From the NCBI GenBank assembly GCA_905178155.1, contig CAJINV010000015.1, positions 333,309 to 397,308 of the forward strand: a DNA stretch of 64,000 nucleotides. The letters run 5' to 3'. The notes beneath the pieces were generated by a model. The model did no database searches. It saw nothing but the letters and a program-made list of their open reading frames with translations, and was not told the origin of the DNA. The stretch is from Amoebophrya sp. A120 (taxonomy: Eukaryota; Protista; Dinoflagellata). The position numbers and the translations under genes are program-made. This document shows positions 1 through 64,000 of this stretch, in pieces. Numbering within the stretch: position 1 is the stretch's first letter; every line of letters begins with the position of its first letter.

Positions 1-3000
1 CTCGAAAATCAGTTTTTGCACCGCAAACTTCTTCACCGCGCGTTGCATACGGCCACGGACAATCGGCAGCATCTCGTGCGCCACTCTGTTCGACTTCTTG
101 TCGTCTGCTGTTGGGTCATACCACGGTGATTCAGCTCGCACGTTCCAGTCCCTTAGCAAGGCTATGGGAGTGTCGAGTTTTTCCGCCCAAGCCGCTTTAT
201 TTTTGATCGTCTTTTGCATTGTCTCCTGTTTTTCCATCACGTCCACTGCGACCTTAAACAAGGTCCTCCCGAGCGCCCGCAGCTCGTCCTCGGAACACCA
301 GCGTCCTAACGCCGCTACTTCGCCGGGGGACAGGCGCACGGCCTCAGTCTGAGTTTCCAGAAATTCTCCGAGACGCTTCAGCTCTTCAGCCTTCACCTTT
401 TCGGACTGTTCTCCAAATTGCAGCGAGTTAATAGCGGGCTTCTCAGCACGATCTCCAAGGAGGGCCCGGATGTCGAGAAGCATCGCCAGGCGTTCTCCGA
501 CTCGTTTCAGGGGTGAGGATTCCGGGGCGAAAGCTGCTTCTGACTCGGGAGTGAGCGCGTCCGCGACCCGATAGCGCTGGAGCCAGTGGGCACCGGTAGA
601 GGAAACGAACGGGATGTACTTATTGTTCCTGGCTTCCCAGTGAAGGACCTCATTGTTTGTTGGGTCGTTTTCTCTGATGGGCCCGAAAAGGTCATCAAAC
701 ACACCGAAAATTATGGATGCGTCAGGTTTGAAATGGTCAAAGTTGAAATGGTTTGTCATGCATAAAACGGATACCAGTTAGACCTACAGTTTGTAGTCGG
801 CGCATGACAAATTTTCCCGGTCCTGGAAGCGAGTCTGTCATGCGGTTTAGGGCAAAAGAGCTGCCTTCTGTCATGCTAGTCAGCAGTCCAACTCCTGACC
901 CTTATCAGGACTACAATCTGCCTTCCGTGCGTCCTCTGCAATAGAGTCACTTTTTGAATCGCATTTTATGCATGACAAACCATTTCAACTTTGTCGATTT
1001 CAACTCTGACACAACCATAAAAATCTCTCTGAGATTCTCGACCCGACTCTCGGAAATCGCCTTCTGGAGGGCCGTATCAAATGCAAAAGTGTCTGGGTCT
1101 GGAAGATAATTACCAGGTTTGTCATGCATATTTTGGATGACCCATGATGTCTGTGATGCACGCTCTAGCATCACAGATTTTTAGAGGACTTTGCGATGCC
1201 TCTGCCGCAAGAGAAATGCCCTCTCCGCGTAGCACGAACTGGAGTTCTCTTGCTGGTCACTCATGCAATACAAATTTTTTCAGAATCCAGAGACAGCATT
1301 ACAAGTTTAGAACCTTCCAGACCCAGACATTTTTGCATTTCATAGGCCCAACCCAGACTCTGTGCGGCATGCCCGACATCCACATCTTCCTCGGAGGTCG
1401 ACGAAGTTTTTCGCAGCCTGGAAGTCGATCCTCTCTGCTATGGCGTTCTCAACTGTTACACTCTCAACTGTTGCATGGACTTGTGATGCAAGAATGGGAA
1501 AAGTGAAAGGGGGGGCATTACGCGTCTTGCATGACAGATTTGGCAAAGATTATCATCCTGTTTCGTTTGGCCCTTCCAGGATTTGTCACGCAGAACAGCT
1601 TGATCGTGTAGACTAGATGATCATGGTGCTTTTGCATGAGAAATCATGTAACAGTTGAGAATGTAACATTTGAGAACGCCATATCTGTCGAGTCGGCGAG
1701 GCTGCGTCCTCTTCCACATCCAGGAAAACATCTGCGCCAGCATATCAAAATGAAAAATCCCTCCTTCCCATATCAAAACGGAAATCTGTGATGCGGGATT
1801 TGTGTACACAAATCGCATTTGTCCTGCAGGGAAGCACTGCGCGCAGATGGCAAGCCCAAGAGGGGGCCTTTTGGTGTAGGGGCCCAGCATGGCAGACGTC
1901 TGCCCTGTAGGCCTTGAAGCATTACAAACCGCCTGCATAATATCGCGGCGGACTCTCTGGATTTGCCTTCTGGCAAGACGGACAGGATTTGTGGTCACAA
2001 ATCTGCATCTAGAAATTTTTTTCAATATGGGGAGGGGGGATTTTTCCTTGCAATACAGCATCTGCGTGGCTATCGTCCCGCGTCGGCAGGAGCGACGGCA
2101 CACCGAAAGCTCCTGCAGGAATCGAGCCGTCCAACGAAGATTTTTTCCGGGTTAGTTTTTTCCCGCCAGGCTTGGTACTTCCGTCTACTTCCTCATCGGG
2201 TATATCAACATCGCTATCATCGCCGTCCTTCTCTTCCGCCAACTTCCGGATCCTATCGTGCCAGCCGAGAATCTATCAAGAAGAAAAATCCCCCCTCCAG
2301 CCCATATTCAAAAGACAATTTCTGTTCGCTGGGTTTGTGTACACAAATGAGCCTTCTATTGCAGAAAGAGCGTGGTGGCATATTGATTCTTCTGGCCCCA
2401 TTTGGGTACTACACATCCGGCTAGCAACTGAGCATGAGAAACAAGGCTGACATATGCGAAAACGCATGACAGACTCGTTGTACAACAATGCGCCACATGG
2501 GTGCCGTTTGCCTTGTACGCAAGACAAAGCTGATTTGATTTGTGGTCACAAATCAGCATCACTAATTTCTTTTTTCGATATGGGAACGGGGATTTTTCCT
2601 TACGATAGAATCTTGTGCTTCAGCACCGCATTCTTCTGCAGGTGGTGCAAAGCGAGCGTGAACCGCGCGGTGAGGTCGGATTCGAGTTTTACCAATTGCG
2701 TGACCTCCTGTTCCTGTAACTTGAGCACATTCTTTATGGCGTTCTCAAACGTTACATTCTCAACTGTTACATGGATTTGTAATGCAAGAACAGCAATAGT
2801 AAAAGTGGCAATATTGCAGCTTTCGCATCACAGATTTGCCACAGATTATCATGCTGTTTAGCCATTCGAAAATTTGTCATGCTAAGCACCTTGGTAAAGT
2901 GGAGGCTGATGGCAACTTTGCATGACAAATCCGTGTAACAGTTGAGAATGTAACAGTTGAGATTGCCATATTCTTTGTCAAGGCGTGCCCCTCCGGAAAG

Positions 3001-6000
3001 CCGTCGGCGATCACGTAGCTGGCCAGCATCAGTTCGTGCAGGAAGGAAAGCACTCTGTGGATCCGGTTGATCTGGGTAATCAAATCCTCCTGCAGGACAA
3101 GTTTCTGCACACCATTATGGCATTCTCAACTGTTACATTCTCAACTGTTACATGATTTCTCATGCAAAATTGCAATTAGTTATCTACACGATCAAGCTGC
3201 TTCGCATGACAAGTTTTCAACGCACTAGATAGCATTAGAATCTGTGCCAAACTTGTAATGCAAAAGGCGCAATCTTCCGCCTTGGATTTTTGCCATTCTT
3301 GCATTACAAATCCATGTAACAGTTGAGAATGTAACATTTGAGAATCCCATAACCATTTTTCATATCATCGGCTTGCTGTCGGAGAAATTTGAAGTATTGG
3401 GCGAAAGAGTCGATGTTTGTCACCGGGCCATCTACTGGTCTACTTTGCGCAGCACCGTGTTGATCATTCTGGCGCGGCTCACTCAAAACCACCGCCCAGT
3501 CGGGGTGGGCGAGCATGCGGGGCACCAAAGACTCGGTCAGCAGTTTCAATAATTGCTCGAAACAAAAGTCTATGCACTGCAAAAGTATCGTACTCGTTGA
3601 AATGCATGACAAATTGTTCCCTCAGCATGAAAAATAAGATTTGTAAATGAGGATTTAGCTTGAGAAAAAAACTTGTAATGCATGATTGCAATACGAGTAT
3701 CAGATACTTTTGCACAGGATAAAGTCCGGCCGTTTCGTCGCCGTTCGCAGGTACTGCAGGGCGTGCAGCTGGGCGCTATCCAGTGCAAAAATGTCTGGCT
3801 CTGGAAGATTCTGACACTTGTCATGCACGTTTTGCATGAGCCATGATGTCCGTGATGCATACCCTAGCAATACAGATTTTCTGAGGGCTTCTTGATGCAT
3901 ATTCCGCATGACAAATGCCTTCTCAGCGGAGCAAATATTGCATTCCCTTTGTACTCATGCAATACAGATGGTTTTGGAATCCAAATGCAGCATCACAAGT
4001 TGCATTCTTCCAGACCCAGACGTTTTTGCATTTGATAGGCGTGCTGGTTGCCGAGCGAGTGTTTCTCCGTGACACTTTGGTCGGCCGCCTGGAAAAATTT
4101 CAGGAAAAAGTCCACCGTTTGCGCCGGCAAATCGCTGTGCAAAAACACGCTGGCTTGCAATTGCGCATTGGTCAAAGGAACGTTAGCGTGGTCCACTGGT
4201 CGAGTGTGCTCCAAGCCTTGAAAATAGTACTTTTCCAAGTGCGCCACAAAGTTCAGCAGGAGACCGCTGAATTGCAGTGCCTCCGTAGGAAAATGATCGC
4301 CGTCGTGGATCTTCCCCTCCGTCGGGTCGGATCCGGCGGGGTTCTCTTCGTTTTCTTTCTTTTTGATTTCCAGTATATCATTTGTAAAAACGTCCCCACC
4401 CCAGAGTCAAGATGGGGATTTTGCAACACAAACCTCGAAGTTTTGGGAGCCACGCATGACAAGTTGCAGGCTGTAGTGTAATGCAGTTTAGAAAGGGAAC
4501 CCGCATAACAAATTGATCTCCTTATCCTGTTTGAAGCATTACAAGTTCCAAAATACGCTGGGAAATGCCTCTCATGGGGATGCGCATTACAAATGCTCCT
4601 GCGCTTGCAGATCTGCATGACAACTCTGGGGTGGGGATGTTTTTACACAGGATACAGTAGTTCGCGCCGCCACTGCCTTTCAATGTCAAACACAAACACC
4701 GACTTGGCGTACTTGTGCATACCGTTCGCGATGTATGACAGTGCACAACTCCCCCTCCCCCTCATTTGTATAGCATGAACGGCAACACAAGCATCAGCCA
4801 GAGTGCCGGTTTTGCATGACAAAGTTGCACTAGATTGTAGTGCTAGTTGGGCTACCAGAACTTGTCATGCAAACAGTGCCAAGAGGCAAAGGTTGGGTGG
4901 ATTGGGTATTTTGCATCACAAACGAGGGGGAGGGGGAGGTGTGCACTGTCATACGATGCGGTTCAGAAGCTGGTATTGCCTTTGCGGAATAGTGGTGGCG
5001 CTCGCACTGCCCTTTGGTGTCAACAGCGGGGTTAGAACCTCCTTGTCAAGGAGCAGATTGTGCGGCGTAGAAGAAGTCCTCTCAGCACCAGCTCCCTCAC
5101 TGTCCCCCTTGGTTTGATGCCTCGCGGCGCCGGCTGGTAGCAGTTGGCGACTACTACCACCGCGGTGGAACAAATGGACACGATGACCTTCCTTCTCGTT
5201 ACTACTGAATAGAAACAGCTCTACTGCCTTCACGAGTTGTGTCATTTCCTGCGCAAAGTGGACTCGGTCAACACCCAGGATGGTTTTCTGCCGTGCTTGC
5301 TCGTGGTAGTGCTTGTCATCCGTCTATCCTGTGTAAAAACATTCCCACCCCATGCCATACTTGTTATGCTAAACAAAATGCGACACACTTTGCCCCCCCA
5401 TTGTGCCATGGCCGCAGATGGGCATGTCAAAATGTTTCTCATACGGAGCCCCATGAGAAGCATTTCCTGTTCGTGCTTTAGAATCTGTAATGCGCCAATT
5501 AGCATAGTAGCCTAGATTTTTTGTGATGCTGCTGAAGAACGAGCTAAACGGGATTACACTCCCAGGCCAAAGAACTTGTCATGCAACAACCTCCCAGGCC
5601 AAAGAGCAACAATCTAACCTTGTTGATTTGCCTAGCAGTTTTCCCATTTGTCTATGGGGTGGGGACGTTTTTACTCAGGATACCGGAGTCTGTGTATTTT
5701 CCGTCGTCTGCACCTGCGAGTGTGCGTTCTTCATGTTTGATTTTACCGCCGTACGCAGCAGCGCCAGCAAATCCGTGACTACGGTGGTGCGCTGGTGCAG
5801 TGTCAGGGCACCGCGGATTCGTTCTGAGGCGTGCTCTTTATCATTATCTCCCCCCAGCTGCGTTGTTTTCAGGTACCGCTCGCCGACGGCCAACAGCGCC
5901 TGCAGTGCGCGCTGCTTGACTTCTTTGGGTAAGTTATCCTGTGTAAAAACGTCCCCACCCCAGCAGAGTTGTCATGCAAATGCGCAACGACAGGAACATT

Positions 6001-9000
6001 TGGAATGCGCATCTCCATGAGAGGCATTTCCAGTCGTGTTTTGGCATTTGTAATGCTGTAAACAGGATGAGAAAGTGGCTTTCTCATGCGGCTTCTCTTA
6101 ATAGCCAGCACTGCATTGCAGATGGAAACTTCTCATGCAGAACTCCCAAAACTCGGGGATTTGTGTTGCAGACTTCCCATCTTGACTATGGTGTGGGGAC
6201 GTTTTTACATGGGATATAAGTCGAAGGTAATTTCTTGCAGCTCTTCCAGGGCTTTTTGGTTTCTGGTCAGGACCGGATGCTGACCAACGGCGGCCGACGG
6301 TGTAGTCCCCCGGACGCCCAAGGTTCGGGCGAGGAGGCTCGGATTACTTTCCGGGGCCGCGCCACCTCCCACCGGGGCAGACGGTCTCTCCTTCAGCGCA
6401 CTGTAAGTTGGAGAGGAATCCTTCACCGTTTCTACCAGGGACAACAGCAGCTGTTTCAGGAACATCTCCTGCAGACCACGACCAGATGCTAATGCTATGA
6501 AATGCAAATTTGTCTGGTAATGCATCACCTAGCATCACAGATTTTTAGAGGGCTTCCTAATGGGTATTCCGCATGACAAATGCCCTCTCCATGCAGCACA
6601 AACTGGACCCCTCTTCTTGCTGGTCATGCAATGCAGATTTTCTTAGACTGCAGAGACAGCATCCATACACATGTTGCAACTTTCCAGACCCAGACATATT
6701 TGCAATGCATAGATGCTGTACCAGCACGACCTTCTTCGGTGCTGTCGTGACCAGCGGCACTAGAAGAAGTCCTCTGAGGTGGACCGCCTCGTTCCCGATC
6801 CTCCTGCCCAGGTTCTGCTTCGTTCCTCTCTTGAAACAGTCGAAACACCGGCGGCACCATGCTGAACGCCAACAGCTCTTTTGCTGTAGTTGACTTGTCG
6901 GCAGCAGCTGCCCCTCCTGTCGGGTTTTGTAGTCCCTTGTGCGCGCCGCCTGAAGTACTAGCCGCTTCTACTTCAAAGCCCGAAGAGCCCCAGTGGTTGC
7001 GAAGGTCGTCCTATCCTGTGCAAAAGTATCGCACTCGTAGTAATTATCGCAGTCATGCATTACAAATCTTCATCCCAAGGTAAAACAGCATGACAAATTC
7101 CATTTGTCATGCTCAGCATGACAAATTGAGTTTGTCATGCTGTTTTACCTCAGCATTGCTGAGCTAATTTGTCATGCGATTTATACTAGTACGATACTTT
7201 TGCAGTTCATACGTCCGAGGTCAGGCTGGACTCCGCCGGCCGTTGCACCGTGGTGATTTTCGAGTCGTCGGACGAGTTATCTTATCAAAAGTAAAAGTGT
7301 CTGGGTCTGGAGACTTGTGATGCTGGGTGGCGTCTCGTGATGAGGCTACAGATGCTGGCTCAGCATGACAAGTTTCTGAGCTCCTAGGTGTTTGCTATTC
7401 TGCATGACAAACTGCGCCTCTGCATCACAGAAAAACGGAACTCTTGGGTAACGTGCATGACAGATTTAGGAGTCATGCCAGACAAGCATGACAAACATGA
7501 ATTCTTCCAGACCCAGACTACATTTTTACAGTTGATATGTCTTGGCCCTTATATAGAAACTGCCACTTTTTCCCCGCCTCGAATTGGTCGCGAAACTGCG
7601 TTTGCAGTTTCGTACGGTCCGTGGTGTCCGAGGAAGCTGCGCCGAACAGAGTCGGCCCGTGAAATTCTCCATCGAGCAAAGTCTTTTCGTCAGCGCCCCG
7701 AGGGAACGCCGGTTTCGCGGTAATAGGTGCGTCAAACCCAAACAGTTCCTGGAGGCCGATGGAAAGCGCCTCCTTTTTTTTCCCAGTGGCCTTGAACGTG
7801 AGAGCTTTCGGCGAAATCAGCTGGTAAAAGGCGTATCTGAGGTGGAAGCTGCGTATCTCCAAGATCTCGTTCTGAACCGTGTCCGACGCTTCTTTTTCTC
7901 TTTCTTGCTTCATTGTTCCAGCTTCTTGGCAAAGCATCCCACGTACGTCCCTTGGCACATCGAATGTGGGACCTTCTTCCACCTTCGACAGGCACTTCGT
8001 TGTCAAATTTTCAAGCACTTTCCGTATGGGCATGGCATCCTGCGCGAGCGCTAGTTCGAGCCCTCCCATCACGTCGGCTATTGCGAGGGAAAATCCCCCC
8101 TCCCCATACGAAAGCGGGACATTTCTGAAAATTTGTGGTGCTGATTTGAGACCGCAAATTGTTCCTGTATTGCAAGGAGGCAAATCCGAAGACCCTGCCG
8201 CGTTTTTGTAGGCAGTTTGTCATGCTGTATGGCCTACGGATGATATTCCTGCCTTGCTAGGCGCCTACACCAAAACGCCCCTTCTCCGGCTTTGGATCTG
8301 CCTGCAGTCTTCTACTGCAAGACAAAGACGATTTGTGTACACAAATCCCGCATCACAGATTTCCATTTCGATATAGGGAGGGGTGATTTTTCCTTCTGAT
8401 ATCGGCGTATTGATACTCATTGAACATAGAATCCTCCCCCAGCCACTGCAGGAAGTTCACATTCACTATCCAAGAAAAAAACTGTGTTAGTGTAAGTAAC
8501 TTTCTTTGGCTGACAGCATCACAAATTTGCTCTATATGACAGAGAAAACCTGTCATGCGTGGCTTGTAAGAGAAAACACACATGAAAAGAGGATTTCATC
8601 GCTGTCTGGCATGACAGGCGTGACTCTGTTGCATGCTCTGCAACACAAATTTACACTTACACAGTTTTTTTCTTCCATATTCACTCCCCCTAGAAGCGCA
8701 GCAGGACGACGACCTCCCGCACTGCCGGCGCTGAGAGATGTTGCTGGGCCGAGGAAAATATCAAGTGCAAAAATGTCTGGGTTTGGAAGACTCTCAGACT
8801 TGTCATGCAAGTTTTGCATGAGCCATGATGTCTGTGATGCATGCCCTAGCATCAGAGATTTTCTGAGGGAGGCTTCTGGATGCCTATTCCGCACGACAAA
8901 TGCTCTCTTGTTCCCGTAGCAAAAATTACACTCCCTTTGCTGCTCTCTCATGCAATACAGATTTTTTTGGAATCCAAATGCAGCATCACAAGTTGCATAC

Positions 9001-11778
9001 TTCCAGACCCAGACATATTTGCATTTGATAGAAAAACTCGAGAATCGCGTCGACACTGAACAAATCGGAAAACTTCAGGGGCGGGGGGCGGAAGGTATGC
9101 TTGCGAAAGTCGATGTTGACCTGATATTTGTTCGAGTCGGTGTTATGGCGAGGAGTGGGCTGCTTGTTTGGCCACAGCTTTTCCCAGCAGGTGTGGGGAT
9201 GCTTGTTGTAAGTCGTCTGCTCTGCAATCAGCCCCTGGGAGTACAAGTCTTTCCGCCAATACGGATTATAATACGGCTCGCGGTCCCGAGACCAGTCCCG
9301 CACGTTGAAGAGCAAAAGGTCCAGCGCAAACTCAACACCCTCGAAGAGCTTCCGCGGATGGTGGTACTGCGGGTTGTATTGTGAGGAAAAATCCCCCCTC
9401 CCCATACCAAAAAGGGGCACTACTGCAAATTTGTGATGCTGAAATTTGTGATGCTGATTCGTGGCCACAGATCGTCCCTGTATTGCAAGAGGGCAAAGCC
9501 AGAGACCCGGCCGCGTTTCGCAGGCGCTTTGTAATGCTGTATCGCCTACAGAGGATATGCCTGCCTTGCTAGGCGCCTACAGCAAAAAGGCGCTGCATCT
9601 GCCTGCAGTCCTCTACTGCTAGACAGATTGGATTTGTGTACACAAATCCCGCATCACAGATTTCCGTTTTGATAAGGGGAGGAGGGATTTATTTTCACTT
9701 TGATAAGTTGTTGTGCGCGCTTTGCCCGTTGCTGCCAACCGTGACTGGTAGGAAGTCCTGCTGCCGGCGAACCAGAAAGCTTTTGGTCACGTCCGTGCGC
9801 AGTTCCTCCACTTCTGCGTGCCGCTTTTGGAACGCTGCCCGGTTCTCACCAGCAGGCACATCTCTAACACTAAAGTGCGACATAACCTCGGCGTTCAGAA
9901 AAGCGTGCGCGTCCTCAACCTCATACAGGAAATCGTGCAGCGCGAAAAGAAGGGGCAGGTGCGTGATGCTTTTTTTAAAGTCCTGCACCTTTTTCTTGAT
10001 CGACCGTCTAGAAGTTGTACCCACGTTCTTCGTGTCCTGTGCAAAAGTATCGTACTCGTATTGCAGTCATGCATTACAAATCTCCGTCTTAATGTAAATC
10101 TGCATCACAAATTTTATTTCTGTTGCTGAGGAAATTTGTAATGCATTTATACGAGTACGATACTTTTGCACAGCATACTTCGCGAGCAACGGAGTAGGTG
10201 CGCCGTCACCGCTCGCGCCACCAGAATTAGGCGGAGTGGTGGTTCTGCCCGTTGCGCGGGCGGACGATTGCGGGTCGTCTTCATCCGCCTCGTCGTCACC
10301 CTCCGAGAAAGATTCACCTTGAAGTCCGTCCTCGAAGTTCCATATCCTGTGCAAAGGTTTCGTACTCGTATGAATGCAATTCTTGCATTACAAATCTTTT
10401 GCACTTGCTTAAGGTAAATCCGCATTACAAATTTTATTTCTCACACTGAGGAAATTTGTGATGCATTTATACGAGTACGATACTTTTGCAGTTCATATTC
10501 CAGTCCTCGTCTTCAGCATTCTGCTGTTCTTGAGCTACGCCATCGTTGTAGCAGCCATACTATCCTGCGCAAAAGTAATATTGCGCTCGTAGGAATCGCA
10601 ATCGTGCATTACAAATCTCCATCCCAAGGTAAAACAGCATGACAAATTCCATGGGTCATGCTGAGCTAATTTGTATTGGTGCGCTTCCTACTAGAAGTAC
10701 GATACTTTTGCAGCAGTTCATACATACACAAGATCGCGTTCGCGGACACCCTCGGGAAACGTCTCCCTGAAAAATGCCGCGAAGTTGGCTTGCAAGGACT
10801 TTTCCAACTCCAACAATTCGCTCACCAGCTCTCCTTGCTCTTTCAGCGTCGTCGCTGGGTGGCGGTTATGCATTGCAAATATGTAGTCTGGGATGTCTGG
10901 AAACTTGTGATGCTAATTTACATGCGTCACAAGAAACTGATACTGAGTCCAATACCCAGCCAGGCATAAGAAATTTCTCAGCGATTATTCCGTGCGTAAC
11001 CCGAATGAGAAGTCGCGTTTTGGCATGACAGAAGGTTGGCGCTATTTCACAACACGAATTTTTACAGGTAGTTGCAGGGGTAAATATAGTACGAGTTCAT
11101 GAATACAAATCGAAATCTCGCAATTTCTATTTTCTAGACCCAATCAAATATTTGCAGTGGATAGCGGTCGGGCTGCGCAATACCAGCGCCACCTGCAGCT
11201 CCGGCCGGATTATCTTCCGCATCGTGCGGCAGCCCATCTTGATGACCACTACCCTCGGCAGATGAACTACTAGTTAACAGGCGCAACAAATTCTTCCCGG
11301 TGCTGATTTTTTCGTAGTAGGCACAGAAAATCGCGCTCTTGCGTTGCAAGATCTTCACCGCATTGGCTTTCGGCAGGGGTTTCTTCTGCTGCAGGTCCGT
11401 CCGCGTGTCTTGCAGCCAGGCCCGCGTGACCTCGCCGTTCTGCGACGCGAGCGGCAACAGTTTCTCGACAATCAACTCGCGCAGCTTCCGCGTGCCCCAC
11501 CGGTGCGTCTTGTGCAAAAAGTCTTTTTCCGACAACGCCGGGGCCGCCGGCTGGGAACCGCTGGCCGCCGCAGCCGCCACTGTGAGGACGTTTGGAAAAA
11601 TGTTGAACTGCGGTGTGATTTCTGAAAACGGATCGAAGGTCGGGGTCCCTGGCTGCAAACCACCTCCCAGGTCAACAAACGCCCCTTGAATCAGGCTAAA
11701 TACAACTAGAGCGCCTGCCACCAGCACCACTGTCGCCGCAGCGACAGGGATTTTGGGTTTTCCCTTCAATTTTGTCAT
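1..11778 (-). CDS. Gene 1: large multi-exon hypothetical protein with N-terminal membrane anchor/signal; 24 introner introns; continues beyond left edge
   Basis: ATG 11778 MTKLKGKPKIPVAAATVVLVAGALVVFSLIQG. Junctions translated after removing element+5 nt are in frame: AQPDR|HPATTLKEQ...DLVY|GCYNDG...EDW|NFEDGLQ...LLAK|NVGTTS and LREIF|GVFDDLFG. Not every junction was checked. Confidence 0.8.
712..1019. mobile_element. introner family K (TIR TATGGATGCGTCAG...)
   Basis: TIR; DR aaaat/aaaat; in-frame junction. Confidence 0.85.
1075..1344. mobile_element. introner family A (TIR TATCAAATGCAAAA-GTCTGGGTCTGGAAG)
   Basis: TIR; DR ggccg/ggccc. Confidence 0.9.
1439..1683. mobile_element. introner family B (TIR TATGGCGTTCTCAACTGTTAC)
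   Basis: TIR; DR tctgc/tctgt. Confidence 0.9.
1743..2055. mobile_element. introner family C (TIR TAT...GAAAAATCCCCCTCCCCATA)
   Basis: TIR; DR cagca. Confidence 0.9.
2274..2607. mobile_element. introner family C
   Basis: TIR; DR gaatc. Confidence 0.9.
2735..2970. mobile_element. introner family B
   Basis: TIR; DR ttctt. Confidence 0.9.
3116..3351. mobile_element. introner family B
   Basis: TIR; DR accat. Confidence 0.9.
3571..3721. mobile_element. introner family D (TIR TAT...TGCAAAAGTATCGTACTCGT)
   Basis: TIR; DR aagtc. Confidence 0.9.
3777..4037. mobile_element. introner family A
   Basis: TIR; DR ggcgc/ggcgt. Confidence 0.9.
4376..4654. mobile_element. introner family E (TIR TATC...GTAAAAACGTCCCCACCCCA)
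   Basis: TIR; DR cagta. Confidence 0.9.
4734..4953. mobile_element. introner family F (TIR TATGACAGTGCACAACTCCCCCTC)
   Basis: TIR; DR cgatg. Confidence 0.9.
5325..5682. mobile_element. introner family E variant
   Basis: TIR; DR ccgtc/ccgga. Confidence 0.85.
5935..6216. mobile_element. introner family E (opposite orientation to 4376)
   Basis: TIR; DR taagt. Confidence 0.9.
6496..6711. mobile_element. introner family A, internally deleted
   Basis: TIR; DR aatgc/gatgc. Confidence 0.85.
7012..7211. mobile_element. introner family D with internal inverted duplication
   Basis: TIR; DR cgtcc. Confidence 0.9.
7283..7537. mobile_element. introner family A variant
   Basis: TIR; DR tatct/tgtct. 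Confidence 0.85.
8079..8401. mobile_element. introner family C
   Basis: TIR; DR tcggc. Confidence 0.9.
8467..8679. mobile_element. introner family G (TIR TATCCAAGAAAAAAACTGTGT)
   Basis: TIR; DR ttcac. Confidence 0.9.
8759..9030. mobile_element. introner family A
   Basis: TIR; DR gaaaa. Confidence 0.9.
9377..9705. mobile_element. introner family C
   Basis: TIR; DR ggttg/agttg. Confidence 0.9.
10033..10177. mobile_element. introner family D (left end TGT)
   Basis: TIR; DR cttcg; in-frame junction. Confidence 0.9.
10343..10497. mobile_element. introner family D
   Basis: TIR; DR ttcca; in-frame junction. Confidence 0.9.
10561..10722. mobile_element. introner family D
   Basis: TIR; DR catac; in-frame junction. 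Confidence 0.9.
10867..11163. mobile_element. degenerate introner family A
   Basis: decayed TIR; DR gcggt; in-frame junction. Confidence 0.85.
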
Positions 11779-12462
11779 GACGTGCTTCTGTTCCGGTGTT
11801 GCTTTGAAAACCGGATGTAACAAATTTTTTGAATAGCGAGCTCCAGGGTGGGAGTTTTGACAGTGATATAGGTTTTATTTACGAATGCGAATGGTCGTGG
11901 AAGTTACTTACGGTCTCCTTCCAGCGCAAGTGTAATTTGATAGAGTATTTGATGTTCGGATTTTTTACCTCCTCAGGAATAAAGACCACAGCCTGAGAAT
12001 GTGAATGCCTGCGTGATAAAATGGTTTATAAAAATGGTGATAGACTACATAGACGGTTTTACAATAAAATAGATAAAATGGATTTGGATTTGCTCTACGG
12101 CATAGTAGTAAGTTTGTGATTTAAATGAGTTTTCGTGTTCTGGACAATTTATCGCAATCAAATAGTGCGTAAAAACTGATAGTCGTAAAAGTATTGTGTG
12201 TATTTGGACAGAAAAATATTTATTTGTCAACGCAGTTGAGTTTCATCAAACTCTCGATACAATCAGAGACCAGGTCTGGTATATCATTACCCTTGATTTT
12301 TTTGCGAGTCTTTCTTGGGGGGGCGCGATCCCAACTTTTTGCTATGCGTTCCTATGACGTGAGGGGTCTGACAAGAATCGACTTCTCTATTTTTTCGCGA
12401 CGACTTGGCGAGTCGAAGCAATTACAGACTGCAAGAATGTTTTGTGTTCTTATGCTGTGTAT

Positions 12463-12741
12463 TATCCTGAGTAAAAGCGTACCCACGCCAGAGTTGTAAT
12501 GCAGATTTGCAAAGACAGGAAGACTTGTAATGCGCATCCCCATGAGAGCCATTTCCAATCGTATTTTGGAATTTGTAATGCTGTGAACAGGATGAGCAGA
12601 TGAATCTGTGATGCGGCTGCACTTGCTCACCTGCACCACACTGCATAGTGCAACTTGTCATGCGTGACTCACAAAACTCCTAGGTTTGTGTTGCAAAATC
12701 CCCATCCTGACTCTGGTGTGGGTACGTTTTTACTCAGGATA
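12463..12741. mobile_element. family E element in intergenic/UTR DNA
   Basis: TIR; DR tgtat/tatat; no flanking ORF. Confidence 0.85.
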
Positions 12742-14699
12742 TATATTCTTCCACCACTCAATGTTTTTAGTACTGGTAATTTTGGGTCACTTCTATGAAT
12801 GTAGCTAGTTTAGCTTCTTGTCGTCGACTTTTTTCTAAATGTAGTGCGTAAAGAAGCTTCTGCTTAAAGTGTATGATCAACAAGTAGAAATTATGGTAGC
12901 AGAAACGGCGTTTTGCATACCGGTCTTATTTTCTGAGGAAGAAATTTTCGTATTAATAATTTTTTCCTCCGGCTCACTCCACTAGTATTTTTCTTCTAAG
13001 GGAAGAAACTTTGGCGGAAGTTGTGTAGAGGGTGCTCTTACGATTTGAGTTTTTCTTTACAAAGTGCACTCAAAAGTAGCAACTACAAGCTTCCTCGGGA
13101 AAAACAAAAATGGCTTCACTAACCAGTGACGGCATCTATTATCGTCCCCAACCTCCTTCTGGCCAAAGAAGGAATGATATTGTAGAAGAGTTTTATCGTA
13201 TACGGGCTTCCTAAAGAAGGTGTGAGCTGCGGCTTGACCACAGATGGTGGAGAGGTGGTCTTTACTAGTGTCTCAGGTGGTATTTGTTTGTGTGGAGTAT
13301 TTACAATCCAGAATCTTACAATTTTATGGCTTTCGTCATGTGACAAGCGTAGCGGCGTACTTTATATGTAGTGGCTTGACAGTAGAAGGAAAAGTTTTGT
13401 ATGAAAACTGTTGCGAAATAAACGAGTTTTACCAAACTGAGTTTACTTACAGCAGCGTGAAAGCAATCAATTTTATTGCCTCTGTCGTGATTTTGAGAAA
13501 ATTTTTTGGGGGGATAACAACGGGTACACGACGGGAAAAGCCACCCACGGCTTATGTCATGCCAAATAGCATGGCTGTTCGTTGTTCTTGTGTTCGTCTG
13601 AGCGTTGTTTCTACATAGAAACAAGCGCATGACAAATTCGAAATAATTGCTCGAGCTTGGGTACTACGTACCGGTAGTACTTTTTTAGGCCTAATAGATC
13701 CTGTGCTTTCTTTACGTCCCTTCAAAGTACAAGTAGAGACCGTGGAGGCACCTGCCGCCCGTTCGGAAAAATATATCGACTACTACGAGATCTTTCCTTC
13801 AACTGAACCTCCTTATGTATGATCATCGACGGCCCCTAGTGTGCAAGTGCGGCTGGGTTGTACTAACTAGTAGATCAGTGGACAATAGTACCGTTGGCAC
13901 AATGCTTATTTTGCCAGAGAAGTACTGCATCAAATAAATGGTTGCGAACAAGAACCAAGTTCTCGAGAAGGACCAGCATGAGATAGCAAGAACTACAAAG
14001 CTAGATCACCGGCTGCTTTACATCAAGACAGCGTGGTCGTGACTATCTGTAGCAAAGATCTGTTCCACTGCCACGATACAACTCAGAAGAAACATCCACC
14101 CACATCCATATAATCGCCCCGGGACACATTGCGTAGATCCTGAGTTGCCGCACTAGTTCTTCCGAAAGCTACATACTGAACAGAAGATCAAGATCCGGAG
14201 GACCACATCAAAGGAGGGAAATACTAGACATTGATCTCTTCATGTTTGAGGGATCCTTTAGGACGGGGCTATCTCAGGTTTTGTGCGAGAAGGTAAAGTA
14301 GATCTTCGTTCATCCTGTCGCTTCTATTCTTGTTGAATACGACCACGAGATCAAGAACCACGTCGGGAAAATGTATAGCATGACTGATATGACTCGTCGC
14401 GTGTCTCGTGAGTACCAGAAAAGTCAAATTTCTGCTATTGCTACAAAGAGTTCTTCTACTGCTCTTCATTTTGGATCAGAATCCTCTTTAGGATCAGTTG
14501 TTCCGACCAGCCAAGGATAACACGAATTTCGAGCGCCTTGTCCACCGAGACCGACCTTTCCGCCCACCACCTACAATCACGAACAGACGCAGTGCCAAAT
14601 TGACGAGCACCTTGCCTTGGTCTCCACTTCAACAGAAATTTTTTCAAACAACAACAAGCGCCGCGCCGGCATGCAGAAGATTTGCATGACAAATATTTT

Positions 14700-17600
14700 T
14701 CAAACGTAGTCGGGGTAGGTACGCGTTGTCACAGGGTACCGAACCAGCGTCCTTTTTTTGTTGTGCGGCGATTTCGACCAGCGAGATGTTACTTGTGGCA
14801 AGGAGGACCTACTGAGACCGCTCCCACATCTCCGGTCATTTTCACCAAGACCGGCTGCTTCTCCTTCAAACTCGTTTTTCCCCCCCAACTCATTCACCAC
14901 TTCGTTCCACAACTTTATCTGCTCGCCATCCCTGGCGTATGAGAGTGCACAACTCCCCCTCCCCCTCATTTGCAGGGCATAAGCAGCAACACAAGTTCTG
15001 CCATAAGTGCACGTTTTGCATGACAAATTCGCTACCGATTCTAGGGTTGTGGCGGGGTCCGGAACCTGTCATGCAAGCAGTGCCAAGGGAGAATGGGTCG
15101 ATTTGGTATTTCGCATGACAAATGAGGGGGAGCAAGTGGAGTTCTGCACTCTCATATGGCAGAAAACAGCAAGCAAACGTGAATCACTTTGTTCTCGTCC
15201 GACCCAACCGCGTCGAGAAATTCATCGATCAAGTCATCTTTTTCCAGGTCGCCACTAGGGACAGCGAGCGGCTTGTCGTGATCTTCTCTCTGCTCAATAC
15301 CATCCTCGCAGGACGAGGCCCTTGCCCTACCAGTTGCTTTCTCCCTTCGCGCCTCGGCCACGATGTCGCGGAAGACCGCTGCCACGTGTCGTTTCTGCGC
15401 GATCTTCTCGCGTGAAGAGCTGCAGAAGGTGTTCTCCCTCACCACGCACGCGTCTCGCAAAACGTCTAATAAACGCGACTCTCTGCTACTGCTGCAAGCT
15501 CGTCCCGAGCTAGAAGAACTACAAGAGGCTCTACTACGAGCACCTGTGGAAACCAGCGAGATTTTCTGGAAACTCCGAGTCAGGCCGTCCATGGAAGCGT
15601 GGAAAGCTTCTTCATTCTGATGTCCGTCATGACCATCTTCCTGCTCGTCCATCTTTGCAGCTCCCGGTTCTTGTATCATGTCGCCAGGTGGAGATGAGCC
15701 TTCCTCAGGTTTGATTCGCGCACGAGCCTGTTCTGCTTCCCCCGCCTCCCCTGCTTGCGACCGCGGCTCCGCAACCAAGGTCTCCAGTTCCAGCAACAAC
15801 GCCGTGTCTTCGAACCATCTGCTCTCCCGTTCCGTATGCAGTGCAAAAGCATCGTACTAGTAGAAGTAATTGCGATTACAACTAATTAGCTCACAGCATT
15901 ACAAATTGAATCAAATTCAATTTCAATGGAAATTGAATCTTTCTCAATAGAAATCAGCATTACAAAAACAAATTGTAATGCTGATTTCTATTGAGAAAGA
16001 AATTTGTCATGCATAAGTGCGATTAGTTTTTGATTTTGTACGAGTACGATAGTTTTCCAAAGGATATTCCGCCCGACAGAGTAGCTCCTTCACGGCGGTC
16101 AAACGTGTGTCCCGCTCGGTCAAAACACCCCTGCACTCGATACACACTAAACAGGGGACACAGATTTTTGTTGAAAACAACGCTTCCTGCGGAGTTTTTT
16201 TTATCCCACGAAAAAACTGCTTCACTGTGATGGTTTTGCAAGATCCGCATCACAAGTTTGCTACACATGACACAGAAAATTAGCCATGCGTGCTTCCCAA
16301 GAGAAAACACGCTTAAAAATCCAAAGCCTTGCAGGTGTAGCAAGACAAATAGTTCTGTGTATACACTCTGTGCATCACAGCTTCACATTGAAACGCTTTT
16401 TTCTTGCGATATTTTTCCGCCCGAGTTTGCCCGTGATTTTTTGCCGCTCGTCGCGAATTTTTTATCCTGTGCAAAAGTATCGTACTCGTAGTAATCGCAA
16501 CCATGAATTACAAGTCTCCTTCGCAACCTCAATCCGCATGGCAATTTCCGTTTTTCATGCTGAGGGAATTTGTCATGCGATTTCTACTAGTACGATGCTT
16601 TTGCATTTCATATTTTTCCACAGACAGCGACCAGCGCGCGGTGCTGCTTTTTCGGATCTAAGGATGAAGAAACGATTTCCCGCATCAAACGGAAAAATCC
16701 CCCCGCCCCATACTCAAACTTCTAGAAATTTGTGATGCAGATTTGTGGGCACAAATCAGCTTTGTCATGCTAGAAGGGAAAGGATGCGGACTGTAGTGCT
16801 GGTTGGCGTGGGAAAACCTTGCATCTTGAGAATGACAGGGGGAAGCTGGAAGTGGGAAACAGCATGACAAATTGCCTGCAAACGAGCGCACAGCTGCGTC
16901 TCTTGGCCTTCTAGCATTACAAGTCGATTTGTGTACTCAAATACAGCATCACAAATTTCCGGTTTGATATGGGGAGGGGGGATCTTTCCTTACGATATCC
17001 CGCTCCAAAGCGCTGCGCCCGAGTTCCCGGAGGTTGTTGAGCTGGAGACACTGCAAGGTCTCCGACAAATCCAGGACAAACCGGGTGAAAATGTCGCGCC
17101 GAATGTAGTGCTCTGGCAGCCTTCTTTCTCCCACGGCTTGCAATTCCAGGTCGGCGAAGGTGGTGCCATTTTCATAGTTTGCGGCAAAGTCGAAGGCCTG
17201 GAAACCGGTGCGGAGTATCAAGGTAGAAAACTACGAACAGTTGTCCAGGTTCCTCGCGTTCTTGTTCTTAAGCTTTGCACGAAGATATGTGGTCGCTCGC
17301 TGTTTCAGTTTCCAAATCTAAGTTCATTTTGCAAAACCAAAACTGCTATTACGTCCACCACTCGTGCTCATATCGTTACAAAAGTGGAAAATGGAAATAT
17401 GATCGGAAGTTCTGTAGTTTTCACCCTCCTATCGAATGTGACATACATGCTCTGGCCTTCCGTGTAGCTCTCCGACTCTTTTCCCCGCCCGCAGACCTTG
17501 AGTGCGAGAGCGCAGCGGCTTTGCAGCGACAAGTCGCCCTGATCCTGACTGCCATCTCGGAAGATCTGCGCGACGCACTTCTCTCCCCTGGAAAGCCCGT

Positions 17601-20600
17601 ATTTGAAAAGCTCGTCCGTGCTGAGAAAATCTGACAGAAAAACACGGTCCTGCAACAGCCGGGGCAGCGAAGATGATGATGAATTAGTATTATAGGGAGC
17701 TATGCAATGCAAAGGCATCGTACTAGTATAAACTGCATGACAAATTAGCCCAGCATTACATATTTGATTTGTAATGCTGATTTACCTTGAAAAAGAAATT
17801 TGTGATGCATCAATGCAATTACTACGAGTGCGATACTTTTGCACAGGATAGGAGCAGCTCCAGCACCAACGTGACGGCTACGTGATGTTCCCGTCGTGGT
17901 GCTGCTAGCATCGGGTTTATCAAGTGCAAAAGTGTCTGGGTCTGGAAGAATGCAAGTTTGTCATGCTTGTTTCACATGACTGTTGAATTTCTCATGCCCA
18001 TTTAATGTCATGCAGAAACGCAGTTTGTCATGCAGGATACGCAACACCTAGATCTAGAAGCTCAGAAACTTGTCATGCTGCGCCAGCACTTGTGGCCTCC
18101 TCATGGTACGCCACCCAGCATCACAAGTTTCCAGACCCAGACATATTTGCAATGCATAGGGTTTAATTTTCCAGAAAAACTCGTGAAACACTTCCGCACA
18201 GAAGTTTCTTCTTTCCTCCCGCCTCCCTAAAAAGGAGGCAGTGCCGTGTTTTCGTTCGTCCCCTGGCTCCATTGACTCAGATAGAAACTCCTTCGTCAGC
18301 AGCTCCTTCCTAATCTCCTGTTCCTGCTCCAGTTGTATTTGCTCCTTGAGTTTATGTACTGCAGCTGTGGACGAGATTTTTTTACTTACAAGACCATCTG
18401 GACGAGGAGGCGAAGGACTTGATTTCATACTCGACGAAGGCGGTGCGCGTGCGCTGCCTTGCTGTGTAAAAACAGTTGAAGACGGTGGACCACGGGTAGA
18501 AGTAGTACGTGCGAGACCTGCCTCCGTCTCCTCCATCACGGCTTGCAGGCGATCCTATGCGAGTGCACAACTCCCCCTCGTTCTCATTTCTCATGCAAAA
18601 TCTCAACTCCATCTCCAATTGCTCCGCTACCCTGCGTCACTATTATGCATGACAGATTCCGGAAGCCCAAAGCAAAACATAAACAATAGATACCACACGA
18701 CTGGGCGCATGAAGAATTTGCCATGCACTGGCTCCACGTGTCTTGGTGTTTGTATTGCTGTTGATGCAATACAAATGAGGTGGGGGAGGGTGAGTTGTGC
18801 ACTCTCATAGATCCACGCGAATGCGCTCTTCTACCCGGGGATCGATAGCAAGTCGGAGAAAGGTATGCATTCGCATATCGCACTCGTACTGATCGCATTT
18901 ATGCATTACAAATTTCTTTGTCAAGTTAAATCCGCATTACAAATTCCAAGTCTAATGCTGAGGAAATTTGTCATGCGATTTACACTTACTAACTAGTGCG
19001 ATACTTTTGCAGAGCATAAAAGGTCATGAGAGTCCGGTGGAAAAGATGCCGCAACGCCTCGTGATGTACGCGAACGCTTGGTTCCGGCGCTCTGCCAGCC
19101 TGTTCCAACATGATCTTCAATCCGGGACGATAAAATCGATTGTGCAACATCCATGTAGTCGGGTTGCCATCAGCATCAATAAATGCGCAGCTACCTGGCA
19201 GTTGCGAACTTTGCTGCTGCAATGTTGTGAGGAAAACTTCCCCTGCTCCCCACGCTCAAACAAGGATGATGTGTGATGCGCAGGTTGTAGCTGAAAATTT
19301 CAAATGTTGATTTGTATGCAGCAGGAGAAGGCGCGGGATATTACCTATCGCATTTTTTTGCGGGCTATGCGGTAGAATTCTTATTGCTGTACTCGTCGCG
19401 CAGGCTTTTGATTCGCCCAAAGAGGCTTCGTTTCCTTGTCGCGATTTAATACAACACGGCTCTTGTACAACGGAATAAATGATGTTGGTACGCAAGTCGC
19501 AGTTACAGGTTGAGTATGGGGAGGGAGGTGGAGTTTCTACTTTGATATGCATAAGGGGTTTCATGCCGAAGGCCCCACGTGGTCCGACCAAGTACCACTC
19601 ACAGATATCAATTGCAAACATGTCTGGGTTTGGAAAAGTTAAAATGCAAAATTGTCATGCGTCCTGTGTGCCAGTCAAACTCTGTACTACCAAAACCAGT
19701 TGCGAAGACGTTTCTACTAATGCGGGACAATGATCAGCACTGCGAAGACCTTGGGGAGGACAATCAACTGTGAAGTAGACGTTTCTACAAATAGCACTGT
19801 GAAGAGCTTGGGGAATCTGCGATGCTGGTGCTGCATTGCAGAAGCAGACGACCTCATGGGGCAATCCAAATCTGCAAGCAGTCTTCCAGACTCGTCAGGT
19901 ACATTTGCAATAGATAGCAAAGCCGGCGAAACAACAGCTGCCCGGAGTTAAACTCTGGACTTCTTCCCCTTTCTGCAAGTATAGCTTCACCAGCAGGCGT
20001 CTTTTGAAAAAAATCCGCCCAGAGCCCGCGGTGTCTCTCGGGGTTCAATAAGGACGTCAATTTTGGCGCTCGTCCTGCCTCGGCAACTTCATCAAAGTGG
20101 GTAAAAAAGCTCGAAAGCCAGGCTTTGACCTGGGAAAAGAACTGCGACGACTGAACTTGGACGGAAGACAGTCTCTCAAACTCGGGCGTGTCGCGCTCCA
20201 GGGGTTGTTCTCGGAAAGAAAAATGTTGAGCCGCCCAAAGCAGGTCCTTTCCGAGATCAGTACCAGGCTGAAGGATCAGGGCGAAGCAAGCCAGCTCCTT
20301 CCCGTGGGTTGATTGGAGGAAAGCCACCAGTTGGTCTGCGACGGAAGTTGCAACTCCAGTAACGGAAAGCGGTGGCTTGTTTCTTCCTTTCCCTGTCGTT
20401 CCACTGCCACCAGCAGCAGACGATTTGGCATTGCTCCCTTGATGCTGTTGGGGAGAAGAAGTATCGTACTCACTCGAAGTCGAATACGAATTTCGAAAAG
20501 AATTATCAGTATCCTGCGAGATAACCACCCGTGGGAGTCCGCCGTGGTAGCGCCGGAACCCCGGAATACTTTTCGGACGATCTGTCGCGTCGTGCAAAAA

Positions 20601-23600
20601 CGAGTAGTCAAGGAAATCATCAGGAAAGCTGTGCATTGTATCCTGTGCGGCATCATCAACGTTCCAGGAGGGCATCCATAAGGTGCCCGCGCCGTAGCGT
20701 ACGTCTGACGAGAGACGCTGGTAGCAGACGCGAAGGTAGTCCTGCTTTTCCCTTGCAGCCGTCACCATGCAGTCTACTTGCAAAGCGTCGTGCAAAAAAA
20801 GCAGGCTGCTCAGGATAAACTCCCAGTCCAAACCTATCTCTGGTTCTGCCTCGACTCGTGGTCGTGGAGGTTGCTCTTGCTTCTGGAAGTAGTTCTTGTC
20901 AACCTTTTTCTGATCAAGCAACAACAGCCTTGGAAACAAGGCCTGCGCATTGCCTGCCAAAGCGTACAATTGGGCCAGCTGCGCGCGGAGTGCGAGTTTC
21001 GTGAGACCTGGGGGATGAATATCGCACTTTTCACGTCGGCATGCCTCCCTGTACGCTTCGCGTGCAGCCTCTTGCATGTCCACTGGTAGGTCCTTTATTG
21101 CCTCTTCGAAATCTTTTTCAGCTCGCAAGGCAAGGTCTTGTTGTGCCTCCTGTGCTTCTCTGAAAGCAGCTGCACTCAGCTTATTTCCGCGCTGGCCGGC
21201 CTCCTGCTCATGTTCTTTCTCCGCGGGAGATGATGATGATGCTGATGATGGCCCAGCTTGTGAAGACCCGCCTTCTACTGTTTCACGAGATAAGAAAGTG
21301 CTGCCACGCCGCTGCGGGTCGAGAGCGTGGCCTTCTGGTCCTGCACGCCCAACAAAATCAGCGAGGACACTCGGCTCCAAAGCGCGCAAAACTGCAGCTT
21401 CTTGCTCCGGGTTTATATCCTGCGCAAAACTTCTTCGACTGCAGTCGCTTAGAACTTTATTCGAAACTGCATACAGTACAATATATAAAATGCATTCCCG
21501 CCACTGTGGACGTAGTAGAAGCTATGCGAATTCAGCAGCAGCATGACAAGTAATTGCGCTTAATCATTTATTCCTCATATAGGAAGAGAAATTGTAATCA
21601 TCATCGTACCATCCGTAGATGCAGTTTCTTGCTGATGCCTACTAGGTGCGGTCTATAATTCGGGGTTATTTGCAATTCATAGGAGAATCCCTTTGCCATC
21701 TCGATCAGAGCCTCTATTTCTCGTTCATCCGGCCAACTCCTTTGTTTCGCCGGTTCCGTAGGTTCTTTCGACGACGCTTCAACATCCGTAGTATTCAATG
21801 AAAAAGCCTTGCGCACGCTCTAATCGCAGTCATGCATGAAGACAGGTCTCTGGCGCTGATCTCTTCAGGGAAATCAGCAATGCAGAGACAAACTGCATTT
21901 TTCCTTCCGGAGAACATGAAAGCAAAAAATTGTATTGCGATCTTTATTTGGTGTCTGGAGTGCGATGCTTTTGCAAGGCGTAGATAGCCATCGACCCAAC
22001 GGAGGTGGGCGGAAGGTCCTGCTTTTCGTTCTGCTTCTGCTCGTTCATCTTCTTCTTGGATTTCGTTTCCATGTGAGAGATCAGGATATGACAGTGCACA
22101 ACCCCCCCTCGTCCCCCTCATTTGTACAGCATGGCCGGCTACACAAACTAACATCAGCAAGAATTATGCCGGTTTATTTGCATGACAAATTTACACTGGA
22201 CAGTGTAGTTCTATTTGGGCCACCAGACCTTGTCGTACAAACAGTGCTAAGAGGCACAGTCTCAGTTTGGAATTTTCCACGACAAATGAGGCGGAAGGTG
22301 GAGTTGTGCACTCTCATACAGGAGGAGCCTCTCTGCCGCGCGTTCCACATCGCCGTTACTTTCCGCGAGGGCACGCGTGGCCTCGTCTCGCGGAAATCCC
22401 ATGTCGCATAAAATTTCAAGTTCTCTTCCGTTGGCCTCTTGACGCCGCGGGGGTGGAGTACTAGAAACGGCGATATCACAGGACGTCGCTGGGAAGCGGG
22501 CAATTCGCGCACGGAGGTGCTGTACTTGCGTGGTTTCTGGCAGTTTGAGGTCTACCCCACTAATGTAAGCTTCAGTTCTAGACGAGTCGGTCTCTGCTAT
22601 GACAGCAGGTGCAACAATATTATAGCGACCGCCCCTGCGCCTGCGCCGCTCCTCAAGTAGTCGCGTCAAAATACGTTCGTTCTGTGCGTCGTCTATTTCG
22701 TTTTCGTTCACGGCAAGCCACGTAACGACGTTGCAAGCGTCCATCTCGCAGTCGGTTTCCAGAAGAGCACGCTTGATTCTGTTTTGATTCCAATTCCATG
22801 TATACCCCATCTTAGTCAGTGCTTCCATGAATGCCCGCAGCTCTTTGTTCTTCTTTTCGTCGTCGTAGAACGCGCAATCATCTTCAGGCACCAGTTGATG
22901 TTCTTGCGCAGTTGTTGTAGAACTAGCGGGATCTCGATCTCGTCCTGTTGATGGGTCTACACTAGAAGTACTAGTCCGCCCCTGAAGATCGCCCGTTGAG
23001 GCAGTAGCCCCGTCTTGTTCCATCGATTGTTTTCTCTCTACTTCGGGGGCTTGTTTTCTCTCTTCATCCAACAGGTCGTTCTTCTTCACGGGGGGCCCTA
23101 ATTTTCTCTTCGTTTCATCTTTCTTATTCTTGCCTCGCACGGAAGTAGTTGTATTTTTGTTGATACGAAGATCAGCCTGCTTTTCGCTTTCATCCCCGTT
23201 CCTGCTACGCTTCCATCTTTTTAAGTACGAAGATGCGTCCTGCTTCGCCAATGTCGTCAGTTCGTAGGCGTCCTCGCTTGGAGGTCGACCACATGCTTCT
23301 ACAGCCGGCTGCAGCTTTGCTTGCTTGGAGCTCATCTTTGCTTCTGCAACCGGCTGCAGCGGCTCGGGGTATTTATCTCCAAAGAGCCTCATGTAAGCCT
23401 GCTCTCCGTCTCCATTGCTTTGAGTAAGAGCACGCGCAACCTCGTCTCCCGGAAATCCCGTGGAGCACAACCAGTGCTTGTCTGGAGAAAGAAATCTCGG
23501 GTTATTGTCATCATGAAGGAGACTCTCCAAAGCGCATTCCACTTTGCCTTTGCTTTCCACAAGAGCGCTTGCGGCTGCGGCTCGCGAGCATCCGGACACG

Positions 23601-24205
23601 ACGTCGCACAAAAATTCGACAGGCCGCTCTTGCGGTGGAGGAGCTGGAGTTGTGCTAGTCCTCCGCGCGGCCTGAAGATCGCCCGTCGACGCAGCCGCTC
23701 TGTCTTCTTGATCATTGTTTCCCCCGTTTTTAGGTTCTTGCCCTGGGACGAAGGCCTCGGTACTGGAAGACGCGGTTGCTGAAGCCGCGAACGCAAAACC
23801 GAGACCTCCCGTAGAATTGATACTTTCACGTGCAGAGAAATGATATTGTAGGGCGGTCGTGTCTAGTACTTCAACTTCCTGTTGAAAGTAGTTCCATCGA
23901 CGTCCTGGTCGGGCCGGCGCAAGAACTATCGGGCAGCCACTATTCATTTCACCGGTTTGCGACACGCCGTAGTTGCCGCATTCGAAAAACCTAAAGGTCC
24001 CGACGTAAAAATCCTCCTGGCCGGCGAGGAGCAGTCGTAACAAAAAGTAGAGAAGCCCACTGGTAGAAGACCCGCCAACCCCAACGGCGCGGCCGCGCGG
24101 GTTGTGTGGTCTCCGGCGCATATAATCCCGTTTTCCTTCGCAGACGACCGCGTCGCTGCTAGTTTTTCTGGGGGTTTTTGAGAAGGAGCGCGTGTTTTTG
24201 CCCAT
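14700..24205 (-). CDS. Gene 2: large multi-exon protein with about 4 UBA-like domains in its N-terminal part; 13 introners and probably one GT-AG intron (~17231-17447)
   Basis: UBA-like motifs LCSTGFPGDEVARALTQSNGDGEQAYMRLF and LCDMGFPRDEATRALAESNGDVERAAERLL. In-frame joins RLLL|ISHMETK, SMAI|PEQEAA, RRLC|EWYLVG, KPLMQ|QQSSQ and FSA|RDGEQIK...PDYV*. Start codon uncertain. Confidence 0.7.
14938..15156. mobile_element. introner family F
   Basis: TIR; DR tggcg/tggca. Confidence 0.9.
15835..16066. mobile_element. introner family D, expanded
   Basis: TIR; DR ttccg. Confidence 0.85.
16202..16411. mobile_element. introner family H (TIR TATC.CACGAAAAAACTG.TTCAC)
   Basis: TIR; DR ttttt. Confidence 0.9.
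16463..16612. mobile_element. introner family D
   Basis: TIR; DR ttttt. Confidence 0.9.
16683..16997. mobile_element. introner family C (left end CAT)
   Basis: TIR; DR tcccg. Confidence 0.9.
17701..17850. mobile_element. introner family D
   Basis: TIR; DR ggagc. Confidence 0.9.
17918..18158. mobile_element. introner family A variant
   Basis: TIR; DR gggtt. Confidence 0.9.
18556..18809. mobile_element. introner family F
   Basis: TIR; DR gatcc. Confidence 0.9.
18864..19018. mobile_element. introner family D
   Basis: partly deleted left TIR; DR aaagg. Confidence 0.85.
19223..19547. mobile_element. degenerate introner family C
   Basis: decayed TIR; DR tgcaa/tgcat; in-frame junction. Confidence 0.8.
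19606..19916. mobile_element. degenerate introner family A
   Basis: decayed TIR and DR; in-frame junction under the 5-nt rule. Confidence 0.75.
21416..21982. mobile_element. old, enlarged introner family D
   Basis: ends tatcctgcgcaaaa ... cttttgcaaggcgta; DR lost; in-frame junction under the 5-nt rule. Confidence 0.7.
22087..22318. mobile_element. introner family F
   Basis: TIR; DR cagga; in-frame junction. Confidence 0.9.
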
Positions 24206-26023
24206 CTTCCAGGAAATGAAAGTCAATAACTGTTGTCGGGGTGGAAGGCGAAGGTTCGATTTCCGAAAACAATGGACAAAACAAAAATCAATCGTAATAT
24301 CAAAACAAGCGGAAATGGAAATCAGACAAAGATCGAAATTAGAAAATGAAACTGTTTCTTGTCATAGGTGGGCTTGCCTCACGTGTAATTCATTGTGGGC
24401 AGCAACTATAATCGACATCGGGTTCAAAAAAGTTCTCTTCTTTGGCTCTTCAAGATGCGCAAAAATACAGGGGTAGACATTTCTTTTTCAGACAGAGAAA
24501 ATTGTAATCACACGACACCAATAAATCCAAAAACAAGGACACCCTATTACGGCGCTCAGAAATGAAACTAGACTAATCGACTTGACTCAAACAAAAGGGG
24601 AAAACTGCCTTCCCGCTTTTCATCTTCTTTCTGCAGTTTTCTGGTACTTCTTCATGTGATTTGTTTCATAAACAACCTTTTGCACTACACACGAATGTTC
24701 CCCTGAAACCCCGCGAATATCTTTGACCTCCCTCCCTCTTGAAGATGCGATACAACGTACTAGATCTTCTATTGCGTACCCTAAACATCTCAAAGTTTTG
24801 ATTTTGAACCTTCCAAGTCTGGGGCCACCGTGCGAATGCGCTTCAACATAAGGTACACGTATATGAGATCAAAATTATGTTGATCATTCTCTGCAACCCT
24901 TCCTATTCCTTCCACTTCAAGAATACTTGGTCAACAAAGGATCGCTCTGCTGTAGACAACAAGTTGACAGCCTGTTCAAGTTCATTCGTTCTTGCAGGGG
25001 GGCCATGCTGCTGACAATAAGTAGAGATCCCTCAGATCCCTCAGAGATATATCTATATGAAAAGCAGGATCTTTGCCCTGGTGGCAGCGACAGCAAAGGC
25101 ACACAAAAGACACCGACACTGTTCCTAATCTTGGACTTAATATTTTTGCGAAGATCTTCCTGCAATGTTCCCGAACTGATTGTGCTTTTTTTACACCAAG
25201 AAATACTACTAGACTTTGACTTAATACTATTGAGCGTTTGATCCTCACACCGTCGTGGCCGCCCCTCGGGGCGATCGGTACGTATCCTAGTATACTGTAA
25301 ATCATGAGAAGATCCTTTTATTAGTTTTACTTCCCGTTTCCACCAGAGAGACCAGGATTTTTGTAGCAGCTATAATTATATGCGCCCACTCGTCGGTGGG
25401 GTGCATTTTTTTCCCCTGAGTAAACTCACTTCTTTCCGTAGATGGAAATAGAAAATGCCCTCGAAGTTGTAGACAAAACGAAATCTCTCCGAGCTGCAAA
25501 ATGTTGTCACAACAACTCATCACGGGCAGAAGTCAGCTCGAGAAGTAGAGGGACATCTTCATGCTTTTGCTCTTATTCATTTGTAACAATCTTCTTTTTT
25601 TTCTCAGAAAACGAATTACTCTGGCCAAATATAACGAAATCTGTATTCTCTGCACAGAACGAAAATGAAATACATGAGCTTTTTGCTTCACACACAGCAA
25701 AAGGCTAGCCCTAGCGCTAGTACAGTAGTAAAAATCCGCATCAACTTAGCAGGAGCGACCTGCATAATTTCATTCTTACACTCACGACGCAATGTTGCCT
25801 GTTCTGCAACCACACAGATTTTTCATGTTGCCCGTCTGTAAGTACTTCACCTACTATACGTCGCCATGGTCGTCCAACATGCAAGCCGGGTTTTTCATCA
25901 AAAAACAAAAAACGGCTGTACAAGCAGACTATAATGCCACATTCAAACGTGTACCGGACCACCACATCCAAACTGGCAATTTCGACTCGTTCCTGCTGTT
26001 CCGTTATCCACCCGTGCAAGCCC

Positions 26024-27096
26024 ATTGGATAAGGGGCGGGGGAGAAGGAGAGCGGCCTTCACCGTTCCTAGGCCTCCAACTCTGCCTTCCCCCGTATTGA
26101 ACTCTCTGTCACCATGGGAAGCATGGGCACGAGAGAACTGGCAAACAACGGGTGGGTGGGTGGGATTTCTGAAAAATTCAACTCCCCGGCCCCTCTTCCC
26201 CAAGGAAAAGGTCCAGCCGGTGGACCGTGCAGTAGCTTACCAGGGATTTGCTAGCCCTTGAACCAAAACCGTCGCGTATCGTCTCTTAGTCGAAAACGAT
26301 GCACCGGGGTGCATCCATATTTCGACTCGTTCCTGCTGTTCCGTTATCCACCCGTGCAAGCCCATTGGATAAGGGGCGGGGGAGAAGGAGAGCGGCCTTC
26401 ACCGTTCCTAGGCCTCCAACTCTGCCTTCCCCCAAACGACGCATCGCCGACGGCCCGGAGAACCCATGCTCAGCTGCTGAATCCGGGCAACAGGAGGAGG
26501 TGGAGGCCCCACTAGGTGGCCATCACCTTCGCCACCGCCAAACGTGCTTTCTCGTTGTCCTTGCGCATTGCCGTTCGTTTGGCGGTGGCGAAGGTGATGG
26601 CCACCTAGTGGGGCCTCCACCTCCTCCTGTTGCCCGGATTCAGCAGCTGAGCATGGGTTCTCCGGGCCGTCGGCGATGCGTCGTTTGGGGGAAGGCAGAG
26701 TTGGAGGCCTAGGAACGGTGAAGGCCGCTCTCCTTCTCCCCCGCCCCTTATCCAATGGGCTTGCACGGGTGGATAACGGAACAGCAGGAACGAGTCGAAA
26801 TATGGATGCACCCCGGTGCATCGTTTTCGACTAAGAGACGATACGCGACGGTTTTGGTTCAAGGGCTAGCAAATCCCTGGTAAGCTACTGCACGGTCCAC
26901 CGGCTGGACCTTTTCCTTGGGGAAGAGGGGCCGGGGAGTTGAATTTTTCAGAAATCCCACCCACCCACCCGTTGTTTGCCAGTTCTCTCGTGCCCATGCT
27001 TCCCATGGTGACAGAGAGTTCAATACGGGGGAAGGCAGAGTTGGAGGCCTAGGAACGGTGAAGGCCGCTCTCCTTCTCCCCCGCCCCTTATCCAAT
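26024..27096. repeat. 1073-bp palindrome (521-bp arms, 31-nt loop 26545-26575)
   Basis: 26024-26544 is the reverse complement of 26576-27096; ORF track shows identical mirror ORFs on both strands. Confidence 0.95.
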
Positions 27097-27306
27097 AGCG
27101 CTGCCCAGTCCTAAAGTCGCCTCCTGCGAAGCTTCATCATCATCATCATCGTCCGCCCCTTCCAGTAGGGCCAGCTCTTTCGCGCAAATAGTTTGCGCCT
27201 TCTTCTTCTTGATCGCCGCGGGGGCGGCAGCCTTCGCGTGCACCTTCCCCACCTTCCCTTTCGGCTTCGCAGCCGCTTTCTTCATAGCCTTAGCCTTGGG
27301 TGCCAT
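27088..27306 (-). CDS. small Lys/Ala-rich basic protein with acidic patch (H1/HLP/DVNP-like composition), possibly truncated by the palindrome
   Basis: MAPKAKAMKKAAAKPKGKVGKVHAKAAAPAAIKKKK...DDDDDDE; stop lies inside the palindrome arm. Confidence 0.55.
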   Translation of the reverse strand: MAPKAKAMKKAAAKPKGKVGKVHAKAAAPAAIKKKKAQTICAKELALLEGADDDDDDEASQEATLGLGSAIG

Positions 27307-27831
27307 AGTGGTCCTAGTTATGTTCGAAAAGAGTAAGAGCCGTAAGTGCCTCAAGCTGTAAGATGATGTGCCGGACTATGCCTAAAACTAGAGCACAGCC
27401 AAATCCCCTGTAGAAATGAAAACCCAAATTGCGGCGGAAATGAAGCTAGGCATAAGCATCCTGGAGCTCGAGCGACGCTCTATCACACCGGATCTAATGA
27501 ACAGAAGCATTTCGTCAGAGCATGGATCCCGAAGACCAGCAATTTAGTGCGATTTATAGACACTCACACCGGGATACCGAAAAATGAACCCAATGAAATT
27601 TCTGAACCCGATTTGCGCACAGCAGAAGCTTCCGCTGTGAAATGCAAGGAAATAAGGAAAGTAACCACATGCCAGCTCCCTACGTCGAAAGACCTAAGTA
27701 CCTCATGGCGCTCCTCTTCACAGAGCGCATTTCTATTTCAAGAGACCGCGCCACATCCTACTGCCCATCGGCATTGATTTCAATAATTTAGGACCTTGCA
27801 CTGTTTGGCATGAAGATGTGACTTTGACACA

Positions 27832-28770
27832 CTACGAGAGGTTCCGGAGAGGGAGCCAGGAGCACACCAAGTCCCCATCTTTGTGTCTTTCAAAATCCTC
27901 AGAGTAGTCGAAAAATGTCCCCGAAGCGTCCGACCAACCTTGTCGGAAATTGCACTCCTTGCGCGCTTTCTCCTGTTTCTTCGTTGACATTTTCGCCATT
28001 GCAGTACGGGCTGCCAGGGCGCAAGTTCTGCGAAGCCCATGCGGGGTAGAATCAAGCGCCTTCGTCGCGGTCACTATTTCCGCTCGGGAAATCGGAAAAA
28101 GCGTAGCCCAGTCTGCCACCTCACAAATCGGGCAGCAATTGATGCCCGGATAACCACAGCTGCGCTTGAGCTCTACCCGGCGGAACTGCGTTGTCTTGTC
28201 TTTCCTAACTTGTAGCTGTACCCCCTGCACGACAAAACGCTTGGCCTTCTTAATGCCCGTGAGAAAAACCTGCCGGCGGGAAATGTGGCACAGAGTATCT
28301 GCCCGGAGCCCCAAAGCGCACCCAACTACTACTATTTCGCGCTCCCTGCTTGACAAGTGCCCAAGCCCCGCCGTATGAAGTGGGCATGCTTTCTTCGGAA
28401 GCATCTGGCGGCTTTTGAGGTACCGCGTAACTGCTCTCTTTAGGCCTCGCAGCTGTCTCTCGAAGAGAACATTACGGATGCTCCCCCTCTCCGACTCCAC
28501 TGCTACCACGGAATCGAGGTAGGCGTTAGTGCTAGAATATCCACCGCCCGGCTGCGTCAGCAAATATGACGCGAAAACTCTCAGATGGGAAATCTTGACT
28601 ACTGAACCCGGAGCCGGACCTTGCTCAGCTCTAAACTTCTCCCAAGTACGGACATGTGAGGCCTGCGGACCAGCCCCCCCCGAGCCTGGGGCTCGTAACG
28701 CGTCGGGCTGACCCTCCCGAAAGGAAACGGGCATACTTTTACCAAACCTTCCACAGAAACTGGAGAGCAA
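27832..28770 (-). CDS. tyrosine recombinase / phage-integrase family protein
   Basis: Catalytic set in order: LGLRADTL (R), KDKT (K), HGLRR (HxxR), QGW (W), FFDY (Y). N-terminal core-binding-like segment LRVFASYL...YSSTNAYLDSV. No introns. First ATG at 28734. Confidence 0.9.
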   Translation of the reverse strand: MLSSFCGRFGKSMPVSFREGQPDALRAPGSGGAGPQASHVRTWEKFRAEQGPAPGSVVKISHLRVFASYLLTQPGGGYSSTNAYLDSVVAVESERGSIRNVLFERQLRGLKRAVTRYLKSRQMLPKKACPLHTAGLGHLSSREREIVVVGCALGLRADTLCHISRRQVFLTGIKKAKRFVVQGVQLQVRKDKTTQFRRVELKRSCGYPGINCCPICEVADWATLFPISRAEIVTATKALDSTPHGLRRTCALAARTAMAKMSTKKQEKARKECNFRQGWSDASGTFFDYSEDFERHKDGDLVCSWLPLRNLS

Positions 28771-29864
28771 ATTGAATACACCTATGCACTGGGTGTGCAG
28801 AAAAGAGAGGAGTCACCAGAAATCGAAGGGTGGACTTCAATCAAGCCTCAAGACAGAGCAATGAAAACTACCGGAAAGCAAACAACCTCGAGTCATAGTC
28901 AAGAGTAGCCTGTTGGAGAATTTCATGGACTTCGACCTAGTAAGAGAGGTAGACCAGCCGCGCAGTGAGGCAGTGTGCTAAACAGCGAGAACAATAGAGA
29001 CCCCATTTATTTTTCCAGAACAAGTTGGAGCCATCCCTAGATCGCCACAAAGCCCAAAAAGGGGATACATGGGGAACATTTCCGATCCTGAGCAGGAGGA
29101 GCTCGCAAATAGTATGTGTAAATCTTGATGGACCTTACGCCCAAAAACGGTTGATCGCTCGGCCCTAGAGCATAACAATACTACCATTTCTCTGACCAAC
29201 TCCGTCCCTGCGGTCGTAGGATAACGGGTTCTAACCGCCATTGCCTAGAGCCGAGCGACAAGCGTAAGGTCACTTTTCATCGGTGAGCCAATCTGCCTGC
29301 CACATCCCAAAGAAACCACTCCAACCGGAGGCAGCCGAGCCCAAGGGAAAAACCCCGCGTTTCCTATGCCTTGCCGGAAAACCCGACCCCGTCGTGTATT
29401 AACCACACGACCTCCTGATGCCTTACGTGGAGCCACGTATTCTTCCTGTTAGAGCCAAAAATCTCATCTGAGACCCATATCCGGAGGTATCCCAAGCCTC
29501 AAGCCCCCACTCTGCTAGCTGCAGAGACCGCTGCCATTTTCCCTCCTAGTTCTTCAAGATACCTCTACAAGAAAAACCCCAGCTATCTGCTGATCCGTGC
29601 CAAAGCTCCATCCCCTCTGAACAAAGGGGGGGTAACAACTAGGTGCCACCTACCCGCGCATCAGCGCCTTTCCTAATCTTCCGGAATTTCTGAAAAATTC
29701 AACTCCCCGGCCCCTCTTCCCCAAGGAAAAGGTCCAGCCGGTGGACCGTGCAGTAGCTTACCAGGGATTTGCTAGCCCTTGAACCAAATCCGTCGCGTAT
29801 CGTCTCTTAGTCGAAAACGATGCACCGGGGTGCATCCATAAATAAAAGCGACCCGATCATTGAC

Positions 29865-32261
29865 TCAACTCATCTGCTCCAGGCACCGCAAGGAAGACGC
29901 AGACGGGGTAAAAAGAAGGGGCGGGTCTTGTGTCACCGCTCTATCTGGCGGGCAGTTGTGGTGATCGTGGTGCTGTAGTGCATTACTTCTAAGAGCTTCA
30001 GCTGCACGTAGTTCTTCTTGGAGATCTATCCAGGAAAAAACAACCATCCCCATCCATTTTATGCATGACAAACAAAGGAGTTTATACATGTTTTGCATGA
30101 CAAATTGGATGGGGATGGGTGTTTTTTCCTGGATAAGATCTCGTTGCATACCGTCCGGCTGGTCGTGCTCTTCTTCCAGCACTCCCCGTGAAGGCGGGTC
30201 AGCACTTATCGTAAGGAAAAATCCCGCCTCCCCATATTGAAAAGGTATGCTTCCGAAAATTAGTGTTGCTGATTTGAGGTCACAAATCACGTTTGTCTTG
30301 CAAGAAGACAAGGGCAGAAGCTTCCGCCCCAATATGGAAGACATTTGTCATGCTGTTGGGCCTAAAGGGGAGCCGTTTGCCATCCTGAACAACTAGACCC
30401 GTGCGCCCCTACCTAGCCCGGGGATCTGGCCGCAATGCCTCTTTGCAATACAGCGCTGATTTGTGTAGTACACAAATACAGCATCAGAAGCTCCGTTTTG
30501 ATATGGGGAGGGGGGATTTTTCCTCTCAATAGCACTGGAACGAAAGTTCCCTCGATCACTCAAATTTTCCGCGTCAGAAGTCCTCGACACCATTTGCCCG
30601 TCTGTGTCTGTGAACACCACCGTCGGCCGGTGGACGGGCGGTGCTGCTGCTGCTCCTGCTGCGGCCTCCTGCAAACAGCCGCGTGCGAGTTCAAACATCG
30701 CCTCGCAGTCCGGGGAGAAAGAGTTGTACTCGAAAAGGCAATATCCTGCGCAAAAGTATCGTACTCAAACTGCAGTCATGCATTACAAATGCTTTTCTTA
30801 CGGTAAATCTTCACTACAAATTTCATTTCTCATACTGAGGAAATTTGTTATACATTTAGACGAGTACGATGCTTTTGCATTTCATAGGCAAACGTCCATC
30901 AATCGGGCGCGGCTTGTCCGCAAGCTGCCATGTTGAATCGGCAGGAGGGGAAGCTCCGATGACGATGAGGTGTAAGTGGTAGTGGTCCTGTTTTTTGTGC
31001 CCGTTCCGTGCTGGAAGAGACAGTCCGGGAATCCTAGATGACTCCTTCCGGATCCAGGTCGTAACGCTGAGGGGGAAGATGACGGAGTCGCAGGGACGAG
31101 TGGTGGAGACACTGCTCTTCTTGCTGAAGAAGTTCTTGTAGATCCAGGTGTAGTTGTACTAGCCATGGCCGCTGCTGCTCCACCGCTGCTGCAATAGTTT
31201 GACGGCCGCTCTTCGTCATCGTCTGTTCGGTAAAAATTCTGTACAGCGCCGTCGTTTTCTTCTCCCCGTCCTTTCGTCGGAAGTAGTGGGTTCAAGTGCG
31301 ACGGCTCCGACCTGCATGCCTGAACCGTCGTTGTTTCTGCTCCAGCGACCCTGTGTGGAGCAGCGTGCACGCGGCAGGATGGTTCAGGTATACTAGTACA
31401 ACACGGGGACTTTTCATGACTCGTGCTGTCTAAAAAAGTGTGTGGTTTCAATTTGCTTGCAGTTGGACTTGGGTCATCTGCTGCAACGGTATCCGAAGTT
31501 TCACTTTTACTCGACGGGCCGCCACTTCCCGAAGATATCGTGCTCTGCGGATCTGCTTTTTGGGCGAAAAAAAGCAGAGACGAAGATGTTGAGCAGCTTT
31601 TGGTGGAACAAATAAACCTCGACCCCGTTGCTTGGGCAGCGTTGGTTCCTGGGAAATGATCGTGTTCCTCCGTTTCTTCTTCATCTTCTGAAAACCGCAC
31701 TTTTTTGTTCATTTTCCGTGAACAAGAACTACCAAAGCTAATGCTTGTTCCTGGGCTCCCTGTAAATATTCCCTGCTCGTCACGACTGAAGATTTTTCTC
31801 GATGATGTGCTTCCCGATAGTACATCCTTAAGTTCCTTCGTTCCACTCGGAGACAAAATCGAAGCAGGTTGTTCTGGTCGGAGTTGTGTAGCACCGCCAT
31901 TCTTATCGTACTGCTCGTGGTGCACTTCTTCTAGGTGAGCCTTGTCAACATCACGACTACTGACGACCTCTCGTCCAGAAAGTTGCAGAAACACATTTGT
32001 GCTCGAAGAGGAGGAGGAGGAGGCAGCAGCGAGGACGCCGGTTGATTTATTTGATGCAGCATTCGCACAGCTCATCTCGTCGTCGTCGGAACGCATGCAC
32101 GGTCGTACTTGCTTTGGGTGATGCACGGTTGTTCTCTTCGGGAAAATACGCAAGTCCGGGTCATCGTGTAGAAGTAGAGCCTGGGGTGACGCCGAGCTGG
32201 TCGGTTGTTCTACACGAAAATCTCGTGCAGAAAGTATGGAAAAAAAAAAACAAACACGCAA
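29865..32261 (-). CDS. Gene 3: Ser/Thr-rich low-complexity hypothetical protein, 3 introners; 5' end uncertain
   Basis: 459-aa exon ORF; in-frame joins RSSA|DPPSRG and QRDL|QEELRA...LEQMS*. Confidence 0.65.
30027..30135. mobile_element. introner family I (109 bp, almost all hairpin)
   Basis: TIR tatccaggaaaaaac; DR agatc; in-frame junction. Confidence 0.9.
30207..30531. mobile_element. introner family C
   Basis: TIR; DR gcact; in-frame junction. Confidence 0.9.
30742..30886. mobile_element. introner family D
   Basis: TIR; DR ggcaa. Confidence 0.9.
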
Positions 32262-32427
32262 CAGGTTTAGTGGTAAAAGGATTTTCGAATAAAAATATCA
32301 TTTTGTAAATGACAAAGCGATTCTGCAGTTCCAAACGCGACGGTACACTGGTGATTTACAGGTAATAAAAGAAAGCAAAAAATACCACTTTGCGTGCTCT
32401 TGTATCAGCCGCAAATTTTGCGACCAA

Positions 32428-33900
32428 TATAGTTGGGGCTGAGTCCGTTACGGTTCGTTCCGGTTCGTTTCACCGTAACGAACGAATTTTCGTTCGTTCG
32501 TTACGGTTCGTTATGGTTAACGAACGAACGAACGAGTCCGTTTGTGGCATCAGAACGAACGAACGAACACACTGGCTTTGCCATCCAAGCGAACGAACGA
32601 ACGAACGAACGAACGAACGAATGCGTGTTCGTTCGTTCGTTCGTTCGTCATGGTTCGTTTCACCGTAACGAACGAACGAAGTGGCTTCGCGGGTCCGCTA
32701 ACGACCAAACGAACGAACGAATGGACTTTCGTTAGCTCGTTACGGTTCGTTTCACCGTAACGAACGAACGAACGAGCCCGATTCTATCTTCCTAACGAAC
32801 GAACGAACGAACGAATGGCTTTTCGTTCGTTCGTTCGTTATGGTTCGTTTCACCGTAACGAACGAACGAACGAAGTGGCTTTGCGCGGATCCGGGGCCCC
32901 GGAGATCGGAGACTTCGGGAAGCCGGAGTGCGCCTGCGGGGGGCGGCTCATCACAAAATTAGCCCTGCCATCCTTCGGAAGATTCCGCGCGGCGGTGCTA
33001 TGTGTTTTCGAAAGTAATGTTTATAAATGCAGGATGCCGTCGCGGGGAATATTCCGCAGGACGGTATTCTCGATTTATATGCGGAAGGGGGCCCTTCGAC
33101 CGGATGCTACACGGACGACCACGGAGAGGAGTCGCCCGCCGCCCCTTCCTGAGTGCCAGCCTCGACTGCCAGCCGGCAGATCGTTTATCGGAAAGGGGGG
33201 CAAGCCCCGCGATGGACTCGCCACGAAATCTGCCATGCCATCCTTCGGAATATTCCGCGCGGCGGCGCTATGTATTTTCGAATGCAGAAAGTCGCACGGA
33301 ATATTCCGAAGGATGGCGCAGCGGCTCGACATCAACCAGCCATGTCCGCCAGCTGCGCGACGTGCGCCAGGAAAGGGCGCCGGCCGTGACGCACCAAGGG
33401 GCTGCCCGCGCGGGGGACACACATGCAGGAACTTTTGGCCCCCACACTACTGATTCAGGCCGGCACACTCGGATGCCTAGAGCTCCACCCGGAACACGAG
33501 CACGGGTATGAAGTCGCATTTTTCTTCAACAAACCGCCGCCCCTCCGAAGTACTCACTGACCTTGTTCGCTAAAGAAAAACGAACAAAGCCGGCACCGGA
33601 GAAGGCGGCAATGCTGCCGAGCCGCCGACCTTCTTCGCCGTCTCGCGGAAGTTTTGGCCTTTTGCAGCTTTCACGCACAGACACCTTTTTCACACAATCA
33701 GATTCGTTCGTTACGGCGTGCCGGCTCCTGACGAGCTCGTTCGTTACGGTGAAACGAACCGTAACGAACCATAACGAACGAACGGAAGTTCGTTCGTTAC
33801 GGTGAAACGAACCATAACGAACCGTAACGAACGAACGAAAATTCGTTCGTTACGGTGAAACGAACCGGAACGAACCGTAACGGACTCAGCCCCAACTATA
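32428..33900. mobile_element. non-autonomous TIR element (1.47 kb), ~90-bp TIRs TATAGTTGGGGCTGAGTCCG, subterminal (AACG)n/(CGTT)n arrays
   Basis: 32428-~32518 is the reverse complement of ~33810-33900; no credible ORF. Confidence 0.9.
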
Positions 33901-34154
33901 CTCTTTGCGACACAATATACTTAGCTGTGGGGGGGTCCCTTGTCCCTTGTCCCTTTTTTTGGTCCGGAAGAGGGACAAGGGACAAAGGTCGGCTTTGAAG
34001 CGACGAAAGCGGCGAAAAGGTCCCTTGTCCCTTCTCTTGGTAGTGATTTGGACCAACTTTTTATCGGCCAAGAAAATCGAAAAAAAATCCGGTGGCGCGG
34101 CGAAACTGTAGAGGCCAGAGCCAACCAACGTAAGGGGGGCGATTCCCGATTCCC

Positions 34155-34930
34155 GAATTTTGCATTGCTCAAAATCGATTTTGCATTCCCGCAGACGCGG
34201 ATTTCACAAAATCGATTTTGCATTGCACGAAACCGAATCCCGCAAAATCGATTTTGCATTGCACAAAATCGATTTTGTATTGCACAGCATCGATTTTGCG
34301 TTGCACAAAACCGAATCCCGATTTTGCAGTGCACAAAATCGATTTTGCATTGCACAAAACCGAAAGCAGCAAAATCGATCTTGCATTGCACAGAAACGAT
34401 TTTGCATTGCACAAAATCGATTTTGCATTGCACAAAACCGAATCCCGATTTTGCATTGCACAAAATGGATTCTGCATTCCCGCAGACGCGGATTGCACAA
34501 AATCGATTTTGCATTGCACAAAACCGAATCCCGCAAAATCGATTTTGCATTGCACAAAATCGATCTTGCATTGCACAAAATCGATTTTGCACTGCACAAA
34601 ATCGATTTTGCTCTGCACAAAACCGAATCCCGATTCTGCATTGCACAAAACCGAATCCCGCAAAATCGATTTTGCATTGCACAAAATCGATTTTGCATGG
34701 CACACAACGCAGATTGCACAAAATCGAAGCCGCAGACGCGGATTGCACAAAACCCCTCCTCCAGACGCGCAATCCCGCAGATTGCACAAAATCGATTTTC
34801 CATTCCCCCAGAACGCAGCGCCGACCACAAGGCCGGTTTTGAGCTGACCACAGGTGGTTCGATGTTGTGGGTCGCGCAAGGGCTGTTGAAGGCCACACAA
34901 TCGCCCGACCACACAAAATCGATTTCGCAG
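34155..34930. repeat. minisatellite of ~21-bp units GCACAAAATCGATTTTGCATT with palindromic core AAAATCGATTTT; dispersed copies continue to ~37015
   Basis: direct reading. Confidence 0.9.
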
Positions 34931-35349
34931 CTTCCCAGGTCCGACAGAATCGAGCGGCCGCGTGGCTCAATATCGAGGCGGTGCGCCACGCAATCCGCCG
35001 GGCCGACGGACTAGGGGGGAGAGCTTCCAGCTATGCGCTTTAGCGGATCTCCCACAAAATCGATTTTGTGCGTCCGCCCTTTCTTCGCGGATGCAGTCTC
35101 CCACGCCAATGCCTTACCAACCCCCGTCCCAGCCCGCGCCCTCAGAGGTACGGGCAACGGGCCCTACCGGCCACAAAGTCGATTCTGCAACCCCTCAACC
35201 CTATGGACAACGTCGGCACCTTGCCGGACATTAGATTTTCCGGAGAGATCTGGACTTCCGGAAAGATCTCGGGAGATCGCTGCGGTCCGGATTTTCCGAC
35301 TTCCGGAAAATAGAGCTTCCGAGAAAATAGCAGAAAATCGATTTTGTGC

Positions 35350-35800
35350 CTCCATTACTATTCAATAGTAGCGAGATCGGACTAAACCTGGTCCATACCA
35401 TCGGCGGAGGCAGTTGCTTACTATCCAGTTGGTAAGCTGCTGCCAAAAATCCAAAAAAAATCCGAAGGCAGTCGCGCTCGAGGTGTCGCGCGCAAAAATC
35501 CGCGCTGTTTTGTGTTGCGTCCCGAGCAAAATAATAATTACTATTGAATAGTAACCAACTGCCTCCGCCGATGGTATGGACCAGGTTTGGTCCGTCTCCG
35601 TTACTATTGAATAGTAACTCGCGCGCACTTTTGGCGCATTTTTGGCGCACACTCGGGCGCACTTTTGGCACACAGAAAATCGACTTTGAAGCGCCTCCGA
35701 ATCTCTTGAAAGTGCAAGCGTTCGGATTTTTGGCAGCAGATTACCAACTGGATAGTAAGCAACTGCCTCCGCCGATGGTATGGACCAGGTTTGGTCCGTT
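35350..35800. repeat. internal inverted/direct repeat module (…CTGGTCCATACCATCGGCGGAGGCAGTTG…)
   Basis: copy at ~35385-35435, reverse-complement copies at ~35553-35590 and ~35742-35795. Confidence 0.8.
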
Positions 35801-37095
35801 CTCCTTAGCAATGAAGCAGAAAATCGATTTTCCGAGTCGATTTTCGATTTCGAGGACTTGCTGATGTCCCGATCTCGATTTTCGATTTCGGAAAATTCCG
35901 GATTTTTCGCAAACTCCGGACTTTTCGAAATTTCCGGAATTTCCGGAACCCGGAAAATCGATTTTTCGGCAGTCCCGGAAAGTCCAAGCAACGCGCGGAC
36001 TTCCGGAAAACTTGCTCCTCTGGATTTTCAGGAAGTTGGAAAATCGATTTTGGCAAACAGCCGGACAGCCACCTGCCTTACCCACATAGCAGGCCCGCGC
36101 CACCTCTTTTGCCCGCACCACCACTGACGCGGACATCGCACAAGGAGCGGTCCAACAAAATCGATTTTGCACGCCTCGGGTGATTGAACCCGCAGACGAT
36201 TCTGCGAGCCTGAAATAACTAAAATCCCCGACTCTGCGCCCCATCAAGCGCCCAGCGGCTGTCGAGGACTGAGCCGCGGCACCCACCGAGGGCTGTCTGT
36301 TTACAAAATCGATTTTGCGACCCCCGCGCCAGCCGAGAGCCTGTTCCTGGCGCCTCTACGGAGCTCAGAACACGCAGACGGGGCCCATGCCGCTCCCGCG
36401 GCTTTTCAGAACTTGGGCCCGGATGTAAGTCACAAGCTCGGGCGTTTTTCATTGCTTTCTACGCTGGGCCAACGCGATGAATGTGCGGAACTTCATCGGG
36501 GCGCAAGTTCTGGAATTCGCGATCATCCCTAAGCCTGTAGCGTGCGAGCGAAACATCGATCCAAGGCGGGCAGAGGCCCGTCCTCTGCGACTTCGCCCCA
36601 CGCAATCAATTTTGCAGCTTTTGCCGGATTTTCCGGCTTTTGTGTTGGTAAAATCGATTTTGCGACCACGCGCGGATTGTGTGGCCCCGCCCGAGGATAG
36701 GGCATCTTCGAAAAGCGTGCCCGAAGGGTGCGCACAAAATCGAATCTGTCCGCGGGTACTCACAAAATCGATTTTGTGAGCACCGCCCGCCGGGCGGAAC
36801 ATGACAACCCGGCGCCCCCAACCCGGCTGCGGGAATCTTTCTGGCAGCCCGGACGCTCCAGGGTGGGGCCTAACGCCTCAGGACACCGGCAAAAACTGCC
36901 GCGAGACCGAGTTGGCGCATTCTCGAGCTTCGAGAACGCGGGCAACCGACTTCGTTTCGCGCTACTTTGCTTCGCTTGTGGACGTTAGCAGCCGCGGCAC
37001 AAAGTCGATTTTTTGCGGCGTGCCTGGATTTTTTGCGGATTTTTTTCCGATTTTCTTAACATTTTTGAAGTCGGTCCAAATCAGTACTAACTTCT

Positions 37096-38860
37096 CGCGA
37101 AGGGACGAAGGGACAAGCAAAAGGGACACGTGCTCTCATGCATTTCCTGAAAAGGGACAAGGGACAAGGGACAATGACCACGTGGATATCATCCATTTCC
37201 TGAAAAGGGACAAGGGACAAGGGACAATGACCGCTTGTGTATCATCCATTTCCTGGAAAGGGACAAGGGACAATGACCGCCTGTGTATCCTCCATTTCCT
37301 GAAAAGGGACAAGGGACAAGGGACAATGACCGCTTGTGTGTCCTCCATTTCCTGAAAAGGGACAAGGGACAATGACCGCTTGCGTATCCTCCATTTCCTG
37401 AAAAGGGACAAGGGACAAGGGACGATGCCCGCTTGTGAATCCTGCATTTTCCGAAAAGGGACAAGGGACAAGGGCCGCTTGTATATCCTCCATGTTCCGA
37501 AAAGGGACAAGGGACAAGGGACAAGGGCCGCTGGTATCTCCTCCATTTTCCGGAAAGGGACAAGGGACAAGGGACAATGGCCGCACGTATATCCTTGAAG
37601 TTCCCAAAAGGGACAAGGGACAAGGGACACATGTATGCCATCCGATACCCGAAAAGGGACAAGGGACAAGGGAAAGCGTTTATATTCTCCAAGATCCGAA
37701 AAGGGACAAGGGACAAGGGACGCCGTTACACTCTCCGATACCCGAAAAGGGACAAGGGACACGGGGCGCATGCATTTCCCCCATTTCCCGAAAAGCGACA
37801 AGGGGCAAGGGGCACCTGCCGCCCTTCATTTGCCCAAAAGGGGCAAGGGACGTGGGACCCCAGGCAGCCTCCATTTACCTTAAAGGGACAAAGGACAAGG
37901 GACGTGCGACCCGAAGGAGCCGAAGCCGCTAAATTGGAAGAGATCCCGGCGACATGCCCTGCACCGCCACCTCCCCAGGTAGACCCGCGCCATTCCCGCC
38001 GTCTCTGTCTCCTCTCGTTCTCTTTCTCCCGTCGCCTGGTCCCTTCGCTTTTCCCCTCGCACCCGTCCCCCCCCTCATTTGTCTCTCCCTCCCTTTGTCC
38101 CTCTCTCCCTTTCGGCTGGTCCCCTGGTCCCCTCCTGGTCCCCTGCGCCCCCGGTCCCTTCTCGCCTGTCCCTTGTCCCCTGTCCCTGTGTCCCTTCTCG
38201 CCTGTCGCTTGTCCCTGTGTCCCTTCTCCCCTGTCCCTTGTCCCTGTGTCCCTTCTCGCCCGTCCCTTGTCCCTGTGTCCCTTCTCGCCTGTCCCTTCTC
38301 CCCTGTCCCTGTGTCCCTGTGTCCCTGTGTCCCTGTGTCCCTGTGTCCCTGTGTCCCTGTGTCCCTGTGTCCCTGTGTCCCTGTGTCCCTGTGTCCCTTC
38401 TCCCCTGTCCCTGCGTCCCTTCTCCCCTGTCCCTTGTCCCTGTGTCCCTTCTCGCCCGTCCCTTGTCCCTGTGTCCCTTCTCGCCTGTCCCTTGTCCCTG
38501 TGTCCCTTCTCGCCTGTCCCTTCTCCCCTGTCCCTTGTCCCTGTGTCCCTTCTCGCCCGTCCCTTGTCCCTGTGTCCCTTCTCGCCTGTCCCTTCTCCCC
38601 TGTCCCTTGTCCCTTCTCGCCTGTCCCTTCTCCCATGTCCCCGTGTCCCTTCTCGCCTGTCCCTTGTCCCTTCTCGCCTGTCCCTTGTCCCTTGTCCCTT
38701 GTCCCTTTCGCCTGTCCCTTGTCCCTTTCGCCTGTCCCTTGTCCCTTTCGCCTGTCCCTTTCTCCCTTCCCGGTCAGAACCTGGGTCGCCTCCCGGCCCC
38801 TCGGGGACCTACAGCGTGTCCCTTTTGCTTGTCCCTTCGTCCCTTCGTCCCTTCGCGAGA
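37096..38860. repeat. AGGGACA heptamer arrays (37150-37900) facing TGTCCCT arrays (38090-38760), bounded by an inner inverted repeat (37096-37130 / 38815-38857)
   Basis: direct reading. Confidence 0.9.
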
Positions 38861-41800
38861 AGGGACAAGGGACCTTTTCGCCGCTTTCGTCGCTTCAAAG
38901 CCGACCTTTGTCCCTTGTCCCTCTTCCGGACCAAAAAAAGGGACAAGGGACAAGGGACCCCCCCACAGCTAAGTATACCCTTGCGACAAAAAAATCGAGC
39001 ATAGGCTCGTGATTCAGGCAAAGAAAATGCGAAAATTGCAATAGAGAGCCAAAAGTCAAACAAAAAGTTGCTTATTAAAACACTGTTGTGTGACACTTGT
39101 TGATTCTTTTTCACAAACAAAATCGGACTTGAGCCCGGTGCCGGACTGGAGCACGGAGCTGGCGGAAGAATTAGTTCTGGAAAATGTTGTACTGCGCCGC
39201 GGGAATCATGATTCGTAGATGAATCGGGTTCAAGACGAGAAGGATTACCTATGTTCAGTCCTGCACCGCAATAGTTGACCACAACGCGGTCGTCGGAACA
39301 AGGGGGATCGCTATGTACTTGTTCGTCGAAGCAGCGCGATAGACCCTCAGAGTGCTCGACAGGGTGGGATACACGTCGTTGCAAGCGCTGCCCTCGTCTA
39401 ACAGGATCACCAGCGACGTTCATGTGGTCCTCCTCCCGCAGGTCAGTGATATCAACATGTTGACCATTGTCACCTACACGACAAAACAAATCCTCTGCAG
39501 CGTCGATCATTCCTCCCACACGCGGAACAACCCTCCTTTGCTCCATCCGCGCTGCAGTGGGGTCCTGGAAGGCGTGCATGAAAAAGCGAGCACAATGCTC
39601 AAGTTTTTTGCAAAAGTTCTTCGCATTTCTGCAGGGGTTTGTTGTACAACTTCTGCCGGAGATTGTTCTGTGTCGGCCGGAAGAATCATCTTCATCTTCA
39701 GTAAGAACAAACCGTGTTGTTGTATCATGATCCTCTAAATCCCTTCTAGCCGAAGACGGGCTGCGGGACGACACGCCAGATGAACTTCGTCGCCGATACG
39801 CAGAAGTAGCCCCAAGAACTGCACCTCCCGCATGCGAAGTTTGGTGTTCTCGTCGCTGCCGACCGGCTCTTGCGTGCAGATTTTGTTGCACGGAAGATGA
39901 ACCACGTCGATACTGACTGCATCTCCCCGACGGTAACGTGGAAAACACCGGCACAATGTGCTGCAAATTTTCCTCGTTAGAATTTTGGCCTGCTCCAGCA
40001 GCAGCAGTTCTTCTTTGTGCTTCCACCTGGTCGCCGTCCTTTCGTTCTTGCTGCACGGTGGTCCTCGGCTGACCATGTTGCTGCTCAACACCACGGGTGG
40101 TCTTCAGAGGACCATTTTTACGACCCGCAGAAGTAGTAGAACAACTACCACTCACACAACAACTCTGGCCACGATCATTCTCCTGCTGCTCCCTTGTGGT
40201 CACCAGCCGCTCCTGGTACTGCTGAAGATGCGTCATGTATCGCACGAAAAAACTGTTTCACTGTGGTGATTTAGCAAAATCTGCATCACAAGTTTGTGAC
40301 GCGTGACACTGAAAGTCTGTCATGCGAGGTTCCTAAGGGAAAACACAGCTACAAATCCACTGTCTTGCACGTGTGGCATGACACACACTTCTGCGTTCCA
40401 TTTTCTGCATCACAAGTTCACAGTGAAACAGTTTTTTCTTGCGATATCATGGCATGCCCGATCACGGCGCGCCGGATTGTCGCCGTGCTCGGAAGTAGTG
40501 GCGAAAATGAGGATATGGAATTTGTTGAACGGCCGCTGCGAGACACCACCGGCGGACGAGACGAAGAAGCAGGTGCGGTCCTTGTAGATGTTTCCATAGA
40601 TGATTTTGCACCACGTAGCTTCGTCCCGCTACTACTACAACCACCTGCCTTCGACGACGCTGCTACCGCCCCGCCCCACCGATCCGGGGGCGGGGAGCTG
40701 CTTGTTGTCTTCATCCCTTCTTTCGAGGTTTTTCTGTTCCTTGGGGTTTTGCTTGAAGATAATATTGTTCCCTGCCCCGAACTACAACTAGAGCTTCGGT
40801 GAACGACGACCGCAAGTGCGCTCGACGAACTCGTTGCAGCTGTATTTCCAGCTGGGGGCGATTTCGCCCGGGCGCTGAGATAGCCTTCCACAATATTCGC
40901 GCGAAACATCTCGCGGAGTTTTTGGGTCCCAGGAGATACCTGGCGGGAGAAGGTGGAGAGGGCTTGCTGGGCCTCGGAGGAACCGCTACATGGGAGAGGA
41001 CCGCGGGCTTCGGCTTCGCCTAGGTGATCTGGTAGTAGATTACCATCCTCTACCTCGGAAAGGGTTAATGTTGACGATGATTCATCACGTTCGGCGCCCT
41101 CCAGGCTTCCTGCTCGAACTTCCGGTGTCGAAGTTTGTTCGGCAACGGGGGTACAGCACGTGCTACTAATGCTCTTATCAACACGTTTCATCGCGTTCGC
41201 CTTCTCTGTGGTCTTACCTCGTTGCACCAACAAGGATTGCGAATTCCTGCTCTTGATGCTTTTTCGCTCGCGCAAGCCCTCGTCTGTTCTTGATGGTATA
41301 ATTGAGACGGCCCGTTCCACCTGCGCTTGGCTTTCCTTGCTTGCGGAAGAAGCTTTTTGATGTACACCTTCTACTACCGATGGATCATGCGAAGTAGATC
41401 TACTTCCATCTTGACCCGGTGATGACGGTATCATGTGACCCACCTTATGAGGATCAGGATGAGCAGTAGTAGCTTGTTCCCGCTCATGTTGCAAGCGGAG
41501 CTGCTGCTGTTGCGCACCTCCTCGTCCTGCTGGAGCGGCTGTCTCTGCCGCGGCCCGTTCAGAGGAAGATGAAACCGACGCCGGCGATGCAGATGATGTT
41601 GGCGATAACGGTAGTACTAGAGAGCCCACCCCAGACGTCGCATTTTTGCTGTTCGATAAAATCCGCTGCACGCTGGGTTGCTCCAACAAATCCTCCAGAA
41701 AATCAACCGACGAGCGATCATCGTCTTCAGTATCTGTGGGATCATCATTCCGGCTCGTATCTTCAGAAGGCTCGTCATCATCATTCTCTTGATGTTGTAT

Positions 41801-42553
41801 GTGAGCCGAGGAAGACAAGCCTTGTTTTGATCCACTATCGCGCCGTCGGAGAACAGAACTCCGACTGTCCTCCCGCCCGTCGTTCTCCGACACACTGCTC
41901 AGCCCCTGTTCCAAGTCTAACTGCACGAGATCAAGATCTTCATGCGTTCGTCCCGCGGAACCGCGCAGCTGCAAATCGAATGATCGTAGGGGTGCAAAGT
42001 CGCTGTCATACTGTTCATCAGGCGCAGCGCTTCTACCTCTCCTGGTTGAAAATGTTCCAGACGGCGACCCACTAGGAGGACTCCGACTACCATCCTCCTC
42101 ACTGGGGCTGCGACTATGATCGGAGTCAAACGACCCGCCCCCATCCCACGACGGAAATCCGCCGCCGCGTCTAGAAGTTGTACCAGTATTTAGAAGTGCC
42201 CCGCGCGGACTCGATGCACCGCCGAGTTTCAGAATTCCGGTCAGACAGGCGGAGGCGGTGAAGAGGGATGTAGTTGCTCTTGAGGGAGTTGTTGTACTTC
42301 TAGTACGTGTAGTGAAGGAGTTGTGCCGGTGCTCGTTGTGGTGCCGCTCCGCTTCTCGAACTTGCTGTGCAATTTCCACCCCTGCTTCGTCGACACGCGA
42401 CAGTAGGAATTCAAGTCGTGCAGGAACAGGCGGTAGCGCCCACACGATAAAATAAGCTTTTGCTATTGACAAAAAAAACTTCATCTTCGTGTTGAAAATC
42501 TGGTGCGATTTGCAGACGAAAGTTGCAGTAGAAGTATGATCTTGCAATTTCAT
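38809..42553 (-). CDS. Gene 4: low-complexity Ser-rich hypothetical protein with hydrophobic N-terminal segment; one introner; ORF reads into the TIR at 38977, so the true 3' end is uncertain
   Basis: 711-aa and 478-aa ORFs join in frame (GHAM|THLQQY) after removing 40238-40446 plus 5 nt. Confidence 0.65.
40238..40446. mobile_element. introner family H
   Basis: TIR; DR tcatg; in-frame junction. Confidence 0.9.
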
Positions 42554-43951
42554 GAAGATAAAATGTATTCTCGAGGCAGACGATGCAAAAGCAAAAAATT
42601 ATCAACTAAAAAACGGCTACAGGATGCAAGTCGTAGCAGTTGTGTTGTATGAGTATGATCATATCGCGCATAAAAGCACTACTACAACAGCTCCTACGAT
42701 TCGCTGGTGTGGTCATTGAGAGTGTTAGTTCGTGTTGTATGAATATAATAATTCGCTGTGCCTTTTGCTATACCACGGACGAGATCCGGCACAAAAATCG
42801 AAATCCATATTCGGAACTACCGCCGTTATTCACAAGAGTGACCAGATGTGATCTACTTCACAAAAAAGGAAACATTCGAACAGATAAATGCAAACCCACA
42901 CACACAACCAAATCAGGTGATCTACTTCCGAGTCAGAACATGCGAAACTACGCACAACTAGACCTAGAGCAAGCCACGGTACGTATAGGGTTTAGAGCGC
43001 CTCGTGCGTGTATCTCGCGAGCAAATTTTTCGCCTTTTTTTTGAAATTTGCGAGAGTCCGTCGCTGCATTTTTTCGAGGAAAAAACGAAAGCGTCCGTCT
43101 CCGCGTTTGAGGCCCGATCGTTTCAAGTTTATTCCGTGCACAGAATTCTTGTTTTCCGCCCGTGTGCTTCGAATATAAAGTTCGAACACCGGAGGTTCCA
43201 CTTAGGACCTACCTGATTCATGCTACTGGCACTAAAACCTCTTGTCGGCTGCACACCGCAGCCCAGCGTGCGCGGACCACACGGTCGTGAGCCGCATTAA
43301 TACTTCAACTTCACGCTGGGAAAAATCAAACTTGTCTTGCTCTTTGTCAAGGATATTCTCGAGTTTTTTGTCGTCTTTGCGTGGGCGGCTACTTTACTTT
43401 TTCTTGAAGGTTTTTAAAGTATTTCTTCGCTAGTAGGCCGCCAACAATGATGAATTCACAAAAAATAATTCAAGGTGAGCTATGAGGGTACAAGGGGTCC
43501 TCGTAATGGTATAGAAGATTGAGATTGACGAGGATTAGGATAAGTATCACCGAAGCATTTTTTAGATCGGGGTCATCATGCCGGCTCAAATCCCAAAGTC
43601 AACCAAAGTCAATGAATAGACTAAAAATGATCTGTAGTAGAAGTAGACACAATAAAACAACTAATAGAGTACAAAATCAGTACGAAGTTTGTTTCTGAAT
43701 GACATCACAATGAGTTTGAAAAAGCCTGCTTCTAAATTCACGATGTTTTTTCTTCGAAATTTTTTCCGAGTTGTTCCAAGACCTATAGACATGTCTGAAA
43801 GTAGTTGAAAAAAGTTGAAAAATAGTAAATCAAACTACTAGCACTGCTGTTCCATGTAGTAGTTCGTTCAATTTCGCTCACGCTCATTGTACTTATCTTA
43901 AAAAGTCGCTCCTCCAAATAGCATTTTTGTCCTCCTGCCGAAAAATGTTTT

Positions 43952-46900
43952 TTATCGCATCTGCTTTTCCAATTCCGTGACGCACCGGTGAATCCCGACG
44001 AGCCAATACTGGTCTATGGCGTTCTCAACTGTTACATCTTCAGCTGTTACATGGATTTGTGATGCAAGAATGGCAAAAATGAAAGGGGCGCCCTTGCGCG
44101 TCTTGCATGACAGATTTGGCACAGATTCTCAGCCTCTTTGGCTCTTCGAGAATCTGTCATGCGAAGCAGCTTGATCGTGTCGATTCTGATAATGTGATCT
44201 TGCATGACAAATCGTCTAACAGTTGAGAATGTAACATTTGAGAACGCCATATGGTCCTTCTGTGTCATGCCAGTACTGGACGACAGCTGTTGCTTGATCG
44301 ACTTCACGGTATTCACATCGCTTACCGATTGCGCGAGTTCGATCAGTTTTAAACCGACCTGTTCGTTCAGCTGGCCCGATTCTAACGCGTCGTAGATCGC
44401 CTGGAACCGTTTCCTCGTGTCGTCCACTACCCGCTTGGCCTATCAAATGCAAAAATGTCTGGGTCTGGATCATGCACATTTTGCATGACTCCTGATGTCT
44501 GTGATGCATGCCCTAGCATCACAGATTTTATGAGGGCTTCCTGATGCCTATAACGCATCAGAAATGCGCTCTCGCCATGACAAAAACTGGACCTCTGTTG
44601 CCGTTCATGCAATACAGATTTATTGTAGAATCCAAATCCAGCATTACAAGTTGCTATCTTCCAGACCTAGACATTTTTGCAATCCATATAGCCGGCTGGA
44701 CCTGTGCGTACTGCGAGAAAAGCTGCTCGAGGCCTTGCTTGACCGTGGAAATGTCCGCCGGAGAGGCGATCCACACGGGCTGGCCACCTGAGGTTTATAC
44801 ATAGGTGATTCTCATACTCACATCAACATTGATCACTTGTACAGAATCATCTCAAAGATCTTCAGACACAAGGATCGAAGGTGGCTTACTCCGAGTCCGA
44901 GTCGCGGCTTACTTAGGTGACGACCACCTGACATGATTCTCACACTCCGCTTTGTAGTGAGACAGGTCGTGAGGGTGAGTGGGAGCAACTCTCTGTGTGC
45001 ATCAATCTCTCTCATCTAACTAAAAGTACTCACTCTCTACTTTTCAACATCCAAATGACACATATTAACTCCAGAGTAAAGACCGACCATCCACCATCTT
45101 TTATCGCGTCAAGATAAAAAAATCTCAACTTCTCGATTCGCTCAACAAAAAATCAAACTGCAGTACCTGCCGCCGGACTCTGATCTGCCTGCGTGGCGTT
45201 CACCTGGGCGTTCAATCCGGCTGTGGCTTCGTTCGTGTGCAGAGTCGATTGCGTTGGGTTCGGGATCGGCCAAGGGGTAGGTAATCCTTCGATGACAGGC
45301 TATCCTACGCAAAAGCATCGCACTCGTAGTATTAATTGCAGTCCTGCATTACAAGTTTTTTTCTCAAGGCAAATCTGCATGACACATTCTATTTCTCATG
45401 CTGAGGAAATCTGTATTGCATTTATACGAGTACGATACTTTTGCAATGCATACAGGCTCTGCGGCGGCCATGGGAGCGGTCGACCGACCGCCTGCCACGG
45501 CCGAGCCCATGACTTGTTCTGTATGGAGTTTGTATGTTGAAAAGTGGATCTGGAAGTTTATATGTGAACTATATCAAGTGCTACTGCAGCTAGTAGTAAC
45601 CTGCATCAGCATGAGATGGGAATTATGTCTTTGACAAAACACAACATCAAAATCAATTATCACTACGTTGCTGCGGCGGTGGCCCGCCTCCTCCCATGCT
45701 CATCTGCTGTGGCTGCATCTGCGGCTGCATGTGGCCACCACCTTTCATTCCGCCCACCTGCGGACTTGCGCCGTACATGCCCCCGCCGCCCGGGGGGCCG
45801 CTCATCATGGACGTGTTGGCCGTACTGCCTCCCATCGGGCCTCCCGGAGCCGACATGGGTGTGGTATTAGTGGTCGGCGTTGCAGGTGGGGGCATTGCCA
45901 TGGGGTTGCTGATGTTCTGCATGGGCGGTTGCATCATGCTGTTTGGATTCCCCATCCTTCCCGCTTCCCCACTGTTCATCGACGGTGTCATGGTCATCGG
46001 GTTACTCGACATACCGCCCTTCATGTGACTCCCGACCGGGGGCATCTGATTGGCTTTCTGGTGCGACATGGGCTGCTGCGAAGTTGTCGGCATGGACGGA
46101 TTTCTGGCCGGGGTTTGCGGGGCTATGCCTCGGTTGGGTGGTGCAGCCGAGCCAGGTCCGCCCATCGGAGGTTGCTGCATCCCCTTTTGTATCAAATGTA
46201 AAAATGTCTGGGACTGGAAACTTGTAATGCTAAAAATGAATGATAGACGCACTGCAATACGCAGCTATGCATGACAAATTTTTTGGCTGCCATGTGTTAC
46301 GTATTCCGTGTGGCAAACTGCGTTTTTGCATGACATCAGGTAAGAAGGCTTTTTCGTGCCTATGCAACACAGATTCCCGAGTCATGCCAGACAAGCATGA
46401 CAAACTTGCATTCTTCCAGACCCAGACATTTTTACATTTCATATTTTGCGATGCCGCCATCCCGCGTTGCCCCTGTGGCCCGGTGGGGGGTAAACCGGAT
46501 TTGCCACCTGAAAAGTTTATTTGATGATGCGAAAAATTTTTGTACGAAAACTAGTTTGTAGTTCGTATAGTTCTTAGGGACCACATCAACGTTCATCTGT
46601 GCGGTATGAATGTGTGTATCTACCAGCACAACATCTTTCTTGATCAAAAGGCCAAATGCGAGCAGCACGACAGCGTGGTTAGTTTCTTTCATCTTCTTTA
46701 CGGGCGACGAGGGTCGTTGTAGAAGATTCTTGTAGATGGATCTTCTTCTTCAGCAGGTTGTGAACCGCGCATCATCTACTCTATAGCTGTTTTTACTACA
46801 CTTTCCGTCGCTGCATGTTACTTATTTTGCAGGACTAGTACAAGATCACACCCACACGTCATCAACTCGCAAGAATAGGTAAAAGCGTATTATACCAGTT

Positions 46901-49900
46901 TGCTTCCCCGCCCCTGGTCCGTACATGCCCCCTCCCATTCCCGGCGACACCTTGATCGACACCTGCTGAAACGGCATTTCCCCGGGGTGCTGGAACCCGC
47001 CCTTGTGGATTTCTTCCTGAGGTAACGCGTGAAAAATCCTGTGTCTCAGCAATGCCGAGCTCGGGTCGTTCTTCAGCCGCTGGAGCTGTCGCATGGCGCT
47101 TGTCATTCTCCCGGAATTCGCCAATAGTTCCGCGTACTGAGTGAGCTTCAAAGTGAAAAGCCCCAACTCCGTGCTGTTCGGTTGATTCTGAGCGGTATTG
47201 TTCACCACCGTATGCACTGCAAATATGTTTGGGTCTGGATAAAGAATGATGCACACATCTGTGGTCAACATGCAGTTTTTGCATCTGCAAAAAGGTCATC
47301 GATCTGAAATGCACTGTCAGAGCATGGCAAATTCTGCGAAGGTTTTGAAGCCACGACGCCGAGTCTCCTGCAGTAGTTAAAATTATGCCCTCTCGTCCAC
47401 GTCCTAGACGAGACGAAAAACGAACGGTTTTTGCTGAGGACGCAAATACATGAGATTTTTGTCTACAACAACTCCAGACTTCGGATCACAAGTTATTGGA
47501 ATCTACTAGACACTTCCAGACATCTTTCTGGACATGTTTGCAATGCGTATGCCGTTTGCGTGATGTCCTGCCACACCGTCATGCGCTCGACCAAAGCTTG
47601 GAGCGCCAAGTGCTGGCTGTTCACGGGCGAACTCGCTCCCGGGTTGCTGCTCGTCATCCCGACGCCCATACTGGACCAGTACTGGATCGTCTTCCCGAAA
47701 TTCTTCGAGCAGACGCAACACAAATATCCAGTGAGAATTTTTTTCAGTACACGACGTACAAATTCCTGCACTCGTCGGGCATGACAGAGTTGTTCTTTTG
47801 CCACGAACCTACTTCGCGATACAAGTCGAGGGTGTAATTAAAAGTTGCCGGAATTTATTGTCATGCATCTTGTAGCTGTGTACGGAAAATTTTTGTCTAG
47901 CATAATAGCACCGCGGAGCGCACGTCAAACTTTTCGTGCTCCAACCTGTCGGCGAGTTTTTCGGTTAAATACCGCCAAGCCTGTATGGAACTGCCAGGAT
48001 CGAAATTGACAAAGTCGAAAAATTTGTGATGCATAAAATGCATGACGCGGAATACGTGTGTTGCAGAGCAGGCAAGTGAGGCCGATTATAAGCCTGTTTG
48101 GGGTTATAGATCGAGCTGCTAAAGCAGCATGAGAGAATCAGCCTTCTTTGCCTAAACAGCATTACAAACTGGATTTAGGCGCCCCCAGAATTTGTCATGC
48201 GCCACTTAGAAACTGGGTTCGAACTGGAATCCATTTTATGCATGGCAAATCATTTCGATTTTGTCAACTTCGATTCTGACACTTCCATAGCCTGGTCGTG
48301 CTCCGCGTAGGTGGCAAGCAAGGCGAGCGTCTCTTTCCAGTTGTTCAGGTTGCTGTCATATGCATTGCAAATACGTCTGGGTCTGGAAGAGTACGCGACT
48401 TGTGACGCAGGACCTAGCATGACAGATTCTGTGAGATCTCTATCATGCCTATTCTGCATGAGAAACTCCCCCTCACGACCCTGGTCGAAAATGGACGGCT
48501 TTTGGTACTCATGCAAGACAGATTCTTGTATGATTCAGATGTAGCATGACAAGTTGCTATGTTCCAGACCCAGACATATTTGCAATCCATATGTCACAGA
48601 CCAGTGCTTCGAGTTGGTTCTGCACCACATTCCCAATCGTGGACAAAAACGGATCCTGCTGGCTCTGGATGTATTCGTCACGGACCTTGGCGAACAGCTC
48701 CGGCTCGGGGTACGCGATGAGGAGCGCGTCAGCAACGCGACCACACCTGGTCAATGACAATGAGGGTTGTTCTTTCGCATAAACATGATGCATAGCCGCA
48801 TCTCAAATCTCCTGAGCCGCGAGGAAAATCAACATGACAAATTGCGCTTTTGTGTTATGAAAAAATCAGACACGACCAGAATAGTTGAACGTTTTTCTTT
48901 TGTCTAGAGCACTAATAAAATACTTCAAACAAATTTCCACGGCTGCTTCCCTGCTTCCGACCAAGAAATTTTGTCGGATGAGGAGCTCCGGTCCCTGGTT
49001 CCAATGTATAAAAGTGCACTCAACTTACTACTCCCCCTGCCTCCCCTGCACATTTGTAATGCAAAAATACCAAATCCACATGTTGTCTTCAAATACTGTG
49101 CGCATGACAAATCTTCAGAAGATGTGTCATGCGAAGGCTCCACTTCATCTGCCATTGCTTGTGTTGCTGCTGAGGCATTTCAACAAATGAGGGCCGCGGG
49201 GAAGCAGCCTGGGGAGTAGTTGTGCACTGCAAGGATACAGTCCGAAGCGGAGTCGACCTTCTTTTGCTGTAGTTGGAGTTCTCTGCATTGCAAAAGTATC
49301 GTACTCGTAGTAATTGCAGGCATGCATTACAAATCTCCATCCCAAGGTAAAACAGCATGACAAATTCGATTTGTGGTCATGCTGAGCTACTTTGTAATGC
49401 AATTACTACTATATACGATGCTTTTGCACAGGATAAGTTCCTCCTCCTCCTTTTTCCTCGCCAACTGCAGATCCTCCTGTTTCTTTATCACAAGGAAAAA
49501 TGCCCCCTCCCCATATCGAAAACGAAATTTGTGATGCTGTATTTGAGTACACAAATCGACTTGTAATGCTAGAAGGCCAAGAGACGCAGCTGTGGCTTCG
49601 TTTGCAGGCAATCTGTGATGCTGTTTCCCACTTCCAGCTGCCCCCTGTCATGCTAAGATGCAAGGCTTTCCCACGCCAACCAGCACTACAGTCCGCATCT
49701 TTTCTCTTCTAGCATGACAAAGCTGATTTGTGACCACAAATCTGCATCACAAATTTCTAGTTTGAGTATGGGGTGGGGGGATTTTTCATTTGATATTCTT
49801 CTGCGCCTCCTTCTGGGCCATGGTGCTGAAAAAGTCTTTATGAAATGTAAAAATATCTGGGTCTGGAAGAATGCAAGATTTGTCATGCATATTTCTCACG

Positions 49901-52900
49901 ACCCATGATGCCTGTAATGCATGCCCTAGCATCACAAGTTTTTTGAGGGATTCTTGATGCCCATTCCGCATGACAAATGCCCTCTCCGCGTAGCAAAAAT
50001 TAGACTCTGTTTGCTGCTCATGCAACACAAATTTTTTAGACATCGAAACGCAGCATCACAAGTTGCATTCTTCCAGACCCAGACATTTTTACATTTGATA
50101 GTCTTCCGCTGCGTGTTCGTCGAACGCAGGCAGCGCCGGCGCTCCGTTGTTCGAAGCCTGATCCATAGACGCTTTCGAAATTCGCGCTTGTTCCTCCGCC
50201 GCGGCTTTCTCAGCCCACTTGGATCCGGGTTTGTGCCCCAAGTACTGCTCCTATCAATTGCAAAAGTTGTATCGGACTAGTAGAAATCGCATGACAAATT
50301 TCCTCAGCGTGAGAAAGTATAATGCAGATTTACGTTGAGACCGAGATATATCAAGCATGCATGATCGCTGCGATTACTACGAGTATCAGATACTTTTGCA
50401 GTGCATAGCTCCGCGCTGTTCGCGATTTCCTGCAAATCGTAACCGAGCTTCGTCTATCAAATGCAAAAATGTCTGGGTCTGGAAGGTTCCGAGATTTGTC
50501 ATGTTGGGAAGCTAAGGGCTGGGCGTCCCTGTCGTTCTCTAAACCTTAAAACGGTAGCCACTTACTCGACAAACTCTAGGTAGAATAAGTTTGGACAAAG
50601 TGATCACTACCGAGAGACAACAACAAAATAAAAGCTCCTGGGACGGCTGCGGCGTGAGCATTTGTTGCTATCTGGGTAGGGATAACGTTGTGTGCAAACC
50701 TAAACACTAGCGTCAAGGGAGAAAAGAAAAGTAAAAAAGCGGTAAATCATCCTACTATGACACAGTCCCAACTACGAAAAAACCCCTCTTAAAAAGTCAT
50801 GCAGTTTTTCAAGCTCCTCCAGGTCTGGAATGCAGGGCCTAGCATCACAGGTTCTGCAGCCCCTTGGTGATGCCTATTCTGCATGAGAAATGCCCTCTCA
50901 ACACGGTTAGAAGTGGGGACCTTTTGCAAGTCATGCAACACAGATTTTTGTATGATCCGCAACACGCATCACAAGTTCGGATTCTTCCAGACCCAGAAAT
51001 TTTTACATTTGATATCGTCACGATGCGTTGTTTCGACGTGATGTCTATGCATTGCAAAATCATCGTACTTATCAGTGCGAATTGCATTTTTACATTAGTT
51101 TTATTCTTAACAACAAAAATGCAACGTGTCCTCATGCTGGAACAGGTAGAACAGTAGATCTCTACTCTGTCATGCAGGACTGCAATTTGTACGAGTACGA
51201 TAAGTTGTACATTATTTCCAGTGGATAATGTCGTCGGCGTTGATGTGTAGAGAGATGAAGTTATCACAGGAAAAAGTGTTAACGTTAACGAAATTTGTGA
51301 TGCAGTAATGCATCAGAAAAGGTGCCCAAATTTGTATTGCGTAGCATGCATGGAAGGCAAAATTTGTAATGCATGACTGCCATCTGTGGAAACCGTTAAC
51401 GTTAACACTTTTTTGTTTGATAGAAATCCCACAAAGCTTTCTCGTACTCGTCCTTCTCTACTCGATATCACACGAAAAAAGTGTTACAGTCACACATTTG
51501 TTGTCAATTCAGCAACACAAATTTCTCTGCGTAAGATAGAAAACTTGCAATGCAGGAATCCTACAGGAAAACACCTATGGAAGGAGTCTCCTATGCATAT
51601 CCGGCATGACAACGCTTGTCTGTCCTGCTTGGCCTGCAACACAATGTGTAACTCTAACAATTTTTTCGTTCCATACTCGAGACTTCGTCTGACAGTAGCC
51701 GAGCCAGTCCTGGATGTTGGCCCAGTTCTCAAAAGCGTCCTATCAACTGTAAAAGTGTCTGGGTCCTCTGGAAGAATGCAACGAACTTGTGATGCTAAAT
51801 CTGAAGCACACAAAAGAAAAAATCTGTGTTGCATGATTACCAAAAGTCTCTCATGCAGGATAGGCATGAGAGATGAGATCGCACAGAATCTGCCATGCTA
51901 GGTCCTGCATTCCAGGCCTCATGGGTCATGGAAAAGCTGCATCACAAATCCTCGCGCATTCTCCCAGACCCAGACATTTTTGCATTTGATACGTCCGCCG
52001 AGCCGATGATTTCGGGCTCCGAGGGGACAACGTGGAGGTAGATGGTATGGCGCTCTCAAGCGTTACATTCTCAACTGTTACATGAATTTGTGATGCAAGA
52101 ATGGCAAAAGTGATAGGGGCGACCTTGCGCGTCTTGCATGACAGACTTGGCGCAGATTATCACCCTATTTGGCCCTCTGACAATTTGTCATGCGAAGCAG
52201 CTTCATGATGTCGCTTCTGAAGGCAATTTTGCATGACAAACCATGTAACAGTTGAGAAGGTAACCGATTTGAGAACGCCATAGATGGCCCCTTTCAAAGC
52301 GGAACCTGCGAGAAGATCATTGTGTCGTCCATATAGGAATGTTCATTTTTGCAGGCTAGGTGGAACTAGATTCGTGATGCGACAGATGTAAGCAACACGC
52401 TGTTAATTTTAATACTAGTCATCATGCATACTAAAGGACTTCCAGAACAAGCAGAGCTTCAACAAATCCACTGTACCAAACTGCGCGATCTTCCCGCCAA
52501 AGCCGAAAGACCCGCCGCAATCCATGTCGCGGTCGTAGCACCGGGGCATGTATTTTGATTTCTGCACGTTGTTCAAAATGGAGAAGAGCCCAAACCTATC
52601 AACTGTAAAAATGTCTGGGTCTAGAAAAGTGCAACTTGTCATGCTAAATCTGAATCTATACAAAAATCTGTATTGCATGATTACCAATAAAGCTGTTCAC
52701 TTTTGAGAAGGCCGAGAGGCCGCAGTTTCTCATGCGGAAAAGGCATGGTAAAGATCTCACAGAATCTGTGATGCTACGGCATGCATCACAGACCTCACAC
52801 GTCATGCAAAACCTGCATCACAAATCTGGCATTCTTCCAGACCCAGACACTTTTGCAATCCATAAAACCCGTTTGTGTTGCTGCTCGTGCTCACCTATCC

Positions 52901-55900
52901 TCTGCAAAAGCATCGCACTCGTACTAATCGCATTTATGCATTACAAATTTTTTTGCCAAGTTAAATCCGCATTACAAATTCTATTTCTCATGCTGAGGAA
53001 ATTTGTCATGCGATTCATACTAGTACGATACTTTTGCAGTTCATATCACCATGCCTTTCAAATAGGGGGAAAACTGCACGTCCACACAGTTGGAAACATT
53101 TGTCACGTCACAGTACACCTCCGGCTCCTTGATGTTGTAAACCGTTTGTGCGGTTTGGCTCAACCCCAACACCCAGCAGATGGTCCGGTTGTCCCGCCCG
53201 GTGGACAAAAGCAAGTCCGGATCGGTGTCGTTCCAGGCAATTTTCGTGATGCCTTTCACGTGTCCGAAGTTCACCTCGCGAAACGGGTAGCTCGGCTGTC
53301 GTAAGTCCCAGATTTGAAAACCCGGGAGTCTGTCGTCGTCATAAGCGACGATGAGCTGCGTCGCGCAATCTGGACTCCACTGCACGTTGGCGATGTGCTG
53401 GCGATGCGACGGGTCCACGATTTCGGCGCAGGTGCCGCGGGTTTTCAGGTCCCAGATCACGTTATGAATTGCAAAAGTATCGTATTCGTATGAATGCATT
53501 ACAAATTTCCTCAGCATGAGGAATAAAATTTGTAATGCGGATTTGCTTTCAGAAAAAAAATGTATATGCATGATTGCAATACGAGTACGATACTTTTGCA
53601 CAGGATACACGTTCACGCCGTTAGAGGAGGTGGAAGAGATGATGTTTGGCACCTACAAAAGTTGTTTGTAATGCACAACTTGCATGAGAACTTCGGTTTC
53701 TCATGCAAGGCTACGCATGACAAGCTGAACAAGATATTTCATTTTTTACAACACTATGATCCTATTCCTATTATACCTTCCTATTCCACGCCAAGTCGAC
53801 GATTTCCCCTTGCATTTTGGTCTGTCCAGACTGCTTGTGAATTTCTGGCTGCGTTGGGTCCGATAAGTTGAAGATTTGCACCTCGCAATTCCTGCTCCCC
53901 GCGGCCAACACGTTCGACTTATTCGGATGAAACGCGGCACAGCCGGTGTAGTAAATCTGGTTTCCGCCGACTTTCGCGGAGCTGTACAGCAACCCGTTGT
54001 CGCTGCCGTATCACAGGAAAAAAATGTTACAGTTACACATTTGTTGGAATTTCAGCATCACAAAGTTGCCCTACAAGGCAAAGAGAACGTGTAATGCGCA
54101 GACCATAAGGGAAAACCCGCACGAAATGACAATGAGGCTGGCAAGCATTTTCTGCATGACAAAGGTTGTCTGCCTTGCTGGTCTACTTGCATCAGAGTGT
54201 GTAACTGTAACACTTTTTTCGTGTGATATGCCGTGACTGGAGATTATCACCGCCGGGTCGTAGAGATTCAACACCCCGTCCGGGTGCGCGGCGCAGAGTA
54301 ACCCGTATGGGAGCCTTATCCTGAGAAAAAACTGTTTCACTGTGAACTTGTGATGCGTAGAATGGAAGACAGAATTATTTGTCTTGCCACACGACCTGCA
54401 AGACCTCGACTCTTTAGCGGTGTTTTCCATTCGGCAGCGCGCATGGCAAATTTTCTGTGTCATGTGTAACATAGTCTTGTGATGCAGATCTTGCAAGATC
54501 ATCACAGTGAAACACTTTTTTTCGTGGAATAAACCTTCCCTGGTCGAGATCCTTCGCGCCCCAGGAGAGTGAGAGAAACTTCATGTTCTGGAAATCGCAG
54601 GTCGCGATCACGGAGCACTGATCGTGCGATTGGGTTAAGTCAAACGTGCAGAATTCTAGTTTAGACGGTGTCTCCTGGTACGAAAAATCCGCGTTAATCG
54701 AGGGTGTGGCGGATTGAGAAGTCCCTAACGCGATCAAAGCTATGACAGTGCACAATTTTTCCCCCTCCCCCTCATTTGTCATGCAAAAGCCCAAATCCAC
54801 GCGCTGCCTTGTGGCCGCACCGTTTGCATGACAGATTCTGGAAGCCTAAACACTACTAGCTACATGTTGACGCGCATGAACTTCAACTTGTCATGCGGAG
54901 GCTCCATGTGCGCTGGTTTTTCTATTGCTGCTCATGCAATACTAATGAGGGCGGGGACGGAGGGAAGGTTGTAGTGCACTTTCATAAAATTCGGCTGGGA
55001 TTCGCACGGACACCATGAGACAATAACTCCGGCTCGCTGCAAGGTTTTCAGTGCGGGAACCGTTTGCGAGATTTGCTGCTGCTGGTGTTGCGGTTGCTGC
55101 TGTTGGGCGTGTTGTGGCTGCTGATGTTGACCAAGTGGCCCTCCGGGCTGCATGCCTGGTTGCTGCGGAGCGCCTGGGGGGCCGCCTGAAGAATTTCGAT
55201 ATATTACTTTGGAAAAAATGCAAGACATCATGATCATCATTCAGATCTTCTAACAATGACGCGGCGAGATGTGTCAGGCAAAAGCATGTTGCTATGCCAG
55301 CATGTAGATCTACTTCGATCATTTTTTTTTTACCAGCACTCGGTCGCTGTGGTGGGTGGTACCCACCGCCCGAAGGCGTTGGGGGCTGCATCGGATGGCC
55401 ACCCCCTCCCCCGCCGTACATAGGTGGCTGCGGCTGGCCGTATTGTGGTTGCTGCATCTGCTGATGAGGTGGACCCCCTCCATGATACTGCGGCGGTCCG
55501 GGTTGTACTCCTGGGGCTGCTCCGTGGTTTATCAAAAGGAAAAATCCCCCCTCCTCATATCAAAACGGAACCTCTGATGCTGGAGCTGTGTACACAGCTA
55601 CGCTTTGTATTGCAGGAAGGCACCGCGGCCAGATCCCCAGCCTAGGTAGGGGCGTCTGGGTCTAGTTGTTCAGCATTGCAAACGGCTGCCCTTTAGGCCC
55701 AACAGCATGACAAATCGGCTCCATAATGGGAGGGAAGCTTCTGCCCTCGTGTTCTTGCAAGACAAATGTGATTTGTGGCCACAAATCAGCAACACAGATT
55801 TTCGGAAACATACCTTTTCAATATGAAGAGGGGGGCTTTTCCTTTCAATATGGTTGTACTGGGGTGCAGCTCCGGGTGCCGGACCACCGTACTGGGGTTG

Positions 55901-56718
55901 GGGCGGCTGCATCTGACCATACTGTTGGTTTCCATACGGTGCGGGTTGTGGGGCAGCTTGTTGGGGCCCGCCGTACTGTAGTATTGTATATTTTTTCATC
56001 TAGGTTTTGATATCTATTGACTCAACACGGGTCATAGTGGTCCTGCATCAAGACAGATCTCGCTCGGATGCGAAAAACTTGACATGTATATACAAGAGGA
56101 AAAGGACGAAAACCGAAACCGCTTTTTTGCCATGCGGCCCTTAGTTATAGATTGCCTGGAGTAAGCAGTTGTTTAAAATCATTGTCTATCCAGTGCATCA
56201 AAAGCATCGTACTAGTATAAATTGCATTACAAACTAGCCCAGCATTACAAATTCAATTTGTAATGCTGATTCACCTTGAGAAAGAAATTTGTAATGCATG
56301 AATGCAATTACTACGAATACGATACTTTTGCATTGCATATTATCCCACCTGTGGAGGTCCGGGTGCTGCCCCGCCGTATCCGCTTGGTATGAACTGCAAA
56401 TATGTCTGGGTCTGGAAGATTGCCAGATTTGTCATGCATATTTTGCATGACCCGTAATGTCTGTAATGCATGCCATAGTATAAGTATTGCAGATTTTTAG
56501 AGGGCTTCCTAATGCCTATTCCGCATGAGAAATGCCCCCTACTCCGCGCCGTAGGACAAACTGGAGTCCTCGTCTTGCTGGTCATGCAATACAAATTTTT
56601 TTCGAATCCAGAGACAGCATCACAAGTTTAGAATCTACTTCCAGACCCAGACATAGTTGCATTTGATACCTGGTTGGCCGTAACCACCACCCGGCTGCGG
56701 AGGGTAACGATTGTGCAT
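43952..56718 (-). CDS. SEC31: Gene 5: COPII outer coat protein Sec31 with Pro/Gln/Gly-rich N-terminal extension; 28 introner elements plus at least 7 GT-AG introns
   Basis: WD40 propeller (LAWNRKVPNII, VIWDLK, QWSPDCATQLIVAYDDD..IWDLR..GHVKGITKIAWNDTDPDLLLSTGRDNRTICW), SFGFGGK motif, solenoid motifs (LNNWKETLALLATYA, KLTQYAELLANSG), Pro-rich region, C-terminal DDTRKRFQAIYDAL...YWLVGIHR. GT-AG introns at 44788-45166, 46508-46895, 48747-48923, 52306-52476, 53653-53776, 55186-55333 and 55976-56348. Confidence 0.92.
44015..44251. mobile_element. introner family B
   Basis: TIR; DR tggtc; in-frame junction. Confidence 0.9.
44441..44688. mobile_element. introner family A
   Basis: TIR; DR tggcc/tagcc; in-frame junction. 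Confidence 0.9.
45301..45452. mobile_element. introner family D
   Basis: TIR; DR caggc. Confidence 0.9.
46190..46443. mobile_element. introner family A variant
   Basis: TIR; DR ttttg. Confidence 0.9.
47211..47549. mobile_element. degenerate introner family A
   Basis: decayed TIR; DR caccg/tgccg. Confidence 0.8.
47725..47904. mobile_element. degenerate introner (G/H-like)
   Basis: TAT...ATA; DR decayed; 5-nt rule gives VRSAVL|CCVCSKNFGK. Confidence 0.75.
47984..48289. mobile_element. introner family K
   Basis: TIR; DR gcctg. Confidence 0.85.
48359..48591. mobile_element. introner family A
   Basis: TIR; DR tgtca. Confidence 0.9.
49007..49237. mobile_element. degenerate introner family F
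   Basis: decayed TIR; DR caatg/cagtc; in frame SDW|NQGPELLI. Confidence 0.8.
49282..49435. mobile_element. introner family D (left end TCT)
   Basis: TIR; DR agttc. Confidence 0.9.
49486..49795. mobile_element. introner family C
   Basis: TIR; DR ttctt. Confidence 0.9.
49839..50100. mobile_element. introner family A
   Basis: TIR; DR gtctt. Confidence 0.9.
50252..50407. mobile_element. introner family D
   Basis: TIR; DR gctcc. Confidence 0.85.
50455..51014. mobile_element. introner family A carrying a ~290-bp internal insert (~50505-50795)
   Basis: TIR; DR tcgtc; length 560 versus ~265 for the family. Confidence 0.85.
51046..51227. mobile_element. degenerate introner family D
   Basis: TIR remnants; DR atgtc. 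Confidence 0.8.
51262..51422. mobile_element. introner family J (TIR TATCACAGGAAAAAGTGTTAACGTTAAC)
   Basis: TIR; DR gaagt/gaaat. Confidence 0.85.
51466..51675. mobile_element. introner family H variant
   Basis: TIR; DR ctcga. Confidence 0.85.
51741..51991. mobile_element. introner family A
   Basis: TIR; DR cgtcc. Confidence 0.9.
52046..52282. mobile_element. introner family B
   Basis: TIR; DR gatgg. Confidence 0.9.
52597..52864. mobile_element. introner family A
   Basis: TIR; DR aaacc. Confidence 0.9.
52896..53045. mobile_element. introner family D
   Basis: TIR; DR tcacc. Confidence 0.9.
53463..53607. mobile_element. introner family D
   Basis: TIR; DR cacgt. Confidence 0.9.
54009..54228. 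mobile_element. introner family H variant
   Basis: TIR; DR tgccg. Confidence 0.9.
54317..54531. mobile_element. introner family H
   Basis: TIR; DR agcct/aacct. Confidence 0.9.
54741..54986. mobile_element. introner family F
   Basis: TIR; DR aaagc/aaatt; in frame QPNL|IALGTS. Confidence 0.85.
55530..55850. mobile_element. introner family C
   Basis: TIR; DR tggtt. Confidence 0.9.
56187..56339. mobile_element. family D element nested inside GT-AG intron 55976-56348
   Basis: TIR; DR ttgtc/ttatc. Confidence 0.85.
56388..56668. mobile_element. introner family A
   Basis: TIR; DR cttgg/cctgg. Confidence 0.9.
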
Positions 56719-57335
56719 CTTGGTGCTGCTGAATATTAGACAATGCCAGTGCGCAAATATTAGAAGTCGCTCGCTATATTAAGTTACTATCGAATAAACA
56801 AGCGTCGATTAGTTTTTACGGTTTTTCTTTTTGCGGAAAGTGAAAAAGACGTTGTCCTTTGGTCAGTTGTCGCCGAGTTGGAGTTTGTTTTGTATCATCT
56901 AAGTCTGTCTGTATTGACTGTAGAGACATACACGACAGGTGCACCCGGAAGGTGCCTCGTAGTTAGTACCCTAGTACTCGTGCCTAATAAACAAACCAGG
57001 TTCATCGTTGACATTGACATATTCTTGATGTTGTTGTTTAATATGTCGCTGAATGATGGCTATGGCAGAGATAATCGTAATTGAAAACTCGTACTTCCTT
57101 CTGCATAATTATGATGGATCTATGCTGCAGATGCGGATCATGCTATATCTCCAAAATTTTCGTCGTGCTCGATTACAACATCAACAGCAGCGATGAGACA
57201 AGAATGGACTTTGTTCTCATGCTGTTTATCTGCTAGAAATAGAAAGTAGTCGGAAATATGCATATCGGGTTCTTTGTTGAAATTATCTCGGTTCATTGGA
57301 AGATCGTGAGTGGAGCAGCAAGGTTGATGGAGGTG

Positions 57336-57486
57336 TATCCTGTGCAAAAGTATCGTACTCGTAGTAATCGCAGTCGTGCATTACAAATCTTTTGATAATA
57401 GGCAAATCCGCATTACAAATTCTTTTTCTAATGCTGGGAAAATTTGTAATGCGATTTCTACTAGTACGATGCTTTTGCATTTCATA
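57336..57486. mobile_element. family D element outside any gene I could assemble
   Basis: TIR; DR aggtg. Confidence 0.9.
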
Positions 57487-59587
57487 AGGTGGACCGACGT
57501 TTTATTTCATCATCGACTAGGCGCTCCTACTAGTTCTAGTAGTTCTACCACATCAAATGCGATGCTGGAGTGTCCAAAACTAAAAATACTCACCGCAAAT
57601 GTGTCTGGGTCCTCTGGAAGATAATTGCAAGACTTGTCATGCTATTGTCTGGCATGACGATGACTCTGAACTCTGTCATGCTAGTTCACGAAGGGCCCCG
57701 CGTGCTTGTGAAATACAAGCATTATCAATACTCGCAGCAGTGGGCTTCATGCCCTGATCTGTTTCGTGGCTTCACCACAACGGCAACAACGACGAGGCAG
57801 AAGACACTAAGTTACGATACGCACAAACGGAAAAAGAAAGATAAAGAGCCAGCGCGTCGTGCAAAAAATTTGGCTGCGTTTCAGGATCGTATCGAAAATC
57901 AGCAGAGAAGCGCTTGTTTAATATTTTTTTAGACCAAAACTACATAAGTAATCGCTCATCAGGAAGACCACATGAACAGCAGGAACACCGAGCGAATGGG
58001 AATGGCACGGGCCACCAAAGTGATTGCGAAATAAACCTTTTCAGCCACAACTCAGGTTGTGTTGTAAATAGAAAAAGGCATTCACACCCCGATCAGGACG
58101 AGGCTTGAGCTTGTCATGCGGATTTTGTAATGCAGGAAAGTAAGCTGAAGCTGAACCAACAGACTGGTACTTAACAAAATTGCCATGCGGAATTTGTAAA
58201 AATGCAGGACAAAGGGAGCTGTAACAGAAAAAAACATCTCATGCAAGACGCAGGGCAGGTAGCTTTCATGTCAATTCGCACGAGAAAGCGTTACATTTTT
58301 GATCGGGGTGGATGGACGTGGTCGCAGTTTGCATTTGTAGTAAAAACCATCTTCCAGAGCCCGCTATATCATACACGTCTACTTACTTTCTATCAGTACA
58401 TTATACAAACAAGAGAGCAAACACACCTATCACCTACTATACTAGCCGGCTGGCAGCATTTTGAATTCCTTTGAAAAGCGACAGCGTGCCTCTTTTCAAT
58501 TTCCGAATCAAGATGCCCTGTCATGTCTCTAGCGGAGCTGGGCGCAACCATGCTCCTCTCCGGGTATAGACGCCGGCAAACTAACACTAAGTGTAAAAAT
58601 GTAAAGCACTAATATAAAAGAACTACCCGAAATCTGTAAAGCTAATTGTTTTTCATGTTTCTTACGTCGTGTTAGAGGTAGTACGAAGTTCAAGATTCAC
58701 AATTGTCATCATCCCGTCTTCCGTCCTCCACTTTGTTTACTGCCGGCGTCTCCGTTGTGAAAGAACGCATTCGCTTGCTCGAAAACATTTACATAACAGA
58801 TGCTCGCTCGTGGTCTCGAGTTCGAGTTTGCGATTGAGAATTTTTGTATGCATGATCTCCATCCGGTTGAAATTGTTCTGGTAGAAGTACTCCGAGTTTA
58901 AGATCTCCACTAGTAAAGCCCGCTCCTGTTATTTCTCCACTACCTCCTCTTCTTTTATTTTTCCTCTTCTTTAATCTATTTTCCACATGGTTTACGACGT
59001 TGGACGCTGTTGCTGCGCCGTCAGTCCTGGCGATGTCGCGGCTACACTTGTTTATGTTTTGTTCTTTTCTTATTGGCGAAATAAAATCTTTTCCGCCAGA
59101 ACTCAGTTTGTAAATAGAAAAAGGCACCCGCACTCCGATCAGGACGAGACTTGGGCTTGGTATTCATTTCAATTCGTGGCCTCGCTTCGTTAGTGCAATT
59201 TCCTAGAGCATAAGGGGCGTTTCTACAGCTGCGCTCGGTTCATCTTGGTCGTGCTTTATTTCTCCATGTTAGATGCAGGAGTTCTTGTAGTTGCATCCAA
59301 TTCCAAGTTCGACCTAAGATAAGTACCAATATTACGTCGTAGTGCTCCACCAGCACCAGCCCGCACCCGTTGGACAACTACGATAAGGCGCAAAGATATT
59401 TATTTAAGGCGCGCTGGAAAATGAAAATGTCCGTCGGATGACGAGGATATAATACTCAAGCGCCGTCTTGTAGTTACATGGAGTAATCTTAGCTTCGTGC
59501 TGAAGTAGTAGAAAGTACTTTATACAAACAGTTGTAAGTACTACTTGCGTTTGCATTTATTGCGCAGCTGTTCGTCGTCCCTTCTTT

Positions 59588-62500
59588 TTACCGACACTGG
59601 TACTCCTTATCCGCGACGCCCGGCCATGGCACCCCTGGAACCTCCTCGTAACGGTTATCGAATGCAAATGTGTCTGGGTCGTCTGGAAGACCAGTGCGAG
59701 ACGTGTCATGCAGTTTCTGCCAGTCCCGGAAGATCGTCGGGCATGGAAGCCCTAGAATCACAGATAATTTCGAGCAGGTCTCCAAATGTTGGTGTTGCCT
59801 GATGCGCATGACAAATCCCCTCTTTCGGTATACAGAACAAATGGAGCCTTTTGCTGGCCATGCATGGCAGATTTTATCATGATGTAGAATTCGCATCACA
59901 AATTGCGATCCTTCCAGCCCCAGATCGATATTTGCAATGCATAGCAGTTGGCGGCGAACCACTTCCTTTTCTTCCAGGTTTCCATGTAACTCTGCCCGCC
60001 GAGGTGGCGGCGGATTCCGGACGGTAGCGGCTTGGTGCCGTCGCGGCTCCACCCGCCGCCCGCGCGGCCCGACCAGAGCATTTTTGCCACTGTGAGCTTC
60101 GCGATCTCTGGGTCATTCCCCGGAAGGGAGGACGCGATTTCAGGGTTCGGAAACCATTGCCCTTTTCCGTTGAAGTACAAAAAGGCCGCGTCGCCCGGCC
60201 CCCCCTGGAGCTGCGAACACTCCCACTTTCCCAGCACATCGCCGTTTTTGCGCCGCGCTTGTGGTTGGATAGCCCAATCCGCAGAGTCGAGAAGGCCAGC
60301 AAGATTATTTGAAGACGTCGAACTGCTCGGCGCACTAGTCTGTGCACGGTTTTGATGATCGTTTAAGGCCTGACGCTCCTGTGTAGATGAAGTCTGCCCC
60401 CCGCTTCGAAAGAACGTCCTTCGCTTACCTCCGGCGAGTACTAGTTGGTGCCGCGCGAGGGCCTGCTGCAACACCTCTGGCATTCTTTTCACCTTCGTGG
60501 GGTCTGCCCGGAGTAAGGACATGTAGAGCCCTATCGGTCCCGTGGTATCCCAAGGGGTGTTTCCGTAGCTGTGCAATTCCGCACGGCGGAATAAATGGTA
60601 GATCATGTCCCCGAGGAGTAGGTTTAGAGGTTTCGCCGCCATGAAACCATTTGTCAAGCCTTGTAATGATGAGTCTTGATTCGGCCAATTGGGCAACTGC
60701 TTGATAGCCGGAAACGACTCGAAAAAATTAGGGTCTTTGACCCCAAACGAAAACGAGAACTCTTGGCAGGCAAAGATGAGCCCAATGTCGTCCTTGTTTT
60801 GCATTTTTTCCTCCGCAACGACCGTGCCCGCGACGGGGTCTCTCGTCACTTTTCTTGGGGACCGGAACTTTTCCGTCCCGGAAAACGCCATCTCCAAGAG
60901 CTTGTCCCAGCCGACGGTCGGGCCGACTTTCCAGTCACAGTAGACGCCTCCTTCCCGGTACAGGAATAGCAAGCGGAACAAGTCGGATTTTATCAACTGC
61001 AATTGTGTCTGGGTCTGGAAGAGTGCCAGACTTGTCATGCAGGTTTTTCGTGACCCATGAGGTCTCGTCTGGTATGGAGGACATAGCGTGACAGACTCTG
61101 TACGGCGAGTTCTATCATGCCTACTTATCCTACATGATACACTGCCTCTCGATTAGGTCAAAAGTGGACAGCATTTGGTAATCATGCAACACAGATTTTT
61201 ACGATGAGTGTGATTCAGATTGATTGAGCATGACAAGTTGCTTTGTTCCAGACCCAGACATATTTGCAGTTGATAGATTTCATGGTGTAGATATCGAACG
61301 CGTCGAAAGCCCAGAGCATTTCCTTTTTGTAATGCTCCTGCAGATATTCTCTCGCCGCATTCAGGTTGAAGAACTTCTATCCTGTGTAAAAACATCCCGC
61401 TCACCCCAGAGTTGTCATGCTAAACAAAATGCGACACACTTTGCCCCCCCATTCATTGCACCATGGCCGCAGATGGCTTGATGCGCCGGGCGGGTGGGTC
61501 AGGCGGACACCAAAGTGCCATCACCATCATCTCCCGGCCACTTTTTCTCCCGACCCCAGAGTTATCATGCAGATCTACAAGCACAAGAGCATTTGTAATG
61601 CGCATCTCCATGAGAGGCATTTCCCATGATCGTGTTTTAGAACTTGTGATGGTGCTGTAAACAGGATAAGAAGATGGATTTGCTATGCGGCTTCCCTTGC
61701 TAAATTGTATTACACTACAGCCTGCAACATGATGTCATGCGTGCCTCCCAAAACTTCAAGGTTTGTGTTGCAAAATCCCCATCTTGACTCTGGGGCGGTG
61801 GGGACGTTTTTACAAATGATAGCTTCACTTCAAACTCTTTCCCCGGTCCCGCGTTTAACTTGGCCCACTGCGCAAATCCTTGTGTTAAAGTTGGATCTAT
61901 CCACTGCTGATACTTCAGAAACTCGTCCAAAGTCACATCCTTCTCGTCAAAAAACGCTGTGAGAATCAGAGTTCGCGGAACTTTCGTCTGGACAGGAGGA
62001 GCAATATTTTTTTTGTAGAAATTCCTTTCCACGTCGTCAATCGAGGCTTGGGTCAAAAAACCGTGGTATTTCTCGTGCATCATCCCCACTGGTTCCTTAA
62101 CGTTTTCTATGTCCTCTGTTGGCCACACCCCCGGGCCGTCGTTGTAGTCGATATTCTCGTGGTGTTTCTGCGGGTCCTGTCGTGGAGAGTCGCCATCGCC
62201 ATCGCCACCACCGTCATCGCCACCACCGTCATCGCCACCACCTCCATCGCCACCACCGCTACCGCCATCGCCACCACCCCCGCCGCTAAATGGCCAGACC
62301 ACGTCTCGAAACGAAACGCATTCTCCTTTTCTCGATCTCGTGTACAAAGATTCACTCCAGCCGTCGAACCAGGGAACGAAAATTAAAACGCAAGTACCGC
62401 CTGCGAGGACGAGAAATACGAGGAGAAGAATGAGCACGCACTTTTTCGTGCAGCACTGGCAACAGCCCCCGCGGGAGGAGGTTGTTTCCACATTCTCCAT

Positions 62501-62812
62501 CTCCTGTTCCTGATCTGCACCAGCATCTTCAACGTGTCCCAGTGCGTTCCTCGCACTAGTATCCACTGGTACAACTTCATCTCCCGCACTCAGCAGTAGA
62601 GCCGCATTCTCGTCCCGGGCGGCCGCAGCGGGGTAGTACGTGGAGATCGAGTTTTCATCTCCTGCGGGAACCTCCATTCTAGGTCGTGGATCCGGATCAT
62701 CATAGTGCAGCGAGGAAGGTGGCGGCGATAGCAGTTTTTTTGACGTGTTAACATCAGTCGTTACATGATCATCCCCACGACGGTGATCAGCTGCACGAGG
62801 ACCAGGCACCAT
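59588..62812 (-). CDS. Gene 6: type II membrane glycosyltransferase, GT32/OCH1-like sugar-binding family; 3 introners; start uncertain
   Basis: TM segment CVLILLLVFLVLAGGTCVLIFV; VPRTLILT; joined sequence EVK|LFNLNAAREYLQEHY...IYTMKS|DLFRLLFLYREGGVYCD; TNGFMAAKP; DTTGPIGL; ends AANC|YEEVPG...QCR*. Confidence 0.85.
59656..59943. mobile_element. introner family A, diverged
   Basis: TIR; DR acggt/gcagt; in-frame junction. Confidence 0.85.
60991..61275. mobile_element. introner family A
   Basis: TIR; DR gattt; in-frame junction. Confidence 0.9.
61378..61821. mobile_element. chimeric long introner family E (444 bp)
   Basis: TIR; DR acttc/gcttc; in-frame junction. Confidence 0.85.
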
Positions 62813-64000
62813 GGCGACTTGACGTCGTTCCACCTTTTCGCCGCTCCGTGTTCTGGCGGCTGGTTGTGGTACTGGCACTATGTATAAGTGGTTGCTATCA
62901 AAGGATGATGCGTCGCTTCTAGGTATAAAATTTACTCATTTCCTTATTGTCCGCAAAGTGCACACTATGCAAGAAAAAAACTGTGTAAGTAGGTGTAAGT
63001 TTCTTCGCAGATCGCTGCGAAACCTTGGAAGGAAGAAGATCAGCTCTCACTACGTATCAGTAAACATTGGTGGTTTTACCAGCGTCTCAGTTTCGGTTTC
63101 GAAAAATCAAATCCGGAAAAGAGAAAAGCTCCTGTGCACAAAGTTTATTTTGGTTTTTATTTCCTCCAAAATGTCAATTTGTATTGCCGCTGCCAATTAG
63201 CATCAACAGCGGGGCAGTGATGTCATGATCTCAATTTTTTCAGCAGCTGCGCCAGTACGCGTACTCAGTGAACATTCTGCGCGATTCGTGATCAATTTTC
63301 TACTACTCCCCTCGAAGATGAGTGATCCATTTCTTTTGTAGTGATCCATTAATTTCTATCGTAGTGATCCATTTCTATTCTCAATAGTCTCGAAGTATGA
63401 CTATGAACATTCTGAAGCACTTAGCACCTGTATCCGGAACGGCAACTCTTGACGCATTTCGCTCTTTTGTAGACAGGGACGGAGTAGCAGTAGCGACGCG
63501 CGCTGCTTCCAAATCGGGGCGAACACATGAAGACTGCTCTACTCTACTGAAGCTAGTGTGTGCGAGGCATAAGCCTTGCGCGTTGGAATCTTCGAAAGTA
63601 CAGCGCTATAATTGTGCATCTTGCTACTTCGAGCTGGTTGCGCCTCTGGAAAGTGCAGGAACAGAATGCACACCAGTGAAGCTGCGCTGAACCCTATTCC
63701 AGAACGCGCAAGCAGGCGGAAACCACGTCTCCCCTGCATACGACTGATTTTCTTCGCAACAGCAACAGCACCCTACGTTTGTCGTGTTCACAGCATTTCA
63801 CTCTTCAGAATGCCTCATACGTAGAAAACTTCGGAATCGCTACTACTAATACTACTAGAAAACATAGCGTCATCAAATCAAATCAAATAGTTTTCAAGTC
63901 GCCTAGTGCAACGAACTCGAGATTCTACCCAGGGCTACAAGGGTAATCGCTCGCCAGGGGCACCATCAACAGAAGGAAGATTGGGAATGACACGGGCCAC

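Follow-up and report, generated by a model that had tools for sequence, protein, structure and literature searches.

How the ~30,000 non-canonical introners of Amoebophrya move, and how they are spliced free of U1 and GT-AG, is not settled in the literature. We addressed both questions in a window of 64,000 nucleotides of Amoebophrya sp. A120 (the whole stretch of DNA analysed), which contains 76 introners bounded by TIRs, together 18.4 kb. We read these as non-autonomous TIR MITEs that are likely mobilized in trans by one DDE transposase of the rve type, which would bind a shared double-stranded DNA word, and that are likely spliced at a fixed offset from their ends; to this reading we assign a probability of about 0.72.

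Inventory of introner elements

The elements are short (median length 258 bp) and non-coding, with TIRs, a uniform target-site duplication (TSD) and a high copy number, the features that define MITEs; in run X1, summed contig depth reaches up to 164,000 in element-rich bins versus ~25-31 on single-copy contigs. Seventy-five were curated, 59 from automatic calls (TSD of at least 4/5 required) and 16 by hand; nine automatic calls were discarded, one of which was restored by hand. The 76th (17216-17431) was added after an RNA joint exposed it. Independence of the families is claimed from unmasked clustering, BLAST with masked consensuses being unfit to test it, as masking split even known subfamilies. 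The families are:

F1, 19 copies, span 1075..61275, ends TAT-S-V-A-N-TGYAAAW-TGTCTGGGT: 1075-1344, 3777-4037, 6496-6711, 7283-7537, 8759-9030, 10867-11163, 17918-18158, 19606-19916, 44441-44688, 46190-46443, 47211-47549, 48359-48591, 49839-50100, 50455-51014, 51741-51991, 52597-52864, 56388-56668, 59656-59943, 60991-61275
F2, 18 copies of ~150 bp, span 3571..57486, ends GCAAAAGTATCG: 3571-3721, 7012-7211, 10033-10177, 10343-10497, 10561-10722, 15835-16066, 16463-16612, 17701-17850, 18864-19018, 30742-30886, 45301-45452, 49282-49435, 50252-50407, 51046-51227, 52896-53045, 53463-53607, 56187-56339, 57336-57486
F3, 9 copies of ~320 bp, GGAAAAATCCCC: 1743-2055, 2274-2607, 8079-8401, 9377-9705, 16683-16997, 19223-19547, 30207-30531, 49486-49795, 55530-55850
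F4, 6 copies of ~210 bp, GAAAAAA: 8467-8679, 16202-16411, 40238-40446, 51466-51675, 54009-54228, 54317-54531
F5, 5 copies, TATGGCGTTCTCAA, lacking the AAAA tract: 1439-1683, 2735-2970, 3116-3351, 44015-44251, 52046-52282
F6, 5 copies, GTAAAAAC, with every consensus motif on the same strand: 4376-4654, 5325-5682, 5935-6216, 12463-12741, 61378-61821
F7, 6 copies, TATGASAGTGCAC, lacking AAAA: 4734-4953, 14938-15156, 18556-18809, 22087-22318, 49007-49237, 54741-54986
F8, 2 copies, TATGG..GTCAG, lacking AAAA: 712-1019, 47984-48289
Singletons or degenerate copies: 17216-17431, 21416-21681 and 21792-21982 (ends uncertain in both), 30027-30135, 47725-47904, 51262-51422

A search for F1 ends in viral contigs gave 0 matches.

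Element ends and target-site duplications

The initial annotation proposed a single end grammar, TAT-N6/7-AAAA, for all families, and its four sample ends are found at 1075, 7012, 4376 and 8467. This grammar describes the majority of window ends (90/152) but never those of three of the eight families (F5, 0/10; F7, 0/12; F8, 0/4). The form TAT-N7-AAA is found at 110/152 window ends and at 86% of the 870 ends of the pooled set, and the TAT start at 145/152 window ends. A TAT-type grammar is already in print for this genome, with the A120 introners described as having inverted-repeat ends of TAT, seven less-conserved nucleotides and at least three A, direct repeats of 3-5 nt (5 bp in the legend of Fig. 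S19), and many families of non-canonical introns whose splice position is 'variable' and 'remains unknown' (Farhat 2021, PMC7789003). The window elements agree with that account in their TAT-N7-AAA ends, short direct repeat and non-canonical removal from RNA, whereas the internal motif, its phasing and the reshuffling of ends are not reported in its available text.

Frequent mismatch between the two ends of an element had also been noted at TIR positions 4-8. This holds for positions 4-7, with left/right identity in 37, 44, 41 and 33 of 75 elements; position 8 is identical in 56 of 75 and positions 9-14 in 63-71 of 75. Positions 4, 5 and 7 are hypervariable and form linked blocks. Selection for mismatch at positions 4-7 was considered and rejected, observed pairing being close to permuted pairing in most alignments, with F2 lower and F5 and F7 slightly higher.

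When elements were called blind to the TSD, a perfect random 5-bp duplication was present at 41/54 window and 288/378 external elements (76%), with other lengths rare (3 bp, 6 cases; 4 bp, 2; 6-9 bp, 0) and a 6-bp TSD at 0/378 external elements. There are 286 distinct TSDs among 337, the target logo is flat, and nearest relatives never have an identical TSD (0/320), sharing a mean of 1.22 of 5 bases versus 1.26 for random pairs. Every insertion carries a new random 5-bp duplication.

A conserved, phased word in the element interiors

The 14.5 kb of interiors contain the word GCAT[GCT]ACA[AG] 195 times, versus 1.9±1.3 in 100 dinucleotide shuffles, and the 45.8 kb beyond the elements contain it nine times. 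The word is present in 72/76 elements, and hits of the relaxed pattern GCAWBASA are split 150 to 132 between the strands; the earlier description of every family as studded on both strands holds for the set as a whole, some families having the word on one strand only. The spacing of 20-50 bp given in that description is that of the relaxed pattern (median neighbour gap 34.5 bp; 60% of 208 gaps within 20-50 bp) and not of the strict one, which occurs once per 74 bp of interior. Measured from an end, the conserved consensus, GCAT-B-ACA-R-R-T, lies at ~33-34, 41-45, 64-65 or 72-77 bp, with pairs in F1 at ~41-43 and 72-75. Adjacent same-strand spacings are 31-33 bp in 26/56 cases, departures being a 28-bp pair in F5 and recurrent spacings of 39 and 18 bp. 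Reverse-strand sites are phased at a period of 10.5 (R=0.52, versus 0.18-0.34 at periods 8, 9 and 11-15), a phase absent from forward-strand sites (R=0.28). A few copies or near copies are also seen outside TIR elements, at 13627, 14684, 58111 and 58125 as well as inside the canonical intron 53653-53776. The reverse of the word starts with TGTNA.

Motif columns are better conserved than the remaining interior columns in 17/17 alignments, with a nearest-neighbour mismatch of 5-8% versus 9-19%. CpG decay was rejected as the source of this contrast, CpG and non-CpG interior columns being alike. Motif density falls with TSD decay, from 1.26 to 1.13 and 0.89 per 100 bp (n=337, 74 and 25; p=0.002, a value inflated, as are all p-values of the motif statistics, because subfamilies are not independent). 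Of the F6 copies within one restored ORF of 1883 aa, 5325 and 5935 have the motif exclusively, and 4376 has it mostly, on opposite RNA strands. Because the motifs are conserved, close to a 10.5-bp phase, often paired at 31-33 bp and confined to one strand in some families, they fit binding sites on double-stranded DNA. Of the two roles first suggested for them, that of an accessory DNA-binding site is favoured by this conservation, phasing and strand independence, and that of a splicing signal is disfavoured by two old copies that have no motif match and are still spliced exactly. The word, its phasing and the variability of the end blocks appear to be new, a literature search at the level of text having returned no printed account of the word or of the splice register.

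A shared code, probably for one transposase

The families are probably read by a single trans-acting system, as the initial annotation had it. On the DDE transposase reading, a staggered 5-bp cut followed by gap fill would create the TSD, the outer TAT would signal cleavage, positions 4-7 would be free spacer, the enzyme would bind at positions 8-14 and at the phased words, and unrelated interiors may have become mobile by gaining the shared code. Tn7, Mu and maize Ds1-type MITEs, which have 5-bp TSDs, carry subterminal transposase sites in arrays. Like the introners as modelled here, they have a short terminal cleavage signal with repeated binding sites on its inner side and one enzyme for unrelated interiors; they are unlike the introners in their termini and hosts and in not being introns. 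We entertain, at somewhat less than even odds, a more specific version, in which the code is modular and helically phased and is read by a single master transposase, the outer ~15 bp are swapped between copies as blocks, and the host splices by a ruler that ignores GT-AG, with offsets tuned to the 5-bp duplication such that an insertion into any sequence would be a scarless intron. The shared phased word could serve as bait to purify the mobilising protein and as a signature to find the autonomous element.

Alternatively, a DDE transposase might move the elements while a host DNA-binding or chromatin protein binds the word, as a transposition cofactor or a co-transcriptional splicing mark. Families with different TIRs carry the same word, a few copies or near copies lie beyond the TIR elements as listed above, and strand independence and phasing would suit any binder of double-stranded DNA; however, only nine strict copies lie outside, in 45.8 kb, old motif-free copies are still spliced, and the ends of F1 and F2 themselves match the motif profile best, if weakly (1.1 and -0.6 bits), at position 3, close to the phase of the internal sites. 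We consider a host protein in this role unlikely.

Removal from RNA

All RNA joints (10/10) skip the element length plus 5 nt. Two introns with imperfect TSDs locate the cuts:

17212..17432, minus strand: intron composed of 1 nt, the degenerate motif-free element 17216-17431 and 4 nt (RNA joint 17211 to 17433, skipping 221; both=0)
47207..47550, minus strand: inferred intron composed of 1 nt, the degenerate motif-free element 47211-47549 and 4 nt (transcript pieces stop at 47206 in runs X3 and X5)

The register is fixed exactly in the first by a TSD matching at 2/5 positions only; in the second, positions 1 and 2 of the TSD are mismatched, which likewise fixes it. Five imperfect TSDs permit the registers {1}, {1}, {0,1}, {1,2} and {0-4}, and all five are compatible with one cut lying 1 nt ahead of the element and the other 4 nt past it, which suggests a fixed register on the basis of five introns in one RNA sample, with both exact cases being old copies and RNA editing a possible alternative. 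Runs X3-X7 were taken to be RNA on the ground that canonical introns too are missing from their contigs; the 2026 raw-read run X9 contributed only six aligned reads. The register set omits seven imperfect-TSD cases in the first gene (4960-11800) and in 19000-22400, from which there are no spliced joints. At the RNA-supported register the donor is GT in 39/160 and the acceptor AG in 12/160, with no preference for either, and the introners lack the GT...AG boundaries of canonical U2 introns. The 1883-aa ORF is restored across 24 elements, ORF tests giving the removed length modulo 3 only and RNA setting the extra at 5; in-silico splicing of 44000-53650, with canonical introns left in, did not discriminate. 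TIR stems are predicted in 3/3 RNAs folded, 2/3 of the folds being non-significant overall (z -0.95, -1.44).

A TIR hairpin may position both cuts, one lying 1 nt ahead of TAT and the other 4 nt beyond ATA; as the 1+4 offsets equal the 5-bp TSD, any insertion would be scarless, whatever its orientation. The register obtained from imperfect TSDs can be checked genome-wide in existing RNA-seq, and, if true, the ruler would mean that transposase and spliceosome are co-adapted, and that this pairing underlies tens of thousands of non-canonical introns.

An RNA or single-stranded DNA intermediate, as in reverse splicing or in the insertion of a cDNA copy by an LTR-type integrase, with the word as an RNA structure or packaging signal, would accord with each element being transcribed and excised as an intron, end reshuffling might mirror template switching, and LTR integrases generate 5-bp TSDs. 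Yet the copies stop exactly at TAT/ATA, away from the splice points (-1/+4), elements are inserted in both orientations, motifs of one-strand families cannot pair, and the 31-33 bp spacing suits B-DNA; such a route is in our view very improbable. With respect to splicing, a parallel exists with the nonconventional introns of euglenids, for which circular intron RNA is reported. By the available text of their description, their ends are paired by TIRs, their non-canonical junctions keep a fixed distance from those ends, TSD-like repeats are present and a MITE origin is probable; the offsets and consensus are different (PMC11282704).

The candidate transposase

The rve type is the likely candidate by analogy, through the TA..TA or TNT..AYA termini of IS3EU/GingerRoot/IS481EU and the annotation of one A120 family. 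IS3EU/GingerRoot and IS481EU elements display TA..TA, TAYGG..CCRTA or TNT..AYA termini, with a TSD that is usually 6 bp in the former and ~4/15/25 bp in the latter (PMC10045372, PMC6839031, PMC12730594). The introners resemble IS3EU/GingerRoot in TA..TA termini, TIRs and a short TSD, and F5 and F8 start with TATGG; unlike them, they have a 5-bp TSD, which we count against the DDE model, and no transposase was found here. Their TAT ends also differ from the TGTNR termini of Ginger1/Ginger2 (PMC2836005). Family 38 of A120, a TIR DNA element likened to Ginger, is annotated as 'Ginger, 5-bp TSD, TA/TA termini', and its ORFs resemble those of Copia/Gypsy elements, although the main text of the same paper denies Ginger termini and TSDs; at ~808 bp it is too short for autonomy, and its likeness to the window introners is in the annotated TSD and termini, the available text treating it as one family among 'diverse' origins and describing no shared code (Gozashti 2025, PMC12130899). 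No DDE match at E<=1e-6 came from the external loci, whose 149 ORFs were searched down to the 101 longest, or from the window, and long TIR pairs (432-1104 bp) inspected by eye held no transposase-like ORF. Also counted against the DDE model are the published A120 account, which, as available, reports no transposase and argues against transposase mobilisation (PMC7789003), and a DIRS peptide match of family 5 in the A120 dataset (PMC12130899).

A tyrosine recombinase-like protein and its own element

The window also encodes a tyrosine recombinase (YR)-like protein, within an element of its own:

27832-28770, minus strand: YR-like ORF, 312 aa (Atlas features 0.98 to Phage_integrase clusters; PHROG integrase E=0.09)
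25979..29840, minus strand: element of the YR gene, with split direct repeats A and B and a foldback

The initial proposal, in which this protein or a relative cuts introners out as circles joined at a loxP-like ATA-N5-TAT junction and then reinserts them, is the least probable reading, close to negligible, and is largely refuted by the TSD statistics. The protein is indeed YR-like and inside the window, but no test links it to the introners, and its own element is motif-free. In favour of the proposal, a head-to-tail junction would formally have a spacer flanked by inverted arms, the 5-bp coupling sequence of IntDOT is variable (PMC2817482), and family 5 has its DIRS match. Homology-dependent YRs require identical overlaps, and IntDOT/Tn916-type YRs recombine non-identical ones (PMC2817482, as available); for the latter, unlike flanks would therefore be expected. 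The perfectly duplicated flanks (76%) are predicted by neither. The fixed or inherited flank sequence of lox, Crypton and DIRS systems is contradicted by the flat logo and the 0/320 identity of TSDs among relatives, and the non-identical end overlaps and conserved target core of Tn916/CTnDOT by 288/378 perfect duplications with no target consensus. Of the 58 published A120 family rows, 50 were available, and none of these is assigned in the end to YR/Crypton (PMC12130899). The circle junction sequence is a construct of the initial annotation. Head-to-tail patterns with 0-12 nt spacers, a weak test, gave three matches in the window and 164 loci, their spacers being 0, 6 and 10 nt and never 5 nt, and no circle joint was among the 15 listed of ~2400 contig joints, contigs being prone to lose rare forms.

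The YR protein had no match in Pfam or PDB, a homologue search (lengths 171-546 aa) recovered only itself, and its single-sequence fold was unusable (pLDDT 35). In the surrounding element, which shows no 5-bp TSD, zero motif copies and no further ORF >140 aa, repeat A (115 nt) lies at 25979-26093 and 26319-26433 and repeat B (158 nt) at 26162-26319 and 29683-29840, the B-A junction being 1 nt common to both. It is probably a non-autonomous derivative of a PAT/Ngaro YR retroelement. Such elements have A1-B1-A2-B2 split direct repeats, and share with this one, in their available description, the YR ORF, the split direct repeats downstream and the internal junction copy (PMC4157794). It is unlike them in that RT, RNase H and gag ORFs were not seen, and in having an extra, perfect 521-nt foldback at 26024-27096.

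Introners of the window and their ends

The eukaryotic genes of the window lie on the minus strand and are broken up by short inverted-repeat elements, the introners, which we consider, with a probability of about 0.7, to be MITEs mobilized by a DDE transposase, with binding sites that act at the DNA level and splicing that works by a ruler. Hand-checked calling yielded 75 elements and RNA exposed one more; these 76 constitute eight families (F1–F8) and six singletons. Their ends start with TAT in 145 of 152 instances and read TAT-N7-AAA in 110, whereas the TAT-N6/7-AAAA grammar that the initial annotation extended to every family holds for most ends (90/152) and never for F5, F7 and F8 (none of 26 ends). 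This grammar agrees with the published description of Amoebophrya introners (Farhat et al., PMC7789003), and both the elements and their ends are thus already known. What is added here, namely a phased word common to the families, ends that look reshuffled and a splice register that seems to be fixed, was not found in the published texts searched.

A metagenome scan with the F1 end pattern recovered 164 loci (701 kb including overlaps), which carry the same families as the window and include no region orthologous to it. As these loci were fetched with F1 ends, F1 is over-represented in the pooled set (201/435 elements), from which we left out locus elements whose target-site duplication (TSD) matched at fewer than 3 of 5 positions or whose length was at least 600 bp. 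Not every copy splits an exon: of 12463-12741 and 56187-56339, apparently one is intergenic and the other lies within or beside a canonical intron. Certain F1 copies have in common an extra segment of ~250-300 bp, 69-87% identical from locus to locus, which represents captured or nested cargo:

50455-51014, window copy
L065:3862-4492, metagenome locus copy
L010, metagenome locus copy

Target duplications and the probable type of transposase

When elements were called without reference to their flanks, a perfect 5-bp duplication was found around 41/54 window and 288/378 locus elements, and no duplications of 6-9 bp were found in these calls. The TSDs are random, with 286 distinct sequences among 337 and a flat target logo; none of 320 nearest-relative pairs has an identical TSD, and their mean match (1.22 of 5) is that of random pairs (1.26). 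A staggered 5-bp cut by a DDE enzyme would generate a fresh target duplication at a random site. Most tyrosine recombinases (YRs) require an identical overlap, while those of the IntDOT and Tn916 type tolerate non-identical ones (PMC2817482) and would presumably leave unlike flanks. Newly made TSDs at random positions are expected from the staggered DDE cut and from neither type of YR, which favors a DDE enzyme.

TA..TA and TNT..AYA termini are a hallmark of the rve-type IS3EU, GingerRoot and IS481EU elements (PMC10045372, PMC6839031, PMC12730594), which the introner termini resemble; however, the TSD is 5 bp here and usually 6 bp there, and we therefore do not claim membership. Gozashti 2025 (PMC12130899) lists A120 family 38 as "Ginger, 5-bp TSD, TA/TA termini" with Copia/Gypsy-like ORFs. 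Going by its annotation, this family would make up part of what the initial annotation named as speaking against a YR, namely a DDE transposase-coding element with the same ends and TSD. No transposase for the introners was found in the window or the 164 loci, and the text of Farhat et al. (PMC7789003) likewise reports none found in A120. Three long TIR elements with the same code (813-1104 bp), all in metagenome loci, contain no recognizable transposase ORF:

L021:505-1608
L016:1536-2348
L031:632-1465

The tyrosine recombinase gene and its own element

The initial annotation proposed that the introners are mobilized by the product of a YR-like gene in the window, which lies in an element with further features:

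25979-29840, element of 3.9 kb whose direct repeats A and B are split
27832-28770 (-), YR-like ORF
26024-27096, perfect 521-nt foldback
27091-27306 (-), small ORF, rich in Lys/Ala and bearing an acidic tail

The product is indeed YR-like (Atlas 0.98; PHROG integrase E=0.09), and a homologue search returned no relatives. Nevertheless, its action on introners is very improbable, given the random fresh 5-bp TSDs, shared by 0/320 nearest relatives, and the location of the gene in a separate element that has neither a 5-bp TSD nor the introner motif. The layout of this element, with an internal B-A junction and one base common to both repeats, is that of the PAT/Ngaro-type YR elements (PMC4157794), except that a reverse transcriptase (RT) is absent, and being housed there explains the gene without recourse to introners. 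The foldback may be genuine or may have arisen in assembly. The product of the small ORF, which has no Pfam match, bears a likeness to DVNP or to tails of the histone H1 type. Circle junctions, i.e., head-to-tail ends around a 5-nt spacer, were absent from the contig joints inspected and the assembled loci, both weak tests; DDE systems can also yield circles, which alone would not separate the two kinds of enzyme.

A conserved and phased internal word

The strict word GCAT(G/C/T)ACA(A/G) occurs in 195 copies within elements against 1.9 expected from shuffles, with nine in the 45.8 kb outside them. Its proposed enrichment is thus borne out, and the 20-50 bp spacing applies to the relaxed pattern GCAWBASA only (60% of 208 neighbor gaps). 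In 17/17 family alignments (nine end-type groups), conservation is higher in the columns of the word than in the rest of the interior; between nearest neighbors, the word columns differ at 5-8% and the others at 9-19%. The distances of reverse-strand sites to the closer end concentrate at 33-34, 41-45, 64-65 and 72-77 bp, with a phase R of 0.52 for a period of 10.5, and no phasing was found for forward sites. Adjacent same-strand sites are 31-33 bp apart in 26/56 cases, a pair present in 8/9 end-type groups, including both window copies of F8, with F5 instead using 28 bp; other spacings recur, and subfamilies are not independent. All consensus sites of F6 and of a 109-bp family are on one strand, and F6 copies occupy both orientations within one restored ORF. 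Word density drops as the TSD decays (p=0.002), and two copies without any match are nonetheless spliced exactly. Together, these observations point to a putative double-stranded DNA site retained for mobility, the predicted binder being the transposase or a host cofactor; of the two roles first suggested, accessory binding fits a conserved, paired and strand-independent word, and a splicing signal is disfavored by the word-free spliced copies.

The canonical GT-AG intron at 53653-53776, with four word-like matches and an end-like TGTAAAAAATG, is possibly a decayed introner turned normal intron. A repeat with different inverted ends (CACCCCGATCA) at 58084-58310 has the word twice and a partial second copy ~1 kb off (59070-59160), and RNA contigs span it unspliced. 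The satellite block at 32430-39000 (GAAC, TTTTGCATTGCACAAAATCGA, GGGACAA/TGTCCC; terminal copies inverted) lacks the word.

Variable end positions

The left and right ends of an element agree in 33-44 of 75 cases at positions 4-7, counted inward, versus 63-71 at positions 9-14, which narrows the mismatch first placed at ~4-8 to 4-7. Selection for mismatch there is ruled out, as left/right pairing is about random. In the window and loci, positions 4, 5 and 7 (also 10, 14 and 15) differ between nearest neighbors at 24-56%, regardless of interior divergence and even where interiors differ by ≤5%; for the bin of the closest copies, 20/36 ends show a difference at position 7, as against 85/945 interior sites. 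The variable positions form linked blocks (CAAAT, GCATT, GGATT; Cramer V 0.58-0.79), with T almost absent at position 5. Such hypervariable, linked blocks suggest a reshuffling in which end segments may be exchanged between copies.

A probable fixed splice register

If each element is taken out together with 5 nt (or 2 or 8), ORFs are recovered, one of 1883 aa spanning 24 elements and another of 1562 aa spanning 14; 10/10 element-spanning RNA joints skip exactly the length plus 5. A perfect TSD lets the cut slide over six registers, and the register can therefore be fixed through imperfect ones. Only register 1 is allowed at 17216 (RNA joint) and 47211 (pieces ending at 47206, two runs), with {0,1} at 56388, {1,2} at 59656 and {0-4} at 14938. 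All five introns fit one rule, by which the intron takes in the final base of the upstream TSD copy, the whole element and the four bases that open the downstream copy. For uniform registers, such agreement has a chance of ~1/6 x 2/6 x 2/6 x 5/6 = 0.015 by hand, from one sample, under an assumed leftmost-joint convention and subject to possible RNA editing. Under this 1+4 rule, the donor is AT in 44, TT in 42, GT in 39 and CT in 35 cases, and the acceptor is AG in 12/160; a canonical signal is thus absent. The TIR stem folds in 3/3 RNAs tried, two of them old copies. Farhat et al. (PMC7789003) left the intron border "unknown", with inverted repeats 1-5 nt from the splice sites (Fig. S23 legend). 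The canonical minus-strand introns ending at ~46895 and 53776 have GTAT donors, as read from the sequence in these two cases, and the N-TAT of introners may mimic host donor positions +2 to +4 with a relaxed G+1.

What the first reader, a model, noticed from the sequence alone, without database searches (positions are those of the whole stretch)
25979..29840. Tyrosine-recombinase element with split direct repeats but no visible RT, starting with the same TAT end as introners: candidate mobiliser
Seen: intact intron-free YR (R-K-HxxR-W-Y) and a repeat order on the minus strand of A1-YR-...-B1-A2-B2, with abutting B1|A2 (gagtcgaaa|tatggatgc). A1 begins TATGGATGC, the same first 9 nt as the family K introner at 712, and carries a terminal hairpin GATGCACC-GG-GGTGCATC. 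Only ~900 bp lie between A1 and the YR, with no RT/RNase H motif recognisable. Known: this repeat layout typifies Ngaro/PAT-type DIRS elements, which normally encode gag-RT-RH. Inference: a YR-only derivative or new element class whose recombinase could serve the TAT...ATA elements. The 9-nt match could be chance. It is inserted 25 bp after the stop of gene 3, and near-identical repeats suggest it is recent.
Basis: partly seen in the sequence, partly recalled or inferred. Interest (0 to 1): 0.88.

Follow-up and report, generated by a model that had tools for sequence, protein, structure and literature searches.

The report
RT-less recombinase element with giant hairpin
This is a single, likely young jumping-gene copy, likely from an Amoebophrya parasite, that has a tyrosine recombinase gene and retrotransposon-type end repeats but no reverse transcriptase, so it likely borrows one; it is unlikely to move the genome's introners, and its 1-kb hairpin is missing from RNA-type contigs, likely through splicing.

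Summary
The element is real. On the minus strand it runs A1, an intact tyrosine recombinase (YR), then B1-A2-(68 nt)-B2, with no RT or RNase H in any frame.

The mobiliser idea is not supported. Window introners have 5-bp target duplications of arbitrary sequence (41 of 59 exact, 38 different), a DDE-type signature. The element has no such duplication, no ATA 3' end and no introner A-box. Relatives in the same DNA begin GAC where it has TAT. Its top-scoring YR hit is from Amoebophrya AT5.2, reported with 99.98% GT-AG introns.

Best reading: a single-copy, RT-less Ngaro/PAT-type element copied by an RT in trans, with an accidental fold-back duplication. In 4 of 4 RNA-type runs (one sample) the hairpin is removed at one joint without microhomology; both DNA-type runs run on into it. 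If that is splicing, it tests hairpin-guided splicing in Amoebophrya. Whether relatives carry RT could not be seen, so an RT-free lineage stays open.

The parts
29683..29840 (-). A1, 5' terminal repeat (155-158 nt); starts with the hairpin GATGCACC-CC-GGTGCATC; left junction with host TTATT|TATGG
   Evidence: junction in DNA-type and RNA-type contigs
28735..29682 (-). U1, non-coding leader; no gag, RT or RNase H remnant
   Evidence: 0 relevant Pfam hits; longest sense stop-free stretch 88 aa against a shuffle median of 83 (tested on 29682-28813)
27832..28734 (-). Tyrosine recombinase, 300 aa, core-binding plus catalytic domain; R144-K180-H232xxR235-W267-Y277; cysteine cluster at 193-204
27088..27306 (-). 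72-aa Lys/Ala-rich then acidic ORF of unknown family, in the region with the deepest RNA-type contigs; its stop lies in the first 9 nt of the hairpin arm
26576..27096 (-). Left arm of a perfect palindrome: inverted copy b'(70)-C'-A'-B'-X'; holds an inverted B|A junction at 26801
   Evidence: U2|arm junction inside DNA-type contigs of X1 and X2
26545..26575 (.). 31-nt loop of the palindrome
26434..26544 (-). X, 111-nt segment in front of B1
26319..26433 (-). B1; B1|A2 is the internal copy of the circle junction and folds into a two-stem hairpin
26162..26319 (-). A2
26094..26161 (-). C, 68-nt spacer; a G-quadruplex-like run spans the A2/C border on the + strand
25979..26093 (-). B2, 3' terminal repeat; right junction GTCGAAA|TTGCC, only 1-2 T shared with the left flank
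26001..27114 (-). 1114-nt stretch absent from RNA-type contigs (candidate non-canonical intron TT...GG that covers the whole hairpin)

Best explanation
The element encodes a tyrosine recombinase and carries split direct repeats but no reverse transcriptase, and it most likely is a Ngaro/PAT-type retroelement whose RNA is copied by an RT supplied in trans and whose own recombinase likely inserts the copy. Steps. (1) Shown: A1...B1-A2-C-B2 layout with an internal B|A junction, intact YR, no target duplication beyond 1-2 T, one copy in the genome. (2) Inferred from the known family: a transcript from A1 into B2 is reverse-transcribed, the internal B1|A2 copy serves as template to rebuild both ends, and the YR recombines the B|A junction with a host T-containing site. 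(3) Inferred: the RT-less form itself moved, because the repeats are near-identical while no gag/RT stump is left. (4) Inferred: the 521-bp palindrome is a fold-back duplication of the 3' block peculiar to this copy. (5) Shown: RNA-type contigs lack 27114-26001. Inferred: host hairpin-guided splicing removes it (my odds: 55% splicing, 30% RT template switch in the library, 15% DNA deletion in that culture), which strips the internal repeats and would make the spliced RNA a dead end. (6) The introners are likely moved by a different, DDE-type enzyme.
For: Repeat layout. YR: mean pLDDT 89; best matches Tn1549 integrase and Cre, E 3e-4 to 8e-4, TM 0.43-0.48. No RT in 68 stretches; U1 and U2 no more open than shuffles, P 0.42 and 0.21. 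Single copy: one DNA-type contig 27067-29715 at depth 40.2 beside a flank at 32.5, A at 110.6. Relatives in the same DNA also hold a B|A junction at single-copy depth 29-46, so the layout is a family trait. Dinoflagellate YR retrotransposons with A-coding-B-A-B layout are published (PMC5890265, passages); a DIRS-1 RT can copy a defective RNA in trans (PMC7192593, passages). Introner ends differ in kind.
Against: No RT-bearing helper or parent was seen. No whole genome is held; the scans for DNA around relatives gave no locus. No contig at 88% identity or more covers the YR a second time, so a helper would have to be diverged. The YR could not be placed against known Ngaro, PAT or Crypton YRs. 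Segment C has depth 38.9 in X1 (one copy, two expected) and no cover in X2. The RNA joint comes from one sample and from contigs whose RNA status is the tool's guess.
Confidence: 0.62

Rival explanations
1. An RT-free lineage of YR DNA elements: the split repeats and the B|A hairpin let a single-stranded DNA copy fold, and the YR recombines the folded junction, as integron integrases do with attC (analogy recalled, from no call).
For: The B|A junction folds into an 8-bp stem, an unpaired spacer and a 7-8-bp stem, with the crossover at the stem edge (z -2.05 and -2.31; 6 and 2 of 200 shuffles fold as well). The variable first letters (TATG, GACG, GACC) lie in that spacer. None of 27 homologues has an RT domain. 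Five related YRs sit on contigs of 2.7-2.9 kb, like this element's 2.65-2.77-kb unique part.
Against: The hairpin signal is modest. Separate YR ORFs are normal in DIRS-order elements, so the lack of fused RT says little. Other relatives lie on contigs of up to 8-10 kb, and short metagenome contigs are common. The internal B|A copy is what RNA-based end repair needs.
Confidence: 0.13
2. An ordinary autonomous Ngaro/PAT element inserted here and then lost gag-RT-RH by deletion in place.
For: Single copy with no near-identical parent elsewhere. Internally deleted Ngaros are known (ORF1 deletions, PMC8547959, passages).
Against: A deletion younger than repeats that are 99-100% identical should leave open stumps; U1 and U2 show none.
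Confidence: 0.12
3. A1...A' (29840-26801, 3040 bp) is itself a TAT...ATA element with 158-bp inverted repeats and a YR, like Euplotes Tec3 (recalled, from no call), and the rest is a later rearrangement.
For: A1 and A' are 99% complementary over 158 nt and bracket the YR.
Against: A' continues without a break into B' as the exact inverse of B1|A2. Flanks share only TT, not 5 bp. Relatives show B|A junctions, and no listed loose end shows a host flank behind A' (2 and 3 loose ends not shown).
Confidence: 0.05
4. The YR is the missing mobiliser of the TAT...ATA introners.
For: 9-nt identity with the end at 712 (1.2% for random TAT words). No transposase was found in A120 (PMC7789003, passages). 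The YR region has RNA-type contigs at depth 4-6.
Against: 41 of 59 introners have exact 5-bp duplications, 38 different, at most 0.08 bits per position, against a null of 0.2%; YR recombination gives no such arbitrary duplication (PMC13465315, passages). A1 has CCCC where 81-93 of 102 introner ends have A. Relatives begin GAC. A close YR occurs in AT5.2, listed with 99.98% GT-AG introns (a draft annotation).
Confidence: 0.04
5. The palindrome or the whole repeat block is an assembly artefact.
For: Fold-back structures are a known long-read artefact (own knowledge). C has half the expected depth in X1 and none in X2. The best DNA holders may be the source sample.
Against: Short-read contigs cross U2 into the inverted arm in X1 and X2; depths in X1 fit 3 A and 4 B5 copies; the X piece stops at the arm's end.
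Confidence: 0.04

Closest known systems
Ngaro-like and PAT-like YR retrotransposons (order DIRS), including Cafeteria Ngaros (PMC8547959), Xenopus DIRS-53_XT (PMC9210276), SymbioDIRS of Symbiodinium (PMC5890265) and VIPER/TATE (PMC6681497)
   Same: A1...B1-A2-B2 split direct repeats with near-identical pairs, internal end junction, YR, no long target duplication.
   Different: No gag, RT, RNase H or methyltransferase; 3.9 kb; 68-nt spacer between A2 and B2; an extra inverted copy of the 3' block; a small basic ORF after the YR.
Non-autonomous split-repeat elements: SIRE of Trypanosoma cruzi (PMC6681497, passage) and TOC1 of Chlamydomonas (recalled)
   Same: RT-less derivatives that keep the repeats.
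   Different: SIRE is only the A2-B2 region, and TOC1 is recalled as having no coding function; this element keeps an intact, transcribed YR.
DIRS1-like elements (PMC7192593, passages)
   Same: An internal inverted copy of the joined ends (A'|B') is formally like the ICR.
   Different: The termini are A and B, not inverted repeats, and a direct B|A copy is also present.
Cryptons (PMC13465315, passages)
   Same: YR as the only enzyme, no RT.
   Different: Cryptons have only 4-6-bp direct repeats at the ends; this element has 115-158-bp split repeats; no DUF3504 hit.
Amoebophrya A120 introners; Ginger / IS3EU / IS481EU-type DDE transposons (PMC7789003, PMC12130899 Dataset file 8, PMC10045372)
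   Same: One end starts TAT; a hairpin is removed from RNA.
   Different: Introners have TAT...ATA inverted ends, an A-box and 5-bp duplications; the element has none of these as a unit.

Membership tests
Ngaro/PAT-type YR retrotransposon | Split direct repeats A1...B1-A2-B2 with matching pairs | tested here: met
   (156 of 158; 115 of 115); a spacer and an inverted copy are extra
Ngaro/PAT-type YR retrotransposon | YR with R-K-HxxR-H/W-Y | tested here: met
Ngaro/PAT-type YR retrotransposon | RT and RNase H ORF | tested here: not met
   0 of 68 stop-free stretches; longest non-YR stretch of the element 140 aa
Ngaro/PAT-type YR retrotransposon | gag-like ORF1 | tested here: not met
   U1 is no more open than shuffles; the 72-aa basic ORF has no family
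Ngaro/PAT-type YR retrotransposon | YR falls in the Ngaro or PAT clade | not testable with these tools
   no reference YRs could be fetched; the tree of 27 hits only shows an Amoebophrya clade
Ngaro/PAT-type YR retrotransposon | Moves through RNA, with an RT helper present in the genome | not testable with these tools
PAT-like or DIRS1-like | Methyltransferase domain | tested here: not met
DIRS1-like | Inverted terminal repeats at both termini | tested here: not met
   A' is internal; the 3' terminus is B2
DIRS1-like | Internal region complementary to both ends (ICR) | tested here: inconclusive
   A'|B' at 26801 is such a copy, but it is part of a 521-bp duplication and is absent from RNA-type contigs
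Crypton | YR as the only enzyme | tested here: met
Crypton | No long terminal repeats; 4-6-bp direct repeat at the ends | tested here: not met
Autonomous partner of TAT...ATA introners | TAT...ATA inverted ends | tested here: not met
   the 3' end is GTCGAAA; only the internal A' gives ATA
Autonomous partner of TAT...ATA introners | 5-bp target duplication | tested here: not met
   1-2 nt for both the whole element and A1...A'; 41 of 59 introners have it
Autonomous partner of TAT...ATA introners | Shared sub-terminal A-box (positions 11-14) | tested here: not met
   CCCC in A1; A in 81, 90, 93 and 86 of 102 ends
Autonomous partner of TAT...ATA introners | Enzyme acts on introner ends | not testable with these tools
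   needs a bench assay

The most novel reading that the evidence does not exclude
Amoebophrya and its marine relatives carry a lineage of YR elements with split repeats that never encode RT: the joined ends fold into an attC-like hairpin that the YR recombines as single-stranded DNA, the long palindrome is part of the copying route, and the host's hairpin-guided splicing switches the RNA between a replicative and a coding form.
Probability: 0.13. Interest if true: 0.85.

Novelty: new variant of a known kind. Interest (0 to 1): 0.5.

Why it matters
First, it narrows an open question. The mobiliser of Amoebophrya introners is unknown; the 5-bp arbitrary duplications measured here point to a DDE/integrase-type enzyme and away from YRs. 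Second, it shows an Amoebophrya YR lineage with at least one RT-less but YR-intact, split-repeat member, a form between retrotransposon and Crypton that my searches did not find described for this genus; the library lacks most subscription papers. Third, a young 521-bp hairpin with no introner ends and no GT-AG is removed at one exact joint. If that is real splicing, structure alone can create an intron in this parasite, and the locus is a ready test of how its non-canonical introns are spliced without U1.

Tried and rejected
No whole genome is held, so no genome-wide search for RT-bearing copies or empty sites. Pfam gave no hit for the YR alone; PHROG integrase only E 0.08; PDB sequence search 0 hits for the single protein and XerA at E 0.0014 for the profile. 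The single-sequence fold was poor (pLDDT 44) and was not used. Word-based homologue searches found only the protein itself, nothing longer, or one extra hit. DNA around relatives: no locus in metagenome, viral or prokaryote contigs; two alignments were too divergent to give patterns. A 5060-nt contig of X2 with an 82% A-like stretch first looked like a longer, RT-bearing relative; rejected as evidence, because the contig passes through A on both sides and its letters are not visible. Rfam hits on the palindrome tip are miRNA models below their cut-offs and reflect the hairpin only. The 72-aa ORF gave nothing in Pfam or the atlas and only weak PHROG hits. Look-ups of earlier findings by sequence or place were blank.
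Full report
Host. The window is full of 150-350-bp elements with TAT...ATA inverted ends. Farhat et al. 2021 (PMC7789003; I read the abstract, passages and sections 5, 10, 11) report that introner repeats of Amoebophrya A120 start with TAT and end in a run of A, and that no transposase was found in that strain. The best named YR hits are Amoebophrya proteins. I infer an Amoebophrya host of the A120 type.

Anatomy. On the minus strand: A1 (29840-29683), 948 nt non-coding, YR (28734-27832), 735 nt with a 72-aa basic/acidic ORF, then b'-C'-A'-B'-X', a 31-nt loop, X-B1-A2-C-B2, ending at 25979. A1 and A2 differ at 2 of 158 positions; B1 and B2 are identical. The flanks share only T or TT. Gene 3, read across its three introners, is a 612-codon frame that stops 25 bp before A1.

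Is the structure real? In DNA-type run X1 one contig spans 27067-29715 at depth 40.2; the host flank is at 32.5, A at 110.6 and the first 70 nt of B at 154.4, which fits one element with three A and four such B parts. X1 and X2 both cross from unique DNA into the inverted arm, and the X piece is 111 nt, the arm segment's full length. Against: C has depth 38.9 in X1 and no cover in X2; it borders a G-quadruplex-like run, which may explain the loss but was not tested. These runs may be the source sample, so they check the assembly, not another strain.

The recombinase. A full HMMER search gave 33 proteins at E 0.001 or better, one being the protein itself. I aligned the query with 26 of the other 32, leaving out short or partial hits: R144, K180, G266, W267 and Y277 are invariant and H232/R235 nearly so. 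The model from this alignment has mean pLDDT 89 and matches Tn1549 integrase and Cre. The protein groups with Amoebophrya AT5.2 g7792 and A120 CAD7975902.1 (support 99/95; many long branches elsewhere). A cysteine cluster lies before the HxxR motif in 19 of 27 rows.

No RT. None of 68 stop-free stretches in six frames hits an RT, RNase H, gag or methyltransferase family. Symbiodinium DIRS RTs are hard to detect with Pfam (PMC5890265, passages), but there is no room here: the sense frames of U1 and U2 are no more open than shuffles (P 0.42 and 0.21). With repeats this alike, a deletion after insertion should have left stumps, so I infer that the RT-less form moved as such. No second contig at 88% identity or more covers the YR, so no near-identical parent is in this DNA.

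The mobiliser test. I chose introners without using their flanks: 76 candidates outside the element, 59 after removing overlaps. 41 of 59 have an exact 5-bp direct repeat, 10 more match 4 of 5; the null from mismatched flanks is 0.2% and 2.1%. The 41 repeats are 38 different words, with at most 0.08 bits per position. This is the mark of a staggered cut in arbitrary DNA (established for DDE enzymes). YR elements are flanked by microhomology instead (PMC13465315, passages). Gozashti et al. [quoted passage not shown] IS3EU and IS481EU have TA..TA and TNT..AYA ends (PMC10045372, passages). The element has no 5-bp duplication, no ATA end, and CCCC where 81-93 of 102 introner ends have A. The 9-nt match is seen in 1 of 102 ends. 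It arises for 1.2% of random TAT words and at 28 of 805 other TAT sites, some of which may be uncatalogued ends; so it is uncommon but weak. More telling, contigs of relatives that share A's first 36-41 nt read GACG or GACC where this copy has TATG, both after host flanks and at their own B|A junction (loose ends in X1, X2 and X4; 2 and 3 loose ends were not shown). AT5, which has a close YR, is listed with 99.98% GT-AG introns, though that is a draft annotation.

The junction. B|A folds into an 8-bp stem, an unpaired spacer that holds the variable first letters, and the terminal hairpin; the crossover lies at the stem edge (z -2.05 and -2.31, so modest). A relative keeps A positions 5-30 unchanged (inferred from mismatch counts). 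This recalls integron attC sites (recalled, not tested) and fits the single-stranded cDNA shown for DIRS-1 (PMC7192593, passages).

RNA. Runs X3-X6 are RNA by the tool's guess. Their contigs run 1.3-2.6 kb into gene 3, where DNA-type contigs stop at the first introner, which supports the guess. In X3 the YR is covered at depth 4-6, the small-ORF region at 22 and gene 3 at 13; contig depths are a poor measure of expression. In 4 of 4 of these runs, all from one sample, position 27115 joins 26000; both DNA-type runs continue into the arm. The skipped 1114 nt start TT and end GG, have no microhomology, and end 5 and 9 nt outside the predicted stem base. RT template switching is favoured by direct repeats and by structure (PMC4176328, passages); only structure is present. 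Non-canonical splice sites in Amoebophrya have no fixed dinucleotides and vary relative to the hairpin. I put splicing at 55%, a library artefact at 30% and a DNA deletion in that culture at 15%. The joined frame is 87 codons and stops in host DNA at 25931 (one search counted 84 from the fourth codon), so it is unlikely to be an evolved product. The skip removes B1, A2 and most of B2.

Mechanism. Most likely (0.62) a split-repeat YR retroelement that lost gag-RT earlier, was copied by an RT in trans (shown possible for DIRS-1), was inserted by its YR at a T, and gained a fold-back duplication. The left arm equals the first stretch of a minus-strand copy that starts 70 nt into B2, as a snap-back and return would give (inference). 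Rivals: RT-free lineage 0.13, deletion in place 0.12, A1...A' inverted-repeat element 0.05, introner mobiliser 0.04, artefact 0.04.

Comparison and novelty. It works like a Ngaro/PAT element but fails membership on RT and gag; it fails Crypton on its long repeats. RT-less remnants (SIRE; PMC6681497, passages) and ORF1-deleted Ngaros (PMC8547959, passages) are known, and split repeats define Ngaro and PAT (PMC9210276, passages). Searches for Amoebophrya, introner or dinoflagellate with tyrosine recombinase listed three papers; I read passages of two, and neither describes this element in what I read; the third (PMC12220804) I saw only as a listing. Subscription papers such as Roy et al. 2023 were not read. 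Two earlier AI notes describe an RT-spanning intron and a gene-less split-repeat family in other genomes; they are leads, not support. Verdict: new variant of a known kind, interest 0.5.

Noticed in passing
window 30027-30135, 30207-30531, 30742-30886: The three introners in gene 3 plus one 5-bp repeat each measure 114, 330 and 150 nt, all multiples of three.
   Followed up: partly
window 29810 to 25859: One contig end in RNA-type run X4 joins A1 position 31 to host DNA at 25859 across a shared CGAC, skipping nearly the whole element from the gene 3 transcript; 1 of 4 such runs, possibly template switching.
   Followed up: partly
window 29789: Three letters at one A position: T in the window (+ strand), A in the DNA-type contig (as in A2 and A'), G in RNA-type run X3. 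Assembly error, variant or editing; unexplained.
   Followed up: no
loose end at window 26800, run X6: A contig 94% like the end of B continues with 23 different letters that by eye also form a GC hairpin followed by TTT, hinting that a distant relative keeps the junction's shape; one contig at depth 4.5.
   Followed up: no
window 26852-26889 and 26795-26832 (A'): Summed DNA contig depth reaches 230-440 in X2 against 29 for single copy, so short parts of A have many more look-alikes in the genome.
   Followed up: no
P0001 residues 193-204: A CxC...Cxx[CH]-type cluster in 19 of 27 aligned YRs, a possible zinc site; absent from one metagenome subclade.
   Followed up: partly
window 3571-4037, 52597-53045, 56199-56668: The same two introner families lie about 30-55 bp apart at three places, and the pairs align over about 470-500 nt.
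   Followed up: no
window 32430-32900, 33737-33900, 34146-34812, 35333-35985: Arrays of short palindromic repeats (GTTC/GAAC type and others) upstream of gene 3.
   Followed up: no
window 38001-39000: Extreme skew (GC -0.43, AT -0.74), probably a simple repeat; not read.
   Followed up: no

Follow-up and report, generated by a model that had tools for sequence, protein, structure and literature searches.

How two unrelated, kilobase-scale inverted-repeat elements came to stand in tandem at a single place in the genome of Amoebophrya sp. A120, and what kind of enzyme could have put them there, is the question raised by the centre of the 64,000-nucleotide stretch analysed here (the window). The initial annotation pointed to a short direct repeat around the elements and took it for the crossover core of a tyrosine recombinase (YR). 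A different reading is considered probable here, namely that both elements, E1 and E2, carry no genes and are DDE transposons that move by cut-and-paste, probably of a Mutator/Foldback-like kind, with insertion sites likely set at a constant spacing from a conserved, multi-copy motif. The features concerned, including the target-site duplications (TSDs), are as follows.

32232..39117, minus strand: host intron of 6,886 nt with non-canonical ends, 323 nt long without the insertions
32376..32424, plus strand: upstream half of the motif, with weaker similarity to metagenome contig L003 back to about 32335 and paralogous copies in the sequencing runs X1 and X4
32417..32424, plus strand: left TSD of E1, TTTGCGAC; an X1 contig matches the junction without a difference (31900-32452)
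32425..33903, no strand: E1, 1,479 bp, non-coding, with non-inverted tips CAA (32425-32427) and CTC (33901-33903)
33904..33912, plus strand: overlapping TSDs, right TSD of E1 (33904-33911) and left TSD of E2 (33905-33912, TTGCGACA)
33913..38980, no strand: E2, non-coding, 2,008 bp or 5,068 bp including E3, with tips CAA (33913-33915) and CCC (38978-38980)
34037..37090, no strand: E3, 3,054 bp, non-coding, nested in the left inverted repeat of E2
38981..38988, plus strand: right TSD of E2, TTGCGACA; the right junction letters are a loose end in X3
38996..39015, plus strand: downstream half of the motif, CGAGCATAGG...TCGTGATTC, which includes a sequence resembling the right tip of the elements

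The letters first described are all in place, with TTTGCGAC at 32417-32424 and 33904-33911 and TTGCGAC at 38981-38987, and the two elements are indeed unrelated, as their internal similarity is not significant (blastn, best E 0.022). Each has perfect inverted repeats with TATA at the outer edges, 91 nt long in E1 (32428-32518 and 33810-33900) and 121 nt long in E2 (33916-34036 and 38857-38977), where the whole repeat extends to about 160 nt (33916-34036 plus 37097-37130 against 38815-38977). Sub-terminal motif arrays accompany them: CACCGTAACGAAC occurs four times forward on the left and three times reversed on the right of E1, and AAGGGAC is present in 95 copies in E2, in both orientations, and in none within E3. 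What had been described as a single 5-kb second element is in fact the 2,008-bp E2 with the 3,054-bp E3 nested in it, which has imperfect 55-nt terminal inverted repeats (TIRs, TTRGTASTGATTTGGACC) and lies between the two copies of its 6-bp duplication, CTTCTC, at 34031-34036 and 37091-37096. Runs X1, X3 and X7 have contigs that begin precisely at the left end of E3 (34037), with a different flank in X7.

The 3-4 unpaired nucleotides reported between the inverted repeats and the direct repeats arose because the ends had been drawn 3 nt too far in; once these are moved outwards, 8-bp duplications abut both elements, which share the form 5'-CAA-TATA...TATA-CYC-3' and the same 3/3 offset from the inverted repeats. 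The TSDs TTTGCGAC (E1) and TTGCGACA (E2) are offset by 1 nt, and the common 7-mer is merely their overlap. The parsing trap corrected here is that unequal tips disguise a normal target duplication as a recombinase core. Identity between two 8-mers picked at random from the window has a p of 4e-5, so the repeats are not due to chance. When both elements are removed in silico, a single clean copy of the site remains, and either order of insertion regenerates the observed junctions exactly; E2 was probably inserted before E1, because E3 later inserted into E2.

Other copies of the elements tell target from element. Three X1 and two X3 contigs start exactly at the left end of E1 (32425), and four contigs diverge from the window at its right end, at 33903, 33904 or 33906. 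The CAA and CTC tips are retained in these copies while the flanks differ, and TTTGCGAC is found in none of the four other right-end and none of the five other left-end contigs, which identifies the repeat as a target-site duplication and not as a recombinase core or a TA duplication. Another E1 locus has the right flank TTTTCGTT, and a left-end contig with three differences, including G>T at 32420, fits this 8-mer, the pairing of the two contigs being inferred. A second copy of E2 lies at a different host locus in L003, which has no match to the window's gene; it does not contain E3, is identical at 175 of 188 nt, starts with CAATATAC and carries TTTCGATT in the TSD slot. The duplicated letters differ from locus to locus. 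Matching 8-mers on both sides of one copy are directly read only in the window, as L003 and X1 record 3 of the left-end set give left sides only, and single flanks are not separable in consensus lines that mix two or three contigs. X1 and X3 represent one sample, which may be the source of the window.

Among the metagenome contigs the end pattern of E2 has three matches, of which L003 is real; L001 and L002 were rejected as copies, being chance 20-23-mers that lack the remaining repeat, with flanks that agree with the motif at only 7-19 of 50 positions. The same pattern has no match in viral contigs or in prokaryote genomes, nor has that of E1 in metagenome or viral contigs. In addition, a 10%-diverged right end of E2 apparently has a different tip (the mixed consensus ends in GGC).

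Several copies of both families have flanks that resemble each other over a multi-copy motif of about 50 nt before and about 25 nt after the insertion site, and the similarity is confined to roughly 50-90 nt. The window flank matches the E2 flank in L003 at 39 of 50 positions, ungapped and only in register +1, while nine other registers give 8-18 of 50 and the next best of 127,902 window positions gives 28. Records 3 and 4 of X1 (left-end set) align without gaps for 35 and 13 nt into the flank, and the downstream half, when aligned by eye with the flank on the right of a different E1 copy (X1 record 4, right-end set), agrees at 16 of 20 positions. At least three of six E1 left ends and both E2 left ends (small numbers) lie in the motif, in family-specific registers, 0 for E1 and +1 for E2. 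Accordingly, the suggestion that stacking reflects site specificity holds insofar as both families recur at one motif position, but not in its constant-core form. Three of the six left ends of E1 in X1, and likewise the right flank in X3 (TACGATAC...), are outside the motif register, so targeting is partial, or these sites are reversed or diverged.

As for the motif itself, its halves, scanned separately, have no match near the gathering score in Rfam, no tRNA was found in the in-silico empty site, profile search found no second copy within the window (best E 0.56), and the motif pattern has no match in viral contigs. A suspected likeness to U4/U6 snRNA segments finds no support in Rfam or in the written part of the Farhat supplement, in which the alignments are pictures, and the comparison of TGCGAC with the GCGAA targets of Dada was dropped, as the letters at other loci differ.

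Cut-and-paste transposition is the likely origin of such ends, and the superfamily is probably Mutator/Foldback-like, although this is unproven because no transposase has been found. The 8-bp TSDs of E1 and E2 fall in the Mutator/MULE range of 8-11 bp (PMC6446971), and the 91-nt and ~160-nt repeats with sub-terminal motif arrays agree with the long TIRs of this group. As far as the excerpted account goes, a precedent for inverted repeats in a sub-terminal position is Tm1, a Foldback-like Mutator/Phantom element of root-knot nematodes (PMC3169594), which likewise has unequal, non-inverted motifs between inverted repeat and TSD, one starting with C and one ending in TACCC, and composite TIRs with tandem repeats, is mostly non-autonomous and includes nested elements. 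Tm1 differs in its TSD (8-10 bp, mostly 9), in its tips (7 nt, against 3 nt outside TATA here) and in that no target preference was seen; moreover, CAATATA agrees with its A1 motif at only two of seven places. Muta1, a MULE of Aedes aegypti, is described in excerpts (PMC5499845, PMC5225508) with 8-9-bp TSDs, TIRs of ~145 bp and sub-terminal repeats that bind the transposase, and E1 and E2 have sub-terminal repeats too. A G-rich terminal motif would be expected at Mutator/MULE ends; that of Muta1, GGGTCTACCC (PMC5499845), is close to the right ends of our elements, GGGTATAC (E2) and GAGTATAG, with seven of eight matches between GGGTCTAC and GGGTATAC; the left ends read CAATATA. Unlike E1 and E2, Muta1 has symmetric ends, no sequence preference and a known transposase.

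An unlikely, though not negligible, alternative is that the same site-preferring cut-and-paste was carried out by another group with long TSDs (Dada, hAT, P, Zisupton/KDZ) or by an unnamed one. According to excerpted accounts (PMC3706591, PMC8869645), Dada produces DDE-type TSDs, is target-specific, inserts at a fixed place of a multi-copy sequence, stacks two families at a single site, occurs in the relative Perkinsus, and has targets better conserved on one side that contain an end-like motif; insertion at a fixed site is seen, in part, in the left-end counts above. However, Dada has 6-7-bp TSDs against 8 bp here, only 7-9-bp sub-terminal repeats instead of TIRs of 91-160 nt, and targets tRNA, snRNA or 5S genes, while neither half of our motif has a match near the gathering score in Rfam and the in-silico empty site shows no tRNA. 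The 8-bp TSD is shared with hAT, P and Zisupton/KDZ elements; the left end starts with CA, and the right end is not TG-ended. CAATATA...TATACYC has no match among the published termini compared, as excerpted, which speaks for this alternative, whereas the likeness of the right end to Muta1 speaks against it. In anatomy the elements are Mutator/Foldback-like (Tm1, Muta1), in behaviour Dada-like.

It is improbable that E1 and E2 are ordinary, unspecific transposons, in which case the flank would be a loose hot spot, or else an old repeat duplicated together with them or taken along by them. In favour of this, half the left ends observed for E1 lie outside the motif, the motif is itself a repeat, and the ends of the 323-nt host intron look like a decayed introner. 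Nevertheless, two unrelated families are found at one place in family-specific registers, the similarity covers only ~50-90 nt, and the duplicated letters vary by locus, yet the window's own pairs are identical at eight of eight positions. The flank is also more diverged than E2 between L003 and the window (11/50 against 13/188, p 0.006), which argues against co-duplication, and an empty paralogue of the motif carries both halves, as a stretch similar to the downstream half follows.

Integration by a tyrosine recombinase through a constant, regenerated 7-bp core, with cassette-like stacking, is very improbable and already largely refuted. In its favour are the tandem stack at a single site, the three occurrences of TTGCGAC and a YR-like gene at 27832-28812; Cryptons, which are YR transposons, do use a short core and have short direct repeats at their ends and a site preference (PMC9977147, excerpt). 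However, the core of a Crypton is constant, and the site it targets has a nearly identical one, whereas here the core is absent from the other E1 contigs and from L003, and the repeated letters go with the target and not with the element; the long inverted repeats are a further difference. The window holds no YR-coding copy with the same ends, since the YR gene, 3.6 kb away, belongs to a split-direct-repeat element with different ends; its ORF has no Pfam match, and a protein search returned only itself. TA-targeting elements in a pre-existing short tandem repeat, suggested by the TATA at the inverted-repeat edges, can be dismissed because other copies, in other flanks, retain the CAA and CTC tips, and removal of both elements leaves a single clean site.

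For DDE elements that prefer the motif, a transposase encoded elsewhere would bind the sub-terminal arrays, cut outside the 3-nt tips and join these to an 8-nt staggered cut. The position of the cut would be set by the motif, whose sequence is either read directly, as by Dada, or bound by a host protein that serves as a tether. An insertion duplicates no more than 8 bp and spares both halves of the motif, so that a second family can insert 1 nt away, giving the tandem stack. No transposon family is found in Pfam among the 38 ORFs of E1, E2 and E3; the excerpted text of Farhat et al. reports that a transposase was not found in A120, and excerpts of the literature give U1 snRNA and transposases as missing in the Amoebophrya lineage. 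The near-perfect ends and recent copies imply that a transposase exists which the published A120 search missed, and a dataset row of PMC12130899 records a Mutator family with an 8-9-bp TSD for A120.

Target-specific DNA transposons are rare in eukaryotes, and those named in the excerpt of Kojima 2022 (PMC8869645) are Dada, Pokey and some CryptonV. Among the papers listed in literature searches, none dealt with inverted-repeat elements of Amoebophrya that insert at specific targets. If correct, our reading would add Mutator-like elements that land base-precisely in a long conserved motif, and thus a natural site-directed DDE system, and it would suggest that a conserved non-coding element has gone unrecognised in a genome noted for its odd splicing. 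More tentatively, E1 and E2 could belong to a new target-specific DDE lineage with long Foldback-type ends, in which several families with CAATATA...TATACYC termini seek out, with a register particular to each, a conserved non-coding element of 75-90 nt. This element might be a functional unit of the Amoebophrya genome that has so far escaped description, either a small-RNA gene that has diverged or a regulatory site to which protein binds.

E1, E2 and the nested E3 all lie inside one host intron. A contig of X4, which we take by guess to be RNA, joins 32231 to 39118 in frame, with a resulting open frame of 829 residues, and the entire stack would be removed by host splicing as part of this intron. 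The proposed kinship with the introners through TAT...ATA ends comes down to these letters alone, because the window's introners lack tips and are directly flanked by 5-bp repeats (seen for 27 of the 81 raw TAT...ATA pairs; many of the remaining pairs are cross-element mispairings or internal matches). According to excerpted accounts (PMC7789003, PMC12130899), Amoebophrya introners share with E1 and E2 the genome type, TAT/ATA at the repeat edges and non-autonomy. Those of the window are 100-350 nt long, with 5-bp duplications at a 0/0 offset against 8 bp at 3/3 for E1 and E2. They also form introns themselves, whereas E1 and E2 are situated within a larger, existing one. The ends of the 323-nt host intron, for their part, resemble those of a decayed introner.

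The back-to-back, gene-less elements E1 and E2, the latter interrupted by E3, lie within a single interval with the following features:

E1: 32425-33903, flanking duplication TTTGCGAC, from the end-offset scan
E2: 33913-38980, flanking duplication TTGCGACA, from the end-offset scan
E3: 34037-37090, interrupting E2; inverted ends of 55 nt, duplication of 6 bp
Intron: 32232-39117 (minus strand), 6,886 nt (~6.9 kb), 323 nt without the insertions, from the X4 contig join

The initial annotation had correctly positioned the TATA edges, all three copies of TTGCGAC and the perfect 91- and 121-nt inverted repeats. With end offsets varied over 0-7 nt, the longest direct repeat of either element measured 8 bp, at 3 nt on each side, and at this offset E1 and E2 share CAATATA at the start and TATAC(T/C)C at the finish. 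The 7-mer is where two 8-bp duplications, 1 nt apart, overlap. In silico insertion of E1 and E2 into the single site CAAATTTTGCGACAAAAAAAT regenerates the observed junctions exactly in either order, which leaves the order unfixed by the sequence. Since the tips accompany the element and the target supplies the repeated letters, the direct repeat is a target-site duplication (TSD).

Integration by a tyrosine recombinase through a constant, regenerated TTGCGAC core, as proposed initially, implies the same core at all copies. Further E1 and E2 copies were taken from contigs of public sequencing runs, and four contigs with E1 right ends match the window through CTATACTC and then diverge:

33903: two contigs, X1
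33904: X3, flank TACGATAC
33906: X1, flank TTTTCGTT

None of the four carries TTTGCGAC. At least six E1 left ends occur in X1: besides that of the window, they are found in records 3 and 4 and in three contigs starting exactly at 32425. Among the matches listed, these five others all lack TTTGCGAC. Record 4 has 3 differences from the window, one displayed as G>T at 32420, and TTTTCGTT differs from TTTGCGAC in exactly 3 places including this one; given this agreement, the two probably pair as a second complete E1 duplication. At the second E2 copy, in metagenome contig L003, TTTCGATT precedes CAATATAC. A 10%-diverged right end of E2 seems to carry a different tip. The other loci seen carry other letters, which speaks against a constant core.

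Nor does the window contain a recombinase-coding copy with the same ends; the nearby recombinase-like gene belongs to a separate element whose ends are different:

Split-direct-repeat element: 25979-29840 (minus strand), repeat order A...B A B (158 + 115 nt), with a divergent tyrosine-recombinase ORF at 27832-28812

This ORF has an atlas score of 0.97 and TM values up to 0.74 against integrases; Pfam missed it, and a protein search returned only itself as homologue. No reverse transcriptase frame was seen in the element, the layout of which resembles that of Ngaro/PAT-type YR retroelements. Within its end, at 26024-27096, two perfect inverted copies of 521 bp are separated by a 31-nt spacer, possibly the product of fold-back duplication or of misassembly.

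The insertion sites suggest a preference. L003 represents a different host locus, with no match to the window beyond introners, E2 and the flank. Of the 50 nt upstream of its E2, 39 agree with the pre-insertion site of the window in register +1, compared with 8-18 in nine other registers and 28 at the runner-up among 127,902 window positions. In X1, records 3 and 4 show ungapped alignment to this flank over 35 and 13 nt, in the E1 register, and the right flank starting with TTTTCGTT continues with 16/20 matches, counted by eye, to 38996-39015. An empty copy of this motif (record 2, a contig in X1 and X4) retains 40/44 matches in the upstream half and, directly after it without an intervening element, a stretch resembling the downstream half. 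One position of a multi-copy motif thus holds at least three of the six E1 left ends (register 0) and both E2 left ends seen (register +1). Strict targeting is countered by the X3 right flank and by three of the E1 left ends, which fall out of register. Co-duplication of element and flank is disfavoured relative to independent insertion, because the flank is more diverged (11/50) than E2 (13/188; p 0.006) and the duplications in the window show no mismatch. X1 and X3 derive from one sample, possibly the window's source, and even then their loci are separate insertion events. The suggested site preference draws on four loci with five insertions, of which two were seen from one side only. Neither motif half matches an Rfam family, and no tRNA match was found in the motif; in its downstream half, GAG(C/T)ATA(G/C) resembles the elements' right tip.

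In one contig of run X4, taken as RNA by guess, 32231 is joined to 39118 in frame, giving an 829-residue open frame, which places the stack inside the intron and shows its removal in one transcript-like contig. The intron ends are non-canonical: GT and AG are both absent at each possible cut position.

E1 carries sub-terminal motif copies directed inward at both ends, and E2 contains AAGGGAC 95 times. Without E3, E2 measures 2,008 bp, with an inverted repeat reaching ~160 nt; the L003 copy lacks E3, and contigs in three runs start exactly at 34037, the E3 edge. E3 itself ends in TTRGTA beside its 6-bp duplication, and its family is abundant in X1 (summed contig depth 377-1154 versus ~44 for single-copy flank). 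None of the 38 element ORFs scanned (4 + 34) matched a transposon family, with three weak unrelated matches below cut-offs.

The feature is real, but its mechanism differs from the one first proposed: E1 and E2 are probably a variant of the long-TSD cut-and-paste elements already known, one that prefers a particular site. The build is Tm1-like, as Tm1 has unequal tips inside 8-10-bp TSDs and composite TIRs (PMC3169594), and the right end of E2 is 7/8 identical to the terminal motif of Muta1, for which transposase binding to sub-terminal repeats has been shown (PMC5499845); neither element is reported to have a target preference. E1 and E2 behave in a Dada-like manner, yet Dada's TSD and lack of TIRs are not found here; Dada targets hold its sub-terminal repeat (PMC3706591), comparable to the right-tip look-alike. 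A Mutator family with 8-9-bp TSDs is recorded for A120 (PMC12130899). Farhat et al. found no transposase in A120. E1 and E2 are probable, as yet unproven, members of Mutator. A literature search covering text and part of the supplements found no description of such elements.

The ends, duplications, nesting, motif recurrence and, in one transcript-like contig, stack removal were observed. Beyond them, a DDE transposase provided in trans may attach to the sub-terminal arrays and cut outside the tips, with the motif positioning an 8-nt staggered target cut. The transposase could read the motif itself or be tethered by a host protein. As both motif halves would survive an insertion, a second family could reuse the site, forming a stack without any recombinase.

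A link to introners through TAT...ATA ends had also been suggested. Introners in the window start with TAT, followed by about seven further letters and then a run of A; this agrees with the introners reported from Amoebophrya A120 (PMC7789003) and makes Amoebophrya the likely host. Across the window, 27 of 81 raw TAT...ATA pairs have abutting 5-bp repeats, which sets introners apart from E1 and E2. Many unrelated introner families combine these ends with an exactly abutting 5-bp duplication (e.g., 712-1019, 8467-8679, 40238-40446 and 48359-48591), which is simpler than the '3-5 nt, variable position' given in the literature. Many introners also split a WD40 protein gene, the fragments of which (46846-55559, minus strand) match 13 beta-propeller families below cut-offs and presumably resemble Sec31.
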